Positions 1 to 64,000 of a DNA stretch of 64,000 nucleotides are shown piece by piece; within the stretch, counting starts at the first letter, position 1, and the number at the start of each line of letters is the position of its first letter. The stretch spans positions 11,036,001-11,100,000 of the forward strand of contig OZ260666.1 of the NCBI GenBank assembly GCA_965285935.1, in the 5' to 3' direction. A program made the translations under genes and the position numbers. The stretch is from Ophelia neglecta. Lineage: Eukaryota. The notes beneath the pieces were generated by a model that worked only from the letters and a program-made list of their open reading frames with translations, made no database searches and was not told the origin of the DNA.

Positions 1-138
1 GCTTTGAAAATAAACGCTCGTTTATTAGAAGTAAAACATTTCGTTGCAACGATGACTAGCAAGGCAATAATAAATCATGAAAATGGTCATTACAAAACAA
101 AAGATTTGGGTACAAAAATATATCTTTATATCACTCAC

Positions 139-220
139 AGTTCCGCTCGTAGCTGTCCTTGGACACGCAATAGCCAATAGGAAGACCGCGCTCTTATGCT
201 GCTCCGAAACAATAGCTGAC
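139..220 (-). other. Candidate exon (possible leader or 5' exon of a further gene continuing off the left edge)
   Basis: Good acceptor ttttattgcag| and donor |gtgagt. One open frame reads ...KSAVFLLAIACPRTATSGT (hydrophobic core) but there is no ATG. Confidence 0.3.
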
Positions 221-619
221 CTGCAATAAAATATTTAAAATCTATACGTATGTTTGTTGCATTCAGATTTGAGTATCAATTTGGTATGAAAAGATCATTC
301 CAAGTTTATAAGAGCTGTAAAATGTATTCTTCGTTGGAATATTAGACACCTGCTAAATCCTCAGGGAATACAATCGTCCTTTTTTGTCGACTGCAAGGTC
401 ACATATTCCATTGCACTGGTCAAATCCGAGATTATGTTTGAGAGATGAGATTATGTGTTTATTTTCTAGATTGATTTACATATCTTGCGATTCACTTTCT
501 ACACATGCTGTCGTAATTAATTAAATTTCCGTGTTCTGTAGTGCATACACCGGCAGAAATAATGAGTTCGGGCTGTATACGTTCAAAGTTTGAAGTTTCC
601 AATTACCTTCGAGAGTGAT

Positions 620-2108
620 ACCATTGCTAGGCTAACATCCTACATGGATCTACACAACCTGCATGACCCCTTCCAGTCTGCCTACAAGGGCGGACACAGC
701 ACGGAAACAGCCCTTATAAAGGTCCAGAACGATCTGCTTCTGACAATTGACAAGCACGGTGTGTCTGTGTTGGTTCTGCTGGACCTCAGTGCAGCGTTCG
801 ACACTATCGACCATGTCGTCCTTTTGGATAGGATGAGAGCTCTGCTGGGCATTGACGGTACTGCCCTGGCATGGTTCAATTTCTACTTGACCGGTCGCTT
901 CCACCGTGTTAGGATCGGAGATTCTATGTCCAGGGAGAAGTATCTGTCATGCTCTGTACCACAGGGATCCGTCCTCGGGCCCTTACTTTTTCTCGTCTAC
1001 CTGTTGCCACTACGACAACTAGTGGCATCACATGGACTTAACACTCACGGCTACGCCGACGACACCCAGATATATCTCAGGATTTCCGAACCCAGGGATA
1101 GCGTCATTGTTCGGAACGAAATCGTAAGGCTTGAATCGTGTCTCATGGATATTCATTCTTGGATGATAGCCAACAAGTTAAAACTCAATGCTGATAAGAC
1201 TGAGGAACTTCTTATAGGTACTAAGAATGTCCTTAAGAAGCTTGATATTGAGTCCTTGTCAGTGGCGGGCACCAGCATCAGCGATGCCAGTGAGTCGATT
1301 GGTAACCTGGGATCTGTGTTTGACACGAAACTTAACATGTTAGACTTTGTTAAAAAAACTGTTAAATCGGCCAGCTTTCACCTGAGAAACATAGGTCTGG
1401 TGAGGCGCCGACTTACAAGGCAGGCCACGCAACAGTTAGTCCAAAGTCTCGTCGTATCTCGCTTGGACTACTGCAATAGCCTGCTCTCAAATGTGTCACA
1501 AGCTGTGGTAAACAGACTCCGCATGATCCAGCATCGGGCGGCTCGCCTCATTGTTCGTGCACGCAGTGATGCATCCATCTCTAACATTTTGAAGGAGTTA
1601 TACTGGTTGCCTGTTGAATTTAGGATTAAATTCAAGGTCCTTACTCTTGTGTTCAAGGCTCGCAGCAGCGTGGCTCCTGCTTATATCGTGGATTTAGTCG
1701 TGCCATACCGTCCAAGCAGGAACTTAAGATCGGAAAATCTCGATTTGCTCGTAGTGCCAGTGACTAACCTCACGTCAGGTGACAGGGCATTTTCGGTATG
1801 TGCCCCACGTCTGTGGAACGAACTTCCTCTTTACATTAGGAGGGCAGCCTCACTTAGTGCTTTTAAAAAGAACTTGAAGACCTTTTATTGAAGAAAGGCG
1901 TACCCGTAAATTGAATTCTAGTCAGAGACCTTGTTTTTATTTCAGTTACAGTTTTTAAATGTATTTTATATCATCTTATCCGGGACTTGCATTTTAAAGG
2001 GGTTGGACTGTTGTTTCTCTTATTTGTACAGCGCTCGTGAACATGTAGCTCTTATATGAGACAAGCGCTATATCAAATGTCAATAAATAAATAAATAAAA
2101 TAAATAAA
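620..2108 (+). mobile_element. 5'-truncated L2-clade non-LTR retrotransposon (RT plus C-terminal region, 3' UTR, tail)
   Basis: ORF 590..1891 has LLDLSAAFDTIDH, VPQGSVLGP, YADD, SRLDYCNSLL and GDRAFSVCAPRLWNELP. L2-type 3' end (agcgct...aagcgctatatcaaat) is followed by an (AATA)n tail at 2082-2108. Confidence 0.92.
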
Positions 2109-2920
2109 TTGTATGACTATTACTTGTGACATGAATAATAAAATCCAAACCCAACAACCAAATGTCCTTCGCCTTTGCAGTTTCAACTCGTGACAAATGT
2201 TTTTTTAAACCCAGAAGGGTTGATGAAGTCACCGCGTTTTGCATTTAACAACTACAGCTAGAACTTAGATATGAAAACAAAAATAAATAAGGTTTGGATT
2301 GTGTCATGGTTAGGAGTATAGTTTTACTAAGAACCTATCTAAAATATTCCATCCTTAAACTTAAGCCTTATCCCAATGGTTATCCGTAAACCTACAGTTT
2401 AAATACATTGTATATCATACCCGTGTATCTTATCTGCAATTTTCCATCACGTTTTACAGTATGACTACACAGTTGTTCAAATACTACACACATTGAAATG
2501 CAAAGAACTGTCATTTAATGGTCTTACAAAAGTTCCCCAAACTGAATAAAAGTATATTTCTGGTAACGAATAAACATACCGACTCCACTTGAACCAAATT
2601 TAATAATGTGCCGTTATCATTTTGTGCGGCCAAGGCGACAAAACGATGTTTACAATGCTCAAATCATTGGGGAAGTCAGAAATACTACAGGGTCTGCCAT
2701 AAAGGATTGGTTGGTATAATCACCTTGTATTGAAATCACTCATATTTCGGCCATTTATTTGCTCTGGATGCACTATGAACATTAGGAAGAGAATGCCTCT
2801 TACGCTGCGTGCGAATATCGCGCGCTGACTTGCCTTATAAGAATTTTGTCTCAAATTGAATGCCAAATTGGGATGCAAGCTGTCCTAGTAAATTGCATCC
2901 TATCCTTATTTCCGAACTAG

Positions 2921-3138
2921 NNNNNNNNNNNNNNNNNNNNNNNNNNNNNNNNNNNNNNNNNNNNNNNNNNNNNNNNNNNNNNNNNNNNNNNNNNNNNNNN
3001 NNNNNNNNNNNNNNNNNNNNNNNNNNNNNNNNNNNNNNNNNNNNNNNNNNNNNNNNNNNNNNNNNNNNNNNNNNNNNNNNNNNNNNNNNNNNNNNNNNNN
3101 NNNNNNNNNNNNNNNNNNNNNNNNNNNNNNNNNNNNNN
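2921..3138. other. Assembly gap (N run)
   Basis: Run of N. Confidence 1.
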
Positions 3139-3983
3139 TTAGTTATCAATGTTTGAGATTTATTCAGATGACAAGAGATAACAATGAACATGGCTTGAAT
3201 CAATGTTATGAGGACAGGGGTCAAGCGGTGCACTAGCACAATAATGAAATCAACATATAGTCGGCAGATGTAAAGCAAGAGGTGAATTCAGAGCCAGCTT
3301 GGGGCCATTTCGCTATAAGATAGGGTCAGACGGTGCAGAAGGCTTCTCCTCAGCTTGTGAAGTGTCGGGGGTCAGTTTGGATTAATGTTGATCAGATATT
3401 AGTCAGACGACCGATACGAAATGTATAACCCAAGCTCTTCCTGATTATAGCAGAGATGGGGAAACCTATCTTGCAACAGGTCTATGAATCACGCCTGTAT
3501 TTTGTTATAAAGGGTGTCGCAATGACAACGGTATGTAAGCCAGTGCGGGAGCAGGATAAAAAAACTAAGAGATAAAGAATATAAGACGAATGATATAGAA
3601 CTACGACAAAACGTTAAATTGAGAACTATTGGATATTATAAGATTCATTTACTAGCTTAAGCATTGAGATACTGACAACGACTTACGAACGAAAATATGG
3701 ACATTGTTATTAATACCAAGAGTGATTTCAGTACAACACGGACACATTTTATATAATCAAGAAAGGCTGACAATAGGAACATAGTGAGTACGAACAAGTA
3801 AGCTATTAGAACTAAGTGGAGAACGAACGCACAAACACAGCTGATTTCAAGTCATAAGCTTTAGACAGATAGGTCTGAAGTGTATAACGGACTGTGAATA
3901 ATAAAGTGTGAATAGACAACTTGGGTTCGATTCTTCCGATATACTCGATAGCAGGTTAAAGATAGTAGGACTACTATCTTACA
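3139..3983 (+). mobile_element. Probable solo LTR (5' part in gap)
   Basis: Composition differs from flanks, AATAAA near 3900, ends in ...TTACA. The 5' TG and TSD are not visible because of the gap. Confidence 0.35.
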
Positions 3984-5656
3984 TCCCAGTATCAACGATT
4001 TGATAAAAGACATAAATGTCACTGTCATTCGGTAGAGGGCAACAGCTAAGTTGGGCCTACCAGTGATAGTATAAAATTAATTGCAGGAAGGACTGAATGC
4101 TAAAAGTGCTTTGACTTTCTTCTCGTGTGCGATGGGAATAATTCTGCAAATATATTTACATCAGGCCACACTTTAATTTCATAAACAGTGTTCGTGCAAA
4201 ATTTCCAAATCATATGTAAATTTTTGTTGCATTTAACCTGATGCCGATTTGCAATGATTCAAGGGGCAAATCTGTTAAAGAATGCCATACCGGACTTCTT
4301 AAATTAGGAAATGAAGTTGGTTTTAACAATAAAAGATGTGAATTATGTAATACATTGAAAAAAAATCCTGTCTTAATATACGTTAGACCCAGGCATTGAG
4401 GTTTTGACCTTTTCACAAGGTCCCTCAGAAAAAATGAAAAAAAAAAACACGTGTTGAAAATGGTTAAATGTTCGACGGGATTTGATCCCTGGGCCTTTGG
4501 TTTTACGTTCGTGGGGTTAAAGTTATGCCAATATGTCATAACTAAAATGCATTTATTTTTTCTTCATTCATTTCATCATTTTGGATCATATTAGTGTTAC
4601 GCGCGGAGTTGTGATTTCTATTGAGCAAAGAATATAAATAATCTTTAACTCTCTTACTTTTACAACAATTTCCGCTGCCCAACTGAGGTACTTTTAACAG
4701 GCTTTCTGCTGCCCAACTGAGGCGTCATTTAAAGCAGATTGCACTATACTAAAGCTTCGGCATATTTGCTGTATCCTTTTTGTTTAGTAATCCTGGATTA
4801 ACCACATTACAATATCATACTAAATGGAATTGTTCAGGTATGCCCCTTCTTAGGCCCGCCCGCCTCTTCTCTGATATAATTCCAGTGTAACTTTTAAACA
4901 TATGCTATGGTGTTAGTCAGTGTTCACCACACTCTCAAACTGACGATGGTATTACGATAGAACGATATAGTATTCAATCTTTGAATGTCATTTTGTGCCC
5001 GCATGCGTAGGCCCAATAGTAAAACCAAATGGCGTTATAGCAGACACTAATATCTCGGAATCAGGTCATCAACACATTATATTACTGGTAGTTTCGCCGA
5101 ATGGCCGGTGCCATACTTAAGAACCTATTAGCCTTTCTCTTCTTTCATTAACAAAATATCTAATTTTCTGCTAAATTAAGTTCAGTTCCAACATGTAAAT
5201 TCAGATTTTGGCAAGCCTGTAATAGATACTAACAAGTAAAATTTAAAAAAAGGCCGGTTTGGAAGTAATATATGAAGAGGAAATATAGCATTCGTGTTAC
5301 CTTGTTTCTTTTGTCGATTGTAAAGTCACAAATTCCCCTGCATTGGAGATATCCAAGATTATGTGGTGTAATATTTCTAAATTCATATACCTCACAATTC
5401 ATTCCATATACGTGTACACATAATCATAACCTTTTACCTGTTTGATTCAGAAGTGACGAACACTGATAGAAGTACTGTGTTCAAGTTGTATGCGTTCAAA
5501 GTCCGAAGTCGCCCACTTTTCGAAGAGAGTGATATCAATATATCACTGGGATGACATGAATAATACATTACAAAGCCATCAAGCAACAGCCATTGACCTT
5601 TGTAGTGTAATGTTGTGCCCTGTATTTGTTGGCGATATCACTTCATTTCTAACTTA

Positions 5657-6076
5657 GGGACGGACCATTAGATATCTAGGGGGGGGGGGCGGAAAAAAAT
5701 GAAAATATATTTTCTGGCTTTGATTTTCTCAAAAATAAATAATCTGCCAGAAAAATATATATACAAAAATAATCTGCCTATTAATTTTAAGTAAAAAAAA
5801 ATATTCTGCCAAGTCCTTGAAATAACGTCCCGCGAAAATTGTGTTAATGAGCAGTTGCCTGTTTAATGAAGTATTAATCAATGGCAAAAGATATATAGAG
5901 ACAGACATTTTTTGACTTGAATATTATATAGAGAAAATAAATAATCTGGCAGATTCTGTGGTGAAAAAAAAGTTTCTGTCAACTTTATTCATGAAAAAAA
6001 AATTCCTGACTAGAGCCAAGTTCTCTGGCCCACTCCCCCCCCCCCCCCTCCCCCTAGATATCTAATGGTCCGTCTC
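5657..6076. mobile_element. PIF/Harbinger-like MITE
   Basis: Terminal inverted repeats GGGACGGACCATTAGATATCTAGGGG / CCCCTAGATATCTAATGGTCCGTCTC, flanked by TTA on both sides; AT-rich non-coding interior. Confidence 0.8.
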
Positions 6077-6080
6077 TTAG

Positions 6081-6742
6081 TTCAAAATAGTTTATTGTTC
6101 CGTATTAATGGATATATCTTTGAGGAAGAGCATTCTTATACATGTACTTGAACATAGCACGTACAGGTACGAGACTACAACAAATTCAAATCCATTGATC
6201 GAGGCTTGAATCCTTATGTCCTTAGTTGTATTAGGAAGATGGTGTTACTACAGTTCCGAGCTTTTGGTGTCAACAAAACAGCGATCTGCAGACAATGCAT
6301 CTGCTCTGGGCGGTTAATCTTACTTGTTATCTGTTAGGATAGAAGAAGCAGGGGGATGGCCTTTTTTATTCTGACTACGGAATAGATGTGTGTACAACCA
6401 GACCAAGACTAACTATATGATCTTTGGTAATAATGAAGACACCAATAATAAATATAAAAACCAACAAAAATCCGTCATTTCCCTCTGCAGTTTCATGTCG
6501 TGCCCTTTGTTTGTTGACTACAGAAGGCGGTCGAGATCACTTTAATTCAAATTTAATTCAAATAATTTATTGTTCCTTGTTTATGGGATATATTTTCGAG
6601 ACCAAAAACATATTAATACATGAACATTGCACAACACAGTTACAAGAATACGGCAAACGCAAATTAATTCAGTTCATGAATTCTAATGACCTTGGTACTT
6701 TCAGGTGCATAACTACTTTCCGAGTTCTAGGGTCAATAAAAA
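6081..6742. repeat. Diverged direct repeat (about 6081-6280 vs 6557-6742), possibly two LINE 3'-end remnants
   Basis: Shared blocks tttattgttcc..ggatatat..aca...ttccgag..gtcaa. Confidence 0.4.
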
Positions 6743-7199
6743 TTGACCATTAACGACTATTTCCTATAGCCGGATATGTATATACGAACAGATAATATTC
6801 TCGTGGCCTTATGAACGGAACAGTACTAGGCACTTAGATGAATTGAATGCATAAGAGGAAGAACAAACCAGGGTTCAAAACCCCGCACAGATCTTGCCGA
6901 GGGCGGGCAAAACAGTCGTATATTTAATATACTAGACGTGCATACTTGTATTTGCGTTAATTCGTGAAGCTTATCCCGCACTTCTTTTATTCCCTAACTC
7001 CAAAAACATTACTTATATACTTGCTTGTATGTTAGGTTGATTATCAAGTCGTATGTAGGGATCTCAATTTTATTTGGAATGTACTTCATGAAGGAGCAGT
7101 GATTGTACTCTCAGCAATTACATTCAACCGGTTAAATCACACTAGCAATTAAGCATTTTTCTTGAGTTCGAGGCAAACAAGGGGTTTAAAGAGTTTGCG

Positions 7200-7950
7200 G
7201 GAGTGTCCCCTGAGATCAGCATGTTTTCGGTGGTCTTAACGAATACAGAAGGGCATACTTATACCTACCGCCCAAGATCTTGTAAAATCACATTTATTCA
7301 GTCATAGCGCGACCGATATTAAGTGGCTCAAACTCGATTCTCTTTCATGCGCTTACAGGTGTATTCTTCTCTGCCTAACTGGATAATGCCCTTTGTAGCC
7401 ATGGTGATCAGGCGGGTGAACTATATTTTGGTAAAGGTTTACTAGACGAGTGTTTAGATGAGTGAAAAATAACAGTGAGCCAACTATGAAGCCCGGAGAC
7501 ACGCCGCTGATTACACTCTACAAAGCCGATCAACTGTATCGTAGAATCACAAGTTGTCTTCTATTTTGCAGAAAGATTTCTGAAGGACTCGCCCATTCGC
7601 ACTTTTTAAAATCTAGGTAAATGGCGTCAATTGATGTTCCACTTTAGTTATGGTGAGAGCCGACCCCAGCTGCTAAGCAGTCGGCAAGCTTTTGGTAAGG
7701 CGGGAAACCATGCTGATGACAGCAAATAATACAGTTCTCTTTGATGCATGTCAGCACTAGCCGTGACACCGGTAAACGTCAGAGCACACCATAGTCAACA
7801 TCCGACTGGTGTTAGCCAATGTGGTTCCAAGCACGTTGACTTCGAACTTAAAGAAAGTATCGTACTTCCTTCGAAATCTGGCCTGGTAAAATCAAGAGCA
7901 CGCGGTTCCTTTGACGTTCAAATATTTCTGGAAAGGGAACATTGATTAAA
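7200..7950 (-). pseudogene. Degraded CR1/L2-type reverse transcriptase fragment
   Basis: Minus-strand remnants SIDAIYLDFKK (about 7600-7635) and QHGF (about 7705-7716), broken by stops and frameshifts. Confidence 0.5.
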
Positions 7951-8016
7951 AGACAAGCCATATTATATCTTAACAGTCCAAGGAAAGATGTGAATGAAAT
8001 TGGGATGTGTGTGCAC

Positions 8017-8199
8017 GCACGGGCAAAATAGCCTTCAACCTCAAAGTAACTCTTGCGTCACAGAGGTAATAATGACGTCACTAGTTTTTTGTCGTCATTT
8101 GGCCTTCTTGTTTGGGTAAGAGAAATTGAGTGATTGTGACGTCATTCTTGCCTCTGTCCCACAAGAGTTACTTTAAGGTTTGTGACTATTTTGCCGTGC
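8017..8199. mobile_element. Fold-back element / small MITE
   Basis: About 65-bp imperfect inverted repeats: gcacgggcaaaatag...aatgacgtcac at 8017-8081 and its reverse complement at 8136-8199. Confidence 0.65.
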
Positions 8200-8249
8200 A
8201 TGGCGTGGGGGGGGGGGGGGGGGGTTGGTTGGTTGGGGGTTGTGTCATA

Positions 8250-9150
8250 GGCATTGGCTCAGAAACCCAGAATATGTCGAGGGTAAGGGGTTGAGAAAGC
8301 AATGAGGAAGTCGTGGAGTTGGATTATTTAGCAATGTCTTTTATTGACGTCAGGTACATTTCATAACCTCCAAACCCTGATTAACTTTGATGACTAACGA
8401 TAAAGTGGATTCCAGACCCTTAAAAATGTTTGGCTTGCACACTATTCACTGTGCTAATAAATGTTACTTTTGTTCATTCAACATATGTTTGATTAGATTT
8501 GTGATCATTTTGGATTTCATTTGTATGATATGTATCGGACGTATATTTTTAGAGCTTTACATTAGGTTCAGAAATGTTCAAAACTTCGAAATAATCCAAG
8601 ATTTGAATCCTTTGCCCCCAAAACCCCAAAAACTATATATAACACAACCCTGTAGCTGAAACTATTAATACTCATCATTTTGGCAGCCTTTTTGGATTTC
8701 AGCCCTTTAAATTTTTAGTAAAGGATCAGAACTACCTCAAAACATTTAACTAACCTGTGAATTTACTTCCTTGATCCCTAAAACAGTGAAAACCATATAT
8801 TATCTCACCATGAAAATGAAGTATTAAAATTATAACTTTTGGCGCCCATTTTGGATTGTTGCCTCCTTGAAGGTCAAAAGGTATTCAAAATAATAAAATG
8901 ATGCCAGACTCCTTGACCTCCAAAACCTTGAAAATCACATATAATGCCACAATCTGTGTGAAAAATTAAAAAAAAACAATATTTCGGCAGCCATTTTGGA
9001 TTTTGGCCTCTCAAAAATTCCGCCCAATTTTTTTCAAAAGGCACCGGGACTAAATTCATTATTTAGACCTCAAAGAAAATGAATCCATGAAAAAACGAAC
9101 CTTCGCTCTCAACGGTCACGGAATTGCCCTGGATGACCCAACTAACTAGT
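8250..9150. repeat. Non-autonomous repeat with internal subrepeats (DNA transposon or Helitron-like)
   Basis: Recurrent gccattttggat and cctccaaaacc/ccccaaaacc subrepeats; ends near ...aactagt. Class not determined. Confidence 0.35.
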
Positions 9151-10898
9151 TTGACTATCCATGGGTATACGAAACTTTTTTGGGGTTTACGCCATAGTCC
9201 TGAGTATGACACTAACACAACATACAAATCACCGCCGTATTGACACTTTGTTTAATTGGTACAAATCCCATCGTGTTTCCAACTAATAATTCACGTTTTA
9301 CTTTTATATCTTGATTAACTATTTTTTCGTTTACATTTGGTACTCAACAACATTACGACATTCCTGTAGTTTTAGCGCAACTTATCACAGGACATTTGTT
9401 AAACTATTAGATATTGATTACTAAAAGGAATTGCATACTGATGTTTTTATTACTTACCTGAATTGCAATTTTACATAATAAGCGTTTGTAAAAGAATCTT
9501 GCATCATCAGATCAGTGTTTAAATCATTTAGAACAATTTACAACTAGTACATTTTTCAAATATGGTTCGAAATTATAAAACAAAAAATGCAATACACAAG
9601 TACAGTATAGACGTTTCCAATAAATTCCTGTGACAATTTCGATAAAAAGCAAATTGCCAGTCCTATGAAGACCAAGGTAGTACCATTTTTTCACTGGCAA
9701 AAATCACATAAAAGATTAAAAGCAATGTATAGGTACTATCAAAGACACACATATATAGATACACATTCGAGCAACTTCGCGACAGTTAAACACTTTAGTT
9801 ATACAATCCTAATATAACATGGACAGATGCTATATATAAATTCGCATTGATCAATTAAATGCACGATTCTACGGATTACTGTCTATTTATCTTGTACCAA
9901 TATTCAACTTCTGCTCGTTTTAATTCAAAAAATAAAAATCAAAGAAGTCACAGGGTAAAACTAAATGTCATTTCAACGATTGATTCTCTACGGTGTATTT
10001 GTTTATATCATTTTAACACATATATAGTCACGTTTAAACTGTTCTTTGTTTCGTGTAGGTTCAACATCAAAGTGCGTTTCAAACTTTATATGAAGTTAGT
10101 TTTAAGGTAATTTACTATGCACATTAATTCGTTCTAGAAAGTAACGAATATAATGAGCTGTAATGTAGCTCAAGCTCAGAATAGATACGTACTTAACCAT
10201 ACAATTTATATTCACGGTTACATATAGTTCAGTGCATACCACCAACGAATATACTGTATAAGTTATTGGCAGCATCTCTGGTAAAATAATAATGCTGGCT
10301 GATTAAGACGGTTTGCTATATATCATTTTACATATTTGAGGTTTGGCATCATGGTATCAATATTGTTAGCCAGTAAAAACAAAAAGTGAACCAAATGTCA
10401 CAAAGCTTGGTTAAAATGCGTTGCTTTAGCTTAATCATTGGTCATTGAATCGATATACAATCCATTATCGTTATGATGCCTTGTGCTGGTAGTCGGTACT
10501 ATTACACATGGCGCTTCCGAAAATATAATTTATATCATAACAGCAAATGACATTTACAGGACTTATATTAAAGCTGACGGTTTTGAACACTTTAATTATA
10601 TATTTGTAATCTCTACCAACTAAGAACAGGCATCTTTTTTTCAAATCGGCGCTTATTGTAATAACTTTTTCCAACATGATCGTGATGAGCTCCAAAACAG
10701 CACAGTTTTCCTATCCTTGATAAACCTTGTATTATTATGTCAATGACATTTATGTTCCAAGACAGTTGAATCATTATTAACAGAGAAAATAAGTAGGCTT
10801 CAGTGTAGGATATACAATTTGACAATATTTGCTAGTAGTTTAGACAAAGCATTAAAAGCTATAAAAGTATATTTAGTATTCCAAAGGTGGTTGTTGAT

Positions 10899-10970
10899 TT
10901 GGCTCGAACCTGCGGTACCATCCACCTAGACCAGCGATATCGGCGACTTTATCCATTGTGCTACATCCCC
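10899..10970 (-). mobile_element. tRNA-derived SINE head (Pol III A and B boxes)
   Basis: Reverse complement reads ggggatgTAGCACAATGG...GGTTCGAGCC; no complete cloverleaf. Confidence 0.5.
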
Positions 10971-12434
10971 AACCCCAAGTATATGTAGTAGATAGGCAGC
11001 ATTAGCTTCCATTAGACATATGATGAATATGACAATGCCGGTGGCGTGAAACATATAATCCATGTGTAATTGAGCACGTTCTGACAAATGCTACTGCTAC
11101 GTTTGAATACGGATGGCGTTTTCGACGCTATAAGCAATAAGCAATGAGACGAGTGATAACCTGTGTTTTAATTAATTATTGGATACTTACTGTAATCATA
11201 TTCAATCAATTTTCAATAATAAGTGTAACATCAATATGTATCTTTAGTCTACCTTAACTATCAACTAGTAAGCACCACTAGGGGAATACTATCCTTGTGC
11301 ATGTTGCATGAAGCAGTTTGGTCTATATGTGCAATTCCTACCTACGTCTTCTTAACAAACGACCTTTTCATGCGTTTTTGTTAATGTTGAAGTGAATATA
11401 TTCCATGACCTTTTTGGCCGCTTATATAATTGGCAGCTCCCATCATTTATTCTTGTCTTCTTCACGATCACGCGCACGTTCAGAGGTGGCTTTACAAGGC
11501 TAGAAACATAAGACAAATATCCATAAATTATACACATTTTCATTACCCTTCACGAGCTGGTAGGGGAACATATAATCATATATATTGAGGGCATGAGGCG
11601 AAAAAGAGCCACTTAGAAAAGCCTACAAATAATTTCAATCCCTGATGATTTCAAAATTCTTTTTTTCCGCTTAATGCAGGTTAAAACGAAATATAAAATG
11701 GTCGATAATACATTCATGAACGTAGAAGTATTATAAATAAAGAAAACATACAAAATGCGCTGTAGCCTAAAAGTATTTATTTCGAAAAGGAACCAATAAC
11801 CACGCGGTGATTCGACTCTCAATTGAGGCGCTAGAGCCACAGGCCCAATGACGCTAAAAAACGCCTCATTGATTGAACGATGATATACGTCAACCAGAAA
11901 CCCCGCCCATCCACCGCTCCCCCACGGAAAGTTATTAACGTTCGATGGTTTTAAGCGACGGGGCCGTTTCTGACCAAATCTGAAGACTCCATGCTGCTGG
12001 ATTTCATGCCCTAAGTCAAGAGTTTGGTATATTACTCGAGAACAATTACTCTGATTGATAAAATTAAACGAAATATTTCTCGGCAACAAACATTTCGTTA
12101 TTACTTGTTAAATAAAATGAACAAGTAGTGAAATACCCTACGACTCTTCACTAATTTGGTATTCAATTTTCGGTGAGACTAATGACATCAAATTGTGTAG
12201 TCTTGATTTTATAGAGAAAGTAATATAAAAAACTCACAGTTTCGCCATATAGGATCATGAAAAATAACAACCCAAAAACGAGAACTAGTTTGCTTACAAA
12301 TTCATGTATTTATGTATTGTTTAACGGAAATGAAGTCCTAGTTCGTACAAAATTATATCCGGTACGGTGTTAACAAAATATCTTATAAGATAAATGTACA
12401 ACGTAAAATCATCACTCACATGCCTTAATCTTAC

Positions 12435-12807
12435 CTTGCTTTATGTCTTTGTTCACAGTAGCATATATAGGCTGTGATCGCCAGGACAAGGCAAAATTTG
12501 ACTATCCTGGAAAATAANNNNNNNNNNNNNNNNNNNNNNNNNNNNNNNNNNNNNNNNNNNNNNNNNNNNNNNNNNNNNNNNNNNNNNNNNNNNNNNNNNN
12601 NNNNNNNNNNNNNNNNNNNNNNNNNNNNNNNNNNNNNNNNNNNNNNNNNCGCAGGCTAGCTGGAAAGTTCGATATATATTCAGCAAAGCAAGTATGAACT
12701 CGCCTGATTTAGGCTATTCCTTTGTTCTTCTTCTGTTCCCCTGGTGACAATAGCAGAAGTCGGTATTGGACGGCATGGCCCGCTGTCCATTTCGGTACTT
12801 GGCGAAG
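12435..12807 (-). pseudogene. Two degenerate cytoplasmic-tail exon copies related to gene A (12704-12807; 12435-12506)
   Basis: 12704-12807 has the same ctttgtag| acceptor and aligns with exon 20397-20489 (Tyr replaced by Ser, GC donor). 12435-12506 encodes SQPIYATVNKDIKQ with a gtaaga donor but has a TAG in its second codon if read in phase 1. Confidence 0.5.
12518..12649. other. Assembly gap (N run)
   Basis: Run of N. Confidence 1.
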
Positions 12808-13078
12808 CTACAAAGGAACAATCGATTATCGATATCTGGTGCCGTTTGCATTTACGAAGGTAAAGAAAGGGGGTGGATACCTGGCAGACAAAGCCAAATC
12901 AGTGATCTATATTAGATAATTAGATCTTAAAGTGAGCATTCTGTATTCAATAATGAAATGAACTACAGGCAAAATGCATGACATTGTACAAATACAAGTA
13001 AGTTGAAATGTGTTTTGCATGAAAAAAGTAAATCCATCTAACATGAAATTTAAAGTATATACAAAAGTGTCTGTATGT

Positions 13079-13132
13079 CTGTGTTTGTGTGTGTGTGCGT
13101 GCGTTTGTGTGTAGGTGTGTGTGTGTGTGTGT
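13079..13132 (+). repeat. Imperfect (GT)n microsatellite
   Basis: gtgtttgtgtgtgtgtgcgtgcgtttgtgtgtaggtgtgtgtgtgtgtgt. Confidence 0.9.
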
Positions 13133-14414
13133 TTACGTTTTGCCCTTGGAGAGTAACTTCCGAATTGACTAAAGTTTAACTATGAAAGAAGATGCACTAA
13201 CCATATGTAAGGTTGTCCTCGCTCATATGTTCGTTAAAAGTGGCGTCAATTGGCAACCACTTGTTTGACGGTTTGAACTCGCCGGTCAATTTGGGACATG
13301 ATAGTGCTGAAATATGTACTAAAGTCAGTACAGCATACATAATTGATACATTGATTTCAAAAAGGGTCCTTTTGTATTCTGTTTCCGGGCTGAAGACTGA
13401 TTTTTGCACGCATGTAGCATGTATATCAGTTACTCGTGATTTGATAAAACGTCGTGTTGTAATTCAATACTATGACAGAGACACGTTGTAAACAATCTAA
13501 TGTCGTCTAAATGAACTATGTGGTGCCGATCTGTAAGTGCCATGAATGCTGGTTTTAACAGCAATTCAGTGCAGACAGAGGAGGCAAGGCGGGTGGTTAT
13601 TGAGGTAAGATATTTTTCAATAAGTCAGGACTTGTGTTTTAGGAAATTGCGGTGGTATTCTTCAGGATTGGATTTAAATGGGCATTTTACTTCGGGTATA
13701 GGCAGGTCCAAAACACATAAACTTTGTTCCGCAAATATGAATCTAGTTGATAAATAAAGACAACTTTAAGCGGTTGCCTTGCATTTTTTTTTGCGTTTAT
13801 TTTTACATTCTATGTTAGTGACTTCACTACATTAGGAGTAGTCAACTAAGACACACCATTTGCAATGTGAAATCACTGTTTACGATCAGAAATGCATAAA
13901 TTCCGGGAAAATAGAATAATATGTTGCGAAGCCGACCATGGTTGAAAATGTGTGAATACACGATCAATGAAATCATATATGATGTTCGATCAATGCGTTA
14001 CTGACGCATATTCGACATATGCAACTCCCACTGACACATTTAGTTCTAAACGAGAAATAATCCTGGGACTTACGTGGGTACCAAAGACTGATCATCCCAA
14101 AAATCCAATTTGAATGCCCAGCAGGGCTTGAACAAATAATAGTTGGAAATAACCCGGCAAATCGGTCAGAATTGTTAACGAGTCGTCAGCTGCCGGACCC
14201 AAATCATATTATTTCCATCTATATTTAATTCAATTCAGTGTTAACTGCTATGATCATATATCTTAATCCGATACGTAGGTCTATTGTGGCTGTTCCCAGA
14301 CTGTTATTCAGCCTGTTATATCTCCCTGTATTAATCCGTATTTGAAGCTCTTGACTCAGAACTATCACACATTTCAGAGCTGGAGTTAATTGTATAAATG
14401 GTAATCAAAGGAAC

Positions 14415-15943
14415 ATTTCGAGCATTTTGTGAATTAAAAAAGATAAATATGCGTATTACTATAACCGACTTTATCAGTATCTAAACAAAAACAACATTCT
14501 ATATGCCTCCCAATATGGATTCAGGAAAAACCATGGCACAGAACATGCCTCAATAGAGATTTTGGAACATATCACATATAACAAATAAACTAAATAATAA
14601 GGAATATGTATCCTCTATTTTCATTGATTTGACTAAAGCATTTGACAGCCTTGTTCACACAATTCTCCTGTTCAAACTTCGAAACTATGGCATTCGTGGT
14701 ATTGCTTATGCCATCATGGAAAGTTATCTCACGAAAAGATGTCAGTTTGTTCGCTTTAATTATTTTGACTCTAGTCACACTGCTGTATCATGTGGAGTTC
14801 CACAAGGTTCGATTCTTGGGCCATTGTTCTTTTTAATTTTTATTAATGACTTCATCAACTCACATAAATTATCTAAAACCATCCTATTTGCCGATGATAC
14901 AAGTTTAATGCTACATGATTGTAATTATTCTAGTCTTATTCTGAACATGAACACTGAAATACAGAATGCAAACTTATGGATGCGGTCAAATAAACTTGCT
15001 ATGAATGTTACAAAAACAAAGTATATTATATTCGAAAATGCACATAAAAATTTGCCTCTTAATTCCTTAGATGTAAAACTTAATGGACAACCTCTCGAAA
15101 AAGTCCAGACCTTCAAATTTCAAGGCACTCTTTTTGACCAGCGTCTGGATTGGAAAGCCAACATAAGTGAGAAATGCAGGAAAATCTCACAAATTATAGG
15201 CATATTGAGTAATTTAAAATACTTTCTTCCAAAAGATTCACTGAAAGTAATATATACTGCTCTTGTCCAACCTCACCTAATGTATGGAATTGGTGTCTGG
15301 TATAACCCTACTAACAGAACAACATGTAATAGATTATTTCTCCTTCAGAAAAAAACTATGAGAATTATTACAAAATCACAATTCTTGGCCCACACGGAAC
15401 CCTTATTCAAAAAACTTAATATCCTCATGCTTCACGATATTTTTATAAATCGCTGCCTAAAGCTCTACTTCTCTTTTCTCGATAATCTGTTTATCTCTCA
15501 GATTTGTTAGACTATCGCGAGATTACCCCCGTAGTCATAACACCAGATCTATAGATGTAATCGAACAGAATCATATTCGAACAAATTATCTTAAGCAATG
15601 TTTATGGTATAAACTTTTTATTGCTACGCACCTAATTCATTATGATTTCAAGCACCCGCTGACCTCCAACACAAATTTTAAGAAACTGCTCTTGTGCCGG
15701 TATTCTAGTTCATGTAACGTCGTTAATTGTATTCATGCAATTTTATTCATGGCTAGAACATTCTGTAAAGTTCAACTTTTATGTTATCGTACTTCACTTA
15801 ATTTGTATCCACATGCAATCAACATGTTATTAAATTGTAAATTTAATTGTATTGTGCTGCCACCATCCAGGGAGGCCAGATGTACACAGCCTCGGCCATA
15901 ATCTGGCGACCTTAATAAAATTATTATAATCAATTCAATCAAA
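14415..15943 (+). mobile_element. 5'-truncated, frameshifted CR1-group (Crack-like) LINE
   Basis: ORF 14629..15510 has KAFD, GVPQGSILGPL, FADDT, YTALVQPHLMYG and HTEPLFKKLNIL. Upstream remnant QYGFRKNHGTEHA. 3' AATAAA plus short repeat tail near 15914-15943. Confidence 0.88.
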
Positions 15944-16002
15944 CTAAAGTTACTGAAAGGTGCAAAACGAACAGGTGACCTCATTACAGAGGTTCACTGT
16001 AC

Positions 16003-19000
16003 ATTTATTCTTCAGTCCAGCGGAAGGTAGATGCGGAGGGTAGTCACATATGTTCGTATACATATTATCTAACCAACGATGTTCTAATAAAATGGGTGGG
16101 AAGAACCTTACGAATTTGGAAATTGTTGAAATTATTTCTTATTTGTAAATGTTTCCTAATGAGAAAATATCCCGATAGTGTTAGAGATATGTTTTTGAGT
16201 TGATATGTGCATATAATAAACTGGATACCTTCGATTTTTAACTAATAATACCATGATACCAAAAACAGTCAATTAAAATACATTCACAGTGCAAAACAAG
16301 AAAAGAAAACTACTTACACTTATCCAGATTGGTAACATTTAGTTCTTCATAGGGGTCGGGGTAAATGGGAAGCTGACGTTTTGGCCTAGGGCCCAATGCG
16401 ACGCATGAAGATACTTGAATGACAAAAGTAGCTGATGCTATATAAACCATTGTAATCACAAAATGATAACAAACATCGACATTTATTGGTATATAAATAC
16501 AACCAATGCGTTCAAGTAAGAAATATTTTGATGAACAAAACCAAAGTAAAATGTGCAAATGAAAACAAAGTCATCTTAAAGCGACGAATTTCAAGAAACC
16601 GAAGAAAGAAGCCTGCATGAAACGTCGGTCGCTCACTTTTCGCTCGGTTCGTGTTTCTGCCCTCGACTTCTTTAGGGTGGGTTGCCATGATGGCATTTGG
16701 AAAATCTGGAACATTTAAAAATTTGATATATCCACTTTGGAGCAAAAGTTGCAAGTGCTTATTCTATGCTAAAGCAACTGATATCGTGCTTTTGGCCAGG
16801 TGTTCCGATTTGTCCTTGATTGATTCTGCTTGCTTTTGTTATTTAAACATTTGAGTTTGAATAACATGATCGGCAACGAGTGATCTCCTCCTTTCGGGGG
16901 CTTAAGGTGGTGTGCTACATAACGTGTTAAATATTACATGGTAATATAACATACTAAAAAGTCTATCGTATGGTACTTTAGGTCCTGTATGGGTGTGACT
17001 CTGCTAGATCATGTCTCCGGGCGAACCCACAAGAGATGGGCGATGGTGTAAGCCGACCCCCCCCCCCCCCCACCTCCTTCGTTGGGCAGACAAGCCCATT
17101 TAATAGCATGTGTCTCACTCTATGCACGTATAGGCCTGACGTCTAGAGGGTACTGGCTATCACTGTTTGACCTCGTTTTAACTGCCCCTTTGTTGTTGGG
17201 ATTTCCCAAAATCAAATATTACAATAAAGTAGATCTATTCGGTTTCTTTTTGCTGAACATTGCTTTTTTCAGCACCATATCTATTGAATTTGTAGCGACC
17301 TATAGGGTCTTTCGTACCTAAAGTTTATATATTTCTGCATATTGGCACATTCTTTATAATGGGCGACCATACTGGGGTCGCCTTCACATCATCTTTGCCG
17401 TCGAAGTGTCAGCGCCAATGAGGCCAAAGCTAAGTGTTTCACGGTTAACAGTTCAGATGGGCTTATAGATTTACTGGGCGATATTAAAATCATTAAATTC
17501 CTGGCTAGTGAAAAGTTCCATCAAATTTATATTTTCTTCCACTTTTCCGTGTAGAAAACTGTCACAAAGGTATCACCGAAATATTATGTCTATCTTGTAA
17601 TGCGCTGATACCTTCGAAATAGAAACTTGCTATCGAAAAACACTTTATTATCGGAGTCATTATAGAACGTGTCCAGTCTAGGCATACCAGACGGAATAAT
17701 TTGATATTTTGATATTTTACTATTATATGGAACTTATTACAATGCCAACATTTTTTATCCACGTACCACAATATGATAAGGGAACACACCTGCATAGTCT
17801 GCAAAACCCATTGCAAAAGATGATGGCCACATGGACATGACCATTCATAATTAACATCGCAATAGGTCTAAATTGTGTTTTCAACTACTAACAATAACAG
17901 CAACAGAGCATATCCCAAAAAAATGATAGTTAATTTTAATCGTAGCATACAATAACTACGCATACAAGACGTTTGAGGTGAAGAATATTTCCGTCTTAAT
18001 TTATTTAACATATACTTGCTCCTATAAAAAGGCCCATTGCTTTGTTAACTTACCATCTTACAGATTGGATAAGAAAAAAAATGATATATACATAAATACA
18101 TCATTGTTAAACACTGGCGCGTTTGTTTTGGGTTCTGACCGCATCATGGAAAACTAGAGACTACTTCTCATTGTAAGTGATATCAATTTTAACTTTCATC
18201 TTTTATTATTAGCATTTCAAGTTTATTTAGTGTTTGGAAGCTGGAGATTGGTGTATTGATGGGTGTGGGGCTGTGGCTGCCGCTTTCTGGTGATTTCGAA
18301 CAGGTTATATAAATGGACTATTCTGGATTAATGATTAATGATTTGGCTATGTGATTTGGATTTGTCTGCTGGGAATCCACACCCGTTTTCTTTTCTTGCG
18401 GTTACATCGATTTATTAAACAAATTTTGCTTCACCAACATGAAACGTTTTCTTCCTAACCTTCATCATTTTTGTGTTTTCTTTATGCATTCAACAATTTG
18501 CAAGACTCTGTCACAGCCTGTTTTACCATGGAATTCCATTAGTAACGCAGCTCAATCACATGTTAGGATTTGTTTTCTCAACTAATCATGTCAAAATGTT
18601 AACAACAATATCGCTAATAAGTTCATTTTATGGCAATTGGTTTAAGTTCAGTCCTAAAAGTATGTCAACCATTTACTGTCAATTTTACTAGCTAGTTCGT
18701 GGCTCGGCAAACAATTTATTTGGAATCAACTACCCCATATTATCATGACAAGGATTTTATTCCAACTTTTAACAGAAAATGCAAGTAAGTATGTTTGTTT
18801 TAAATTTCTGGACTAGACCATGTGAGCTGAATTTGTTTTAGATAGAGGTGGGAATCTGGCATTCATGGTAAAGTATTCAACTGCTCTTTTTATAAGCCCC
18901 TGATCTCAGGCAACCTGTGTACCTTATTTATTATGAAATATGGATTGATGGGTATAAAAAAATACACCTTACCGTCTAATGGACATGGCATAGGCACTAC

Positions 19001-22000
19001 AGTGTCATTTGCAATGTTTTCCGCGGTGCAAACATTGCCGTATTCATCATTTGAGTCACAAACAGTCTCTGGGTGGCCACAACCGTTGCGATGAATTGCT
19101 TTGTCATCTCTGGATATTTCGCTGACTGGTAATTAAATATGAGCAAAGGTAGTTAAGGAGTAGGTAGTGAAAAAATTCATGTCAAAGTTGCATACTGTCA
19201 ATCACTTTTAATTTATCTATAACGTTATTTGTGTATTGAAACAGAGTAAAACACATTGACATGCTTAAGGGACCTCTATAATGTATATTTCAATTAATAA
19301 CGAACAGCGATTTAGTTGATGTCAAGAACTAAATTCAATCTGGCGGACATTGTAGGGATTTAATAATATATCAAGTTATCTTGGTGAGGGATGTTATGCG
19401 AGTAGAAACATAATTTTTGCAGATAAAAGCCCTCACGAGTTACGTATCAAATAGCACAATTAAGTGTACTTATATATCAGAATATACTGCATGCCTACGA
19501 AAAATGGTTAATGTTTAGAATATATGTAAAATATATAAACGTTAATGATCTGCAAGAAAATGATAGTTTATTTAAAAAAAACTTTACAACTTGTCCATGC
19601 GATGAAAAAAGTAACAAAATCGTTACGGTCAATGCAGGCCCGCGTACATGTCTTTTTCATTTTATCCACTGCATAGATCGGTAGTTCTTGGCCAGGTCCG
19701 TTGCTGCCACCTGACGAGGATGAAATTGGTTTGGGTCGTGTAAAGGGATAAAGAGTCATGAGAATCATGTGTTATTCATCATAAGCGTGAGGGATACGGT
19801 ATCAAAACAGATTCGAACCATAAAATCGAATAATTTCCGTACAAACTTATATTGATTATCTATTACTCTTGAAATATTGGCCATCGAAACAACGGTTGTT
19901 TCCTTGATGATATTGTCGATTTACAAAAACGAAATTTTAAATATTTTTTTCGCCAAGTTTCTCCTTACTATTGAAGTTAATTGGACGAATAATAATAAAT
20001 TGAATATTGAAGCTATATGCATGTTCGAATATAGGACAATCTCCTATCTTATGTTTTTCTCCTTGGGGCGAAATAGCTACGGCATGCAGTAATCTGCATT
20101 CTAGATATAATAACTAATTACTATTCGTTTCGTAAACACACAGCCTGTCTGGGAACGGTGAATGATATAAAGCAAGTATTTGACTGAAAAGTTTAAAACT
20201 AATTGCTCGAATTGGAGGTTATAGAACCAGGAACAAAAAGGAAACAAAGGTCGTCATTGTATTTTATGGTCGGGTAACATTTGAATATTTATCTACAAGT
20301 GAAATGCCACACTCTCAAGTTTCGCAATATAATTTGCACACATCGTCCTCGAAATACTTTTCCCATAGCAGGTAGTGTAAAAAAACGGCGACTCACATAT
20401 CTCAGACTTGCCCTTTTTCTTCTTATTTATAGTTGCATATATAGGCAATTCTAGGCGAGGTCGGCTAGCTATGCTGGTAGTTGAAACCGCTACAAAGGTA
20501 AAACATGATGGCAATTTAATCATCAATGAGCTAATCTAGATGTTTCAAATAAGTATCCATTTGAATAACAGTTTTTTAGGCCTGCCTTCGCCAAGCAAGG
20601 TACAGGATATCACTTTATATTATATGTGCTTTGTTGTATTCAAAAGGTTCCCTAACATACAGTATACAATTAGTCTATATTTGGAGAAATGTGAATGACG
20701 TCTTTTGCCAAGTGAGGCATTAAATTATTAATATTGAACCGAAAATATACATTAATCAAAACTATTTTAAAGTATAAATATACAAAACATAAAATTCGAG
20801 CCAAGCACACACGATGGCTTCCGATTCCTGCACGTGGTAATATTTAAATTGTTTACCATTGTTAACACTCAATGACCCTGAAGAACAGGCCTCCTGTCGC
20901 ACGCATGAAATGTCTTCATAATAAGGTTCAGTTATCTTGACAGAAAGAGCTTCGGGAACAGAAACATTGAGATTGTTTCACTTGTTTTTTTCTTGGAATA
21001 TTAAAAACGAATAACAAGAAATTGATGTGGTGCTGTTAAGGCATGTAATGTGAAGGTATTCTAATTGAGCACTCATAAACCCTAATATCAAATACATATA
21101 GTTTAATCGGGGACAAAACATGGCACTTCCGGAAGTCATCTAATAGCAGTGAATATGACAATACTTGCGACGTCCATACTGCCATCCGCTTCTGTGGCTG
21201 ACGGTATATTTTATAGTTATCCAACAGGTTATATGTTCGTTCAGGTTTCGCAAAGACCCACATTACTTACTATCCGATGGAGCCATGTCCATTGCTGGGT
21301 CAAACATTATATTATCCACCATAACCGTGTCGTCACCAGAGGAGAAGTCTTGTAACACAAGTACACGGACGATTGAAATTTCTTTGTTATATTGTATCAC
21401 CTTCGAGAGTTAATATAAAGCAAAACGTTGTACTAATGTTATTTGATTCATAATATCGATAGCTACTATTTTCATAGAATGCACTATTGAAATACCTACC
21501 ATCCGATGACAAGGACTCGTCCATTTCGGGGTCAAACACGACGTTTTCCACCAAGAACGTTTCATTGTCTTCCTCCTCAGCATCAATAATATTATCTTGC
21601 ATGGGAATACTAGATATTGTCTGGATTTTGGTAGTTGCATATTTCTTTCCATCTGAAGTTTTACTTGTAGGTTATTATACTACAAACATATATTATAATA
21701 ACGATAGAAATTAATCATCAAGACAATTGATTTAGGGTGATAATTTGTAAAAAATCTACAGCTAAAGGAATTGCTTGTCTAGCCTCTAAATTGCTGTATT
21801 TTTTTACCCTTGGGATGTAAAGAGATGTGAATGACTTACGGACTACTCGAACCAGAATGCTCATCGAGATTACAGTCAAGGCCAAAAGAACAACTATTGT
21901 AGTCACAAACCCTATTACAAGTTCGATGGAAGTTCCTGTAAATAGTGCATTAGAAAAAAAATTATAAAATAAGGTCAAAACCGTGTAGATAAACTATGAT

Positions 22001-25000
22001 TCAACTTCTCTTTTATACAAGCAAGATAGAGAATTTTCATACAAAAAATTATTTAGGGACAGTCATTGCAATAAAACATTACGGAAGAACGCTGTTAAAA
22101 AATTTGAGTCATTTGTTTTGCCGCATATACACCAATCGGTGCTTGTGTTTTGAAATGTTGACATTTAGAAATTATAATAAAAATATAAAAAAATAAAAAA
22201 GACAGTTAGAATAAGCGAAGCGATATATAAATTCTTCCCAAAACCATATATTGTGTAAAATCAGAACGTTGAAACTGATTTGCAACACACATAGAGTAAA
22301 CACGTGAACGTGGAGAAATCGACGTGCACGACTTGCAATGCACGGTACTCCTCCTCAAAGTAGTGCGCCGACCCCAACATCTATAATGTGTAGAGGCTCG
22401 TAAAGGGATTCATACGCAGCTTCTTTACCATGACGGTTACTCTTCTATGGTAAAATTATAGATGAGGGTATCGTCTAGGCCGAAAGGTTGAATCGCGACA
22501 ATATTAGTGCTATCCAGCCGTGCTCGTCATATTTGCAGGTCGTTTATGAGCTTTATGATTGCGCTGGCAGTCATTTCGGACAAAGTTTTGTTTCGACGAC
22601 TCTTCTTCAAAGTTGCGCAACCTACTCTACGGTAGGACGAGCCATTATATGCTTTCAACACAGCACTCACTTCTGATTTAAATGGGGCCCGAATGTGTGC
22701 AGTTATGATTACGAAATTATGACTAATTTGCTGAATGGAGGAAATGTGCACATGGTCAGGAAATTCTCTTTCGCCTTTGGGTATATATTTTTGTTTAAAA
22801 TCTCATTCTTTAGAAAGTATTTTCGTGGCATCAATCAGCAGTTTTGGAACCGAGAGAGAACATTGACAGTCCAAATAGTTGTTCTTATTTTGATTTAAGT
22901 TTCTTTCAAGTCTGTGTGACAAAAGCAGATGATTACAAATTACATTTGGTCAACATGCTCTCCTTGATAGCAATTTTTCGATATCCCCAACATTCCCCAA
23001 TATTAATCATCAACATCTCAAATGTATTCCATCCTGGGGCTTACTTCCTCTCCTTCCCACGTTGCCCACTGACTCGTTTTGTATGGTGCTCTTTATACGC
23101 TTCGTGGTAAACTGTTTACTGCTTGCCTTGGCAAGTGGTATCAATTGTCCTTTCTTTACTGACGTTAGCTGACGGTTGTGTGATGATTTCGAACTAAAAA
23201 TATTAATAGACTATACCTCATTAAAGATTTTGCTTTGTCTGTGGGGTACGTACTCAGATTTATTTTATGCGGCCTAACTGTGGTGATGACGCCCAGGCGG
23301 ATAAATATATTTGTGTACGTTGAAGTAAGCAATGTCTACTACCGAAGCAAATATATAATGAGGCTAGCTCTCATGCCGAAACTGATATACTGAGGCTGGT
23401 AAAAAAAAAACGCTGGCTCTTATTTCGAGGCTAGTAAACAGAAAAGCTGGCTCTAATGCCGAAGCTAGTAAACAGGGAGACTGGCTCTTATAACGAGGAT
23501 AGCAAACAATGAGACTGGCTCTTATACCGAGGCCAAGAATCAAAGAGGCTGGGTCCTATACCAATGCTAGTAAACATGGAGCCTGGGCCTTAAACCGAGG
23601 CTAGTAAACAAGGATACTGGCTCTTATACCTAGCCTAGTAAACAAGCAGGCTTGCTTAATGTACCGAGATGAGTAAAAAAAAAGGAGGGTGGCTTTGCAT
23701 TCTGCCGCTTATTGTATATGTGCGCGAAAGTAAGCTATCAGTGTGAGCCCAACAAAGCCTGATCTGCTCGACTGCAAGTGTGAGTTGTTTATAACCGCAT
23801 CTTACTTATGATCCACTTACATGCAATTACTGTGCATTGCCGTCCAAAATAAGATATTATTATACCAGCGGTTTAAACATCGCAGCCATAGTATCCAGCT
23901 TAACAGAACCTTAATCATTATAAATGCCATTATGCAAGATATAAATGCATCTGTGTATTATTGAAGTCTTACTCTTAACATTATTTGTAGAAAGATTGTG
24001 TTTATAACTACCTTACCTAGATATTACCTTTTGAAAACGCCTGCATTGTCCCTGACGAGTAGTCCAATGGTGTTGAAACCAAACCTGGGAAATAAGTATG
24101 GATAATCACAAGCGCAAAACTGCTAATAAAATAATTTAAGATCCACCGCTAGTAAATAAGCAGCTATGACCGAACAACTGTGGTCGAATAACCATAATTA
24201 GCGACTACTCCTCTGCAGGCAGGGTTTATATCCGGTGGCATTCCAAGACATTAACAGTGGATGGTCAATGAACCAATATACGAAAACACTCATATACTAG
24301 ATATTTTGTGTTTTCACCAGAGTATCGTAAAAACAATTACAAATTATTTAACACACAGTTAAAAGGATTTTGCTTACCTGACCTCACTTTATTTGTCTAG
24401 TATATGCATGTATATGTATGTGCATGTATATGTAGGTTTAAAAGGCAAATAATTAAATCTACCAAGATCAACTGCTTCACTTGGCTCAGACTCATAATTT
24501 GAACCTTCCTCGCGTCCCCGACAGGAGTAGGTTGATAACGGACCTTCCTCCAAAGATAAGTCGATTGATGATTCAAAACTAGCATTTGTGATATCTGTTC
24601 CATCACGCTGCCAGATGTAGGTCATATTTGGACGATAGATTTCCGGCAGAGAAGTCAAGTTGACTACACAGGTCAAACCATAGTCTTGAACTATAATGGA
24701 GGCTGAAGTTGGCTGACCTGCATTGTAAACAAATAGAAATTATATTAACCCCTTGGTATCTTTTGTCGAGGTTGGAATGCTTAAAGAGACTTAGAAAAGT
24801 ACTTAGTTATTTTATCTGAAATGTGTTCATCTTAGATTTTTTCTTCCATTGATGAAAATAACAATACCTAGGGTTAACTGATACGACATTTTTTTACATT
24901 TTTGACACTTGATATCAGTTTATTATCCTTCAATTCTGATTAGTTCTGACTTGGTCAAACATTTTCACTATGCAATTACGCACGTGGTTGTGTGTATTAT

Positions 25001-26126
25001 ATAAGGTTTTAGCTTACCCCATACAAAGATGATGCCTGAATTATTATAGTTGTTCCCAAAGCAGGAATATGTTCCGGCGTCGTCAAGCGTGACATTCGTC
25101 AAAGTGATATCCGCCACAGAATAATTACTCCAGCCAATTGTGAACCGGTTCAATTTTAGGTATTTTTTTGCCGGAAATATTTCTGTCACCTTTACATTAA
25201 ATACAAGTGTTTGATTATTGTCAAAACAGGTAACATATCGTTTGTTGTCACCACCTGGTAAATACCAGGAAAATGTGGCGTTGTCACCCTCGTAAACCGC
25301 TGTGATTTGAGGACCTGAGAGAGAATATTAATAAACCCGAGTTATATCAAATTGGTTTTAGGTATGTTGATAACAGAACAACCATTTCTAGAGACAAAGT
25401 AAATTGTACTGAAGGCCAGGCATAAACTAAAGGTTACGACCATATTTCGAATGCATGTTATAAATACACGCAGTGCTTAGTATCAGGACTGAATTCTTAG
25501 TTAACTGTTATGGCTATACCAAATAGTTATATTTTCCTCCTACCTCGAGCCTTGCCCCCCTAGCCCTCACCTAGTGACACATTCACATTAATGTGCCTTT
25601 GTTTAATAATTATTTGATTTGAACTTATGTGAAACGTTTGATAGTACTGTTCCGTTTTCTTCTGCCAAATCTGTGTACAAGAGCAGAAAGGCATGGCTCA
25701 CACAAAAATCTATTAAAATTACTTCATAATTCAATGATGTGTTCATAGTTTAAGGTGGACACGAACTCCTCCCTGCCTATGCATTATGATTGCTCCAATA
25801 ACTTGTAATAACGGTAATTGTTTTTAATACATTCGTCTATAGAAACTATAGTACTACTTCATTTTTAGGGCGTCACAAGTTTGTTTATACTAGCCAAGCG
25901 GTTTCGGAACGTGTAGCTGCACATCCATAAGCAACATGTTTGGAAGAACGCAGCCCCCCCCCCCCCAAGAGCTCCGTGTTTTGTGTACTGTGTATTTCAT
26001 TCAACAAAACCAAGTACATTACTTACTGTCTGCAGCCAGTGCCAATAAACAGACAATTTGCAAAACACAAATGACATACAATGTAGAATTTGGCATCAGC
26101 AGATCCATTCCTCTGTAGAACCGCAT
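16003..26126 (-). CDS. Gene A: single-pass Ig-superfamily receptor (signal - atypical V-set - Ig2 - stalk - TM - long Tyr-motif tail). Predicted exons 26027-26126, 25018-25314, 24463-24717, 24028-24084, 21840-21935, 21500-21652, 21271-21348, 20857-20949, 20397-20489, 19648-19710, 18973-19125, 16318-16413, 16003-16068; terminal exon not resolved
   Basis: All listed exons have AG/GT boundaries and phase-1 junctions, and join without stops. Leader MRFYRG...VICVLQIVCLLALAAD; V domain GDNATFSW...YVTC...ITLTNVTLDDAGTYSC; Ig2 LTC...SLP...MTYIW...YSCRGRE; TM LVIGFVTTIVVLLALTVISMSILV. Ecto and TM exons are high confidence; individual tail exons are moderate. Confidence 0.78.
21840..21935 (-). CDS. Gene A exon: transmembrane helix (96 nt)
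   Basis: tttacag| ... |gtaagt; about 24 hydrophobic residues followed by R. Confidence 0.85.
23361..23695 (+). repeat. 34-bp minisatellite, about 9-10 diverged copies (gene A intron)
   Basis: Unit approximately gaggctagtaaacagaaaagctggctcttatacc, repeated in tandem. Confidence 0.85.
24463..24717 (-). CDS. Gene A exon: second Ig-like domain (255 nt)
   Basis: aatgcag|; canonical C..W..YxC; homologous to 63083-63334. Confidence 0.88.
25018..25314 (-). CDS. Gene A exon: atypical V-set Ig domain (297 nt)
   Basis: ctctcag| ... TGG G|gtaagc; DxGxYxC F-strand motif; Trp at the B-strand Cys position. Confidence 0.9.
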
Positions 26127-27549
26127 CCTGGACCTACATAGAAAAAAAACAGTACTTAACTTAGCATACACACGCAAGCACATCCAAACCCACTACAGGG
26201 GTTGTATTAAATGCGAATGTTGGCGCGAAAGACCAAAATAGTACTTAAACTACTTGATTTAAAAATTGGAATTATCGGCTAGTTCGGCAATATTGGCGTG
26301 TATACATTTGGCAATTTGAGAATTTCAGCAGCAGGTCACAGGTGCAGGGGATGGATGGAATGAAACAACTTAAGTGGCAAAATAATGCCAATGTCGGGCG
26401 CTTTTGTGATTAGTAGAAGCTGTGTTGAGATGTTGGTAGTATATAAGCACCATCACTCTTACGCAGGGAGTGAGAGAGACTTTGCTCAACTATAAGACGG
26501 AATCCTAGTCCTTGTGTAGATGTGATGCTCCTGTATCGTAGTCTCAGAGCGCAGGATATCCACTTGCACGTTTTGCAATATCGTTGGTTTGAGCCCACAT
26601 CAAATCGACAATTATTTGCCTCTTCAGGCTTGGGTTGTGCTACATTAAAAATGCACCAACAATTTTCCCCGCATTATAAATATCCATCAGTAGATAGGCC
26701 TACGCACATTATAAGGCTATTCGTCTATCTATTTAAAGTAGATGTGATAGCCAGTGTGACAATTGGGGGGGGGGGGGAGGGGGAGGGGTGCATTAGCGTG
26801 GGTAAAATAATAAGTACGCCCTCTAACTACACTATATTAAAACACATCATACTTTTAGCTTCAACATATGGATCTCACACTGGCTTGTAGTATGGATAGT
26901 GACCCTTCTTAAATAGTAAATGACCTGGTTTAGTGTACAAGAAGTCACTAGCTAGCTAGCCTGTAGAGCTGCTTATACTCAGGCACATACTATATAATAA
27001 CATGATTCCCGGTATGACTCGGTTGTCTCTATCGTAGTGCCAAACTAGTCTACAAATCCGATTTTACAATAACGAGTATTATGATTTTCGCGCCAACTTT
27101 CGCTTTCGAGTTAAACACAAAGCCCCTACAGGTCATTTCAAGGATATAGTAAGCATAGAGCATTTAGGCCGATATTTATTTCAAGACCCTATCAAAGCTT
27201 TATTTTGCAGCGCTTGGAAGGTTTTAATTGATGAAACTCCAAAATGCTGATAGTGTAATATACTTAGAAGTAAAATACACCAGTTCCTACTCTTAGTTTA
27301 ACTCAATAAATGACTGTGTTCATAAAATATGGGCTGCCATATGGCCCTACTGCACCTCATTTTTCAGTATCCGGTATTTATATTCGCGACAGACGGCAGC
27401 TAGCGGACACTGCGTGGTTTTGACAGGTTTTTCCTTGATAAGCCGAGGTAAATATTCATCAGACGTAACTACATCGTGCACTCAGAGGTGTCATCAGTAA
27501 AACATATACAACGAACCGTGCAATTATCGGATTTGTAAGCGAGGTGACG

Positions 27550-27645
27550 CAGTGGCGTAGGAAGTGGGAGGGGGCCGGGCGGCCCATGGACCCCCACTTA
27601 AAAAAGTGGGGGGCCATCATATGTTTTGCCCCCCCCCCCACTTTG
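27550..27645 (+). mobile_element. End fragment of a hAT-like non-autonomous element
   Basis: Begins CAGTGGCGTAG followed by G/C-run subterminal palindromes; the partner end was not found. Confidence 0.35.
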
Positions 27646-27899
27646 ATTTTCCGTGGGAAGATTCAAAATGTCAACAGAGCGCAGGCACTCTTTCATCTAT
27701 GAGGCCAGTCCATAGATCAATATAAACAAGCCAATACACAGTTACCGTGACATTAAGTTTACTATAATATGATATGATGAAGGCAGTGCCATGGATCGAG
27801 CGTTGATTAAGACCCAGATAGTTATAGATGTCTAGAATATTTTCTAAGGCCTAGGCCTACATATTTTCACAACTTCTTATCATATAAACTCGATTCGGT

Positions 27900-28613
27900 T
27901 GTAACCTGGCAGAGCGCACCGGAGTTCGTGCAACTTCCCGCGCCGCCAACGTCGTATCTGATGCGCCCAGCTATCGTTGCACAGCTTTCGTTGGCCAGTT
28001 TCCCAGTCCGGAACCAATATGGTGGAACCGGATGCCAAGTCGGTTGAATACTTAATAGAAAACAGGGCCACGTGCATGTGATCTGACATACATGTTTCGA
28101 ANNNNNNNNNNNNNNNNNNNNNNNNNNNNNNNNNNNNNNNNNNNNNNNNNNNNNNNNNNNNNNNNNNNNNNNNNNNNNNNNNNNNNNNNNNNNNNNNNNN
28201 NNNNNNNNNNNNNNNNNNNNNNNNNNNNNNNNNNNNNNNNNNNNNNNNNNNNNNNNNNNNNNNNNNNNNTATATTCTGGGGCCAAAATTATTATACCGGC
28301 CATTATGCATGCTTGTAAAAGTTACTGGACAAAAGTATGATGTGTCCATTTCAACCCGATATCCTAGGTTTTGAAAATGTACCGGTGTTTGTAATTGATC
28401 CCCCGGCTGGTAAGTCCCGCGCACTCCGAGGCTAGGGTAATAAGACCTGGGCAGACGTTATAACATAGGATTTCGAGGGACACCAAACATACTAGAATTT
28501 CTAGATCGCCGGACTTAACATATTAGTGTTTATAGACCGGGGGACTCTAGGGTTGCGTTAGTAAAAGTATTCCGGCCGGACGATCCACTCAGGCGACCCC
28601 CAAAACTTTGACA
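27900..28613 (+). mobile_element. Possible solo LTR spanning a gap
   Basis: GC-richer block bounded by TGTAAC...TTGACA with AGTAAA near the 3' end; TSD imperfect. Confidence 0.35.
28102..28269. other. Assembly gap (N run)
   Basis: Run of N. Confidence 1.
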
Positions 28614-28737
28614 TTGGGCCTACCTATTGAGTATTTGTGCCTGATAAGATATTGCTTCGGGAATACATGTGTATTTAAAAACTAAATTCGATATTAAAAC
28701 CAAAATACAGATTTGATACACAATGACAAAAACTCAC

Positions 28738-28884
28738 CCTTTCCGCCAGTGGTCTTTCCTTCATCATACCTTCCGGGTGATACATGAATCGACTTCCACA
28801 AAGGGTAAGCTTGCTGCATATCGCTGGATGTATTTGCGTCGCTTAGTGTTTAATCAGCGTGGTCGTTGCATCTAGGGAAATTCC
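28738..28884 (-). promoter_or_regulatory. Candidate non-coding first exon / promoter of gene A with NF-kB site
   Basis: Strong donor aagg|gtgagt at 28738; GGGAAATTCC at 28875-28884; CCGGAAG ETS core near 28770-28776. Confidence 0.45.
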
Positions 28885-30802
28885 ATTAGTCATATATCAA
28901 TGTAAAATCCACCACCAATGTGCTCTTGGTATAGATTTTCATTGCATTTTATCGGAAGAGTTAATATATATATATAAATCATTTATAATGTTATATGTTA
29001 TGTTAATATTTCATATCATGATATCTATTCTTTTCACCATGCGAAATGAGCGTAACTTGTTGCGAGTTGCGAGTGTCGAGTTTAAAAAGCGAATAGCGAG
29101 TTAACAAAGAGAATGACAAGTTCAAGAAAGACGATTTAAGAAAATAAGCACTTGCCTCGCAGGGGGGTGGGGGCGTTTGTGTCGAGTGCTGGACAAGGAG
29201 GGAGGGAGAGACAATGGGGACAGGGGTTTGCAGGGGAGTGGGCAGTGGCATGGGCAGACGCAACAGCCTGGGGAAGGGGGGGGGGTGCTCCGGGATTTGA
29301 GCAACACTGTGAATGGCAAATTTTTTTTAAACAAATCAATCACAATCCATGGCCTGGGAGATATAATAAGATATCCATTCAAAATTAAAATCCTGCTACA
29401 TTATAGTCTACCTGTCAGACACCCTACTCCGTCAATACATCTCAATGCCATGTTAATTGTAAATAGAATCCATTGACAAGTATGCAATATTCTCTTTCCT
29501 AACAAACCAGGCACCCATTTGGTCTGGTATTTTAGAATCAATAGAAATTAGTCATTAAATGCTGCGTGTTTTAGTGCGTGTAATATTAAAATTATCCATC
29601 AATTAAAAAAGAAAAAAAAACCTGTAAATATGATTTATATTTAGATATATATGGAGGTTCTTTTCAAACATTCCTGCTTACATGACATTAGCTAGTAAAT
29701 AAATGTAATAAACACATATAAATAATACGTGATACATGTACAATATGCTTTTTATGGAAAATAATTTTTATTATTTACAATAGAAGTTTTCATGGGATAA
29801 TCAATCCTGGTCTGTTTTTGACAGGTGGAAAGTAAAACAATATAAAGGTATTCTTGAATTTTATACCAGTTCTCATGTAAACAACTCTTTAAAATTAAAA
29901 CAATTTTACGTAACACAATCATCATCGGCACTGCCAGGGATGCTAACAAAAAAAAAGAACTACAAGAAGAATTTGTGCATTTATACTAGCACATCATTTA
30001 ATTAGGTTTCAATGTGAACCTACCTTCTGCTTCTGTGGTTCCTCCCTGAACGTTTTACAAAAAAATCCAAATTACCTATTAGTAAATGGCCATTAAAAGG
30101 TCAGCATTCTAACCCATTTAAAACAATGGAAGCTGCATTGAACATAATATTATAATCAATGAAATATAATCATCCATGAATAGGGCAACAAAATAAATAA
30201 TCTCATCAGGCCATTCATGGTACTTTATCTCCATTGAATAACCCTACTATGGAAAAAAATTATCCTATGCATAGATACTTGCAAATGATAATAATACACA
30301 TTTGAATGTGGCTTCTGCATCAGACTTACACAAGGCAGATTTATTTTGAGGAACCTTTCACATTTGATCTAGTTGTTCTTGCTTCACACATGACTTCACA
30401 AAGTCACAGTCCCAATCACTTAATCTCCTCCCAATGTTTGCCAAAATCTTAGCTAAAAATGTACCAGAAAAGCTGTACCATGTTTGAGGTTCTTGCCCAT
30501 TTTTGACCTTATGTTGTTATAAGTTCAGGGAGCAGTGGTATGGCCAAGTCTAGAATTCCACCAGGAGTAAAAGGAATACACAATCAAATTACAGGCTTAC
30601 CTCTACTGTAACATCCACCTCCATTATATTTGATGCCCCTATTAAAATTCTTACCACTTTAATAGATTACTGTGAAATTTATGTTATTATATATAAGTTT
30701 TGCAATGGTTTAATATTTTCAATTTTTCTGTAGCCGGGTTTGTTCCATATTCTTAATTTTCATATTAATATGAATATTTCCGAGGCCTGAAAAAAGGATA
30801 GA

Positions 30803-33390
30803 TTATTATTATTATTATGTTTTATTAACCTCCGCTTTCCGAAGAGCATATAAGTAGTACATGTAATGAAAATACAGGCAGTCAAAATTCAAACTGGAAA
30901 ACCATAGGAAAAAAAGGTATGTACAAAAATAAATGAATAAGTAGATTACAGCAGCTTTCACACAAGATAAACAGTATTGCTTTTATTTGACCACCCCTCC
31001 GGTAGTTTTACTGGTATTTTGGTTTATATGGGGTGCAGGACGTCGACACATTTTGTTTTTACATTTGGTTTGATATTATCATATAAGCATTTACACAGCG
31101 GTGCAGTGAACTCGCCTCTGGTACATGGCAGAAAGGACAGTTAGGACGGTCTGACGATCCCCAGGTAGGTAGGTGTCCCAATGGAGCATTCTCAGGCACG
31201 GGTTTAAATAGCCCTCTGTGACTATCATTCGTCGTTGTATTTCGGACCTCTCATCGCTTAAAGCTTCGCACTGTAGGAGAAAGTGGGCGAGGCTGTCTGT
31301 TCCCGAGCGGCACAGCGGACATTCAGAGATATGAGGTGATACATACCTCCCAAAGTGGGTATATAGAGCTGACGACTTAGTAATGAACTTCAAGATTGTT
31401 TGTACCCCTCTGTTGGCCTTCATGGTCTTTGCAGACTTCCACCACTCGAACTGCCCATACTTATTGAACAATAATCGGTAGATGTCCAGGGACGGAGACA
31501 TTACACACAGGAGTCTCCAGTCGTCTTCTAGTAATTGTTTTGTAACATTTTGGACATGTAGTTTCCATTGTCTCTTATGGGTCGCCTGACCTTTGTGGAG
31601 CCACGACATGAGTGTTTCTGTAAGACGGAACTTGTAGAATGTGTCCAGCAGGACACCTAGAGGACTATCTGGAGGAATCAATAGACCATGCTCATGTCTG
31701 GTTAATGCTCGAGTTGCTAGTTTCCTGTAAACACTGTTCGCAGGCAAATCCATAAGGTCTCTAAACAATTTGAGTCTTTGGAGGTCGAGGTAGGATTGGA
31801 CTGTTCTCCAGCCCAGTGTTGCCAACACAGCTGCATTGCTGACGTTATTAGAGAGGTTCTGGATGAGACGCGCACTACGACGATGCTCAGCTTCAAAAAG
31901 CTCCATCAGGTTAGGGCTTATCTTTAGCAAGTCGAGGCCATAAAGAAAACATGGCACTACAATTATCCAGTACAACTTAGACAGTGTTTTGGTATTATAA
32001 AGTCCGTTTGCTGTACCAATACTTATTATGGAGTTCAATTTCTGTCTTGCCTTCGCTTTTCTTAGCTGAAGTAGAGCCTCCAGCTCATCGGGTCGGTTTG
32101 CCAGAGGAATTCCAAGGTGAGTAATTCCATCTGTAAGGGGGATTAGACCCTTGCCCATGTATAACCGCTCATCTCTCCTGTCATTTGTATTCCCGTATTT
32201 TAACATTTCACACTTGGACACATTAAAAGATAGTCGCCATAATTTACAGTACTGGTGGACGAGTTCCAGTAAGATTGACATTTGACGACGATAAGATGTG
32301 ATTAACGACAGGTCATATGCAAAAACAGGGCATGAACTGTTTATATTATATACATGACAGCCAAGGTTCACTTTGGTTATGTATTCTATCAGATCGTTGT
32401 AATACAGCATAAAGAGTAACATCGAGAGCGTCCCTCCCTGGTGGAGTCCCTGGCGGACTTTAAACCAATCTGATAGTTCGCTCCCAACGCGCACTGCGCT
32501 GTAAAACTCTTTGTACCAGTGCCGTAATACTCGATAGGTTTTCCCTTGGATGCCATAGTTGAAGAGCTTATAGAATAGACCCTCAGTCCATATGACATCG
32601 AATGCTTTCCTACAGTCTAACAGCGTTACATACACCTGGTCATTTCCGTGGAGGTGTTCGTGAACTGTTTGTCGTAGTAGCAGTGTTGATTGACGGCTGG
32701 AGCAGTTAGGTTGTCCCGCCCCCTGCAGCTGATTTATGAGTTCGTGCTGTGTTGACCAAGACTCTATCCTCTTGTAATAAATGCCTTCAAGTATTTTTGC
32801 CATTGTCGGTAGGAGGCTAATTTTTCTATAATTGTCTTTAAGACGGGGATCTTTCCCCCCACCTTTAAATAGCGGTATTTCGATCGCGCGTCTGAAGTCA
32901 CTAGGCACATATTCAATGGTTACCACTGCGTTGTATAGTCTCGTAAGATTATAGATTAGGGTTCTTCCACCGTACTTAAGGTTCTCGGCCACCAGCCCAT
33001 CGAAACCTCCTGCTTTACCCAATTTCGCACTGTTCACGGTAGCCTCGACTTCAGTCTCTGTTATTGGCTCATCTAGGACACAGTCAGTTTTGGAGAGTGA
33101 CAATATGTCATTTTCGTGTACCTTTTCTTCAATAATTTCTTTGAACTCATTGTCATATTCTGGTTCATATTTTGGGGTGACTAGGTTAGTAAAATACTTT
33201 CTCCAATCTTCGCGGATATCGTGGATGTCAACAAGGAGATTTCCATCTTCTAGAATGATATTGACCTGTGCCCCGATTTGGCTTTTTCTCTTGTTACTAA
33301 TTTGACGCCAGTAGTAATTCTGATCGATTTCGCCGCTACTCATTATATCTTCTTGATCCTTCTCTTCCTTTTCATGTTCAGCTTGATGAC
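30803..33390 (-). mobile_element. 5'-truncated RTE/RTEX-like LINE (RT plus C-terminal Cys/His finger), probably inactive
   Basis: 750-aa ORF 31091..33343 has NYRKISLL, LDCRKAFD, QGGTLS, FAYD (catalytic FADD mutated) and CPLC...HFLLQC. AATAAA plus (TAA)n tail at 30803-30826. Clade assignment is inference. Confidence 0.88.
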
Positions 33391-34376
33391 ACTGAAAATA
33401 AATTTTAAGTAAAGTAAAACGACCCTGAACACAGTATTATTGCTCTCGGTGTGATAGCAGTGCCTCGAGAAGATGTACCAATGCAGAGACTATTGTTAAT
33501 GTACCAGGCTCAAATTTGGAGGTTTTCTGGTGGTCCGAAACCGACCAAAAGTTGGGTCGGACAACCTAAAGCCAAGGGGATAACTTTAATAAATAGGGAG
33601 ACATGAAATATTTTTCTAATGTTCTTTCTGAAATATTGCATTCTAAGAACTGAAATTTCAGAAGTTATTATGTGTTTCAAATTCTTGCAGCTGGATGACA
33701 GATATTTCCATCTGGTTGCCCAAACGTCAAGTAGTGAAAAAATTAAGTTTCTATCCCTGAATCATGGTGTTGATCTTCGGGACATACAGGTTGATCGCGC
33801 AACACATACAACTATGTGGCATGTTTGCCCTGAGGTGATCAACTCTATATATTAAACATGTGCTTTGGTGATGACCATTTATTATACATGTATCAATACT
33901 CGAGGGAGATCCGTGGTTGACAATTTAACTAAGTAATAGTGTCTTAACTTTACTGAAAATATACATTTATTTCCTCGCTTATCCATGCGGTGGACATATA
34001 AACTGATCACTCTATTTTGACTGTAAACTATAGGTACAGTACATGCAAGCCCTCGTGTCCGAACCAGACAGGAGCGTTGAATTGGGTTTGGTTTACCCTA
34101 AAGACCAGTAGGGTACCCAAATGACAATGGTCAGATCATAATTGAAACCTACCGGACCAATCAAAAATGTGTTGGGTTTATTTTTGGTTGTTCATTGTCG
34201 TCAGTGTATTATGTCTTGATGGTAGAACCGAACTGATTTATTTGACAAGTCCGGGCAGGCTGTATTTAAGAACGATCCGGCAGCGTGGCTTTTGGTGTCA
34301 AACAATAAGGCATTTACGATAATCTGTCTCTGTCCCTCTTAAAGTTTTTTAAATTACAAATCAAATCTATTCTTGG

Positions 34377-37300
34377 TTTAAACATATTTATTTACATAAT
34401 TTGGATCTTACAGAAGCCTGGGGCTTAGAAGGTAATTTCCAAATAAAGCATTAGCACAATATTTACAAATATGCATGAGATAAAAGATGATGAGATGAGA
34501 TGAAATGTAATGGAAAGGTACAATACTCGTAGTTTAGAGTCATTGGACAAGATTTGTCTACAAAGTTGATGAATTCAACATAAATAGATAGAGAGTTTTA
34601 CAATTCAGTGAGTAAGAGAACAAGTATACTAAATATAAAAATATAAAAGAGTAAAAGTAAAATTGTGGATGAAAGGCATGGTTTTCATAATGCAACAAAA
34701 ATAGAAGTAAATGTAGGATAGTCAGATGGTCAGGGCCAAGGCGCATGTCTCCATCACCGCACAACAAGAATGGATGAGTGCGGTTGAGACATACTAAGCT
34801 AGCCAGGGACAACTGTAAAATATAAATTATAAGAGCCTGTCATCGGTCACCGTTCGCAAAATTTAACAAAAATGTGAATCTGTAAAGTATAGTTAGATCG
34901 TTAGGAAACAAATCTTTGTGACCTTATAATATACTGGTCAACAATATAAGATAATTCAAGAGACATGTCATCATCATCACAGTTAAGTATGGTAGCCATG
35001 CGGTCATCAGGCAAAATAGAATAGAGGTTTAGAAAGTCGACTAAGTGATTACAGAGGGACGCGTACAATGGACAATATAAAATGTAGTGGGAAGGTGTTT
35101 CGTTTTCCAAGCCACATAGACAAATGGGAGAAGTAATGCAATGATTAAGATAAAGGTGGTTATTAAGGCAACTACAAAAGAGTCTGCACTGTGCAAGAAA
35201 TATCTGAGATATTCGCGATCCCATTAAAAAGTATTTCGGGGGTTTCATGGGGCAGTTTCGGTTAAGCTGTTTGAATAAATTTTTATTCGTGCATTGGCGA
35301 GATTCTATGGAAAGGGTATTCCACTCGGTAATTGACTTATAATAGAAAGAAGATTTGTACTTTTGAGTTCTACATTTTGGAAGGGCTAAAAGATTGTCAG
35401 ACCGACTATGTGTGCTATAGGGATGCGGAGTAGTTACTGGTAAATTTTCCCACAGTTGGATAGGTGTGATTTTGTTGTATATATCAAATAGTTTTAGAAG
35501 CATCGCCACCTTGCGGCGTGTCTCTAGAGTTTCCCATCCTACTTCGAGTAGAAGCTGGCGGTGTGAAGTCCCTCGCCTTGCACCGCAAACAAGACGAGCT
35601 GCCTCAAGGTTTATATTTTCTAATATGTTGGACAATTCCATAGACGAGTGGTCGAACAGAACAGAGCCATATTCCAGAAGAGGTCTAATATAGGTTTTAT
35701 AAGCTATATCAAGGCCCTTCCTAGACACTTTATATTTCACACTTTTCAAAATATTCAGTCTTCGGGTAGCCTTTTTACTAACATTAAGAATGTGCTCTTC
35801 CCAAGATAAAGTATTGGTGAGAATAACTCATAGGAGAGAGTAAGACGACGTGTTTATACAAGGAGTGTCGCCGAGTGACAAATCCAAAACAAAAGAGGCG
35901 CGCTTCCTACTAAATAGGATACATCGTGTTTTTGGCACACTAATTGAAACCTTCCATTTATTACACCAATTATTAATAAGAGAGAGGTCGTTGTTAACTG
36001 AAAATATTGCAGGGGCTATATTTTTTGAGGAAAACCTATGGAATAAGGAGGTATCATCAGCAAAAAAAAAGATAGAGCTGGAAATTTCACGCACAATGTC
36101 ATTTATATAGATTAGGAAAAGCAGGGGCCCTAGAACAGAGCCTTGCGGAACTCCAGCGGGAATAAATTTGTATGAGGAGGCGCCGCCAGGTAGAACAACC
36201 CGCTGGCGTCTGTCAGTCAGGTAGTCGGCAACCCACGACAGAGTGTCCCCATTAATGCCACAATGTTTCATCTTATGAATGAGACCCTTATGCCAAACCT
36301 TATCAAATGCCTTAGTAAAGTCGATAAAGACTCCTATGACTTCGTCTCCATAGTCGAGTGCTTTGTGTATTTGTTCACAAATTTCGATTAACTGGTTTAC
36401 AGCAGAATCATTCGGGATAAACCCAGATTGGTTAGGAACAAGAATGTCATGTGCCTTAAGGTGGCTAAATAAATGGTCAAACATTAGTCGTTCGAAAACT
36501 TTAGATAGGCAGGGTAGTAGTGATATCGGGCGATAGTTATTGCAGTCATGCACACTGTTCTTTTTGTGAAGAGGAATAACATCGGCAGATTTCCAACATG
36601 TAGGAAATTTACACTGAGATAAAGAAATATTAAATAATGCTGCCAAAGGTTCCGACAGGGGTGCGGCCGCCTCCTTGAGGAGAAAATTGCCTATTTTATC
36701 CTCCCCAGTAGCCTTAGAAGGCTGTAAACTTTTCAGAACACCATACACCTCGACGGCGGAAATTACTTTAATTCCAATAGATGATGTAATGGGAGGGGCA
36801 TCGTTGTCTGCAGGCAGATGCTCGTCCGACCCGGCCAATGATGATTGGCCAACAAAAAATTCATTAAATATTTGGGCTTTGTGGGAGGGATCGGTTATTA
36901 CATCGGCATTCTGATGCAAGGGAGCTGACGTCGGAGAAGAACGTGTATTAAGAGTTGTTTTCATCAGTCTCCTCCAGCTAGGAGAGGAAATTTCATTAGC
37001 AGAAAACATTAAATCGATTGATTTGTCATGCTTTGCTTTGACATCACGCACTAGGTAAGTAACATGGTTTCTCGCCAAATTATACCGACGAAGGTGATCA
37101 GAACTAACGTGTTTAACCTTATGTAAACGGTCACGTTTCATCATCTCCCGTCTTATAGTTGAGTTAAACCATGGCTTGTCGTGGGGTCGGATAGTAACTG
37201 TGCGGTGAGGAAAACAATGCTCACAAATTTGTAAGAGAAGGTTTGTAAAATTATTGGTTACGTCATCAATATCCGCAAGAGACAATATCAAGTCCCAAGG

Positions 37301-38546
37301 AGCAGTATATATTAGATCTCTGTAGAGGTCACGATTTCCACTTTTAAAGTCCCAAACCTTTCTCTTAAAACACGGACGTTTTGCAATGGCCTTAAACATT
37401 TCAAGATATATAGGACAGTGGTCGCAATTATCCACCAGACGAGGAAGTGTCCCTTTTGAAACCACGTGATTAGAATCGTTAATAAAAATATGGTCTAGGC
37501 AAGCTTCAGAATGAGAGTCACTGCGTGTGACAACGCCAATTAATTGTGAGAAACCGCGCTGCCTGAAAAAAGCATTAACGAGTCGACCGTCTCTATTAGT
37601 ATCATCAGTTGAACACCACTGATGATTTTTTGCATTCGTGTCGCCAATGAAAACCATAATGTTGTGGCTTTCAGAGGAAGATTCAATTATTTCATTTATG
37701 CCACTTAGAAAATGAAGGCAGTCCTCGTTTGGAGGCCGATAATAAAAGCACAGTAGCACGGAGAAGTTACTTGCTTTTACACTTAGACATATATTTGCAA
37801 TCAAAGCTGATTCTACAGCGGCATTGTGTCTCCCATTGAATGATTCTGATAAATAAACAGCAAGGCCGCCACCTATACCCTCTCGGTCCTTACGAATAGG
37901 AGACAGGTAGCCGGGAAGTATTATAGAGGAACTAGGGGTAGTAACTTTGAGCCAAGTTTCAGATAATGAAATTACATCGTGTTGATAATATGACGCAAAG
38001 GCGCACAAGTAATCGTATTTTGAAAGATTTGGCGACCCACCTACAATAGCCGCGGTCTGTAAACTACGTATATTCATGTAGGATACTTTAAAGCCTACAT
38101 TTCGAGCGGGCCCAGGATTAAGTTCAATGTCACCGCACGAGCGGAGCACATTGGGTGCTACATATAAAGTGAACAGGAATGAAGGGAATATTATAAACCA
38201 GAACAAGGCGTCGCTCTTTAATTTCGATCTGTTTAAAGTAAATAGTCCGATCGCAGCCCGATATTGGTCAGTGCAAATCACGGTGAGCGATACGGCGGAG
38301 AAAAACGAATGATATGTGACTTAATGTTGTTTGAATAGAGACCAGCTGCATGAGAACAGAGCAAATTGGTCCAATGTCATAACAATGCAGACAAAACAGT
38401 ATAGTGTTAGTATCAGGACATACATGTACTTGACGCGTGCCAGTACAAACGTTAAATGTACAACTAAACAATGAATGAGTGATATAGGGTGAAATGAACA
38501 TGAAGCAAAACAATTGAAGTATGGTTGTGTGAGGAAGAAGAAAACG
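34377..38546 (-). mobile_element. CR1-group LINE, ORF2 (2A-like peptide, APE endonuclease, RT, Zn finger) with one break near 35830; no ORF1; 14-bp TSD
   Basis: ORFs 35828..38281 (SETWL, YRPP, GDTN, CLDHI, CDH, KAFD, VPQGSVLGP, FADD) and 34901..35749. TSD aaatctattcttgg at 34363-34376 and 38547-38560. 3' end aataaatatgtttaaa. Confidence 0.93.
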
Positions 38547-38683
38547 AAATCTATTCTTGGCATAGATAAAGCTTTAGAATGTGTGTGGAGGGATGCCCAC
38601 CTACTAAAACTTTTTAAGCTCCCTATTTGAGGATGTCTGCGGAAACTTATAAATGAATGTCTAATGGAATTCAACATGGGTGT

Positions 38684-41600
38684 AGATTGTAGATTTAGTA
38701 TGCATAGGACACAATACAATAGGACAGTGGTATTCAGTGGTCATATTTTGTGCTAAAATATGATGAAGATTCACTAAACCTGTTTGAGAATAGTCGTTAA
38801 CAGTGGTGTGAATGAGTACAGGACCGGGGAGAAGGCCTCCTCGTGAAAAGGTGACTTTTTTGGCTAGTTTTTACAAGTGTCCAGTACTATCACTGCAATA
38901 TCGCTCATTTAACTTCCCGCCTCAATGACTTTGTTTACCATGTGTAACACTGGCCTTCTCAAGTACGGTGGCCCATGTGTACACCGCTAACCGAACATTG
39001 GGGCAATTACCCTATGCTCTACTTGGCCTACCTGAGGATCTATTATGCCTGCCGAAAGTCAAGCCCGTCCAGGGTCTGATGGTGATACCAATACCATAGT
39101 ATCAGATGAGGAGGATACACAATATGAAGCATCACAAGTGGAAAATGATATTTACCAGGAAATAAAAACAAACTATGGGCGCCTATCTAAGGGTGATTTC
39201 AGAGATACTTTATCAATTAATCAGGAACTTAAAGATCTGAAAAGGATTAGAGCAGCACTTTACGATTCCTGCCGCTCAAATGTGGACAATACTCTACAAG
39301 GAAACCTAATCACTAGGAAAGATGGTGGAAACGGTCTTACTGCAGCGGAAAAAATATGCGAGGATATTTACTCGTTATTTCACTATGCTGAAAGGGATGC
39401 TTCGATGGATATTGTGAAAATCCTTAACGAAAAATCTAGAAAAGCGCATAAGCAATCTGTTCAGGTCCAGACCTCAAATTTGAATAACAGTATTGACAAT
39501 AATGACGAATGGGAGAATGATGCGGAGGAGAATAGCATCTTCTCCCTAAGGGCATTCTGTGGAGACCTGCTCAAAGCAAACGCCTTAATGCGGGACGAGA
39601 TAAATATTCTAATTAAAGAGAACGCCACTCTTAGGGCTGAAAACAAGGAACACCAAGTCCAAGCTCGGAAAATAAAGGAAGATCTGTCGACCCTGAACAA
39701 AAGAATGGATGAGTTGGACTCTTCTCGTTCGAAAGAAAAGGAGACCAAAAATAAGGAGGATTCGCGCACAAAAGAAAGAATAGATCTTCTAAATGACTCG
39801 ATAAATAGCATCTTATACCTAATATTTACCAATGACCAAGATAAGTCAAGCAAGTCTATAACAAAAAGAATCGCTGCAAGATTTTCGGCAAGAGATTCCC
39901 ATGATGGAGAGAACGAGAAGGATGACGAAATACTTACTGATCTAAAAAGTTTGATGCCAAGGGGCAATGTTGACAATTCTGGTTTGATCGAAGAGGAAAA
40001 TGTCTTCAAAATAATAAACCAACTTGAGGTGGAGCGTAGGAAGGAATCCCCGAATGAGACAATGGAGATCCCGGTTACCAAGGAAAAATCTGTACAAATT
40101 GTTGGAGAAAAATCTGGAAACGACCCTGAACTCGGCCAGAATCATTATAAAGGAAATCAACACGATGAGGAAGTCCGCCAGGTTCGGCCAGATAGAAAAG
40201 GCAAAACAGCGTTGGGAGTAACCACAAACACTGAGAGTAAGCTCATAAGACACGAACCGCGCACCAATTGTTGATGCTGAGGACTCAAACACATTAGAGG
40301 GTTTTACATTAGTAAAACATAAGCCACGCAGCAGAGCGTTTTACATTGGTAGTGTTAGGAAGAAGGTTTCTGTTGACCACACAAAGGATTTGTTGGTTGA
40401 ATACATTAGGCAAGTAGGCGCTAGAATCACCGACTGTGTCCCTTTGAAGGAGACTAAGTCTTACATCTCTTTCAAAATTAACGTTGCCGCAGAAGATGCT
40501 GAGATGGTCGAGGTTCCCTCCTTCTGGCCCGTAGGTGTCTCTGTGAGAGAGTGGGATTACTCACAAAAGGAAAAAGTCAATTGAACAGTTATGGAAAAAA
40601 AGTCGTTGCGTATCAGTACTTTTAATTGTAATGGTGTCATGGCAAATAGCAAACACTTAAGGAAATTGTTGGACCTTTCTGACGTTATGTGCCTACAGGA
40701 ACATCACCTGAAGCTTGAACATACCAATTATCTTCACTCCCTACATCCAGATTTCTCAGCTTTTGTTCGTGTTCATGGTAAAATTGGTGAACAAAGGAGA
40801 GGAGGGATTGCAATCATGTACCGCAAAGACATAAATTTTGCAATAACCAACCTTGATTTTGTAGGTAATGACCGGGTCCAGGGAGTTGAAATAAATACAC
40901 CTGAGTGTACCTCCATTTATATAGTCAATGCATACTTGCCAGCAGCTAACCACAGCATCGTTTAATTTATAAAGAACCTAGAGATTTTGATGGCCATGAT
41001 AGACTGTTTGTCTGAAAGAGGAATGGTTTTTATCTGCGGCGACCTTAACTGCCATTTAGGTGCCGAAGCCGGGCCGAGAGGTCTAGGGCCTCAAACTACC
41101 GTGGCAAACTCGTCCTACAAAACCTCCACTCCCGTCATTTTGACGTGATGAACTGTCACTCTGTTGGTAATGGCCCTTTTGGTACTTTCCTCTCACATGG
41201 CTCCCAAAACGAGACACACGTAGACTACTTCTGTCCACCTTTGGTAAACAATGGTCTAGTTATTTCCTGTGAAGTCTTAGAAGACCCGGCCAACACCTCC
41301 GACCACCGGGCTATCAGAATCAAACTAAGCTCGAACCTGGCTCGATACCCCCCAAAACTAGGAAGATACCGAAATGGGAAGGTGCCGACACTTCAAACTA
41401 CACGAGTTATTTAGACGAAATTTTGAGGGAATCCATAGGAGTTTTGTCAGTTGATCACGGAGGACTAGATGTATACGCAGAGACCCTACTCAGATGCCTT
41501 CAACAGGCCACAGTGGTAACCATTCCAACAAAAGATTTTTGCCCTTTCAAAAATCATACTGGGACAATGAGCTGGAGGCACTCCACACTTTCCAGAAACA

Positions 41601-44226
41601 AAAGAGACGTTTGTGGATTGATGCAGGTCGACCCAGGGGAAGGGGCCATCAATCCTACTCCGAATACAAGGATGCTAAATGTGCTTTTGCGAAAGCTCAA
41701 GAAATCAAGATCATGCAACAAGAACAGAAAAAATACAATAAAGTTGAACTCCATCAAGAGACCACCGTGAGGCAGTTTTGGCAGTTCTTCAGAAAAAAAT
41801 CACAAACATCATCAAATTACAATTCAATAAAAGAGGATGACACCGTGTATACTTCACCAGATGAAGTACGACGTTTTTGGCACAATCATTTCAAAGCTCT
41901 ACTTAATGAGCAACCAACTGCGAAAGACATTAATGATGACGATTTTAAAACAATGATAGATGATTATATAGAATCACTGACTGCATTAGCTGATAAGGAA
42001 ATGGATTCTACTGGTATCTTATCTGACGAAATAACTCCAGATGAAGTGGCCAATATATGTCGCGGTTTAAAGAAAAAGAAAGCCCCTGGTATTGACCTAC
42101 TAACATATGAACACTTCATACATTCTGGCCCATATCTTCATCGAGTTTTGAGTGATCTGTTCAATGGGATGATAAGATCCGCAATAATACCTAAGTGCTT
42201 TAAGGTTGGACTGATATATGTTTCCCACAAAGGACGAGGAAAATCGAAAAGTGACAAAAATTCCTATAGAGGGATAACTCTTTTGCCGACAATCAATAAA
42301 CTATTTGAGAAAATATTATGGAACAGGATGCAGCCCTGGTTGACTGAAGTTGACCTCCCTCACCCCCAACAAATAGCATGTAGGAGAGGGAATAATAATA
42401 TAACCTTGTCATTTTCCCTACAGGAGGCAATATTGAAGATAACCGAAGATGGTGGTCGTGTTTTCGCTTGCTTCCTTGACTGTGAGAAAGCCTTTGATAG
42501 GGTTTGGATAAAGGGTCTATTGTACAAGTTATACAAGAAGGGCATCAAAGGTCAACTGTGGTTGTTATTCCAAAACTGGTTCCAAAACTGTGAAAGTGTG
42601 GTGATGATAAATGGATCCTGCTCTAAGCCGTTCCCTGTTGGCCGGAGTATAAAACAGGGAGGAATCCTTAGTATGTTCTACTATGTCCTTAACTGCTCAG
42701 ACCTTCATGACTTTGTAAATATAAATTCATCTGGCCTAACAGTAAGTGACACTAAAATGGATTCTCCTAGTTTGGCGGACGATACTACCTTGTTATCGCT
42801 CACCAAGTCTAGACTTCAAAATATGATGAACAGGGCCTATGAGTACTCTAAACTGTGGAGGATGATTTACTCGAAGGAAAAAAGTGTATGTATGGTCTTC
42901 GGAGGAAAGAAATACAGAGCAGGACCAAATACAAATACAAAACGATCATGGTTTCTAGGTAATAACGAAATAAAGGAAGTGGACACCGTAGTACACGAAG
43001 GTGTCCGACTTTCTGTAAACCGCGACTCTCGAGAACGCTCAAAGGAGAGCCAAATCCATCATGGCACAACTTGCAGGGGTTGGGGTGGCACCTTCAAACA
43101 TGAACCCGATTGTTGGTGTGAAATAATATCGAACAATGTGTCGAACTTCCTTCCTCCATGGCTGTGAATTATAGACGGACCTTTCGAGACAGGAAATAGA
43201 GGACCTAGAGAAAAATCAAAGATTCGTATGCAAGAAATTACAGGGTTTGCCAACCCGTACACACAATGAGATAGCCACTGGCACCCTGGGGCTAATTTCT
43301 GTTGAGGCATTTATGGATCAACAAAAGTTAAACTTCTTCTATAAACTACTAAGCTTATCAAAAGGGGACGTTTGTAAAACTGTGTTCCTGGACAGACTAT
43401 TTACATGGATTCTCAAACCTGACAGAGTAAGGAATGGTTATGTTCCTAACATTTGGAACATTTTTTGTAAATATGGAGTGGTTCCATATTTTTACACAAT
43501 GTGCACAGCAGGAACCGACATGACAAAGCAAGGATGGAAGCGCCTCATCAGAGATGCAGTTCAACGACGTACGTCAGAAACTGCTGTAAAAATCTGGAAA
43601 GGAAAGCTCCAGGCTGTTGGTTCCTATCTGTAAATCGAGAAATGCGTGTCCTCAACCTATATCAAATAGCGTTGAGAAATGTAGAATACAAACCCCAGCT
43701 ATTGAACTTGGTAAGATTCCTTACACTTACCTCATACTCCATCGTTTGTCCGGTGTGTGACACACATGTTGTTTGTTCATGTCAATCTCCGCTTCTGATT
43801 GAAACAATTCTAGATCAGTTGGACATCCATGTCGGCGTCAGTTTGGCTTATCTGACTGAACAGGAACTCATGCCACACATTTTAGGACTACCCTTCCCTA
43901 GCTTAGACCAGGAGGGGCAAGACGCCATGATGTGTTTACTGGCCAAGATGATATCACTTTATGTTAGAGTTGTAACGTTTTAGTGCTGATTAGAAACTTT
44001 AGTTGCATAACGTTATTGCTAGATATAGTTAATAAGATTGACACTCTTGGATAATGACATTGACGAAAGCCTAAAGAGTTAATGCGGATTTGTAAGATAT
44101 ACGTGAAGACGGCACGTAATACCTGTCGTAAACTGTATATAACATAACTTTTGTACCTTTAATTTGCTTGTGAACTAGTTGATATGTATGCTCCAATATA
44201 AATTGGGAAAATAAATTCAATCAATC
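38684..44226 (+). mobile_element. Near full-length RTE/RTEX-like LINE with ORF1 and ORF2, decayed
   Basis: ORF1 39045..40584 (coiled coil, C-terminal SFKINV...FWPVGVSVREW, stop at 40272). ORF2 from 40591 (STFNCNG, LQEH, GDLN, SDH; RT LDCEKAFD, KQGG, LADD) is split by stops and frameshifts to 43983. Tail ggaaaataaa-ttcaatcaatc. Confidence 0.9.
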
Positions 44227-44865
44227 TAACCCAGGGATCAATGATAACAGTTTCAAGTCACACCCATTTGGTTGGTACCATAAGCGAACACAAGGGGTCA
44301 CTACCATTTTATTGCGAACCATATCAGCTCTTACCTAATAAGTATATAGGCCTAGGCACACAGATCAATAACCTTAGTAATTACTTACTGAATTGTGTTA
44401 ATGTGGTATTATATAGAGAAATAACATTTGCTAATGTTGTGAGGTACATGCAGATAGAATAGTTATTTTAAGGCGCTGTATTTTAGTTTTGGATTTTGTG
44501 ACTGTGGCAGACGACACTAGAATAGGCCTATTAAATATTATAATGTTAGTTAGCGACTATACTTAATACTGAGGTGATCACGAATGTACATAGATACAAA
44601 AAGAACTTCTGCATCGCTCCAGTGCAGTCTTTTATCTGGTAACTGCTACTGTATGCGTCAAATTACCCCGAGTCGGCATCAAACTATTGAGCTGACATTA
44701 CATAACTTGGTCATCCCTTCAGGAATCCATAATTTCCTTCTGACGTCACTTCCAAATGACGTGCCCTCCCTATCCCCACACACGTGCAGTAACCACAAAA
44801 ACATGTTAACCCCTTAACAGTCAATGTTCCATCTATCCCCGCCCTATTGACATTTTCAATAAACA

Positions 44866-45044
44866 AATCTGTCTCTGTCCCTCTTAAAGTTTTTTAAATT
44901 ACAAATCAAATCTATTCTTGGCATAGATAAAGCTTTAGAATGTGTGTGGAGGGATGCCCTCCTACTAAAACTTTTTAAGCTCCCTATTCGAGGATGTCTG
45001 CGGAAACTTATAAATGAATGTCAAATGGAATTCAACATGGGTGT
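44866..45044 (+). repeat. 179-bp direct repeat; the other copy is 34321-34376 + 38561-38683 (split by the CR1)
   Basis: Direct alignment, 3 mismatches. Confidence 0.95.
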
Positions 45045-46400
45045 CATGATAGATGGCGAACTGTCTGAGGAGTCCGCTATCACTCGCAGTATAAAGCAAG
45101 GCGGGGTATTGCATACTCTATATCTTATAATATCCTACAACGATCTACTCGAGTTCATGACATGAACAGTGGACTGATTGGTGGTGAGCGGTGTCAACGG
45201 TCAGCGGTGAGGAGCCCAACTATCGCAGACGATTCCGCATTTTATCTCCGACCCACGATGACCTGCAAAGAATGTTAACGGTCGTAGCAGACTCTGGCCG
45301 GAAATGGAGGCTTTAGTTTTCTCCAAAAGCAATCTCATCGTCTTTGGTGAAACTCCGTATCTACTTGAAAAAAAAAACCGAATCATAAATGGCTCTTGGG
45401 AATTAAAGTCGAAGATTTGTATAATATCACACACATGGGTATTGAACGTTCCGCTAATTTTTCGGCCAAGCACCGTACCAGTTATTTGTGTGATACAGGT
45501 CATCAAGTATTTGCAGGTCTTTCTGATATCGGTGTAATTAACAATCGCTTGAGTCCACTGACATTGGCAAAATTATGGACGCAAGTTTAATATCCATCTT
45601 TGCTTGCCCAGGTGAATCAAAGTTGTCTATTTCTAAAGTAATGTCTATCGTCGATTGCTACATAGATAAAAAGTATGGAACAACCTGTGAAAGACCTAGC
45701 TTAGTAATTGAGAAACTGTACACAGACGCGCCACCAAATCCATAGAGGAATTCCTACCTCGAACTCACAAGGATATACCACTGTCTTCTAGCAGCTGGAC
45801 TTTGGCCAATTTAGACCCAAAAAAAAGATTAATATTCTTCTGAAGCTAGCTACTCTCCGTGAAAGCCATCTGGCACGAACTTAAGATTTTTCAGATGGTG
45901 CTAACTGATTATGAAAAACGCCCAGTAAAAGGTCTGTACATGGGATTTATACCCGGTATAATGATACTCTCAGAAAAGCTCAGGCTGGTGGATCCGTGAA
46001 CTGGATATAAGCTACGTCAGGCTTATCCATGGACACGTTTAACGCGTGTATATGCGGAAATCTTAGAAACAACCCTACTGTCATATAAAATTATTAAAAA
46101 ATATTCCCACAATTCAGAGCAATATGATGAATATTGCATCTTTGCTATCTCTGTATAATGAGTTTTTGACTGTAACCTGTGCTTTTTGCAATGGCCATGT
46201 AGAAGAACGATGTTTTTCGGGGGTTTAATATTTAAGAGATACTAGGGAACAGATGTGGGGAGATATTGTTAATTTGGTAGAAACCTGTTGACTTCGTTAG
46301 ACTTTTTATTATATCCCATAAACAAACCTAGTACAAGTATTACTTTGTTATAAATAAAGACGACCCTCTAAATGTCTCAGACACTTATTTGTATTTATTG
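44910..46400 (+). pseudogene. Old degraded LINE RT fragment (related to the 38684 family)
   Basis: IDKAL..VW..LL.KL, RSIKQGGVL, YNDLL and VWNNL...PRTH remnants with many stops. Confidence 0.7.
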
Positions 46401-46851
46401 GAAATAATTGTTACAATTTTTGGTCCATTCTCAAACGCAATGTTATCTCATACGTATAAATAATTAATTAACATCTGTATGTATTCTTATATTCAACCAT
46501 TGTTCTCCTATATACGCTGTGTATATGTTTGTATGGGCTTCCAAGCAACTCCGATTAGGATATTTTTGAATTTTTGCACATCTAGTTTGGTTTTTGAAAT
46601 TGTTACAAGTGGGATACACAATCGATTTACCGCAGCATGATGCAAATAGCTTGTAATTTTTGAAATGGCTTCAGGTAAAAGTCAAGTTGTTCCCCAAACA
46701 TTTTAACATTAAAATAGATGGTATAGTGATATAAGGTAACATAGAAGTAGAAAAAATATGATATCAGGAACTCACTTGCCTGTCAATGGGAATCTCAATT
46801 CAAAAAGTTTATATCATAGTCCCCCATAAAATAACAACTTTTCCTTCAGTC

Positions 46852-47076
46852 GATTGATTGATTGATTGTTTTATTTTCCTTGACTGAACAAAAGCACAAA
46901 TATAAACTGAGCATCAATCTATATACACACTATTCATGATGTGTTCATCTCTGTAACATTACAATTTGATCCAGATTCACTCAGAGGAAAAATACACTAA
47001 TTCATATATACGTTTACAATAAGGGTCGAAGTATATCAACACCAGCCTCATTATACGACAATACTCATCATCATCA
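46852..47076 (-). mobile_element. Short LINE 3'-end insertion flanked by a 67-bp direct repeat
   Basis: Minus strand ends ggaaaataaaa(caat)n. Flanks 46785-46851 and 47077-47143 are identical except for 2 nt. Confidence 0.75.
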
Positions 47077-47634
47077 AATGGGAATCTGAATTCAAAAAGT
47101 TTATATCATAGTCCCCCATAAAACAACAACTTTTCCTTCAGTCTGTATTATGGATAATATAATATAATGGTTCGGCATGCAGAGACGACCTTAACAAATC
47201 TCAACAAATATGTAACTGCTATTAAACAGGACTTGGTTTGAATCACTCATAGGGAATACTACTTTAAGCAGAACATGAAAATAATTTATCACAGTCCGAC
47301 TCATCGCATTCAGGTTTGTGATGGTTTCTTGACACACTTGATGGATAATATTAGTATAAGCAATTATATATATGATATTCCCAAGTTGAAAATTATATTC
47401 GTTTTGGCCGTGGTCCGTGGACGGAAAAGAATCCCCAAATGTTAGCTACTTGTTCTAGCTGGTCTATTCAAATGAAATAGCATTCATATCTATACCATAT
47501 AAATATCTCATATAAATATTATATTCATAACTAAAATGGATTTGTTATCCTCTGATCGACGCTGATACCGCCCCCCCCCCACCACCACCACCCCCTAATC
47601 ATTTTCGAAATTGTGATTTTTTCCCATGTTTTTT

Positions 47635-48384
47635 TCAAGACTTAGCGATGTCAAGCACAGTGCGGCCGTTGACGTTGTTTCGAGTAACATCAAACCCTTC
47701 GTCTCGTAGATATTCAACAATGTCTGTATTCTCTTCCAATTCGGCGGCGTGTATAGCCTCAACATTGTTGTATTTGTCATTACGTTTGTAAGGAGTGCGT
47801 AAGGCAAGGTGCTCGGCAATATCAAATCGGCCAAACAACGGGGTGTGGCCTTCTGCATCCTCAACGGTCAAATTGGCACCCCTTTCTACCAGCAAATCAA
47901 CAGTAGCGATATGCCGATTCAAGCATGACAAGTGCAAGGCGGTTTTTTGCCCTTTGACGACTTTATCAATTTGGATACTATCATGAGAAGACAACAAATC
48001 GACAACCTTAACATTTCCCCTTTCTGCTCCGCGGTGCAGCGGAGGAAAGAAATCTTGCCCAGTTAGGTTTACGTCAGCGCCACCTTTTAACAAAATTTCA
48101 ATACATTCAAGGCGTTCGTAATCCGAGGCTATTTGAAGAGGTGTTAATCCGAGAACCCCCATTTTGTTTAAGTCTGCATCATTGGTGACCAGTGACAGAA
48201 ATTTATTCATGTCGTTTATTATTATAGCCTCGTGGAGTCCTGTTTGAGTTTGTTTTCCCGCATGAGCTAGTGCTTGCTCAGGTAAATCAAAGTTGTCTAT
48301 TTCGAATCTAAGGTCTATCAAAGATTGCCCTTGCTCCTGTAGAACGAGTCTGTCTTCATTGGAGGTACCGCCGTGTGTATGTAA
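47635..48384 (-). CDS. Ankyrin-repeat terminal exon (about 6 repeats), probably the cytoplasmic domain of gene B
   Basis: GLTPLQIAS, PPLHRGAERGN, KTALHLSC, GHTPL, EAIHAA and GRTVLDIA motifs. Phase-0 acceptor aattattgcag|; TGA at 47635-47637. Confidence 0.9.
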   Translation of the reverse strand, partial: LHTHGGTSNEDRLVLQEQGQSLIDLRFEIDNFDLPEQALAHAGKQTQTGLHEAIIINDMNKFLSLVTNDADLNKMGVLGLTPLQIASDYERLECIEILLKGGADVNLTGQDFFPPLHRGAERGNVKVVDLLSSHDSIQIDKVVKGQKTALHLSCLNRHIATVDLLVERGANLTVEDAEGHTPLFGRFDIAEHLALRTPYKRNDKYNNVEAIHAAELEENTDIVEYLRDEGFDVTRNNVNGRTVLDIAKS

Positions 48385-51300
48385 CTGCAATAATTAATTT
48401 GGAAAATAACAATATGGCCACAACTAAAAAAATAAAGCTTTCAAAGTTAAGTCACCAAATATAATTTTTTTTTGCTTTCCTCAAGTGTTACAGCTACAAA
48501 GGACTACTTATTTGATCTACTAGCCGCGAAACAATTTCCGAAAATATAATGTGACAGTTAACTCTTCCAATAGTGGTCATGTCGTTCTCCCTCCGCTGAT
48601 AATATATCATTGAACTTCTAAAGCAATATTCCATAGCACTTCCTCTTTCAAACTGACTAAATAAAGGCGGATATAAGAGATTCATTACTGGCTTAATTGA
48701 AATACCAATGTACATTTATCTTTGCTTAGAAAAACACTGCATGTTGAAAGCAGTATTGTAATTCCCCTGAACGTATGTGGCCTAAAGGATCAAATTCAAA
48801 CTTTAATTTTAAACGTTTAAACGTCAGAAAACGTTTCGACGCATAGCTTATTTTCATACATTCCCATACTAATAAATATTTCATTTAAAAGTAATCATTG
48901 CTGAGGTTACTACACAGAGATTGCCACATAGTTTGCCGAGTGGCCTAATGTCGTCAATATTGTGTGCAGGATAGGCTCAATTATGTTATATAGATATCTT
49001 GCTCAACGATATAGAGTCAATAATGGCAGAGCCACGTTGTTTCGGTACATAGTTCACTTACTTTTCTTCAACACTTAATCATTATGAATATATATGTTAT
49101 CAATGAATCGTGCCTTTCAAGAGTATACATTCCAAAAATATTTATAGACATGTTTATTTTCTTATTATAATGAAGTTATGACACTCACAGCAAACATGTC
49201 AATATCATATGATTACCTTATCATCTGAGTGATTTCGCTGTATATGTCGAAAATACAGACAAGTAAAAAAACAATAACAGACAGCGTTGAAAGGACCAAA
49301 ACGACACTTAAAATTGCACGCTGTACATTGCTATATCCTAGCACAATTGGAGTTGAATATTTTTCTAACTCCATTCGCCATCGATATTTTTCGACGAAAC
49401 TAAATAATAATGAGTTTCACTCGGTTAGATTTGATCTAATTAATTTTCAAATTATAATTGGACCATAAAGTACAATTTCCCATCAACTTTCTTGATTTGC
49501 GCCTTTTGCAATTTTACCGTGTAATCAGCGGTGCCCAGACCCCTTTTGCCCAGGCCTTAAGACATGTGGTCGATCTGATACATGAGTGCAGAAGAGTGAG
49601 AAATTAGTGGTTTCTGTTGAATGTTACTGCATGATCCTGTATACAGGACTCGCACTCGCCATAGTAAAACCAGAGAATGCGCTTTCCACTCAATTTGGTC
49701 CGAATGAGGTACGCAATATTTAGGCCGTTCACTTTTAGGCTTGGATCTATATGTGAATGATTCTTACTGAAACACAATGATATGTTACCGATACGCCTGT
49801 TAAGTTATAATAAACAGAGAGTGCCTGATTGAAATAACTGATAACATTTTATATATAATGCCAATGAAAAGCATACATATTTCTCTAAATGAACATTGTT
49901 TTGAAGTAACATTTACATACTTCATCCAGCTTACAGATTATTTTTCGCATATATTCTCAAGCTATTGACATAAGGGCTTTATCTCTGATACTTATTATAA
50001 GGCCCAGCTCCTCCTAAAGTTTCCTGGATCATAAACAAATTAGTTGTTTTCCATTAGCTTAAGTCATGGAACACTGTATTTTCATGGATAATTTATATTT
50101 GGCAAGTGTTATACTGACCGCATCAGGTTGATTTTGGTTTAATCAGCCTCGAATCCATTCCCGTTTCAACTATATAACTGACATTTTGATTATATCATTG
50201 AAATTTTCCTATTTGTGGGACACCCACACTTTTTATGAATGACTTACTTTTCTAAAGCAGTCAAGTTCTTTCTGCCCGGCGCGCTGTCGTTCATTCGATA
50301 TTTGATCTTCAGCATCCACAAGTACTTCAGAATCATTTGATAATTCATTCTGAATTAAAAATATATTGGTGAGAATAATAGAATGAAAAGACTATGAATA
50401 CTTTAGTTGCTTCTTTGCAGCTAGAAGCAAGACAGTATAAATACTCACTGACTAATCGCAGAATTTACAACGGGTAAGTTCTTCGTATACCAAATGCACG
50501 GGTCAATCATATCGCCTTACCATATTGCTTGAAATAAGTCCTTAGTAACATAAAAATATGTAATGAAGTTATGACACTCACAGCAAACATGTCAATATCA
50601 TATGATTACCTTATCATCTGAGTGATTTCGTTGTCTATGTCGAAAATACACACAAGCAACGAAAACAATATCTGACAGCGTTGAAAGGATCAAAACGACA
50701 CTTAGAATTGCACGCTGTACATTGCTATATCCTAGCACAATTTGAGTTGAATATTTTTCCAACTCCATTCGCCATCGATATTTTTCGACGAAACTAAATA
50801 ATAATGAGTTTCACTCGGTTTGATTTGATCTAATCAATTTTCAAATTATAATTGGACCATTAAGTACAATTGTTTATCATCTTTCTTGATAAGCGCCTTT
50901 TGCAATTTTACCGTGTAATCAGCGGTGCCTAGGCCCCTTTTGCCCAGGCTGTAAGACATGTGGTCGATCTGATACATGAGTGCAGAAGAGTGAGAAATTG
51001 GTATTTTCTGTTGAATGTTATTGCATGATCCTGTATACAGGACTCGCACTCGCCATAGTAAAACCAGAGAATGCGCTTTCCACTCGGACAGCGGGGGGAT
51101 CTAGGACCACTGTTTAATTGCTAATTTGAATCAAAATAGCAAACACTTTTGTATTTTGTAGGTAATAAATAACTAACGTTTGTTATAGAGTACAACCCGT
51201 TTACAGCAAGGAGAACTTTCAGCACATAATATATTTCAGTAGCGTCGCCAAAAAATTGGGTCCGAATGAGGTAAGCAATATTTAGGCCGTTCATTTTTTG

Positions 51301-53428
51301 GCTTGGATCTATATGTGAATGATTCTTACTGAAACATAATCATATGTTAACGATACGCCTGTTAAGTTATAATAAACTGAGAGTGCCTGATTGAAATAAC
51401 TGATAATATTTTATGTATAATGCTAATGAAAAACATACATATTTCTCTACATAAACATTGTTTTGAAGTAACATTTACATACTTCATCCAGCTTACAGAT
51501 TATTTTTTGCATATATTCTCAAGCTATTGACATGAGGGCTTTATCTCTAATACTTATTATAAGGCCCAGCACCTCCTAAAGTTCCCTGGATAATAAACAA
51601 ATTGTTTTTTTTTCCTTTATCTCAAGTCATGGAACACCGTGTTTATATTAGGCAAGTGTTATACTGACTGCATCAGGTTGATTTTGGTTTAATCAGCCTC
51701 GAATCCATTCCCGTTTCAACTATATAACTGACATTTTGATTATATCAGTGAAATTTTCCTAATTGTGGGATACCCACACTTTTCATGAATGACTTACCTT
51801 TCTAAAGCAGTGCAGTTCTTTCTGTCCGGCGCGCTGTCGTTCGTTCGATATTTGATCGTCAGCATCCATAAGTACTTTAGAATCATTTGATACTTCATTC
51901 TGAATTAAAAAGATATTGGTGAGAATAGGAAAATGAAAAGACTATGAATATTTCAGTTGCTTGTTTTGCTACTAAAATCAAGACAGTATAAATACTGACT
52001 GACTAATCGCAGAATTAACAACGTACATGTTCTTCTAATACCAAATGCACAGGTCAAACAATTCCCCTTACCATATTGCTTGAAAAATGTCATTAGTAAC
52101 ATAAATATAAGTAATAAGGTTATGACACTCACAGCAAACATGTCAATATCATATGATTACCTTATCATCTGAGTGCTCCCTTTGCCTACGTCGAAAATAC
52201 AGACAGGCAGCAAAAACAAGAACAGACACCGTTGAAAGGACCAAACCGACACTTAGAATGGCAGGCCATACATTGCTAGTTCCTAGCACAATTTGAGTTG
52301 AATATGGAAACAACATTTCTGTTTGGAGCATATCAGTTGTTGGTGTTGTCTGTCTATTCGGCACATAGGTGTCTAATGGATTAAAACATATCGAAATTTT
52401 CAGCTTAACACTATAAATATGCACATTATCGAAGCAGTCTCTTGTCCTCAAGAAATCAGATTTTAACTTGTTTTAAATAGTAAAATTAAAATGACCAACC
52501 TTTGACGTGAACGTAGATTTGTGTTTTACTTGGTTTGTACGCAACAAAATTCAAGATCACATCGACTGTTTCATTTCCGCTTTTACTGAATGTCATGGGT
52601 CCGCCTTCGCAGTGAGAGTCCTTGTGTTGGGTACCACTGCATTTGAACTGTTTCTGGCCACCAGATATGGTACAATAGACAGGGGGATCGGCTGCTGGCA
52701 TCACTACTAGCATTGAAATAGTTCCATGTTTCTCTAGTTCAATGCGCGTTCCATTGATTGAATTCATTAAGGAGGTCTCAACTGTTGCCTTGGTGTATAA
52801 GGCCGGATTCAGGTATTTGGATGAATCAGGGCAGGCTGAAAGAATACACTTACGATTGCCAAATAAAATAAACTCAAACTAATAGGTTTTAGTCAGTAAA
52901 AAGGGAATCGTAGTAAATGACATGTACTAAGCAAAGAACTAACATGAGGCCAGACACAAGGCAGGGAAGCCAGAAGGTTAATGGTGTGTGATAAAGAAAG
53001 ACATCTAGTGTTTTTAGTATAGGTGGCACGTTATGGTGCGGACTCTAAGTTTTGTTCCTTCTAAGGGCACAATAGAAGTATTTTTATTGGCCGCTAGTTA
53101 CCTGATGAGGTCACCACGTGTAAGTCGGCTTCGTCTGCTAGAAGGCGTAACGGATTGCCGTAGTATACATCCAATGTATATGTCCCGTTGTCTGACATCA
53201 TTGCGCGGTTTAAGGTGAATCGGAAAGACTCATTTTCAACAATATCTACTCTATTCATCAACTGTTTAGCCTTTTCTTTTCCGTACTTTTCCATAAGAGG
53301 GACCCAATCTGGATGAGACTTGTAGAAATGCATTGAATTCAGCTCTCCTATACTGTGGTTGTATCTCCACACGAAGCTGGCAGAAGTACCATTACAAACG
53401 TAGACTGTTTCCGGACGTTTAATCCAGC
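47635..53428 (-). CDS. Gene B: V-like Ig domain - beta-sandwich domain - TM - linker - ankyrin repeats. Predicted exons 53102-53428, 52500-52835, 52161-52372, 51798-51899 (and/or 50248-50349), 47635-48384; candidate leader exon 54761-54859
   Basis: Canonical splice sites with compatible phases (1,1,1-to-0,0,0). V-like GTSASFVW...FTLNRAMMSDNGTYTL...ADLHV; TM WPAILSVGLVLSTVSVLVFAACLYF then RRRQR. Joining to the ankyrin exon is inferred. Confidence 0.6.
49168..52305. repeat. Tandem triplication of the gene B TM/linker segment (units 49168-50560, 50561-~52113, partial ~52114-52305)
   Basis: Anchor gttatgacactcacagcaaacatgtcaatatcatatgattaccttatcatctgagtg occurs three times; long near-identical stretches between units; unit 2 has an extra block at about 51085-51255. 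Confidence 0.95.
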
Positions 53429-56400
53429 CTGAAATCAGAATTCTTAGGATTTTCAATTTTGGGGTGTAAGGACACATATGCAACATCTGGGCATTTTAGA
53501 GTAACTAGTTGGGTATATTTCATATTTAAGAATGAGAATTGTGTTAATTTATTTTTTTAATTAAATTAACAAGTAGTAATGGCATCATTATTATGTTGTT
53601 GAGCTTTGTGTAAAACTTTTGGGTGTATGGATAAAGTTTGTTAGGTGAATGGGTAGTTCAATAGCCAGATTGAACATTGGCTCATTTTACAAGCGGATGA
53701 TCTTTAAACAGGGCAGGTTAAGTCCCAGGTTCTCACATGTTTTTTAATAGATTTAAATTAATATTGAATTAATGACTGTTGTTACTATGGAAACACTGTA
53801 GTTGCAGAGCTCAAATTCATGACGTCACGCCCAGGAGCTATAGGTTATTAAGTTGCCCAGGGGTACAAAAACCGGAACATATATAGTATGAACAATTGTT
53901 TGTGCAGAGGTTCCAAATGAGTTGAAGTTTTTGTTTTAATCTTAACGTTTAGCTTAGCTCAACTGTGCGTGGTTTTCTATGGAAAAAGTAGGTTCTTATG
54001 ACATTTTTTATTTAAATAGCGGCCTCCGGTATATTGCTAGTAATTACCGTTTTTTATGGGTTAACCTTTGTGGTTTAATACGGTCTTACACCAAATACCA
54101 TATTATTGCAGACGAAATGTCTTGCTTAAAATGCACCTCAACAACGCGTTGGTAATAATTTCAAATTATATTGACGCCTGTTTGTCGATGAATGATCATA
54201 TCGGCGAAAAGCGACAATTTGGTTTTCGCGAAGAGTCACTATCCCGTCCTACACACAGTAAGCATGCTAACCACGTATATTGGATGGCGTCCATTTTGAT
54301 GATATTTAAAGCAGGCCCGTAATTTTCATATTTATTTGATAAACATGTTAATAGTCAAATTAGTTTTGTGGTGATGCAAAGCTAAAAAAAAAACAATTTA
54401 TCGGTATAGGAAAAGCACATTCAGCTCTGATTTGAAAATTGTACTAATTATATAACACTGATGGTAGACCGATGGACATTACTTTTTTTGTGTGCCTGGT
54501 ATTGATTCCCCATTTGTCCCCATTAAAGCTTATTGGCACTTGACGAAGTCACTGTTAAAGATCACCAACGGACAAAGTAACCAATTGCCTGAAAGCTGCA
54601 TACGTATGAATTGAGAGGTCTGCATTCAACTTTCATACTATATCAAACAAGATGGCTGCTAAAAAAAATACCGCCAGGGAAGCCAATTTCCGAGAGACTA
54701 ATAAAAAATTCCATTTGGTAGTGTTGTCGCAATTTCACAGACTTACAAAGGCATCCTCACCTTCAATAATTTTGCCTTTTACCATACAAACCAAGGTAAT
54801 TTTATAGTAAATACACACGGCGATATATTCACTCTTGAAGTATAAAACCCATGTTCAAGCTGGAACCATTAGATAATCGGCAAGGGATAGGATGGTGAAT
54901 ATTTTTGAAGAAAAAAAACTGTGTCTGTCATATATTTGAAGAACAGCGATATTCCAAACTTTTTGTTTGGATCGAAGATAATGACAAGAATTTTGTGTTT
55001 GTCCTCTTTTGATTGTCTAGATCTTTAATTGTGCTAAATGTATGGACCACTAGTCGGAAATCATATACAGAAATTAAAATTATTGATAACCTCAATCCTT
55101 AATAGTAGAGGACAGATATACCAAATGTATTGTTCACTAATAGCAAATCAAGGAATGCAGTGTTTAGGTTGACTTTGACCTTAGAGCCTCTTGATGGCTA
55201 TAATGTTCTTCTCATGGTTTATGTGATAAGGATAAAGTGTTAGACGTTATGAAAGTTAAGATCACTTAATCTCATCTGAAAGTTTGACCTTTCTTCTTTT
55301 ATATCCATTAATGTATAATCATTTTCACAGCCTGTGTGCACCTAAATTACAACTTTAACATTTTCGTGTCAAATGTCTCCAGCACCGAATAAAGAGTTCC
55401 CATACAACTCACCTCTTTCTTGATATAGTTTTAACCGACTGAACAGGAGCGTCTACCCCCTAAAACCCGGTTACTTTTGCTTGAAAGTTAATATTGCGCC
55501 GCTTGCTGCCCCTCCCAAAGTATCCGTTTGGCGCCGATCGTCGAGTACGCGAAGTTGAGTAGGCTCGTAATTGAGTTATATTTAGTTTTCAGACACAAAA
55601 GTATGTAGCGACAAACTACAAAATAACTAAACAAAGTTTTCATATTAAATCTGAGAAACAAAAAGTGTCCGAGGGTAAACTTTTTATCCACGCCTGACCG
55701 CCATCGCTCACCCGAGCCTAATTGTCGTGGTAACGGGAATGAGTAACAGAGAGTGTGGATTAATAGTAGAACTATAGTAAACCCAGACCTAACACTGCTT
55801 AAGGCCGGCTTCTGCCAAAGCTGGCTGAGCTGACAGTAGACACCGATACCATAACCTCACCACGATGGAAGGAAACCCATTTTAAATATTCTTGATTCTT
55901 TAGAGATAACCTAGTTGTTTAAAAACAACTTTCTTGGGTTTAAGAAGGGTTATATTCAGTCGTTAAAGAAGGGATCATCAAAGTAGCTAACGTACACCTC
56001 TTCTAACTTAGCAATAACATTAAACTTTGTCATTTAACTATTGTAATGAAATTAAATGAGAATCACTGAAGATAATCACAATAAGCCTACCATTCTCTTG
56101 GTCCGTTTCGACTGCTCGGAAATACACAAACCAGCATAACAAAGTGACCTCTGCAACACGGTGCATTACTGATGTGACGAATCCCATGTTTCAATTTCTT
56201 GCCTGAAATGTATAAAATACTGTTAAGAAAGAAAATTAACTAATTATTTTGTATATATGTCACAGTGTGCGCTTTCCCAATATACGTGTATGTATTATAA
56301 TTATCACCTCGGACGTGGTTTGTCGCAATTGTGACTTAAAAGATTTCAAATTTAATTGCGCTATATTGATGCGATATAATAATCAAATCATCTCAAATTA

Positions 56401-58422
56401 CGATAAAGATTCGTTCATCATTGACTCTCTTCAAGCATATTTCAAGTCTGATTGATGATGATTGATTTACCTACTTATTTTTTCGATCTAATTGGTTCAT
56501 GTGACAACTGTTGCCTACTTCTTATTGCAAGTGATACCAATTCAAATTTATAATATCTACATACAACTACTTGTCGCATCTACACGCGACAATTTCTCTT
56601 TGGTCAACAATAGTGCATCGTTTTTAAACTTGGTTTGAACCTTTTGTGTGAATTGGTAATGCTCGTTCTAGTCTACATAGTTCATTACCCTGGGTGAACA
56701 ATCTAGATTTAATTTAATTCAAATCTGCTTTGTACTAATTAAAGTACGAACTGGATGAAGGCACTTATATCGATCTGCCTGACGTTACACCTGTGTAACT
56801 GCTTCCTTGCCGACTGGTATGACTGTTGTATGACAGGTTACTAGGTTTGTGTCAGGTTTCATACGAGTGAAAATAATTTCAGGTAATAATCATGCTAATA
56901 TTGCACCAGTTTTATCTGTTTCCATTTTTTATTTGACGCCTTTTATCACGACCCATAACACTACGACTCTCGGTCTGTGTTTGACGGCTTGTCGAATCCT
57001 GGCCGTAGTCAGGTAGTATTGACGCGACAGCTCGTGACCTTATGCTTTAATATTGGTGATCTGTAGTTCTAAAGCTGTAGTTTGGTGTATCTTATTAAAT
57101 GTACTTGCAATTCAAAAGTTGAAGGGAAGGGGGGGGGGGGACGACAATTCAGAATTTGATTTCCAATTTTTTTCTCGAAGTTTAGGTATGAGCTCTTCAT
57201 TCTAACATCTTTTACTTCAAGGCAAATTGATGAAAATTGATAAAACAAGAAATGGTTGCAACTATCTAAGCCATCGATGCACAGGATCTATTTGTTGTTG
57301 GTGGTGTGCTTGGGAATGGGATGGTTTTTGGGGAAAATTTTAACCAACTTTCTTCTTCAACTCAAGTAACAAAGTTTTTTAACCGGCCATGCTAGCGATT
57401 CAGCAAAATGTATTATAGGTGCGAGGATGAAGACCCTATGCCTTGCTGTGAATTGAACCATTTGGAGATAAAATCTGAATATATTCTGTTAACATTGTAA
57501 CTAATCTATAAACTGACACATATTTTAGGTACTCTTACTTCCTTATTATGGCAGATTGACAGCTGCTATGTCAATCTTGAAAAAGAAAATATACAAATTG
57601 TACCAAGGACCGTTGAAGTGACACCGGTCCCACTTACCAAAATGTAACAAGTAGATGTACAAATATCAAAGGCCGCTGCTGCTTGTGCATTACAAGAAGT
57701 AGCCCTTGCCCTATAATATTTCCATCAGCAGGCTGTTACTCGAGTGCAAAAAATAGCTGTACAATACTAACAGGTGAGTCTTACAGAGTATCGGTTCAAC
57801 TATAATGATATAACACAAGTTGGACAACGAGGAAAATTCATAGGCAATTTGTGAACAAATCTCATATTGCTAGGACAGTAATCGAAAAAACAAATTACAA
57901 ATAATTCAATAAAAAAAAAACTAAAAAAGGTTTCACGGGCACTGTAAATTGTTACCTGGTGTTAACCGCTGCTACTGACAGGTGCAATATGGATGGTAAC
58001 ATTGCATCCCCTCTCCCAAAAAAAAACAATTTTTCCCCGCAGTTTGTGAATGAATCATCCCGTTGCAGAAATATCTGTTATATGTGTTCCGGTCGAGTAA
58101 ATTGTCTTCACCTTCATATTAAGTTCGCTGGGATGTACATATCTACCCGTTTGCACTTTGTCCAACTACTACTAACATTGTTAAAAAAAATCGTAAACAT
58201 GTTCTACTTTCTTTGGTTTGAATTTATGGGCGATTAATAAGAAATGATGGTTTTACCTTGACTCTATTGAAGATTATCCCATACCAGTTTCTTGAGGATA
58301 CATATATGTTGGTTTGATATTGATAGTATCCTAATGCTTTGAATATACTACATGCGTGCCATTTGAAGGTATGCACTGTTATGTCAGAATTGGATTTGCA
58401 ATGGCATATAAAGCTATTCAAT

Positions 58423-58546
58423 ACTTACGCCTGTGTACACTGTCATACGTATAGTTGTTAATGCGTTCAAAGTCCCAACCCAAATCTTACGCCTATGTAC
58501 ACTGTCATACGTATATGTATAGCTGTCTATGTGTTCGAAGTCCCAA
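58423..58546 (+). repeat. Short two-copy tandem repeat (about 62 bp)
   Basis: cttacgcct(g/a)tgtacactgtcatacgtata...ttc(a/g)aagtcccaa occurs twice. Confidence 0.7.
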
Positions 58547-60458
58547 ATAATAATACACTGTCTGCTATAAGTATGGGGGGGGGGGGGAGAGATTTGATAC
58601 CTGAATACTTCATTGATATTTAAATTATATATGCTATACATTTGACCATTATTGCCTGCAGAATTTTACAATATTATTTTTAGGAATTTATGCTCTATTT
58701 GAAACTTAAATTGACATTCAATTATGTTGGTCCCACTCATTTTCCCACAGCATATTTAATTTATCTATACCAATCTATTTTGAGACTGTCAGCAATCATG
58801 TTTTCCTTTTCAAATTAGAATGTAATTAATATGAACGTATATGAACCATATTTCATGTTTTTCAACAAATTAGAACACATTCATCCCTAACCAAAATACC
58901 ATTCCACTTGGATCACATGATGATAGCCATGAAACCTATGGGGGGTAGCATTTGGGCGATGTTCTAGTTTAGGCAAATACAAGACCTAACTTCTTCTCAC
59001 AAAAATGCCTTTCTGAATAAATATGAACTTGAGAGCAAAAATCCAATTCTCTTATATGAAGACCACGCTATACTAGTTGAACTAACCAGCTTTTACTAGT
59101 TCTTGTATGATTTTACGGTTCACTGTATATAACATATTTAATTATAATATATTAAATTATTACCCTCTGTTCGCTGTTATAACAAAGCTTTTTTTTTAGC
59201 ACATCTTATCTATGATTTTGTACATTAAGGCCTGCAGTCTAGACCCAGGTTAATGTGATAAGTCATACCCTTAAAACTGTGTTCTAGTCAATAGCTAATC
59301 TTCCTTAAAACCTGTTTGACCTGGCTAGTTATTGAAAAGGGGGAACTGCATAAAACGTGCTCAGACTGGAATAGTTACTTAATTAGCTATATTCTTCAGT
59401 AACTCTAGGTAAGTACATCAGCGGTCCACTTTAGAATTTAGTGACAGAAATAACTCTGTCAAGGTGTCATGAATTCTCCCATAGAAAATTCTTTGACATA
59501 ATTCCCTCAACTTCGTTATTTCTCTTCAACTTAATTCAAGATTCACTTAGAAAATTAAATGCAGAGGAAAAGATGTCGGTTATGATTTCAACTGTATGCC
59601 TGATGCGATCTCCAATAAGTTAATGTAAATATAGTAAATTGCTAATATTGTTGCGATATTCACGTTTAGAGATGGATTGGTCTTGGTTCATAAAAACTGG
59701 TTATATAGCTGTTCTGTCTCGGAAACTAGTCTTAGCTGAGGGCACGAGACAGATTTCGGGGGCTATAAACAATGATAAGAATTATATGAATGTATCAATT
59801 ATTTAAACATTAATATTCAACTTTAAAAACAGCATTTATTTTATCAAGTCGATATACAGCAATTAGCAACGAGCAATCTTGGCCTTTAACACAATGTAGG
59901 TATATCAATAGCATTACATATTAAAAAAATGAAAATCTTATATTCCGTCAAGATGTGTAGAAATACATATTTAATTTTCTTTAACAAAAATATATCAAGC
60001 TTAACGAGTGCTGTCAATCGTGGTACATGTAACGATTTATTTATTCGAACGAAGCTTAGGCATCATGGAAATAGAGCAAACGTTCATCCATTTTGCGGAC
60101 TCAGTTGTGTCCTAGATTTTAAGGACTCAACTGCTTCACAATAAACATTATAATAAACGCTATAGCAATGAAAATACTGAATACACAGTTTTACCATATA
60201 TGTGGTGTACTCAATTATTGTAGTCAAGGGTCACTCCAAAATTGGCAATGGATAAAAAAACCGTGTTCATTTTATACAAACATGCATTATTTGGTGCAGA
60301 TCCATCAAATCGAATGAATAAACTTTTCAAAATACATTTTTATAATAGTATATAAATAATAAGAATTCCATCATTTTAACTAATGGTGAAATAGCACTGT
60401 AACATGTAACATAATTGGTGTATACCGGGCGACAAAAAAAAGTGATTATTAGAGAATA

Positions 60459-60635
60459 CAGTGAAACCTGACAATAAGGGACAGCCAAGGGACTGGGAAA
60501 TCTGTCCTCTTTTCTCAGTTGTCCTTATTTCACAGGTTACTTTACATGTAAAGTATTACACCTGTACTAAAAACAATGTCCTTAATAGTCAGTGTGTCCC
60601 TAATTGTCAGGTGTCCTTTAGGCCAGGTTTTACTG
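60459..60635. mobile_element. Tc1/mariner (pogo/Tigger-like) MITE
   Basis: TA|CAGTGAAACCTG ... CAGGTTTTACTG|TA; internal tgtcc subrepeats. Confidence 0.8.
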
Positions 60636-62102
60636 TAGTCGGCACGACATCATGTCGAACCATTAGGCGAAAGCCCAATTCATCAATCCTTAGTTCACTA
60701 ACTAATAATACTTGTAACTAATTAGTCATGAAAAGCAATGACAAAATTCCGGACACTTCCGGAGATCCACTCCTGTTTTGGTAAAACCTATTATTAACTT
60801 GTTACTCTCAGTGAAAGTAAAACCATTCCAATCTCAAGCCATCGATTGGTATCATTTGGCTGCTTGAATTAATATAATTTTACAAAAATAAATACAAAAG
60901 CGTTTTAAAGCCATCTTATGCTCTAGAAGAATATTATTGTTGTGCTTAACACAGGTCAAAACTTTCATTGAATATCTGTTGATTTCCACCAGGATTGATA
61001 GACATATCGAGCGTATGACCTGTCGAATTTTCGTTTTCGGTGCATTTTGTGTTGTTTCCTTTAAATATATTAAAATAATATATTATACATTAAAATTGCA
61101 ATGATAATTCAATGACCTATAACTGCAAATAATATTGATGAATTATCAATGGTAAATTAATATTTATAAAAACACGGTAAATAATGATTGTCTATTATAA
61201 GTAAACTTGATAACAGCGATACGGATATAAGAAGAAGCTAATTTCATGGTGTTTTAGGTGACAACCCATTTTGATGTTTAGTGATCAAGTGAATTTATAT
61301 GAGGAACATTGAGGAACAGTTCTAACTCTGGCACACTGGCACGTATATTCAATGGAGGTTACGACAATAACTAGACAAATTGTGCGCCTCTCATTGTGTG
61401 TTCTTTTACACGGAACTGAAATAGCCGGGCACAGTGAGGAGGAGCTTGTCTGAATAGAAAACTCAAATATGTCAATTGGCCATGGCATCTGCACGCGCTT
61501 CGTGTTTTTGGCCAGGTTGCATTACAAGTTATCTCAGTGACTGCAAACTAGTTAGTTTACTGTCAATTTAAACAGTATGTGTTATTTTCTTAATATCAAG
61601 CCGGTTCCCACGTTCACCACTTCCGAAACAGTAGCATAGTGTCACTTTCTGCAATGGCCGGTTTATGTGCCATTTAATTTGTTGTTGCCCTATTTAAAAT
61701 GTGTCGTACATGGTGCCGTAATAACTGAGTTGGGTTGAATTAATTATCGGCATTTGTCGCCATTCACTTTATTTTTTTCGCATTATGCCATATAGTGACG
61801 ATGAATTACGCCCAACAGTAATACTCTAGGTCCATTAAGAGGCAATCCCTCTCCGCTTTCAATTTTTACGTGAATCAGTTTTGGTAATTTTGCCACCCCC
61901 CTCCACCTTAAAAAAAAGGCCATTTCAGATTGCAGAAGTTCCGTTGTCTTCGGGATTAGTTTTTCGACATAATAAAAGTACCATTAATAGACTATTATCT
62001 TTACTTAGACAACTTTAAGCAAAAACTATCATAAAAGTATCAAAGTAACATATCGTTATGTTCATAACAGAAATAAATATATGTCCAAAAGAATACACTT
62101 AC

Positions 62103-63773
62103 TTTGATAGGCAACGAGGATTGAGCATAGTACGATGACGGACAGAACACACACTAGTGTGGTAGTCACCAGTGTCACTTTAGAAGCATTCCACGCATGA
62201 CCTAGGGGAATATGCATTGGTCCATATCAGTATTAAGAAATTGTACAGTATTTATATAATATTACATATCCGAAATTACCTTACACATGTCTCTACAAAA
62301 TTTCCTGAATGCCTGTGCCAATCAAATTATAGCATAAACTATTTTTGGTGTAAATTCAGTATGTAACATGATACTGAAGATGAAATAAAAGCATTTTAAA
62401 ACAATCATTTACCAACAGTCACATTAAGATATAAAGCAGGTGACTTACCTTTCATAGTATCATCAGTAGTAAATGACGTAGGTGAAACATGTTTCGGGTG
62501 TAATGCGGATGGTTGAAAGTCTGTGACGATGCAAAAAGGCACAAGTGTCAATAGTATTTTAATTAGGTACGTAAGCGAAAATAAATCAATTCAGTTGCCT
62601 TGCCCTTATCGTTTTGTTGCCATTGACACTTAACGAACCTACTTTACATAGATAACTTTTATTTTGCCATTAACAAACTCCCTGAACCATCCTTACTCAC
62701 CATACATCCTCTATCGGCCTATTAGCTCTGCTCCAATACACTTTCTACACTGATTTGTATTTATAAATAGTGATTTTCATACGAGGGAAATACGAAAAGC
62801 TTCAGGTGTGACAGAAATACAGGAAAGGTGCTATTAACAAACGCACTGAAGCTTTCTATCCTAAACGCTTACATGTACCCCAAGCATGATATATATAATG
62901 GCAACCAATAATATATATAAATAATGGCAACTGAAGAAAAGGACACATTTTTATTGGGAGAAGGTAAACATTCAGAGAAACAAGACAAACCCGCCCCAAC
63001 CCATGGCTACTTGAATCAATGTTTCCAAAAGATATTTAGGTATGTAGGTTTACTGGGTGCTACGGGGAAGATCTGTACCCACCGATATAAGCACTGTTTT
63101 CTGACTGCAGATAAGAGCCCAATTCCTGTCCACGACACGCGTACTTGCTGATCTTGTTCCTATGCAGTCTTGGAACATCAAAGGTAGACAAAAAAGACGC
63201 GTTTTCTATTGTTGACCCACTTTCGACCCAAATATAAGTCATTGGGGGTCGATGGTCTGCCGGCAGGGAGGTTGACTTAACATCACATTTTAACTTGTAT
63301 TTTTCTGATTCTATAGTGGCGGTCGATGGTTCTCCTGAAGTAAGAACATTGTTAAACAGAGATGCATAATGAGAATATTTTGCCATTGGTGTTTTATATA
63401 AGATTTGCTTACTTTTATTTTCGATTATAGGCAGAAGTTGTATTTCGTTGTATACCAATGCATCCCGAGGACTTACCCCATACAAAAACAGTGTTTTTTT
63501 CGTGATAGTTCACTGCACGACAGTCGTACGTTCCGGCGTCCTTTAAGGTAACATTTATCAGGGTAATAATGACCAATGACGTATTGCTCCAACTCATTTG
63601 GAGACGGCCATCTAAGGTCTTCTCACCAGTGTGAAACACCTTGTAGTTATTTATGTTGAAGTCATGTTTTCCTCTATTTCCATAGCAGTTGACTTGCTTC
63701 CGTTGTCTTCCTTCTTGGAGATTCCACGTAAGATTGGCGTTACTGCCGGTCGAAACCTTAGTGACGCGATGAC
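62103..63773 (-). CDS. Gene C: paralogue of gene A (atypical V-set - Ig2 - stalk - TM). Exons 63477-63773, 63083-63334, 62449-62520, 62103-62201; leader beyond the window; tail unresolved
   Basis: Phase-1 AG/GT exons of 297, 252, 72 and 99 nt. GSNANLTW...QVNC...ITLINVTLKDAGTYDC; LKC..STSLP..MTYIW..YACRGQE; TM VTLVTTTLVCVLSVIVLCSILVAY. Confidence 0.88.
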
Positions 63774-64000
63774 CTTGGAATGTATGGGTACGGGAAAATT
63801 AACTTGAACTAGGACAAACATATGTGCGTAATTTATGACTGGGAGAAATTTCTGGTTGGAAAACCAGCCTTAGACGTTTTTTAGCCGACTGGGCGACCAA
63901 TGAACGGTTATGTTCTACCCTGTTCCTCTTTTTATGAGGCGACGAGAGCATGAAGTCGGGGATGAGGTCTAGCAACTTAAGAGTAAAATCGCACTATATT

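Follow-up and report, generated by a model that had tools for sequence, protein, structure and literature searches.

Genes and repeats in the window

The 64-kb window (the whole stretch of DNA analysed) carries exons of three genes, here designated A, B, and C, and these exons are far above chance expectation (Table 1). The three co-oriented exon sets claimed by the sequence-only reading are present on the minus strand, each encoding one membrane helix in addition to a V-set domain and a second domain. Pfam recognized ig or V-set domains in the V exons of all three genes and gave strong Ank matches for a 251-aa ORF. The exon plan that the genes were said to share holds for the V, second-domain, and transmembrane exons; a leader exon is found for A and is weak for B, and none was found for C, while a separate stalk exon was not confirmed in A, B, or C. 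The tails differ as described: tyrosine-motif and acidic cassette exons in A, an ankyrin exon in B, and no motif exons in C. Trp at the B-strand Cys position of the V domain is seen in all three genes and is invariant in the aligned A-type (12/12) and B-type (12/12) paralogues. A single receptor type for the three genes was not borne out. A and C are paralogues (38% identity in V, 47% in Ig2) with a canonical C-W-C Ig as second domain, and B represents a different subfamily, whose second domain is an orphan Ig-like domain with four Cys and without a Pfam match. B is thus set apart from A and C as no close relative; in profile-profile comparison, only the E-F strand motif aligns.

Table 1. Exons of genes A, B, and C and retroelement features, with positions in the window
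Feature	Position	Strand	Evidence
Gene A leader exon, signal peptide	26027..26096	-	ATG, hydrophobic core, phase-1 GTAAGT donor; kept in copy A'
Gene A alternative leader ATGs	26108 and 26126	-	
Gene A V-like exon	25018..25314	-	297 nt, phase 1-1; splice sites; Pfam ig 2.8e-6, V-set 1.4e-4
Gene A second Ig exon	24463..24717	-	255 nt, phase 1-1, canonical C-W-C; splice sites
Gene A transmembrane exon	21840..21935	-	96 nt, phase 1-1; hydrophobic helix then RVVR, GTAAGT donor
Gene A cytoplasmic exon 1, acidic (VFDPEMD...SLSSDG)	21500..21652	-	acceptor at 21652 or 21595
Gene A cytoplasmic exon 2 (MFDPAMD), internal duplicate of exon 1	21271..21348	-	FDPxMD twice, phase-1 donors
Gene A tyrosine cassette 1 (ELPIYATI)	20397..20489	-	93 nt, phase 1-1
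Gene A tyrosine cassette 2 (ELPIYAVD)	19648..19710	-	63 nt, phase 1-1
Gene A tyrosine cassette 3 (QLPIYPDPYEEL)	16318..16413	-	96 nt, phase 1-1
Gene A doubtful fourth tyrosine cassette (QPIYATV)	12435..12471	-	GTAAGA donor at 12435
Gene B candidate leader exon (weak)	54553..54601	-	short hydrophobic ORF, phase-1 GT donor; kept in B', B''
Gene B V-set exon	53102..53428	-	Pfam V-set 3.2e-4, whole domain; paralogue alignment n=12
Gene B second domain D2_B (CPD...IPAADPPVxC)	52500..52835	-	orphan Ig-like sandwich, 4 conserved Cys; alignment n=28
Gene B stalk and transmembrane exon	52161..52372	-	in phase 1, out phase 0 at DDK/GTAATC
Gene B second copy of transmembrane exon	50601..50810	-	frame and donor intact; ~1.5 kb tandem unit
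Gene B third copy of transmembrane exon	49216..49416	-	frameshifted
Gene B terminal ankyrin exon	47635..48384	-	249 codons and stop; phase-0 acceptor TTGCAG/TTACAT; Pfam Ank_2 1.7e-23
Gene C V-like exon	63477..63773	-	297 nt, phase 1-1; Pfam V-set 1e-5, 26.1 bits; splice sites
Gene C second Ig exon	63083..63334	-	252 nt, phase 1-1
Gene C transmembrane exon	62103..62201	-	99 nt, phase 1-1, GTAAGT donor
LINE-type retroelement block between A and B	31091..43167	both	Pfam RVT_1 and Exo_endo_phos
Further RT ORF inside A tail intron	14629-15510	+	Pfam

The V domain of gene A has Cys at the core-Trp position and retains the F-strand Cys; W16, C29, and C84 are invariant among 12 aligned A-type paralogues. 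By sequence, A-type V domains match Ig domains of the CEACAM, contactin, NCAM, and titin types, and short-protein searches for A-type homologues gave no matches. Ig2 of gene A shares 61-73% identity with its nearest paralogues (group L003-L008) and 45-49% with the others. Leader exons were found upstream of A-type paralogues, one of them (L010) with a leader resembling that of A and sharing an IVCLL stretch. Paralogue L034 has a transmembrane exon weakly matching that of A and also the SLSSDG exon end of cytoplasmic exon 1. The tail of A comprises in total two FDPxMD acidic exons and four PIY cassette exons, the fourth of them doubtful; its acceptor phase is mismatched to the other cassettes, and it adjoins an assembly gap. 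This gap (12518-12649) adjoins no other exon, and its flanks are collinear with the duplicate copy at identical 132-base spacing; a second gap, at 28102-28269, is outside exons, some 2 kb upstream of the A leader. Cassette 3, if read unspliced, meets a stop two codons on. When the genome was searched with cassette 1, matches of 63-80% identity were found 3-16 kb downstream of at least four other A-type V exons, on the same strand.

The V domain of gene B has no B-F Cys pair, with Trp at B, aligned to the B-strand Cys of PD-1, and Leu at F; a Cys of the A' strand is invariant. Its AlphaFold2 model (pLDDT 87) has a V-set fold, and Foldseek aligned it with MPZL1, VSIG4/CRIg, Nav beta-2, and nectins (TM 0.80-0.85) and with P0 (about 0.75); CD2-type V domains are also among the matches. 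For the second domain, D2_B, the predicted model (pLDDT 89) has generic Ig-like matches only (Foldseek TM about 0.55-0.59, VIA Z about 8). A D2_B profile had 21 matches among 1.84 billion representatives, with no Hydractinia proteins among them. The best 19 are 95-193 aa long, and the eight of these that were looked up are all unannotated ORFs; of the two long matches, one is a JGI "hypothetical protein" and the other comes from Spodoptera.

The local exon duplication that had been noticed concerns the transmembrane exon of B, present three times in a tandem unit of about 1.5 kb. Copy B' has only two; in gene B, the two extra copies make the real transcript uncertain. The donor of this exon is conserved in paralogue L031 (VDK/GT), where the V-D2-TM-ANK order, the TM donor phase, and the ANK acceptor phase are as in gene B. 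The ankyrin-exon ORF of B starts without ATG. By position, at least 10 paralogues of 30-50% identity have the same four exons collinear on one strand; this, together with the tyrosine cassettes downstream of at least four other A-type V exons, supports the gene models. Independent assemblies in public archives also carry related pairs of V_B and D2_B exons: L066 comes from a Logan run, and L065, from an ENA metagenome, has V-D2-TM followed by a tail unlike that of gene B. No described Ig-TM-ankyrin receptor was found.

Gene C has the same W/C/C pattern in its V domain as A; its leader and tail exons were sought in the window and none were identified. The claimed density of transposons agrees with five RT ORFs recognized by Pfam in the window.

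Family size, duplication and divergence

Further paralogues, whose absence nearby had been named as grounds against the sequence-only reading, are abundant: the genome contains V exons of the A-type (at least 150) and of the B-type (at least 135), almost all on contig C9 at 3 to 23 Mb. D2_B exons number at least 150 and are located also on several contigs besides C9. The two receptor families fill about 20 Mb of one chromosome. About 13-18% of the V matches contain stops.

A copy of most of the window, 81-99% identical, is found at a distance of about 150 kb; positions 4557-62366 are collinear with C9:10.885-10.945 Mb. A third copy of B and C is located at 12.89 Mb. Identity between B and B' is mosaic, 97% in the ectodomain part and 88% in the ANK part. 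In reads from one individual, 40 of 40 variant letters equal A'. Read depth is about 12 and about 8.5, or about 21 in shared stretches, compatible with A' as a second haplotype or as a paralogue; copy A' could be a second haplotype placed in tandem.

Divergence is faster in V exons than in the second Ig exon (38-49% vs. 47-73% identity). In recent pairs, V has a dN/dS of 0.7-2.4 and Ig2 one of 0.26-0.46, computed from few changes. Between the window genes and their copies (5-50 changes) it is 0.2-0.6 for V_B and V_C, 1.1 for V_A, and 1.0-1.5 for ANK. As evidence of selection these values are weak.

Alternative explanations and known receptors

The data support an Ig-receptor locus that is clustered and duplicating, whose exons are small and in phase 1 and whose cytoplasmic tails vary. 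With a probability of about 0.6, the window covers a minor part of a very large, lineage-restricted expansion of type I single-pass IgSF receptors in the genome of a marine invertebrate, with two interleaved subfamilies. An adhesion, neuronal-wiring, or gamete-recognition family, neither immune nor allorecognition, is possible but rather unlikely. The cell-adhesion and titin-type matches of A-type V domains fit such a family, and so do the structural proximity of V_B to homophilic adhesion V domains (MPZL1, P0, nectins) and dN/dS below 1 for V_B, V_C, and Ig2. However, hundreds of tandem copies, 13-18% disrupted exons, copy-number differences, and mosaics typify fast-evolving recognition families more, and the orphan D2 domain is missing from annotated proteomes.

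Somewhat less probable is a transposon-rich, decaying expansion of mostly dead or unexpressed copies, in which the apparent duplication would partly be due to uncollapsed haplotypes. LINE insertions inside and between genes, the frameshift in the third TM-exon copy, the stops in V matches, dN/dS near 1 when V_A and the ANK exon are compared with their copies, and read depths compatible with A and A' as haplotypes all point in this direction. On the other hand, all well-defined exons of A, B, and C are open, with intact splice signals and matching phases, and dN/dS of Ig2, V_B, and V_C is 0.2-0.6. An architecture kept across paralogues at 30-50% identity needs long-term constraint, and since there are three copies of B, not all can be haplotypes.

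The genes had been called Alr-like. As in Hydractinia Alr, they belong to a large clustered family of single-pass IgSF proteins with many pseudogenes, their tails vary more than their ectodomains, and an aromatic residue occupies the B-strand Cys position of the N-terminal V-set domain. Alr Ig domains lack the Cys pair, and Alr domain 1 is without both core Cys and has Trp at B (PMC9546547), as is the case in the V domain of gene B. In contrast, A and C keep the F-strand Cys, carry a Cys where the core Trp would be, and possess a normal Cys-Trp-Cys second Ig, which contradicts the Alr definition (PMC9546547). Alr membership fails for A and C, and gene B resembles Alr only superficially. No Fn3-like domain with the invariant Alr cysteines was found in the window genes. 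Alr genes have ITAM/ITIM tails; the tyrosine motifs of the window genes fit neither canonical motif, and an ITIM-like SLYNNI occurs in the tail of one A-type paralogue. Ordinary V-set and CAM proteins were the best V matches, D2_B matched generic Ig-like sandwiches only, V domains without the disulfide occur elsewhere (e.g., CD2), no sequence link to Alr was found, and the host phylum appears to be a different one. It is very improbable that the genes are Hydractinia Alr homologues and the locus an allorecognition complex.

CD2/CD58-type V domains keep the fold without a B-F disulfide, and CD4 domain 2 has a non-canonical disulfide within one sheet. The V domain of gene B resembles the former, and in A and C the placement of Cys suggests a within-sheet disulfide as in the latter (predicted), but the resemblance stops at the generic V-set level, and here Trp(B)/Cys(C)/Cys(F) is invariant across the whole A-type family. 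With the vertebrate multigene Ig-like receptors KIR/LILR, CEACAM, and teleost NITR/NILT the genes share tandem birth-and-death clusters, phase-1 domain exons, a membrane-distal domain that diverges fastest, and the occurrence of both long signalling tails and short ones among members. Unlike those families, the window has no near-identical ectodomain pairs on opposite tails (A and C are 38-47% identical), no charged TM residue for adaptor pairing, and no canonical ITIM, and an ankyrin domain is one of the tail types. Notch and other receptors with cytoplasmic ankyrin repeats are likewise single-pass surface proteins with an intracellular ankyrin-repeat module for protein-protein contacts. The ectodomain of gene B, however, is V-set plus orphan Ig-like and not EGF/LNR. 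Gene B showed no sign of RAM, PEST, or cleavage features, and just one short terminal exon makes up its ankyrin domain.

Proposed receptor types

For A, B, and C, the splicing, the orientation in the membrane, and the signalling are given here as predicted from the exons. An A-type protein would begin with a signal peptide and a V-like domain whose core has changed from Cys(B)-Trp(C)-Cys(F) to Trp(B)-Cys(C)-Cys(F). A canonical C-W-C Ig and a membrane helix would follow, and the tail would be modular, made of symmetric phase-1 cassette exons. This tail would display acidic stretches and Tyr-x-x-hydrophobic motifs, which may dock SH2/PTB proteins once phosphorylated or may serve as AP-2 sorting signals. 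In the B-type protein, a V-set domain without the core disulfide would be followed by the orphan four-Cys Ig-like domain and then a membrane helix. One terminal exon would supply the cytoplasmic part, about 5-6 ankyrin repeats, with partners probably recruited via the ankyrin groove. In both types, the ligand would be bound by the membrane-distal V domain. The family expands through tandem and segmental duplication, the doubling of exons, and mosaic exchange.

That these receptors take part in immune or self/non-self recognition is plausible but speculative. The locus belongs to a real, lineage-specific expansion of IgSF receptors with an Ig-TM-ankyrin architecture that is apparently undescribed.

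Exon models and V-domain core of the three receptor genes

Gene models were built from minus-strand stop-to-stop frames and inspection of splice signals, and all searches were run on single exons. Three co-oriented exon sets, designated genes A, B, and C, lie on the minus strand of the window, as the sequence-only reading had proposed, and ig or V-set matches of Pfam were found in the V exons of all three. For V-set (PF07686), gene C scored 26.1 bits, gene A 22.5, and gene B 21.3 at a cut-off of 26, so only C lies above it. The exon features of A, B, and C, together with the ankyrin matches, are far beyond chance. A leader/V/second domain/transmembrane (TM) plan had been claimed for the three genes. 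V, second-domain, and TM exons are indeed present in each, but a convincing leader was seen in A and none was found for C by our filter in the window plus 10 kb, and the second domain of B is different in kind.

Exons of genes A, B, and C in the window
Gene	Exon	Position	Strand	Remarks
A	Signal peptide	26027-26096	minus	Hydrophobic core and phase-1 GTAAGT donor, convincing
A	V-like	25018-25314	minus	297 nt
A	Second Ig (Ig2)	24463-24717	minus	255 nt
A	Transmembrane	21840-21935	minus	96 nt
A	Acidic, first	21500-21652	minus	'FDPxMD' motif common to both acidic exons
A	Acidic, second	21271-21348	minus	'FDPxMD' motif
A	Cassette	20397-20489	minus	Short, with '(E/Q)LPIY'
A	Cassette	19648-19710	minus	Short, with '(E/Q)LPIY'
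A	Cassette	16318-16413	minus	Short, with '(E/Q)LPIY'
A	Fourth cassette	12435-12471	minus	Doubtful
B	V	53102-53428	minus	
B	Second domain (D2_B)	52500-52835	minus	
B	Stalk/TM	52161-52372	minus	Ends in phase 0
B	Terminal ankyrin	47635-48384	minus	Phase-0 entry
C	V	63477-63773	minus	Matches exon of A
C	Ig2	63083-63334	minus	Matches exon of A
C	TM	62103-62201	minus	Matches exon of A

All well-defined exons of gene A past the leader are symmetric phase 1-1, which is the classic layout of Ig-superfamily receptor genes. Genes A and C (A-type) are paralogues, with 38% identity in V and 47% in Ig2, and Ig2 of both is a canonical Cys...Trp...Cys domain. A profile-profile comparison of gene B (B-type) with A and C aligned the generic E-F motif only. 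By sequence, B is not close kin of A and C, and two families rather than one are present.

A Trp at the B-strand Cys position had been noticed in the V domains and holds in both types. Among A-type V exons, all 12 paralogues compared have W16, C29, and C84, the G-x4-[LF]-x-W spacing equals the canonical G-x4-L-x-C spacing, a Cys stands 13 residues past the Trp at the usual place of the core Trp, and the D-x-G-x-Y-x-C of strand F is intact. From these positions, the Cys-Trp-Cys 'pin' of the domain has become Trp-Cys-Cys, which suggests a putative C-F disulfide, between Cys29 and Cys84, inside one sheet. PDB alignments of the A and C V exons span strands E-F only, so the Trp-for-Cys call in these genes draws on family invariance, Pfam coordinates, and the G-x4-L-x-[W] spacing. 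B-type V exons have an invariant Trp, too, together with an invariant Cys of the A' strand, and lack the F-strand Cys; HMMER aligns this Trp (W20) with the B-strand Cys of PD-1. The AlphaFold2 model of the V domain of B (V_B) has pLDDT 87 and matches MPZL1, VSIG4/CRIg, Nav beta-2, and nectins with TM 0.80-0.85 (E about 1e-8 to 1e-7), and P0 with TM about 0.75. V-set membership is supported by the profile scores and, for V_B only, also by a modelled nine-strand V-type fold.

The second domain of B has no Pfam match. It carries four conserved Cys and an 'IPAADPPVxC' signature; one conserved Cys stands at the start of D2_B, and there is also the conserved one in V_B. Its model (pLDDT 89) matched only generic Ig-like sandwiches, with Foldseek TM about 0.55-0.59 (RhoGDI) and VIA Z about 8 (MAdCAM, ICAM, SYG-2, filamin). 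A D2_B profile found 21 proteins among 1.84 billion representatives. The best 19 are 95-193 aa long, and the eight of them looked up are all unannotated raw-assembly ORFs (five from Logan, three from ENA); the two weakest matches, one from Spodoptera and one a JGI 'hypothetical protein', are long.

The terminal exon of B belongs to the ankyrin repeats by Pfam, with 83.4 bits for Ank_2 (PF12796) at a cut-off of 27.3 and 69.8 bits for Ank (PF00023), and its ORF starts without ATG. The TM exon of B is present three times in a tandem unit of ~1.5 kb (window 49150-52480), which agrees with the local exon duplication noticed earlier. The frame and donor of copy 2 are intact, which makes mutually exclusive use of TM exons conceivable in B; copy 3 is frameshifted.

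Family scale, duplication, and divergence on contig C9

The window belongs to contig C9 (OZ260666.1). The genome has A-type V exons in at least 150 copies, B-type ones in at least 135, and D2_B exons in at least 150, with stops in roughly 13-18% of the matches listed. The V exons are almost entirely on C9 at about 3-23 Mb; D2_B exons occur on several other contigs too. Window positions 4557-62366 are collinear with C9:10.885-10.945 Mb at 81-99% identity, where copies of genes A and B (A' and B') are located; for B and C, there is a third copy at 12.89 Mb. The proposed duplicating Ig-receptor cluster is confirmed by these exon counts and collinear copies.

Whether the copies are paralogues or tandem-placed haplotypes was weighed from reads and copy number. 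For the A region, only two versions were found in the reads of one sample, and all 40 variant letters are those of A'; depths of about 12 and about 8.5, and of about 21 where shared, are compatible with both. The B copies are not all haplotypes, since three exist. B and B' are mosaic in their similarity (window 47000-54000 against C9:10921447-10928392), with 97% nt identity over V-D2-TM and 88% over the ankyrin exon and flank, which suggests gene conversion or unequal exchange among family members. The TM-exon unit is present three times in B versus twice in B'.

V is more diverged than Ig2 throughout, with 38-49% versus 47-73% identity. For A-type pairs of recent origin, omega spans 0.7-2.4 in V (highest with 17 versus 2 changes) and 0.26-0.46 in Ig2, all from small counts. 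Between A and A', none of the eight replacements and two codon indels lies beyond the first half of V, the differences are in its B-C to C'-D part, and omega of V_A is 1.1 (8 non-synonymous and 2 synonymous changes). Also from small counts, omega is 0.2-0.6 for V_B and V_C against their own copies and 1.0-1.5 for the ankyrin exon against its copies. Positive selection on V is not supported, as no omega is significant, neither the 1.1 of V_A nor the values up to 2.4 of A-type pairs; the evolution of V is compatible with relaxed or diversifying change.

Five reverse-transcriptase ORFs in the window agree with the dense transposons reported from the sequence. One is inside the tail intron of A; between A and B lies a block at 31-43 kb. 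Matches of the LINE reverse transcriptase were confined to a limpet and invertebrate metagenomes. On the plus strand, a 409-aa acidic, coiled-coil-looking ORF (window 39045-40274) immediately precedes endonuclease and reverse-transcriptase ORFs; it has no Pfam match and is probably a LINE ORF1 protein. Ankyrin matches inside open frames of 1,600-5,300 aa were seen some 1 kb ahead of the window (C9:11034424-11035011) and at many other C9 sites; these frames would be giant ankyrin genes of one exon each, scattered through the Ig receptor array of this contig. The N run at 28102-28269 is about 2 kb upstream of the leader of A and overlaps no exon. The N run at 12518-12649 adjoins the doubtful fourth cassette only, and its flanks are collinear with the duplicate at the identical spacing of 132 bases, so that it looks like a masked stretch rather than a true assembly break.

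Tails and comparative support for the gene models

The tails had been described as entirely different. This stands for the tyrosine and acidic cassettes of A and the ankyrin exon of B; for gene C, no tail exons were found by motif scan. The tyrosine motifs of A are LPIYATI, LPIYAVD, PIYPDPYEEL, and QPIYATV. When the motifs were compared with Yxx[IL]x6-9Yxx[LI] and [ILVS]xYxx[IVL], no canonical ITIM or ITAM was found in the genes of the window; those of gene A miss the consensus through a Pro or Asp at position -2 and through unsuitable spacings. The ITIM-like motif SLYNNI is present only in a paralogue elsewhere and absent from the window genes.

In a genome search with a cassette that carries the 'PIY' motif, at least four further A-type V exons were seen to have matches of 63-80% identity 3-16 kb downstream. 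The exon end '...SLSSDG' is common to gene A and one paralogue tail, and leader exons upstream of A-type paralogues support type I topology. As linked by position, a B-like ankyrin exon is 3-5.5 kb downstream of B-type V and D2 on the same strand in at least 10 loci, the exons of which are 30-50% identical to those of B. In paralogue L031, all four exons align with B at 53%, 51%, 34%, and 48% identity, and the TM donor ('DK|GT', phase 0) and ankyrin acceptor (phase 0) are conserved. Paralogue L033 (C9:11.72 Mb; 8472-8762) has B-type V and D2, and its TM exon leads into a short tail rich in Ser/Thr/Tyr, with no ankyrin exon within 8 kb, so short-tailed members of the B family exist.

Outside this genome, a Logan contig has V_B and D2_B exons 200 bp apart, and an ENA metagenome contig (L065:6175-10026) encodes V-like, D2-like, and TM ORFs and then two unrelated ORFs of 182 and 290 aa without Pfam match. 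These two may represent a further B-family tail type, from a different organism. One of them has a nucleotidyltransferase-like look ('GS...DID' stretch), which is unsupported by Pfam. From the tails of paralogues and outside assemblies, L033 and L065 included, the idea of one ectodomain type with differing tails holds at the family level. Single-sequence and profile word searches for A-type V in other organisms, among proteins of 55-210 aa only, were blank. Neither Ig-TM-ankyrin receptors nor comparable IgSF expansions in annelids were found in the literature, and the Ig-TM-ankyrin architecture and the orphan D2 domain appear to be undescribed.

A, B, and C would be type I receptors that bind a ligand via the V domain. 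The output of A-type receptors may pass through acidic stretches and Tyr-x-x-hydrophobic motifs (YATI, YATV, YEEL), which would fit SH2/PTB docking or AP-2 sorting, and that of B-type receptors through an ankyrin scaffold of 5-6 repeats.

Relation to known receptor systems and meaning of the array

In the Hydractinia allorecognition receptors (Alr), domain 1 is a V-set domain that lacks the Cys of strands B and F and bears an aromatic residue in place of the former, domains 2/3 are I-set without paired Cys but with the core Trp kept, and a membrane-proximal Fn3-like fold has invariant Cys and a disulfide to the preceding Ig domain; many tails carry ITAM or ITIM (PMC9546547). Genes A and C have W16, but C84 of strand F and C29 are invariant, and, unlike domains 2/3, Ig2 has its canonical cysteines and D2_B of gene B is a four-Cys domain without counterpart in Pfam. 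No Fn3-like domain with invariant cysteines was found, with no such exon seen in A or C, and the ITAM/ITIM tails of Alr also have no canonical equivalent in the window genes. Gene B does agree with Alr domain 1 in W20 and the absent F-strand Cys, and its likeness is limited to this aromatic B position in a V domain free of the disulfide, as is also known from CD2-type domains. There is no Hydractinia protein among the 21 matches of the D2_B profile in 1.84 billion proteins. Kinship with Alr, on which the sequence-only reading was undecided, is not supported, given the V cysteines and second Ig domain of A and C and the lack of canonical motifs; convergence inside the Ig superfamily is the best reading of the resemblance.

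KIR/LILR paired receptors have near-identical ectodomains on an ITIM tail or on a short tail with a charged TM residue. In contrast, A and C share 38-47% identity in their ectodomains, and A, B, and C have no ITIM and no Lys, Arg, or Asp in their TM helices. It is plausible that the locus works like a birth-and-death cluster of recognition receptors.

In the broadest reading, to which we give a chance of roughly one in five, the array of roughly 20 Mb on C9 would be an undescribed lophotrochozoan recognition system. Two orphan IgSF subfamilies with re-engineered V cores would together supply several hundred type I receptors, whose ectodomains exon shuffling would have joined to different outputs (ankyrin scaffolds, tyrosine/acidic cassettes, other domains). 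Such a system would serve immune or allogeneic discrimination and would be an independently arisen counterpart, in function, of KIR/LILR or Alr. Vertebrates, cnidarians (Alr), and a few other invertebrates are known to have large, fast-duplicating clusters of Ig receptors; to our knowledge, such clusters are hardly described in annelid-like animals. The array stands out by its scale of hundreds of V exons on one chromosome arm, by a V-domain core rebuilt family-wide twice, and by a surface-Ig-to-ankyrin architecture with an Ig-like domain whose convincing matches are all unannotated ORFs. With exons as small as these, much receptor biology escapes gene annotation. Known here from genome anatomy alone, the genes would, if expressed, represent a new system for the diversification of recognition receptors and their coupling to signalling outside vertebrates.

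Follow-up and report, generated by a model that had tools for sequence, protein, structure and literature searches.

Gene A is an Ig-like surface receptor of invertebrate type whose inner tail is a row of small frame-neutral exons with one docking motif each. It lies on the minus strand of the window, a 64,000-nt stretch of DNA from Ophelia neglecta (contig OZ260666.1, positions 11,036,001 to 11,100,000), and all the features described below are on that strand, at window coordinates. Sequence comparison indicates that gene A is one of roughly ten Ig-superfamily receptor genes, which form a lineage-specific cluster on one chromosome.

Exon organization of gene A

The putative first coding exon (26027..26126), recognized by reading the sequence, encodes the signal peptide MRFYRGMDLL...LLALAAD and ends in a phase-1 donor. 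It is followed by an Ig V-like exon of 297 nt (25018..25314), which scores 28.0 bits against the Pfam ig domain PF00047 (cut-off 21.8), and by a second Ig-like exon of 255 nt (24463..24717) with a weak Ig_2 match. The transmembrane (TM) exon (21840..21935, 96 nt) encodes ELVIGFVTTIVVLLALTVISMSILVRVV and is homologous to the TM exon of the paralogue L004. The features of a type I membrane receptor can thus be read from the sequence: a hydrophobic N-terminus, a 28-residue hydrophobic exon and then the basic stop-transfer HGKKY. Phase 1 is used throughout the gene, by the signal-peptide donor and at both ends of the two Ig-like exons, the TM exon and the tail exons.

A duplicate of the gene A region, 93-98% identical, lies 150 kb off and represents a young segmental duplication. 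The first ATG of the signal-peptide exon is retained in it, and the second ATG is missing there. The V-like exon differs from its duplicate by nine substitutions, nearly all amino-acid-changing when the two translations are read, and by a 6-nt indel; the second Ig-like exon differs by two substitutions. Set against the tail, the changes in the V-like exon fit a diversifying ectodomain carried on a conserved tail.

The tail exons

After the TM exon come eight open exons bounded by AG and GT, of 153, 78, 93, 93, 63, 153, 96 and 66 nt (E1 to E8). The eight peptides and exons listed in an earlier note on this DNA were all recovered on the minus strand, each within an open phase-1 AG...GT pair of exactly the length given there. 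The mutual duplicates that it had seen were also found: E1 resembles E2, and E4, E5 and the first half of E7 resemble one another. Searches were made with one exon at a time, and no domain was returned by a Pfam search of every tail exon. Three kinds of module can be distinguished. The N module is a [D/E]-rich stretch followed by T-x-[L/M]-V-[E/D]-N-x-x-[F/Y]-D-P (core ΦxNxx[F/Y]DP); the P module reads R-P-R-x-E-L-P-I-Y-A-x-[V/I]-[N/D]-K plus a basic run (core ELPIYAx[V/I]); and the Y module reads [N/D]-P-Y-E-E-[I/L].

E1 (21500..21652, 153 nt) is the N1 module, in which the stop-transfer GKKY... precedes EDNETFLVENVVFDPEMD; identical 153-nt boundaries are present in L003, L005 and L004. The only match to E1 in a full protein-library search was P0001, a 647-aa repeat protein with an unrelated layout, which we judged to be a spurious hit. 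Neither library holds an annotated or assembled protein with E1, and a word search of proteins for the E1 open frame, in a length window that excludes full-length proteins, gave no candidate. E2 (21271..21348, 78 nt, DDTVMVDNIMFDPAMD) is the N2 module, whose 78-nt form recurs in L012, L007 and L004. E3 (20857..20949, 93 nt) is an open phase-1 AG..GT frame encoding EPYYEDI. Its matches in a search of the own genome are two recent copies only, and a locus-level comparison places a homologue at the equivalent relative position of L004 (48 nt, phase 1-1, REPYYEELT).

E4 (20397..20489, 93 nt, RPRLELPIYATINKKKK) and E5 (19648..19710, 63 nt, GQELPIYAVDKMKK) are the P1 and P2 modules, both with homologues in the paralogues. 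E4 differs from its duplicate by four synonymous and no non-synonymous changes. The donor of E5 is ambiguous on reading the sequence, either gtacgc at 19648 (63 nt) or gtaacg at 19627 (84 nt), both in phase 1. E6 (18973..19125, 153 nt) is a decayed N3 module, with TAENIAND as its core and a new DEYGNV. The own-genome search found two recent copies only, and E6 is homologous to the N3 exons of L004 (E=0.001), with the length and position of N3 exons. E7 (16318..16413, 96 nt, RPKRQLPIYPDPYEEL) is the Y module; it has paralogue homologues, and its length is exactly 96 nt in each of the four copies that were compared.

E8 (16003..16068, 66 nt, NMYTNI) is an open AG..GT frame and an unsupported candidate exon, with nothing in its favour other than the recent duplicate. 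Its splice signals are the weakest of the set (Py 0.55, donor gtacag, 3/6), the own-genome search gave no homologue except that duplicate, and it could not be placed at locus level either. Further downstream, a candidate last exon (12430..12506) opens with GA-TAG after the acceptor ttattttccag, which ends at 12507. It contains a decayed P module, PIYATVNKDIKQGK, at 12471-12430 with the donor gtaaga, preceded by an in-frame TAG. The junction into this exon would give TGA after E4, E5, E7 or E8, and otherwise TAG one codon on. A run of N (12518-12649) adjoins it.

Module order and history of the family

The tail of gene A reads as the module string N-N-(E3)-P-P-N-Y. Homologous tail exons follow one another in unchanged order in eight diverged sisters of gene A, which lie on its chromosome; the order N-N-P-P-N-Y is kept in the diverged paralogues (L003-L012), with L003 as a naturally shorter member (N-P-N-Y). 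N-type exons have 60 genomic matches, 57 of them on the chromosome of gene A, where all 24 matches of P-type exons also lie. The modules align cleanly. The N positions have traits of their own across genes: N1 is 147-153 nt long with a basic start, N2 usually has 78 nt and Phe, and N3 has 141-156 nt and Tyr. Since these traits are common to the genes, the exon triplication is older than the gene duplications. Sequence relationships thus indicate that phase-1 exons were duplicated in tandem to form the tail before the family grew.

We propose that tandem exon duplication produced the order TM-N-N-P-P-N-Y ahead of gene multiplication, and that this ancestral tail would since have been edited gene by gene through exon gain, loss and decay. 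The edits in gene A would be the decay of the third N module (E6) and the reduction of the terminal P module to a stop-bearing remnant. The modules are presumably short and disordered, one per symmetric phase-1 mini-exon. Such a family makes visible how receptor tails may gain, lose and wear out docking sites as genes multiply.

Motifs and proposed signalling

The earlier note had assigned inhibitory, adaptor and activating outputs to these exons, and those labels proved too confident. When all exon peptides were read, no canonical ITIM ([S/I/V/L]-x-Y-x-x-[I/V/L]) was present in the tail. Position -2 of the tail tyrosines is Pro in E4, E5, the first Tyr of E7 and the second of E3, Asp in E6 and the second Tyr of E7, and Asn in E8; the first Tyr of E3 has Glu at -2 and Asp at +3. 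No ITAM (Y-x-x-[L/I] x6-8 Y-x-x-[L/I]) lies inside any tail exon. The nearest string, YEEL-x10-YTNI, exists across the E7/E8 junction only and needs the unsupported E8, whose YxN is lost in the duplicate (98%) by an Asn to Ser change (YTSI). E1 and E2 have no tyrosine.

The motifs that are present are of other kinds. In 17 P exons the core is P-[I/V/L]-Y-[A/S/T]-x-[V/I], with Pro and Tyr invariant. This PIYAx[V/I] site, near the EPIYA code of bacterial effectors, is used many times over in the family, and a literature search with the motif strings had an EPIYA-effector paper as its sole match. PTB domains dock at NPxY, NxxY or NxxF, in the general form Φ-x-N-x-x-[Y/F], where position -5 is hydrophobic. 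This predicted docking pattern is present in the N exons (n=20): conservation of V34 and N36 is 90% or more, and nearly every exon has [F/Y] at +3 relative to the Asn.

We hypothesize that, once the fast-evolving V-like domain binds its ligand, Src-type kinases would phosphorylate the tyrosines of the P and Y modules. The resulting EPIYA-like and pYEE[I/L] sites could then recruit SH2 proteins such as Csk, SHP-type phosphatases and Src-family kinases, and the ΦxNxx[F/Y] modules could recruit PTB-type adaptors or sorting machinery. These partners are proposed from resemblance to published consensus motifs.

Whole tail or cassettes

The tail exons are several, short and frame-preserving on removal, as in known multi-exon spliced tails, and the claim that any subset can be skipped in frame holds. 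A few junctions had been expected to create a stop; none of the 36 possible exon-exon combinations does so at its junction codon. Phase 1-1 symmetry, however, needs no explanation by splicing, because tandem exon duplication requires symmetric phases and the whole gene is in phase 1. Compared with GTRAGT, donor sites reach 5.6-6.0 out of 6 in the N1, P1 and Y classes. Mostly strong splice sites, together with the conserved module order, favour largely constitutive use of the exons, and it is from just these two features that we infer constitutive inclusion. We think it probable that the tail, built by exon duplication, is in most cases spliced in complete and serves as a docking scaffold with multiple sites. 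Occasional skipping of the weaker exons E2, E3, E5 and E8 would be plausible and secondary.

It is tempting to go further and regard the exons as true cassettes, whose regulated combinatorial skipping would couple one ectodomain to many signalling tails. The full set of symmetric exons and stop-free junctions would allow this, and the weaker donors of E3 (gtaaac), E5 (gtacgc) and E8 (gtacag) would suit it. So would the 78-nt N2 exons, the class of E2, which keep weak, purine-rich ...aag acceptors and gtcagt donors across paralogues. Paralogues that lack some modules, such as L003, suggest that shortened tails are viable, and there are precedents in PECAM-1 exons 10-16 (PMC2132561), shrimp Dscam (PMC6851185) and Botryllus FcoR (PMC12582321). 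However, exon duplication in an all-phase-1 gene already accounts for the symmetry, and the conserved order and strong sites of N1, P1, N3 and Y fit constitutive exons. We therefore consider regulated skipping unlikely. It is likewise doubtful that a single gene gives rise to dozens of tails with different sets of PTB-type, EPIYA-like and pYEE[I/L]/YxN sites, multiplied by about ten paralogues with diversifying V-like domains. Cassette use, if true, would diversify receptors on the intracellular side as invertebrate immunity does at the ectodomain, and in an undescribed receptor family.

Coding status of the tail exons

Whether included as a whole or in part, the tail could belong to a decaying recent duplicate, its exons being relics no longer expressed or translated as a unit. 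Gene A does sit within the young segmental duplication, its third N motif has decayed and an in-frame TAG stands ahead of the terminal P module; the motif loss in E6 and this stop suggest that the gene A copy may be drifting. Against such decay, every tail frame is open, and the tail exons differ from the duplicate by nine synonymous and eight non-synonymous changes (pN/pS 0.26, P=0.006). Neither copy has an indel in the 891 exonic nt, and 18 of 18 splice dinucleotides are retained, whereas the introns contain 72 gap positions. We thus find it very unlikely that the tail is a relic. The informative test against the duplicate is this synonymous/non-synonymous split, rather than the exon and intron substitution rates (2.2% vs 3.4%, P=0.08), which are suggestive only.

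By itself the exon pattern is within chance, because 367 comparable open phase-1 AG..GT candidates (multiples of 3, 45-240 nt) occur in the 15.8 kb that follow the TM exon. Gene A predicts where the boundaries of 40 homologous exon matches in eight diverged paralogue loci should lie: AG and GT stand at precisely those positions in 18 matches, against 0.14 expected, and no more than 3 nt away in 27, against 1 expected. These boundary matches and the purifying selection indicate that E1 to E7 are real coding exons. That the tail exons are chance open frames in AT-rich, intron-like DNA is thus refuted for E1-E7 and has almost no probability left for the tail, although it still applies to E8.

Comparison with known systems

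Spliced receptor tails of this kind are already known. The PECAM-1/CD31 tail consists of short exons 9-16, several with a single tyrosine; exons 10-16 undergo alternative splicing, which has functional consequences (PMC2132561). As in gene A, an Ig-superfamily receptor has its tail made from a series of short exons. The tyrosines of PECAM-1 are ITIM-type, whereas gene A has PIYAx[V/I], PYEE[I/L] and ΦxNxx[F/Y] motifs, in exons that are evident tandem duplicates, all in phase 1, and whose alternative splicing is hypothetical. No sequence relationship was found between the two tails, and none was expected.

In shrimp Dscam seven tail exons are optional, so that the number of tails, with SH2, SH3, ITAM and PDZ-type motifs, reaches 384 or more (PMC6851185). 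Like gene A, it is an invertebrate Ig-superfamily receptor with many small motif-bearing tail exons. Dscam, however, is one conserved gene whose ectodomain is huge, and some of its skips shift the frame; the gene A family comprises multiple clustered genes with two Ig domains, and in gene A all skips are frame-neutral. In Botryllus, alternative splicing exchanges ITIM and hemITAM in two FcoR genes (PMC12582321). FcoR and fester are, like the gene A family, clustered and fast-evolving invertebrate Ig-superfamily receptors with tyrosine-motif tails, but the swaps there occur via intron retention and new stop codons, and involve a canonical ITIM or hemITAM, neither of which is found in gene A.

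Csk and SHP2 are bound by phosphorylated EPIYA sites, and depletion of EPxYAxV in mammalian proteomes has been reported (PMC3593179). The effectors CagA and BepD-F and mammalian Pragmin resemble gene A in their repeated, duplicated P-I-Y-A-x-V/I segments within a region that is disordered, or in gene A presumed to be. The gene A family has E-L-P-I-Y-A, in which one more residue separates Glu from Pro; its binding is putative, and it lies in a host receptor tail instead of an injected effector.

Together, these features describe a clustered invertebrate family of immune-type receptors in which interchangeable exons with one motif each appear to encode the signalling capacity. Should transcripts reveal that exon choice is regulated, splice-tuned receptor output would be known from this family as well as from PECAM-1 and Dscam; if exon use is not regulated, the family would still illustrate cleanly how a receptor tail evolves through duplication of exons.

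Results

The window (G000:C9:11036001-11100000 of an assembly of 762 Mb) is AT-rich eukaryotic DNA with a GC content of about 0.36, in which several Ig-like exons and reverse-transcriptase frames of LINE type occur. Gene A, an Ig-superfamily receptor gene on its minus strand, comprises a putative signal-peptide exon whose end, in phase 1, is at 26027, a V-like Ig exon of 297 nt (25314-25018) above the Pfam ig threshold, a second Ig-like exon, Ig2 (24717-24463, 255 nt), a TM exon (21935-21840) and eight candidate tail exons, E1 to E8 (21652 down to 16003), with phase 1 at every exon boundary. All eight tail peptides quoted in the earlier note were found 3' of the TM exon, each within an AG...GT interval of exactly the length reported (153, 78, 93, 93, 63, 153, 96 and 66 nt) and with an open phase-1 frame, and that observation is therefore accurate as written. 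Three long LINE-like frames of reverse-transcriptase type, at 31091-33343, 35828-38281 (minus) and 41494-43167 (plus), are found on the upstream side of gene A and separate it from a neighbouring Ig/ankyrin gene. The E6-E7 intron holds a run of about 16 G on the minus strand (17055-17070) and, at about 18101-18349, a dispersed repeat some 230 bp long with many copies on several chromosomes at 74-83% identity. This repeat also matches 51-bp units arrayed in tandem at G000:C9:21982752-21983686.

The 15.8 kb downstream of the TM exon contain 367 open, phase-1, multiple-of-three AG...GT intervals of 45-240 nt. The exon pattern by itself is not beyond chance, and two kinds of relatives decide. The first is a segmental duplicate of the gene A region, about 150 kb distant and 93-98% identical. 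This young duplication (window 12000-27000 against G000:C9:10893000-10912999, minus strand, loci L001 and L002) spans at least 15 kb and copied the entire gene A. Over the TM exon and E1-E8, the two copies differ by 20 substitutions in 891 nt, with no indels and all splice dinucleotides intact; their introns differ by 145 substitutions and 72 gapped positions. The exonic changes include 9 synonymous and 8 non-synonymous ones (pN/pS 0.26, binomial P = 0.006). The V-like exon carries 9 substitutions, nearly all amino-acid-changing when the two translations are compared by eye, together with a deletion of 6 nt that keeps the frame. Only 2 changes fall in the Ig2 exon. A variable V-like exon beside a conserved tail is what is usually seen where a recognition domain diversifies and the signalling part stays fixed.

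The second kind are diverged sister genes. In six-frame genome searches, run one exon at a time, E1, E4 and E7 gave many weaker matches, nearly all on the same chromosome and mutually co-linear. Eight co-linear loci among L003-L012 were compared, giving 40 homologous exon matches. In 18 of them AG and GT coincide exactly with the phase-1 boundaries that gene A predicts (0.14 expected from shifted controls), and in 27 they stand within 3 nt of these (1 expected). E1, E2, E4, E5 and E7 are members of the family's exon set without ambiguity. E3 is matched in L004 by a phase 1-1 counterpart of 48 nt that encodes REPYYEELT and occupies the equivalent relative position; E6 aligns with the third N-type exon of that locus (E = 0.001) and has the length and position of the N3 class. 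E8 has no homologue in the genome except in the recent duplicate, and the weakest splice signals among the tail exons of gene A. The comparisons demonstrate for gene A a real, selected, multi-exon tail of duplicated one-motif modules.

Three module types recur: N, an acidic run followed by T-x-[L/M]-V-[E/D]-N-x-x-[F/Y]-D-P; P, R-P-R-x-E-L-P-I-Y-A-x-[V/I]-[N/D]-K followed by basic residues; and Y, [N/D]-P-Y-E-E-[I/L], whose first half is P-module-like. No tail exon matched a Pfam family, as expected of short linear motifs. Profile scans gave the order TM-N-N-P-P-N-Y in most loci, some with further P exons after Y; gene A reads N-N-E3-P-P-N(decayed)-Y-E8. Across genes, N1 exons are 147-153 nt long with a basic stop-transfer start, N2 exons usually 78 nt with Phe, and N3 exons 141-156 nt with Tyr. 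Such position-specific traits are common to several genes, so the exon duplications preceded the gene duplications. Later changes are specific to single genes: they left only N-P-N-Y in L003, and by decay turned the N3 core of gene A into TAENIAND. Within the receptor family, exons are born and die. A decayed P-type exon, its tyrosine lost, lies within a paralogue tail at L010:4413-4454 (LSDVLANRPRRELP).

Genome-wide, 57 of the 60 N-profile matches fall on gene A's chromosome, and all 24 P-profile matches lie in C9:10.8-13.3 Mb. The N motif (DDTTMVENVMFDPQMDG) also terminates long open frames of 150-400 codons, at L013:3111-3614 (minus) and L014:2611-3204 (G000:C9 3.16 and 3.33 Mb) and also at L015. 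These frames, rich in His/Cys/Arg/Gln or SRRPDQ repeats, belong to other clusters of the same chromosome (3.0-4.1, 5.8 and 6.7 Mb), and the N motif is thus used by more than one receptor family. A second gene in the window (63060-63639, minus, and 54000-62200) has paralogous Ig exons and a weak TM-like match (62178-62113). No N, P or Y module was found downstream of it within the window, so related ectodomains carry unrelated tails.

Discussion

Combinatorial splicing of the tail exons had been proposed in the earlier note. Skipping any subset does keep the frame, so the splicing potential is real; the few stop-creating junctions it mentioned do not exist, since every one of the 36 junction codons that the nine exons can form is a sense codon. 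Exon symmetry has simpler causes here: all of the gene is in phase 1, and exons must be symmetric to be duplicated in tandem. Inclusion by default is favoured by the conserved module order, by the near-consensus donors of three classes, N1, P1 and Y (5.6-6.0 of 6), and by the good pyrimidine tracts that N3 and Y exons have. Room for regulated skipping is left by the 78-nt N2 exons, whose weak acceptors (...caag, ...gaag) and gtcagt donors are conserved, and by E3, E5 and E8 of gene A, whose splice sites are weak.

At the 3' end, another gene-specific change left a P remnant (12471-12430). It has a homologous acceptor, which ends at 12507 and precedes GA-TAG; a splice to this site would terminate the protein at once. 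This exon, adjoined by a masked run (12518-12649), may be the real last exon of gene A.

We infer that the tail could act as a docking scaffold, its P, Y and N modules being predicted sites for partner proteins. PYEE[I/L] and YEDI are similar to the Src-family SH2 optimum, DEYGNV and YTNI are similar to the Grb2 YxN site, and the N modules fit Φ-x-N-x-x-[Y/F], a pattern of PTB-domain binding and of sorting signals. E1 and E2 carry Phe and so are not SH2 sites. The P sites are similar to EPIYA sites, with Glu displaced by one residue. Published EPIYA sites are substrates of Src-family kinases and ligands of Csk and SHP2, and a depletion of EPxYAxV from the proteomes of mammals has been described (PMC3593179). 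No tail exon of gene A contains a canonical ITIM or, within itself, an ITAM. An ITAM-like YEEL-x10-YTNI arises only across the E7/E8 junction (16318/16068; predicted codon TAT, Tyr, giving ...NLDK-Y-NMYTNI), if the unsupported E8 is spliced in, and is lacking in the duplicate, which reads NMYTSI there.

A full-library protein search with E1 matched only a repeat protein, judged unrelated, and a word search with its open frame, run in a length window and hence uninformative on full-length proteins, gave no candidates. The family's motif strings returned no description in a literature search. This is an undescribed receptor family, whose tail of motif exons is unusually regular, all-phase-1 and duplication-built, and its significance would be greater if cDNA revealed real combinatorial use. 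Splice-tuned receptor tails are already established: in PECAM-1 the tail derives from exons 9-16, of which 10-16 are alternatively spliced (PMC2132561), seven optional tail exons give at least 384 tails in shrimp Dscam (PMC6851185), and Botryllus FcoR genes exchange ITIM and hemITAM via splicing (PMC12582321). The gene A family has this design in common with PECAM-1, Dscam and FcoR, but not the sequences and motifs.

Follow-up and report, generated by a model that had tools for sequence, protein, structure and literature searches.

Judged from the sequence of its loci, a type I receptor that joins an Ig-like ectodomain and a transmembrane (TM) helix to a tail of ankyrin (ANK) repeats is a genuine and repeatedly conserved architecture of the Ophelia neglecta genome. 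The representative studied here lies on the minus strand of a 64,000-nt stretch of contig OZ260666.1 (GCA_965285935.1, positions 11,036,001-11,100,000; hereafter the window, whose positions serve for all feature coordinates) and is made up of five exons in the order V, B, TM, linker and ANK. We favor, as rather probable, a joint reading in which this locus encodes a type I Ig-TM-ANK membrane protein acting as a scaffold-type signaling or anchoring receptor, and in which the gene belongs to a subfamily numbering 11 or more, itself part of a V+B receptor cluster of no fewer than 120-150 genes. The gene is laid out as follows:

56187-56091, minus strand: candidate signal-peptide exon, 32 codons plus one base, phase-1 GT donor
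53428-53102, minus strand: V-set Ig-like domain exon (V), 327 nt, phase 1 to 1
52835-52500, minus strand: second ectodomain exon (B), membrane-proximal Ig-like beta-sandwich, 336 nt, phase 1 to 1
52372-52161, minus strand: TM exon with a Thr/Pro-rich stalk, TM helix and basic stop-transfer, 212 nt, phase 1 to 0
51899-51798, minus strand: acidic linker exon, 34 residues, 102 nt, phase 0 to 0
51585-51547, minus strand: possible alternative terminal mini-exon, 12 codons and a stop, phase-0 AG acceptor, frame read as open
48384-47635, minus strand: terminal ANK exon with a 47-residue spacer, ~6.5 ankyrin repeats and TGA, 750 nt including the stop (coding 48384-47638)
46875-46870, minus strand: first AATAAA 3' of the stop, a pattern match giving a putative 3'UTR of ~0.77 kb if used

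All ten splice dinucleotides of the five-exon gene conform to AG/GT and all phases are compatible. Our re-reading of splice sites and frames agrees with the coordinates and phases that the first-pass annotation gave for the TM, linker and ANK exons, and also with its description of a 750-nt ANK exon that begins at a phase-0 acceptor (ttattgcag) and has no upstream start of its own, as the first 59 residues are devoid of an in-frame ATG. The TM exon encodes a hydrophobic segment of ~23 residues followed, on reading of the sequence, by RRRQRE; it is 96% identical to that of the young paralog L014 and 91% to that of the young paralog L013, the corresponding values for the linker exon being 100% and 82%. 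The candidate signal exon, selected with a home-made hydrophobicity and donor filter, is an ATG-started hydrophobic frame without interruption in either young paralog; L015 has a similar MGF[VI]T... exon ahead of its V exon, and a tblastx search for a signal exon conserved between subfamilies found nothing.

The exons were searched and folded individually rather than as one joined protein. The V exon scores ~21-22.2 bits (E=1.7e-4) against the Pfam V-set profile, just below the cut-off of 26, and 12 of the 28 family members match this profile at E<=0.01 (best 1.1e-6). Its AlphaFold model (pLDDT 89.6) has eight strands in a clear V-set fold, a V-type beta-sandwich including the C' and C'' strands. 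The closest PDB structures to this model are MPZL1, CRIg and Nav-beta2 (TM-score 0.82-0.86), and its top 50 PDB matches are V-type domains without exception (50/50, TM 0.65-0.86). With strands assigned from the sequence pattern alone, the canonical cysteine pair of strands B and F is missing: the exon has one invariant Cys only (residue 11), and the D-x-G-x-Y-x-C motif reads ...GTYTL..., Leu or Ile replacing the Cys family-wide. Six N-glycosylation sequons are distributed across the ectodomain exons, four of them in the V exon. The B exon gave no match in the Pfam scan; its AlphaFold model (pLDDT 88) is all-beta, and the structure matches are generic Ig-like sandwiches (RhoGDI, filamin, MAdCAM and ICAM; Z about 8). 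As modeled, the B exon folds as an Ig-like sandwich. Genome-wide, the V exon has at least 120 relatives and the B exon at least 150, each of the latter immediately downstream of a V exon.

The tail is recovered by Pfam as tandem 33-residue ANK repeats well above threshold (Ank_2, 83.4 bits with a cut-off of 27.3, 1.7e-23; Ank, 69.8 bits with a cut-off of 21.1, 1.1e-19; Ank_4, 64.7 bits). It corresponds to a single unit of the ~211-residue ANK super-repeat that builds giant ANK-array genes elsewhere in this genome; their open frames span 1,600-5,300 residues, and module matches recur in them at a 633-nt periodicity. The Ig-linked tails and the giant open frames have in common a hallmark short repeat, TPLFGRxDIAEHLA, and 35-40% identity over the unit; in the giant arrays the unit is repeated in tandem many times, with neither Ig nor TM near the matches, whereas the receptor has exactly one unit on a branch of its own. 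The short repeat GHTPLFGRFDIA of the window ANK exon, which had earlier been taken for an in-frame deletion and a possible sign of decay, is not a lesion, since it is kept in all paralogs as well as in the donor-type arrays. In a tree of ANK modules a branch with 86/93 support places all Ig-linked ones on one side, a topology compatible with a single capture; the likeliest history is one capture of the ANK unit, followed by its spread through gene duplication. The earlier proposal of exon capture is supported to this extent, the ANK part deriving from the module used in the giant arrays. No ANK-module copies were found within 1.5 kb of the 12 best caspase loci.

The V-B-TM-ANK order is kept at no fewer than 11 loci belonging to four or more subfamilies, which remain collinear at only 32-53% identity to one another. 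These loci comprise the window gene, L013, L014, L015, L016/L018 (five near-copies, L005-L009), L017 and L043; at them V, B, TM and ANK share a strand and fit into about 6 kb, and the order and strand of V-B-TM-(linker)-ANK are the same in L014, L013, L015, L016/L018, L017 and L043. The window ANK exon is 84%, 82%, 48%, 43% and 36% identical to those of its paralogs, and in each paralog it follows V and B exons. L015 and L016 have a phase-0 donor at the TM exon and a phase-0 acceptor at the ANK exon, and in all three young copies (window, L014 and L013) the phase-0 ANK acceptor is conserved and fits the phase-0 donors of the linker and TM exons. The joining of TM and ANK is established at the DNA level in two paralogs: L017 has a TM+ANK exon of ~1036 nt whose phase-1 acceptor fits the B-exon donor, and L043, on another contig (C7), encodes both in one open frame of 257 residues. 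As helix and repeats share an uninterrupted frame there, no splicing has to be invoked. The Ig-ankyrin chimeric receptor first proposed for the window is thereby upheld as an architecture. On the question of a single clade of ANK-tailed genes, the ectodomain trees (V and B) need 3-4 label changes, none of them forced by a strongly supported branch.

The intron between linker and ANK exon is enlarged by a tandem duplication, which is common to the window copy and L014, the unit being single-copy in L013. The duplicated unit runs from within the TM exon, taking in its 3' portion, through the intron and the linker exon; the extra material comprises one intact linker exon and two defective TM-exon copies:

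52305-49168, minus strand: tandem duplication, unit ~1.55 kb, 2.1 copies, 86-94% identity (repeat search; blastn/tblastn)
50762-50610, minus strand: TM-exon copy 2, open frame, no acceptor of compatible phase, Asp within the helix
50349-50248, minus strand: second linker exon copy (LK2), AG/GT intact, open, 85% identical to the first (LK1)
49359-49217, minus strand: TM-exon copy 3, a frameshifted remnant found as two tblastn pieces in different frames

Going by its intact signals, LK2 is a possible extra or alternative cassette; TM-exon copy 2, whose phases were analyzed by eye, is probably not used.

The most serious alternative to a working receptor is that the family is real and the window copy is a young duplicate drifting to a pseudogene, with a tail free of protein-level constraint; we regard this as unlikely, but as the strongest of the competing readings. 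Comparisons across subfamilies give the V, B and ANK exons a dN/dS of 0.24-0.30. Within the trio of youngest copies the ANK exon has a value of about 0.8-1.1 (1.11 for window versus L014, 0.78 versus L013), and its conservation in these copies does not exceed that of the 3' flank (window identity to L014 and L013 of 93% and 91% in the exon, 95% and 93% in the flank). All three young copies differ in their C-terminal ends: a 2-nt deletion in the window ANK exon brings its stop forward by 14 codons relative to L014. The defective TM pseudo-exons left by the intronic duplication also fit such drift. The second helix of the last repeat is missing from the whole young group and present in L015, L016 and L017. 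On this basis, a dN/dS near 1 together with the C-terminal frameshift, some relaxation of the window-copy tail is real. Against outright decay, the five exons are open with canonical splice sites throughout, and diversifying immune-type families likewise show dN/dS near 1. Moreover, the ANK exons of the young copies contain a single internal indel, in frame and 15 nt long, in 747 nt, the density in the 3' flank being ~7 per 500 nt; indels are thus about tenfold rarer in the exon than in the flanks and frameshifts are strongly depleted. These exons are also without stops, and in a neutral simulation the frame survived in 2-18%. Finally, the stretch from V to linker is 97-100% identical to L014, an identity kept by a recent conversion tract.

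It is improbable that the ANK exon is transcribed separately from the Ig-TM part, or that the receptor mainly ends at the mini-exon at 51585-51547, which would make the chimera rare or absent at this locus. This mini-exon is phase-compatible and has a stop, and could possibly yield a short-tail isoform lacking ANK; its duplicate in the second copy of the tandem repeat has an altered stop. A 3.4-kb intron of duplicated sequence also separates linker and ANK exon, and the splicing of linker to ANK in the window copy is predicted from phase-compatible splice sites. A search of public sequencing runs found no RNA run, the three that contain the window being DNA contigs of one sample, in which introns are covered and splice joints absent. 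However, the ANK exon has no start codon ahead of residue 60 and begins at a conserved acceptor matching the upstream donors, L017 and L043 encode TM and ANK without an intron, and collinearity has outlasted divergence to 32-53% identity.

Very improbable, finally, is a Notch-like mechanism in which ligand-triggered cleavage in or near the membrane frees the ANK domain for the nucleus or cytosol: the resemblance to Notch/LIN-12 is a formal one (single-pass type I receptor, juxtamembrane spacer, then ~6-7 cytoplasmic ANK repeats), but the Pfam scan detected no EGF, LNR or heterodimerization domains, the ectodomain being instead a V-set Ig and an Ig-like sandwich, inspection of the translated exons revealed no RAM-like or PEST-like region and no basic nuclear-localization-like cluster besides the stop-transfer RRRQRE, and the nearest relatives of the module are the lineage-specific giant ANK arrays of this genome.

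The combination of Ig ectodomain, TM helix and ANK tail was not found in the protein databases or the literature that we searched. Protein word-index searches with the L017 TM+ANK frame (361 aa, such that full-length proteins of ~600 aa were reachable) and with the window ANK exon returned generic ANK proteins only, at no more than 37% identity and none with an Ig Pfam domain. As the proteome of the Ophelia genome itself is seemingly missing from these collections, they show absence in other species only weakly, and a search of all representative proteins with the ANK exon, being swamped by giant multi-repeat ANK proteins, is silent on architecture. The literature search for Ig-TM-ANK receptors likewise found none.

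Among known systems, the vertebrate KIR/LILR/SIRP receptors and Hydractinia Alr have a comparable layout, with an N-terminal V-type domain, a membrane-proximal Ig-like domain and one TM helix; their families, too, are large and clustered, duplicate fast and have modular tail exons. The Alr family comprises multigene immune-type IgSF receptors with motif tails (PMC9546547). A V-type domain devoid of the canonical cysteine pair recalls the "unusual" Alr domains, a likeness of architecture. These receptors signal via short tyrosine motifs (ITIM/ITAM) or charged TM residues, whereas the window gene has a folded 200-residue ANK block instead. IkappaB and NF-kB p100-p105 similarly use ~6-7 ANK repeats as a protein-binding block, but they are soluble and combine it with a degron and Rel-homology context, neither of which occurs in the window receptor; none of the searches placed their ANK domains with the nearest relatives. 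The plant ACD6-type ANK-TM immune proteins are membrane proteins whose ANK repeats face the cytosol and serve immunity; they cross the membrane several times, carry the repeats at the N-terminus, lack an Ig ectodomain and come from an unrelated lineage.

Returning to the favored scaffold-type receptor, we infer that the window copy is expressed and spliced as a membrane protein comprising, in order, a candidate signal peptide, a V-set Ig domain, an Ig-like sandwich, a Thr/Pro-rich stalk, a TM helix with basic stop-transfer, an acidic linker and ~6.5 ANK repeats. Ligand binding or clustering of the ectodomain outside the cell would bring the ANK tails together, and the gathered tails would dock cytosolic partners; such a protein would be a signaling or anchoring scaffold rather than an enzyme-linked or tyrosine-motif receptor. 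A more ambitious idea, to which we give little credence, is that the ~211-residue ANK unit is a lineage-specific signaling adaptor module used both on Ig receptor tails and in the expanded ANK-array genes; if true, ANK-ANK or ANK-partner docking would wire receptors to effectors as death-fold, TIR and ITAM modules do elsewhere. The usual signaling devices of antibody-superfamily surface receptors are kinase domains, death/TIR folds or short tyrosine motifs. A duplicated family that is conserved and carries a folded ANK block instead would be a new way to couple an Ig-type sensor to the cell interior. It would also be a clear case, in a lophotrochozoan-type genome, of domains shuffled between the V+B receptors and the ANK arrays, both of them repertoires in rapid expansion.

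A reading of the minus strand combined with tblastn mapping yielded the following exons for the receptor gene:

53428-53102, minus strand: V exon, 327 nt, phase 1-1
52835-52500, minus strand: exon B (second Ig-like exon), 336 nt, phase 1-1
52372-52161, minus strand: TM exon, 212 nt, phase 1 to 0
51899-51798, minus strand: linker exon, 102 nt, phase 0-0
48384-47638 plus TGA, minus strand: terminal ANK exon, phase-0 acceptor
56187-56091, minus strand: candidate signal exon, picked by a hydrophobicity and donor filter; ATG start, hydrophobic core, GT donor in phase 1

All acceptors of the gene are AG and all donors GT, and the terminal ANK exon has no in-frame ATG upstream of residue 60. Thus, the exon coordinates and phases of the first-pass annotation are correct. 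Pfam makes a strong ankyrin call on the terminal exon (Ank_2, 83.4 bits; cut-off 27.3) and places the V exon just under the V-set threshold (21-22 bits; cut-off 26). The TM exon encodes, in order, a Thr/Pro-rich stalk, a ~23-residue hydrophobic helix and the motif RRRQRE. The proposed signal exon is open in both young paralogs (L013 and L014), and a similar MGF[VI]T... exon lies 5' of the V exon in L015, a 53%-identical paralog. A run of ~30 G with GGT repeats (47560-47592), 45 nt past the stop in the presumed 3'UTR, is kept at varying length in both young paralogs.

No RNA run containing the stretch was found among the sequencing runs searched; the three runs that contain it are all DNA contigs from a single sample and cross the exon-intron borders without splice joints. 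The comparative case for the Ig-TM-ANK join, drawn from genomic sequence, is strong. A whole-genome search with the ANK exon recovered two paralogs at 82-86% identity, one at 49%, five near-identical copies at 42-43% and one at 36%. Every fetched locus (L014, L013, L015, L016/L018, L017 and L043, the last an Ig-TM-ANK locus on a different contig, C7) has V and B exons upstream of the ANK exon, with strand and order unchanged. Their identity to the window copy drops to 32-35% in L016 and L017; therefore, the V-B-TM-ANK arrangement has outlived most of the sequence. In L017, one exon of ~1036 nt, whose phase-1 acceptor matches the B-exon donor, encodes the stalk, TM helix, stop-transfer and ANK repeats, and in L043 TM and ANK share a 257-residue open frame reaching beyond the end of the fetched DNA. 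In these two loci TM and ANK are joined at the DNA level, independently of any splicing inference. L015 and L016 each combine a phase-0 TM-exon donor with a phase-0 ANK-exon acceptor. Comparisons between subfamilies give dN/dS values of 0.24-0.30 for each of V, B and ANK, which are rough because dS is near saturation. There are at least 11 Ig-TM-ANK loci: the window copy, L013, L014, L015, the near-copies L005-L009, L017 and L043.

The window copy, L014 and L013 lie within colinear segmental duplications of >12 kb. From linker through V (window:51727-53428 vs L014:4518-6216) the window copy and L014, which is 160 kb away, are 97-100% identical, introns included, whereas the DNA flanking this tract is 90-95% identical on both sides, with 93% in the ANK exon and 95% in its 3' flank. 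The tract looks like the product of a recent gene conversion that would have homogenised the ectodomain and left out the ANK tail. In the ANK exon, dN/dS of the window copy is 1.11 against L014 and 0.78 against L013, and thus the amino-acid sequence of the tail is at present evolving either without constraint or in a diversifying manner. The C-terminal ends of the three young copies also differ: a 2-nt deletion in the window copy puts a TGA directly after ...DIAKS, the L014 frame extends 14 codons past that end, and L013 terminates earlier, at a stop of its own. None of the three has the second helix of the final repeat, which is kept in L015, L016 and L017. These ratios and the shortened, divergent ends would suit a copy still drifting into decay; however, the sole internal indel in the 747 nt of the ANK exon (15 nt) is in frame, as against 7 indels per ~500 nt of 3' flank, and when random substitution was simulated at the observed levels, the frame stayed open in just 2-18% of runs. 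We therefore consider such drift unlikely, and favour an ANK frame that is probably kept by selection while its sequence is permissive or diversifying.

The region around the intron between the linker and ANK exons contains these features:

49168-52305: tandem repeat, unit 1.55 kb, ~2.1 copies
50349-50248, minus strand: second linker exon, with intact AG/GT and an open frame
50762-50610, minus strand: second TM-exon copy, without an acceptor in a usable phase
51585-51547, minus strand: alternative terminal mini-exon, 12 codons plus stop

The tandem repeat is common to the window and L014 and absent from L013; a third TM-exon copy inside it is frameshifted. Since the second linker exon has intact splice sites and an open frame, isoforms could carry either one linker or two. 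The mini-exon, which the first-pass annotation had raised as an alternative terminus near 51585, does exist in a compatible phase and may give rise to a tail-less isoform. Each 1.55-kb unit also carries a ~200-nt SINE-like-looking element (49500-49700 and 50900-51120).

The assembly spans 762 Mb (GC ~36%), and the window, which abounds in LINE-type reverse-transcriptase open frames, belongs to a multi-megabase cluster of Ig-type receptor genes. Long LINE-type reverse-transcriptase/endonuclease frames occupy 590-1891, 14629-15510, 31091-33343, 34901-38281 and 40591-43983, some apparently intact (750 and 817 residues). Two more Ig-like exons of another type, on the minus strand at 24389-24676 and 63060-63485, share the motif ...MTYIW...SCRG... 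and are parts of neighbouring same-strand receptor genes; the latter may mark the 5' boundary of the gene studied here.

The ectodomain was studied using alignments of 28 V exons and 25 B exons, all from the O. neglecta genome. Here and throughout, searches, fold predictions and alignments were run on individual exons. The V exon has a confident predicted fold (pLDDT 89.6), and its top-ranking PDB hits are without exception V-type Ig domains (MPZL1, CRIg/VSIG4, Nav beta-2, nectin, P0 and PD-1; TM-score 0.82-0.86). Exon B is predicted with confidence to be an all-beta sandwich (pLDDT 88) and matches generic Ig-like sandwiches only (RhoGDI, filamin, MAdCAM-1, ICAM and SYG-2) at Z ~8, the background level in such searches. 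Thus, on predicted folds, the ectodomain is correctly described as Ig-like: its first domain is clearly of V type, and its second is Ig-like but unclassified. Members of the V domain family (window:53103-53426 and the V-exon alignment) do not have the canonical Ig cysteine pair; Trp and Leu/Ile take the expected positions, as assigned by sequence pattern. One Cys in the V exon (residue 11) is invariant, as is the first Cys in exon B (window:52501-52833); we infer that the two might pair as an interdomain disulfide. The V and B exons together carry six N-glycosylation sequons.

The genome search with the ANK exon also matched many giant open frames (1,600-5,300 residues), in which matches are spaced 633 nt apart (e.g., C9:2407243, 2407876 and 2408509, on the window's contig), each covering about residues 65-247 of the tail. 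Therefore, the tail corresponds to a single unit of an ANK super-repeat of ~211 residues. The giant ankyrin frames (G000:C9:2407243-2411538 and others) are built of such 633-nt super-repeats, with ~six ANK repeats each, one of them short and bearing the motif TPLFGRLDIAEHLA. The in-frame deletion that the earlier annotation read as possible decay is instead a hallmark of the unit: the short repeat GHTPLFGRFDIAEHLA is present in all Ig-linked copies and in most of the giant-array units that were sampled. A maximum-likelihood tree of 29 ANK units separates the ten Ig-linked units from the remainder by a branch with UFboot 86 and SH-aLRT 93, a topology that fits, with moderate support, a single capture of the unit followed by gene duplication. 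Five Ig-ANK genes each have a giant ANK frame 7-12 kb downstream, but in the tree these adjoining frames do not cluster with the units of those genes. As the V- and B-exon trees neither resolve the ANK-tailed genes as one clade of the receptor family nor refute this, there may have been tail swapping or loss among members of the cluster. At least seven short frames (303-324 residues) at G000:C9:14.3-15.0 Mb contain an ANK block that shares 29% identity with the tail; they may form a separate family of small ANK genes or be additional receptor tails.

An all-representative protein search with the ANK exon, dominated by giant multi-repeat ANK proteins, turned up only generic ANK proteins and no protein combining Ig with ANK. 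Word searches with this exon (best match 30% identity, E=5e-21) and with a 361-residue TM+ANK frame, the latter reaching full-length proteins, gave the same result. Absence of the architecture from other species is weakly established, since the collections searched evidently exclude O. neglecta's own proteome. Full-text literature searches found no Ig-TM-ANK receptor; a paper on Hydractinia Alr mentions ankyrin solely for the Shark kinase (PMC9546547).

As to function, the suggestion of a Notch-like release of the ANK domain finds nothing in its favour here beyond a formal resemblance to Notch. The ANK unit is absent within 1.5 kb of the 12 best plain caspase loci. On the most economical interpretation, the gene would encode a surface receptor with a tail that docks cytosolic partners in its predicted ANK groove. 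More boldly, the ANK unit might be a shared adaptor, linking Ig receptors to the ANK-array effectors of this genome.
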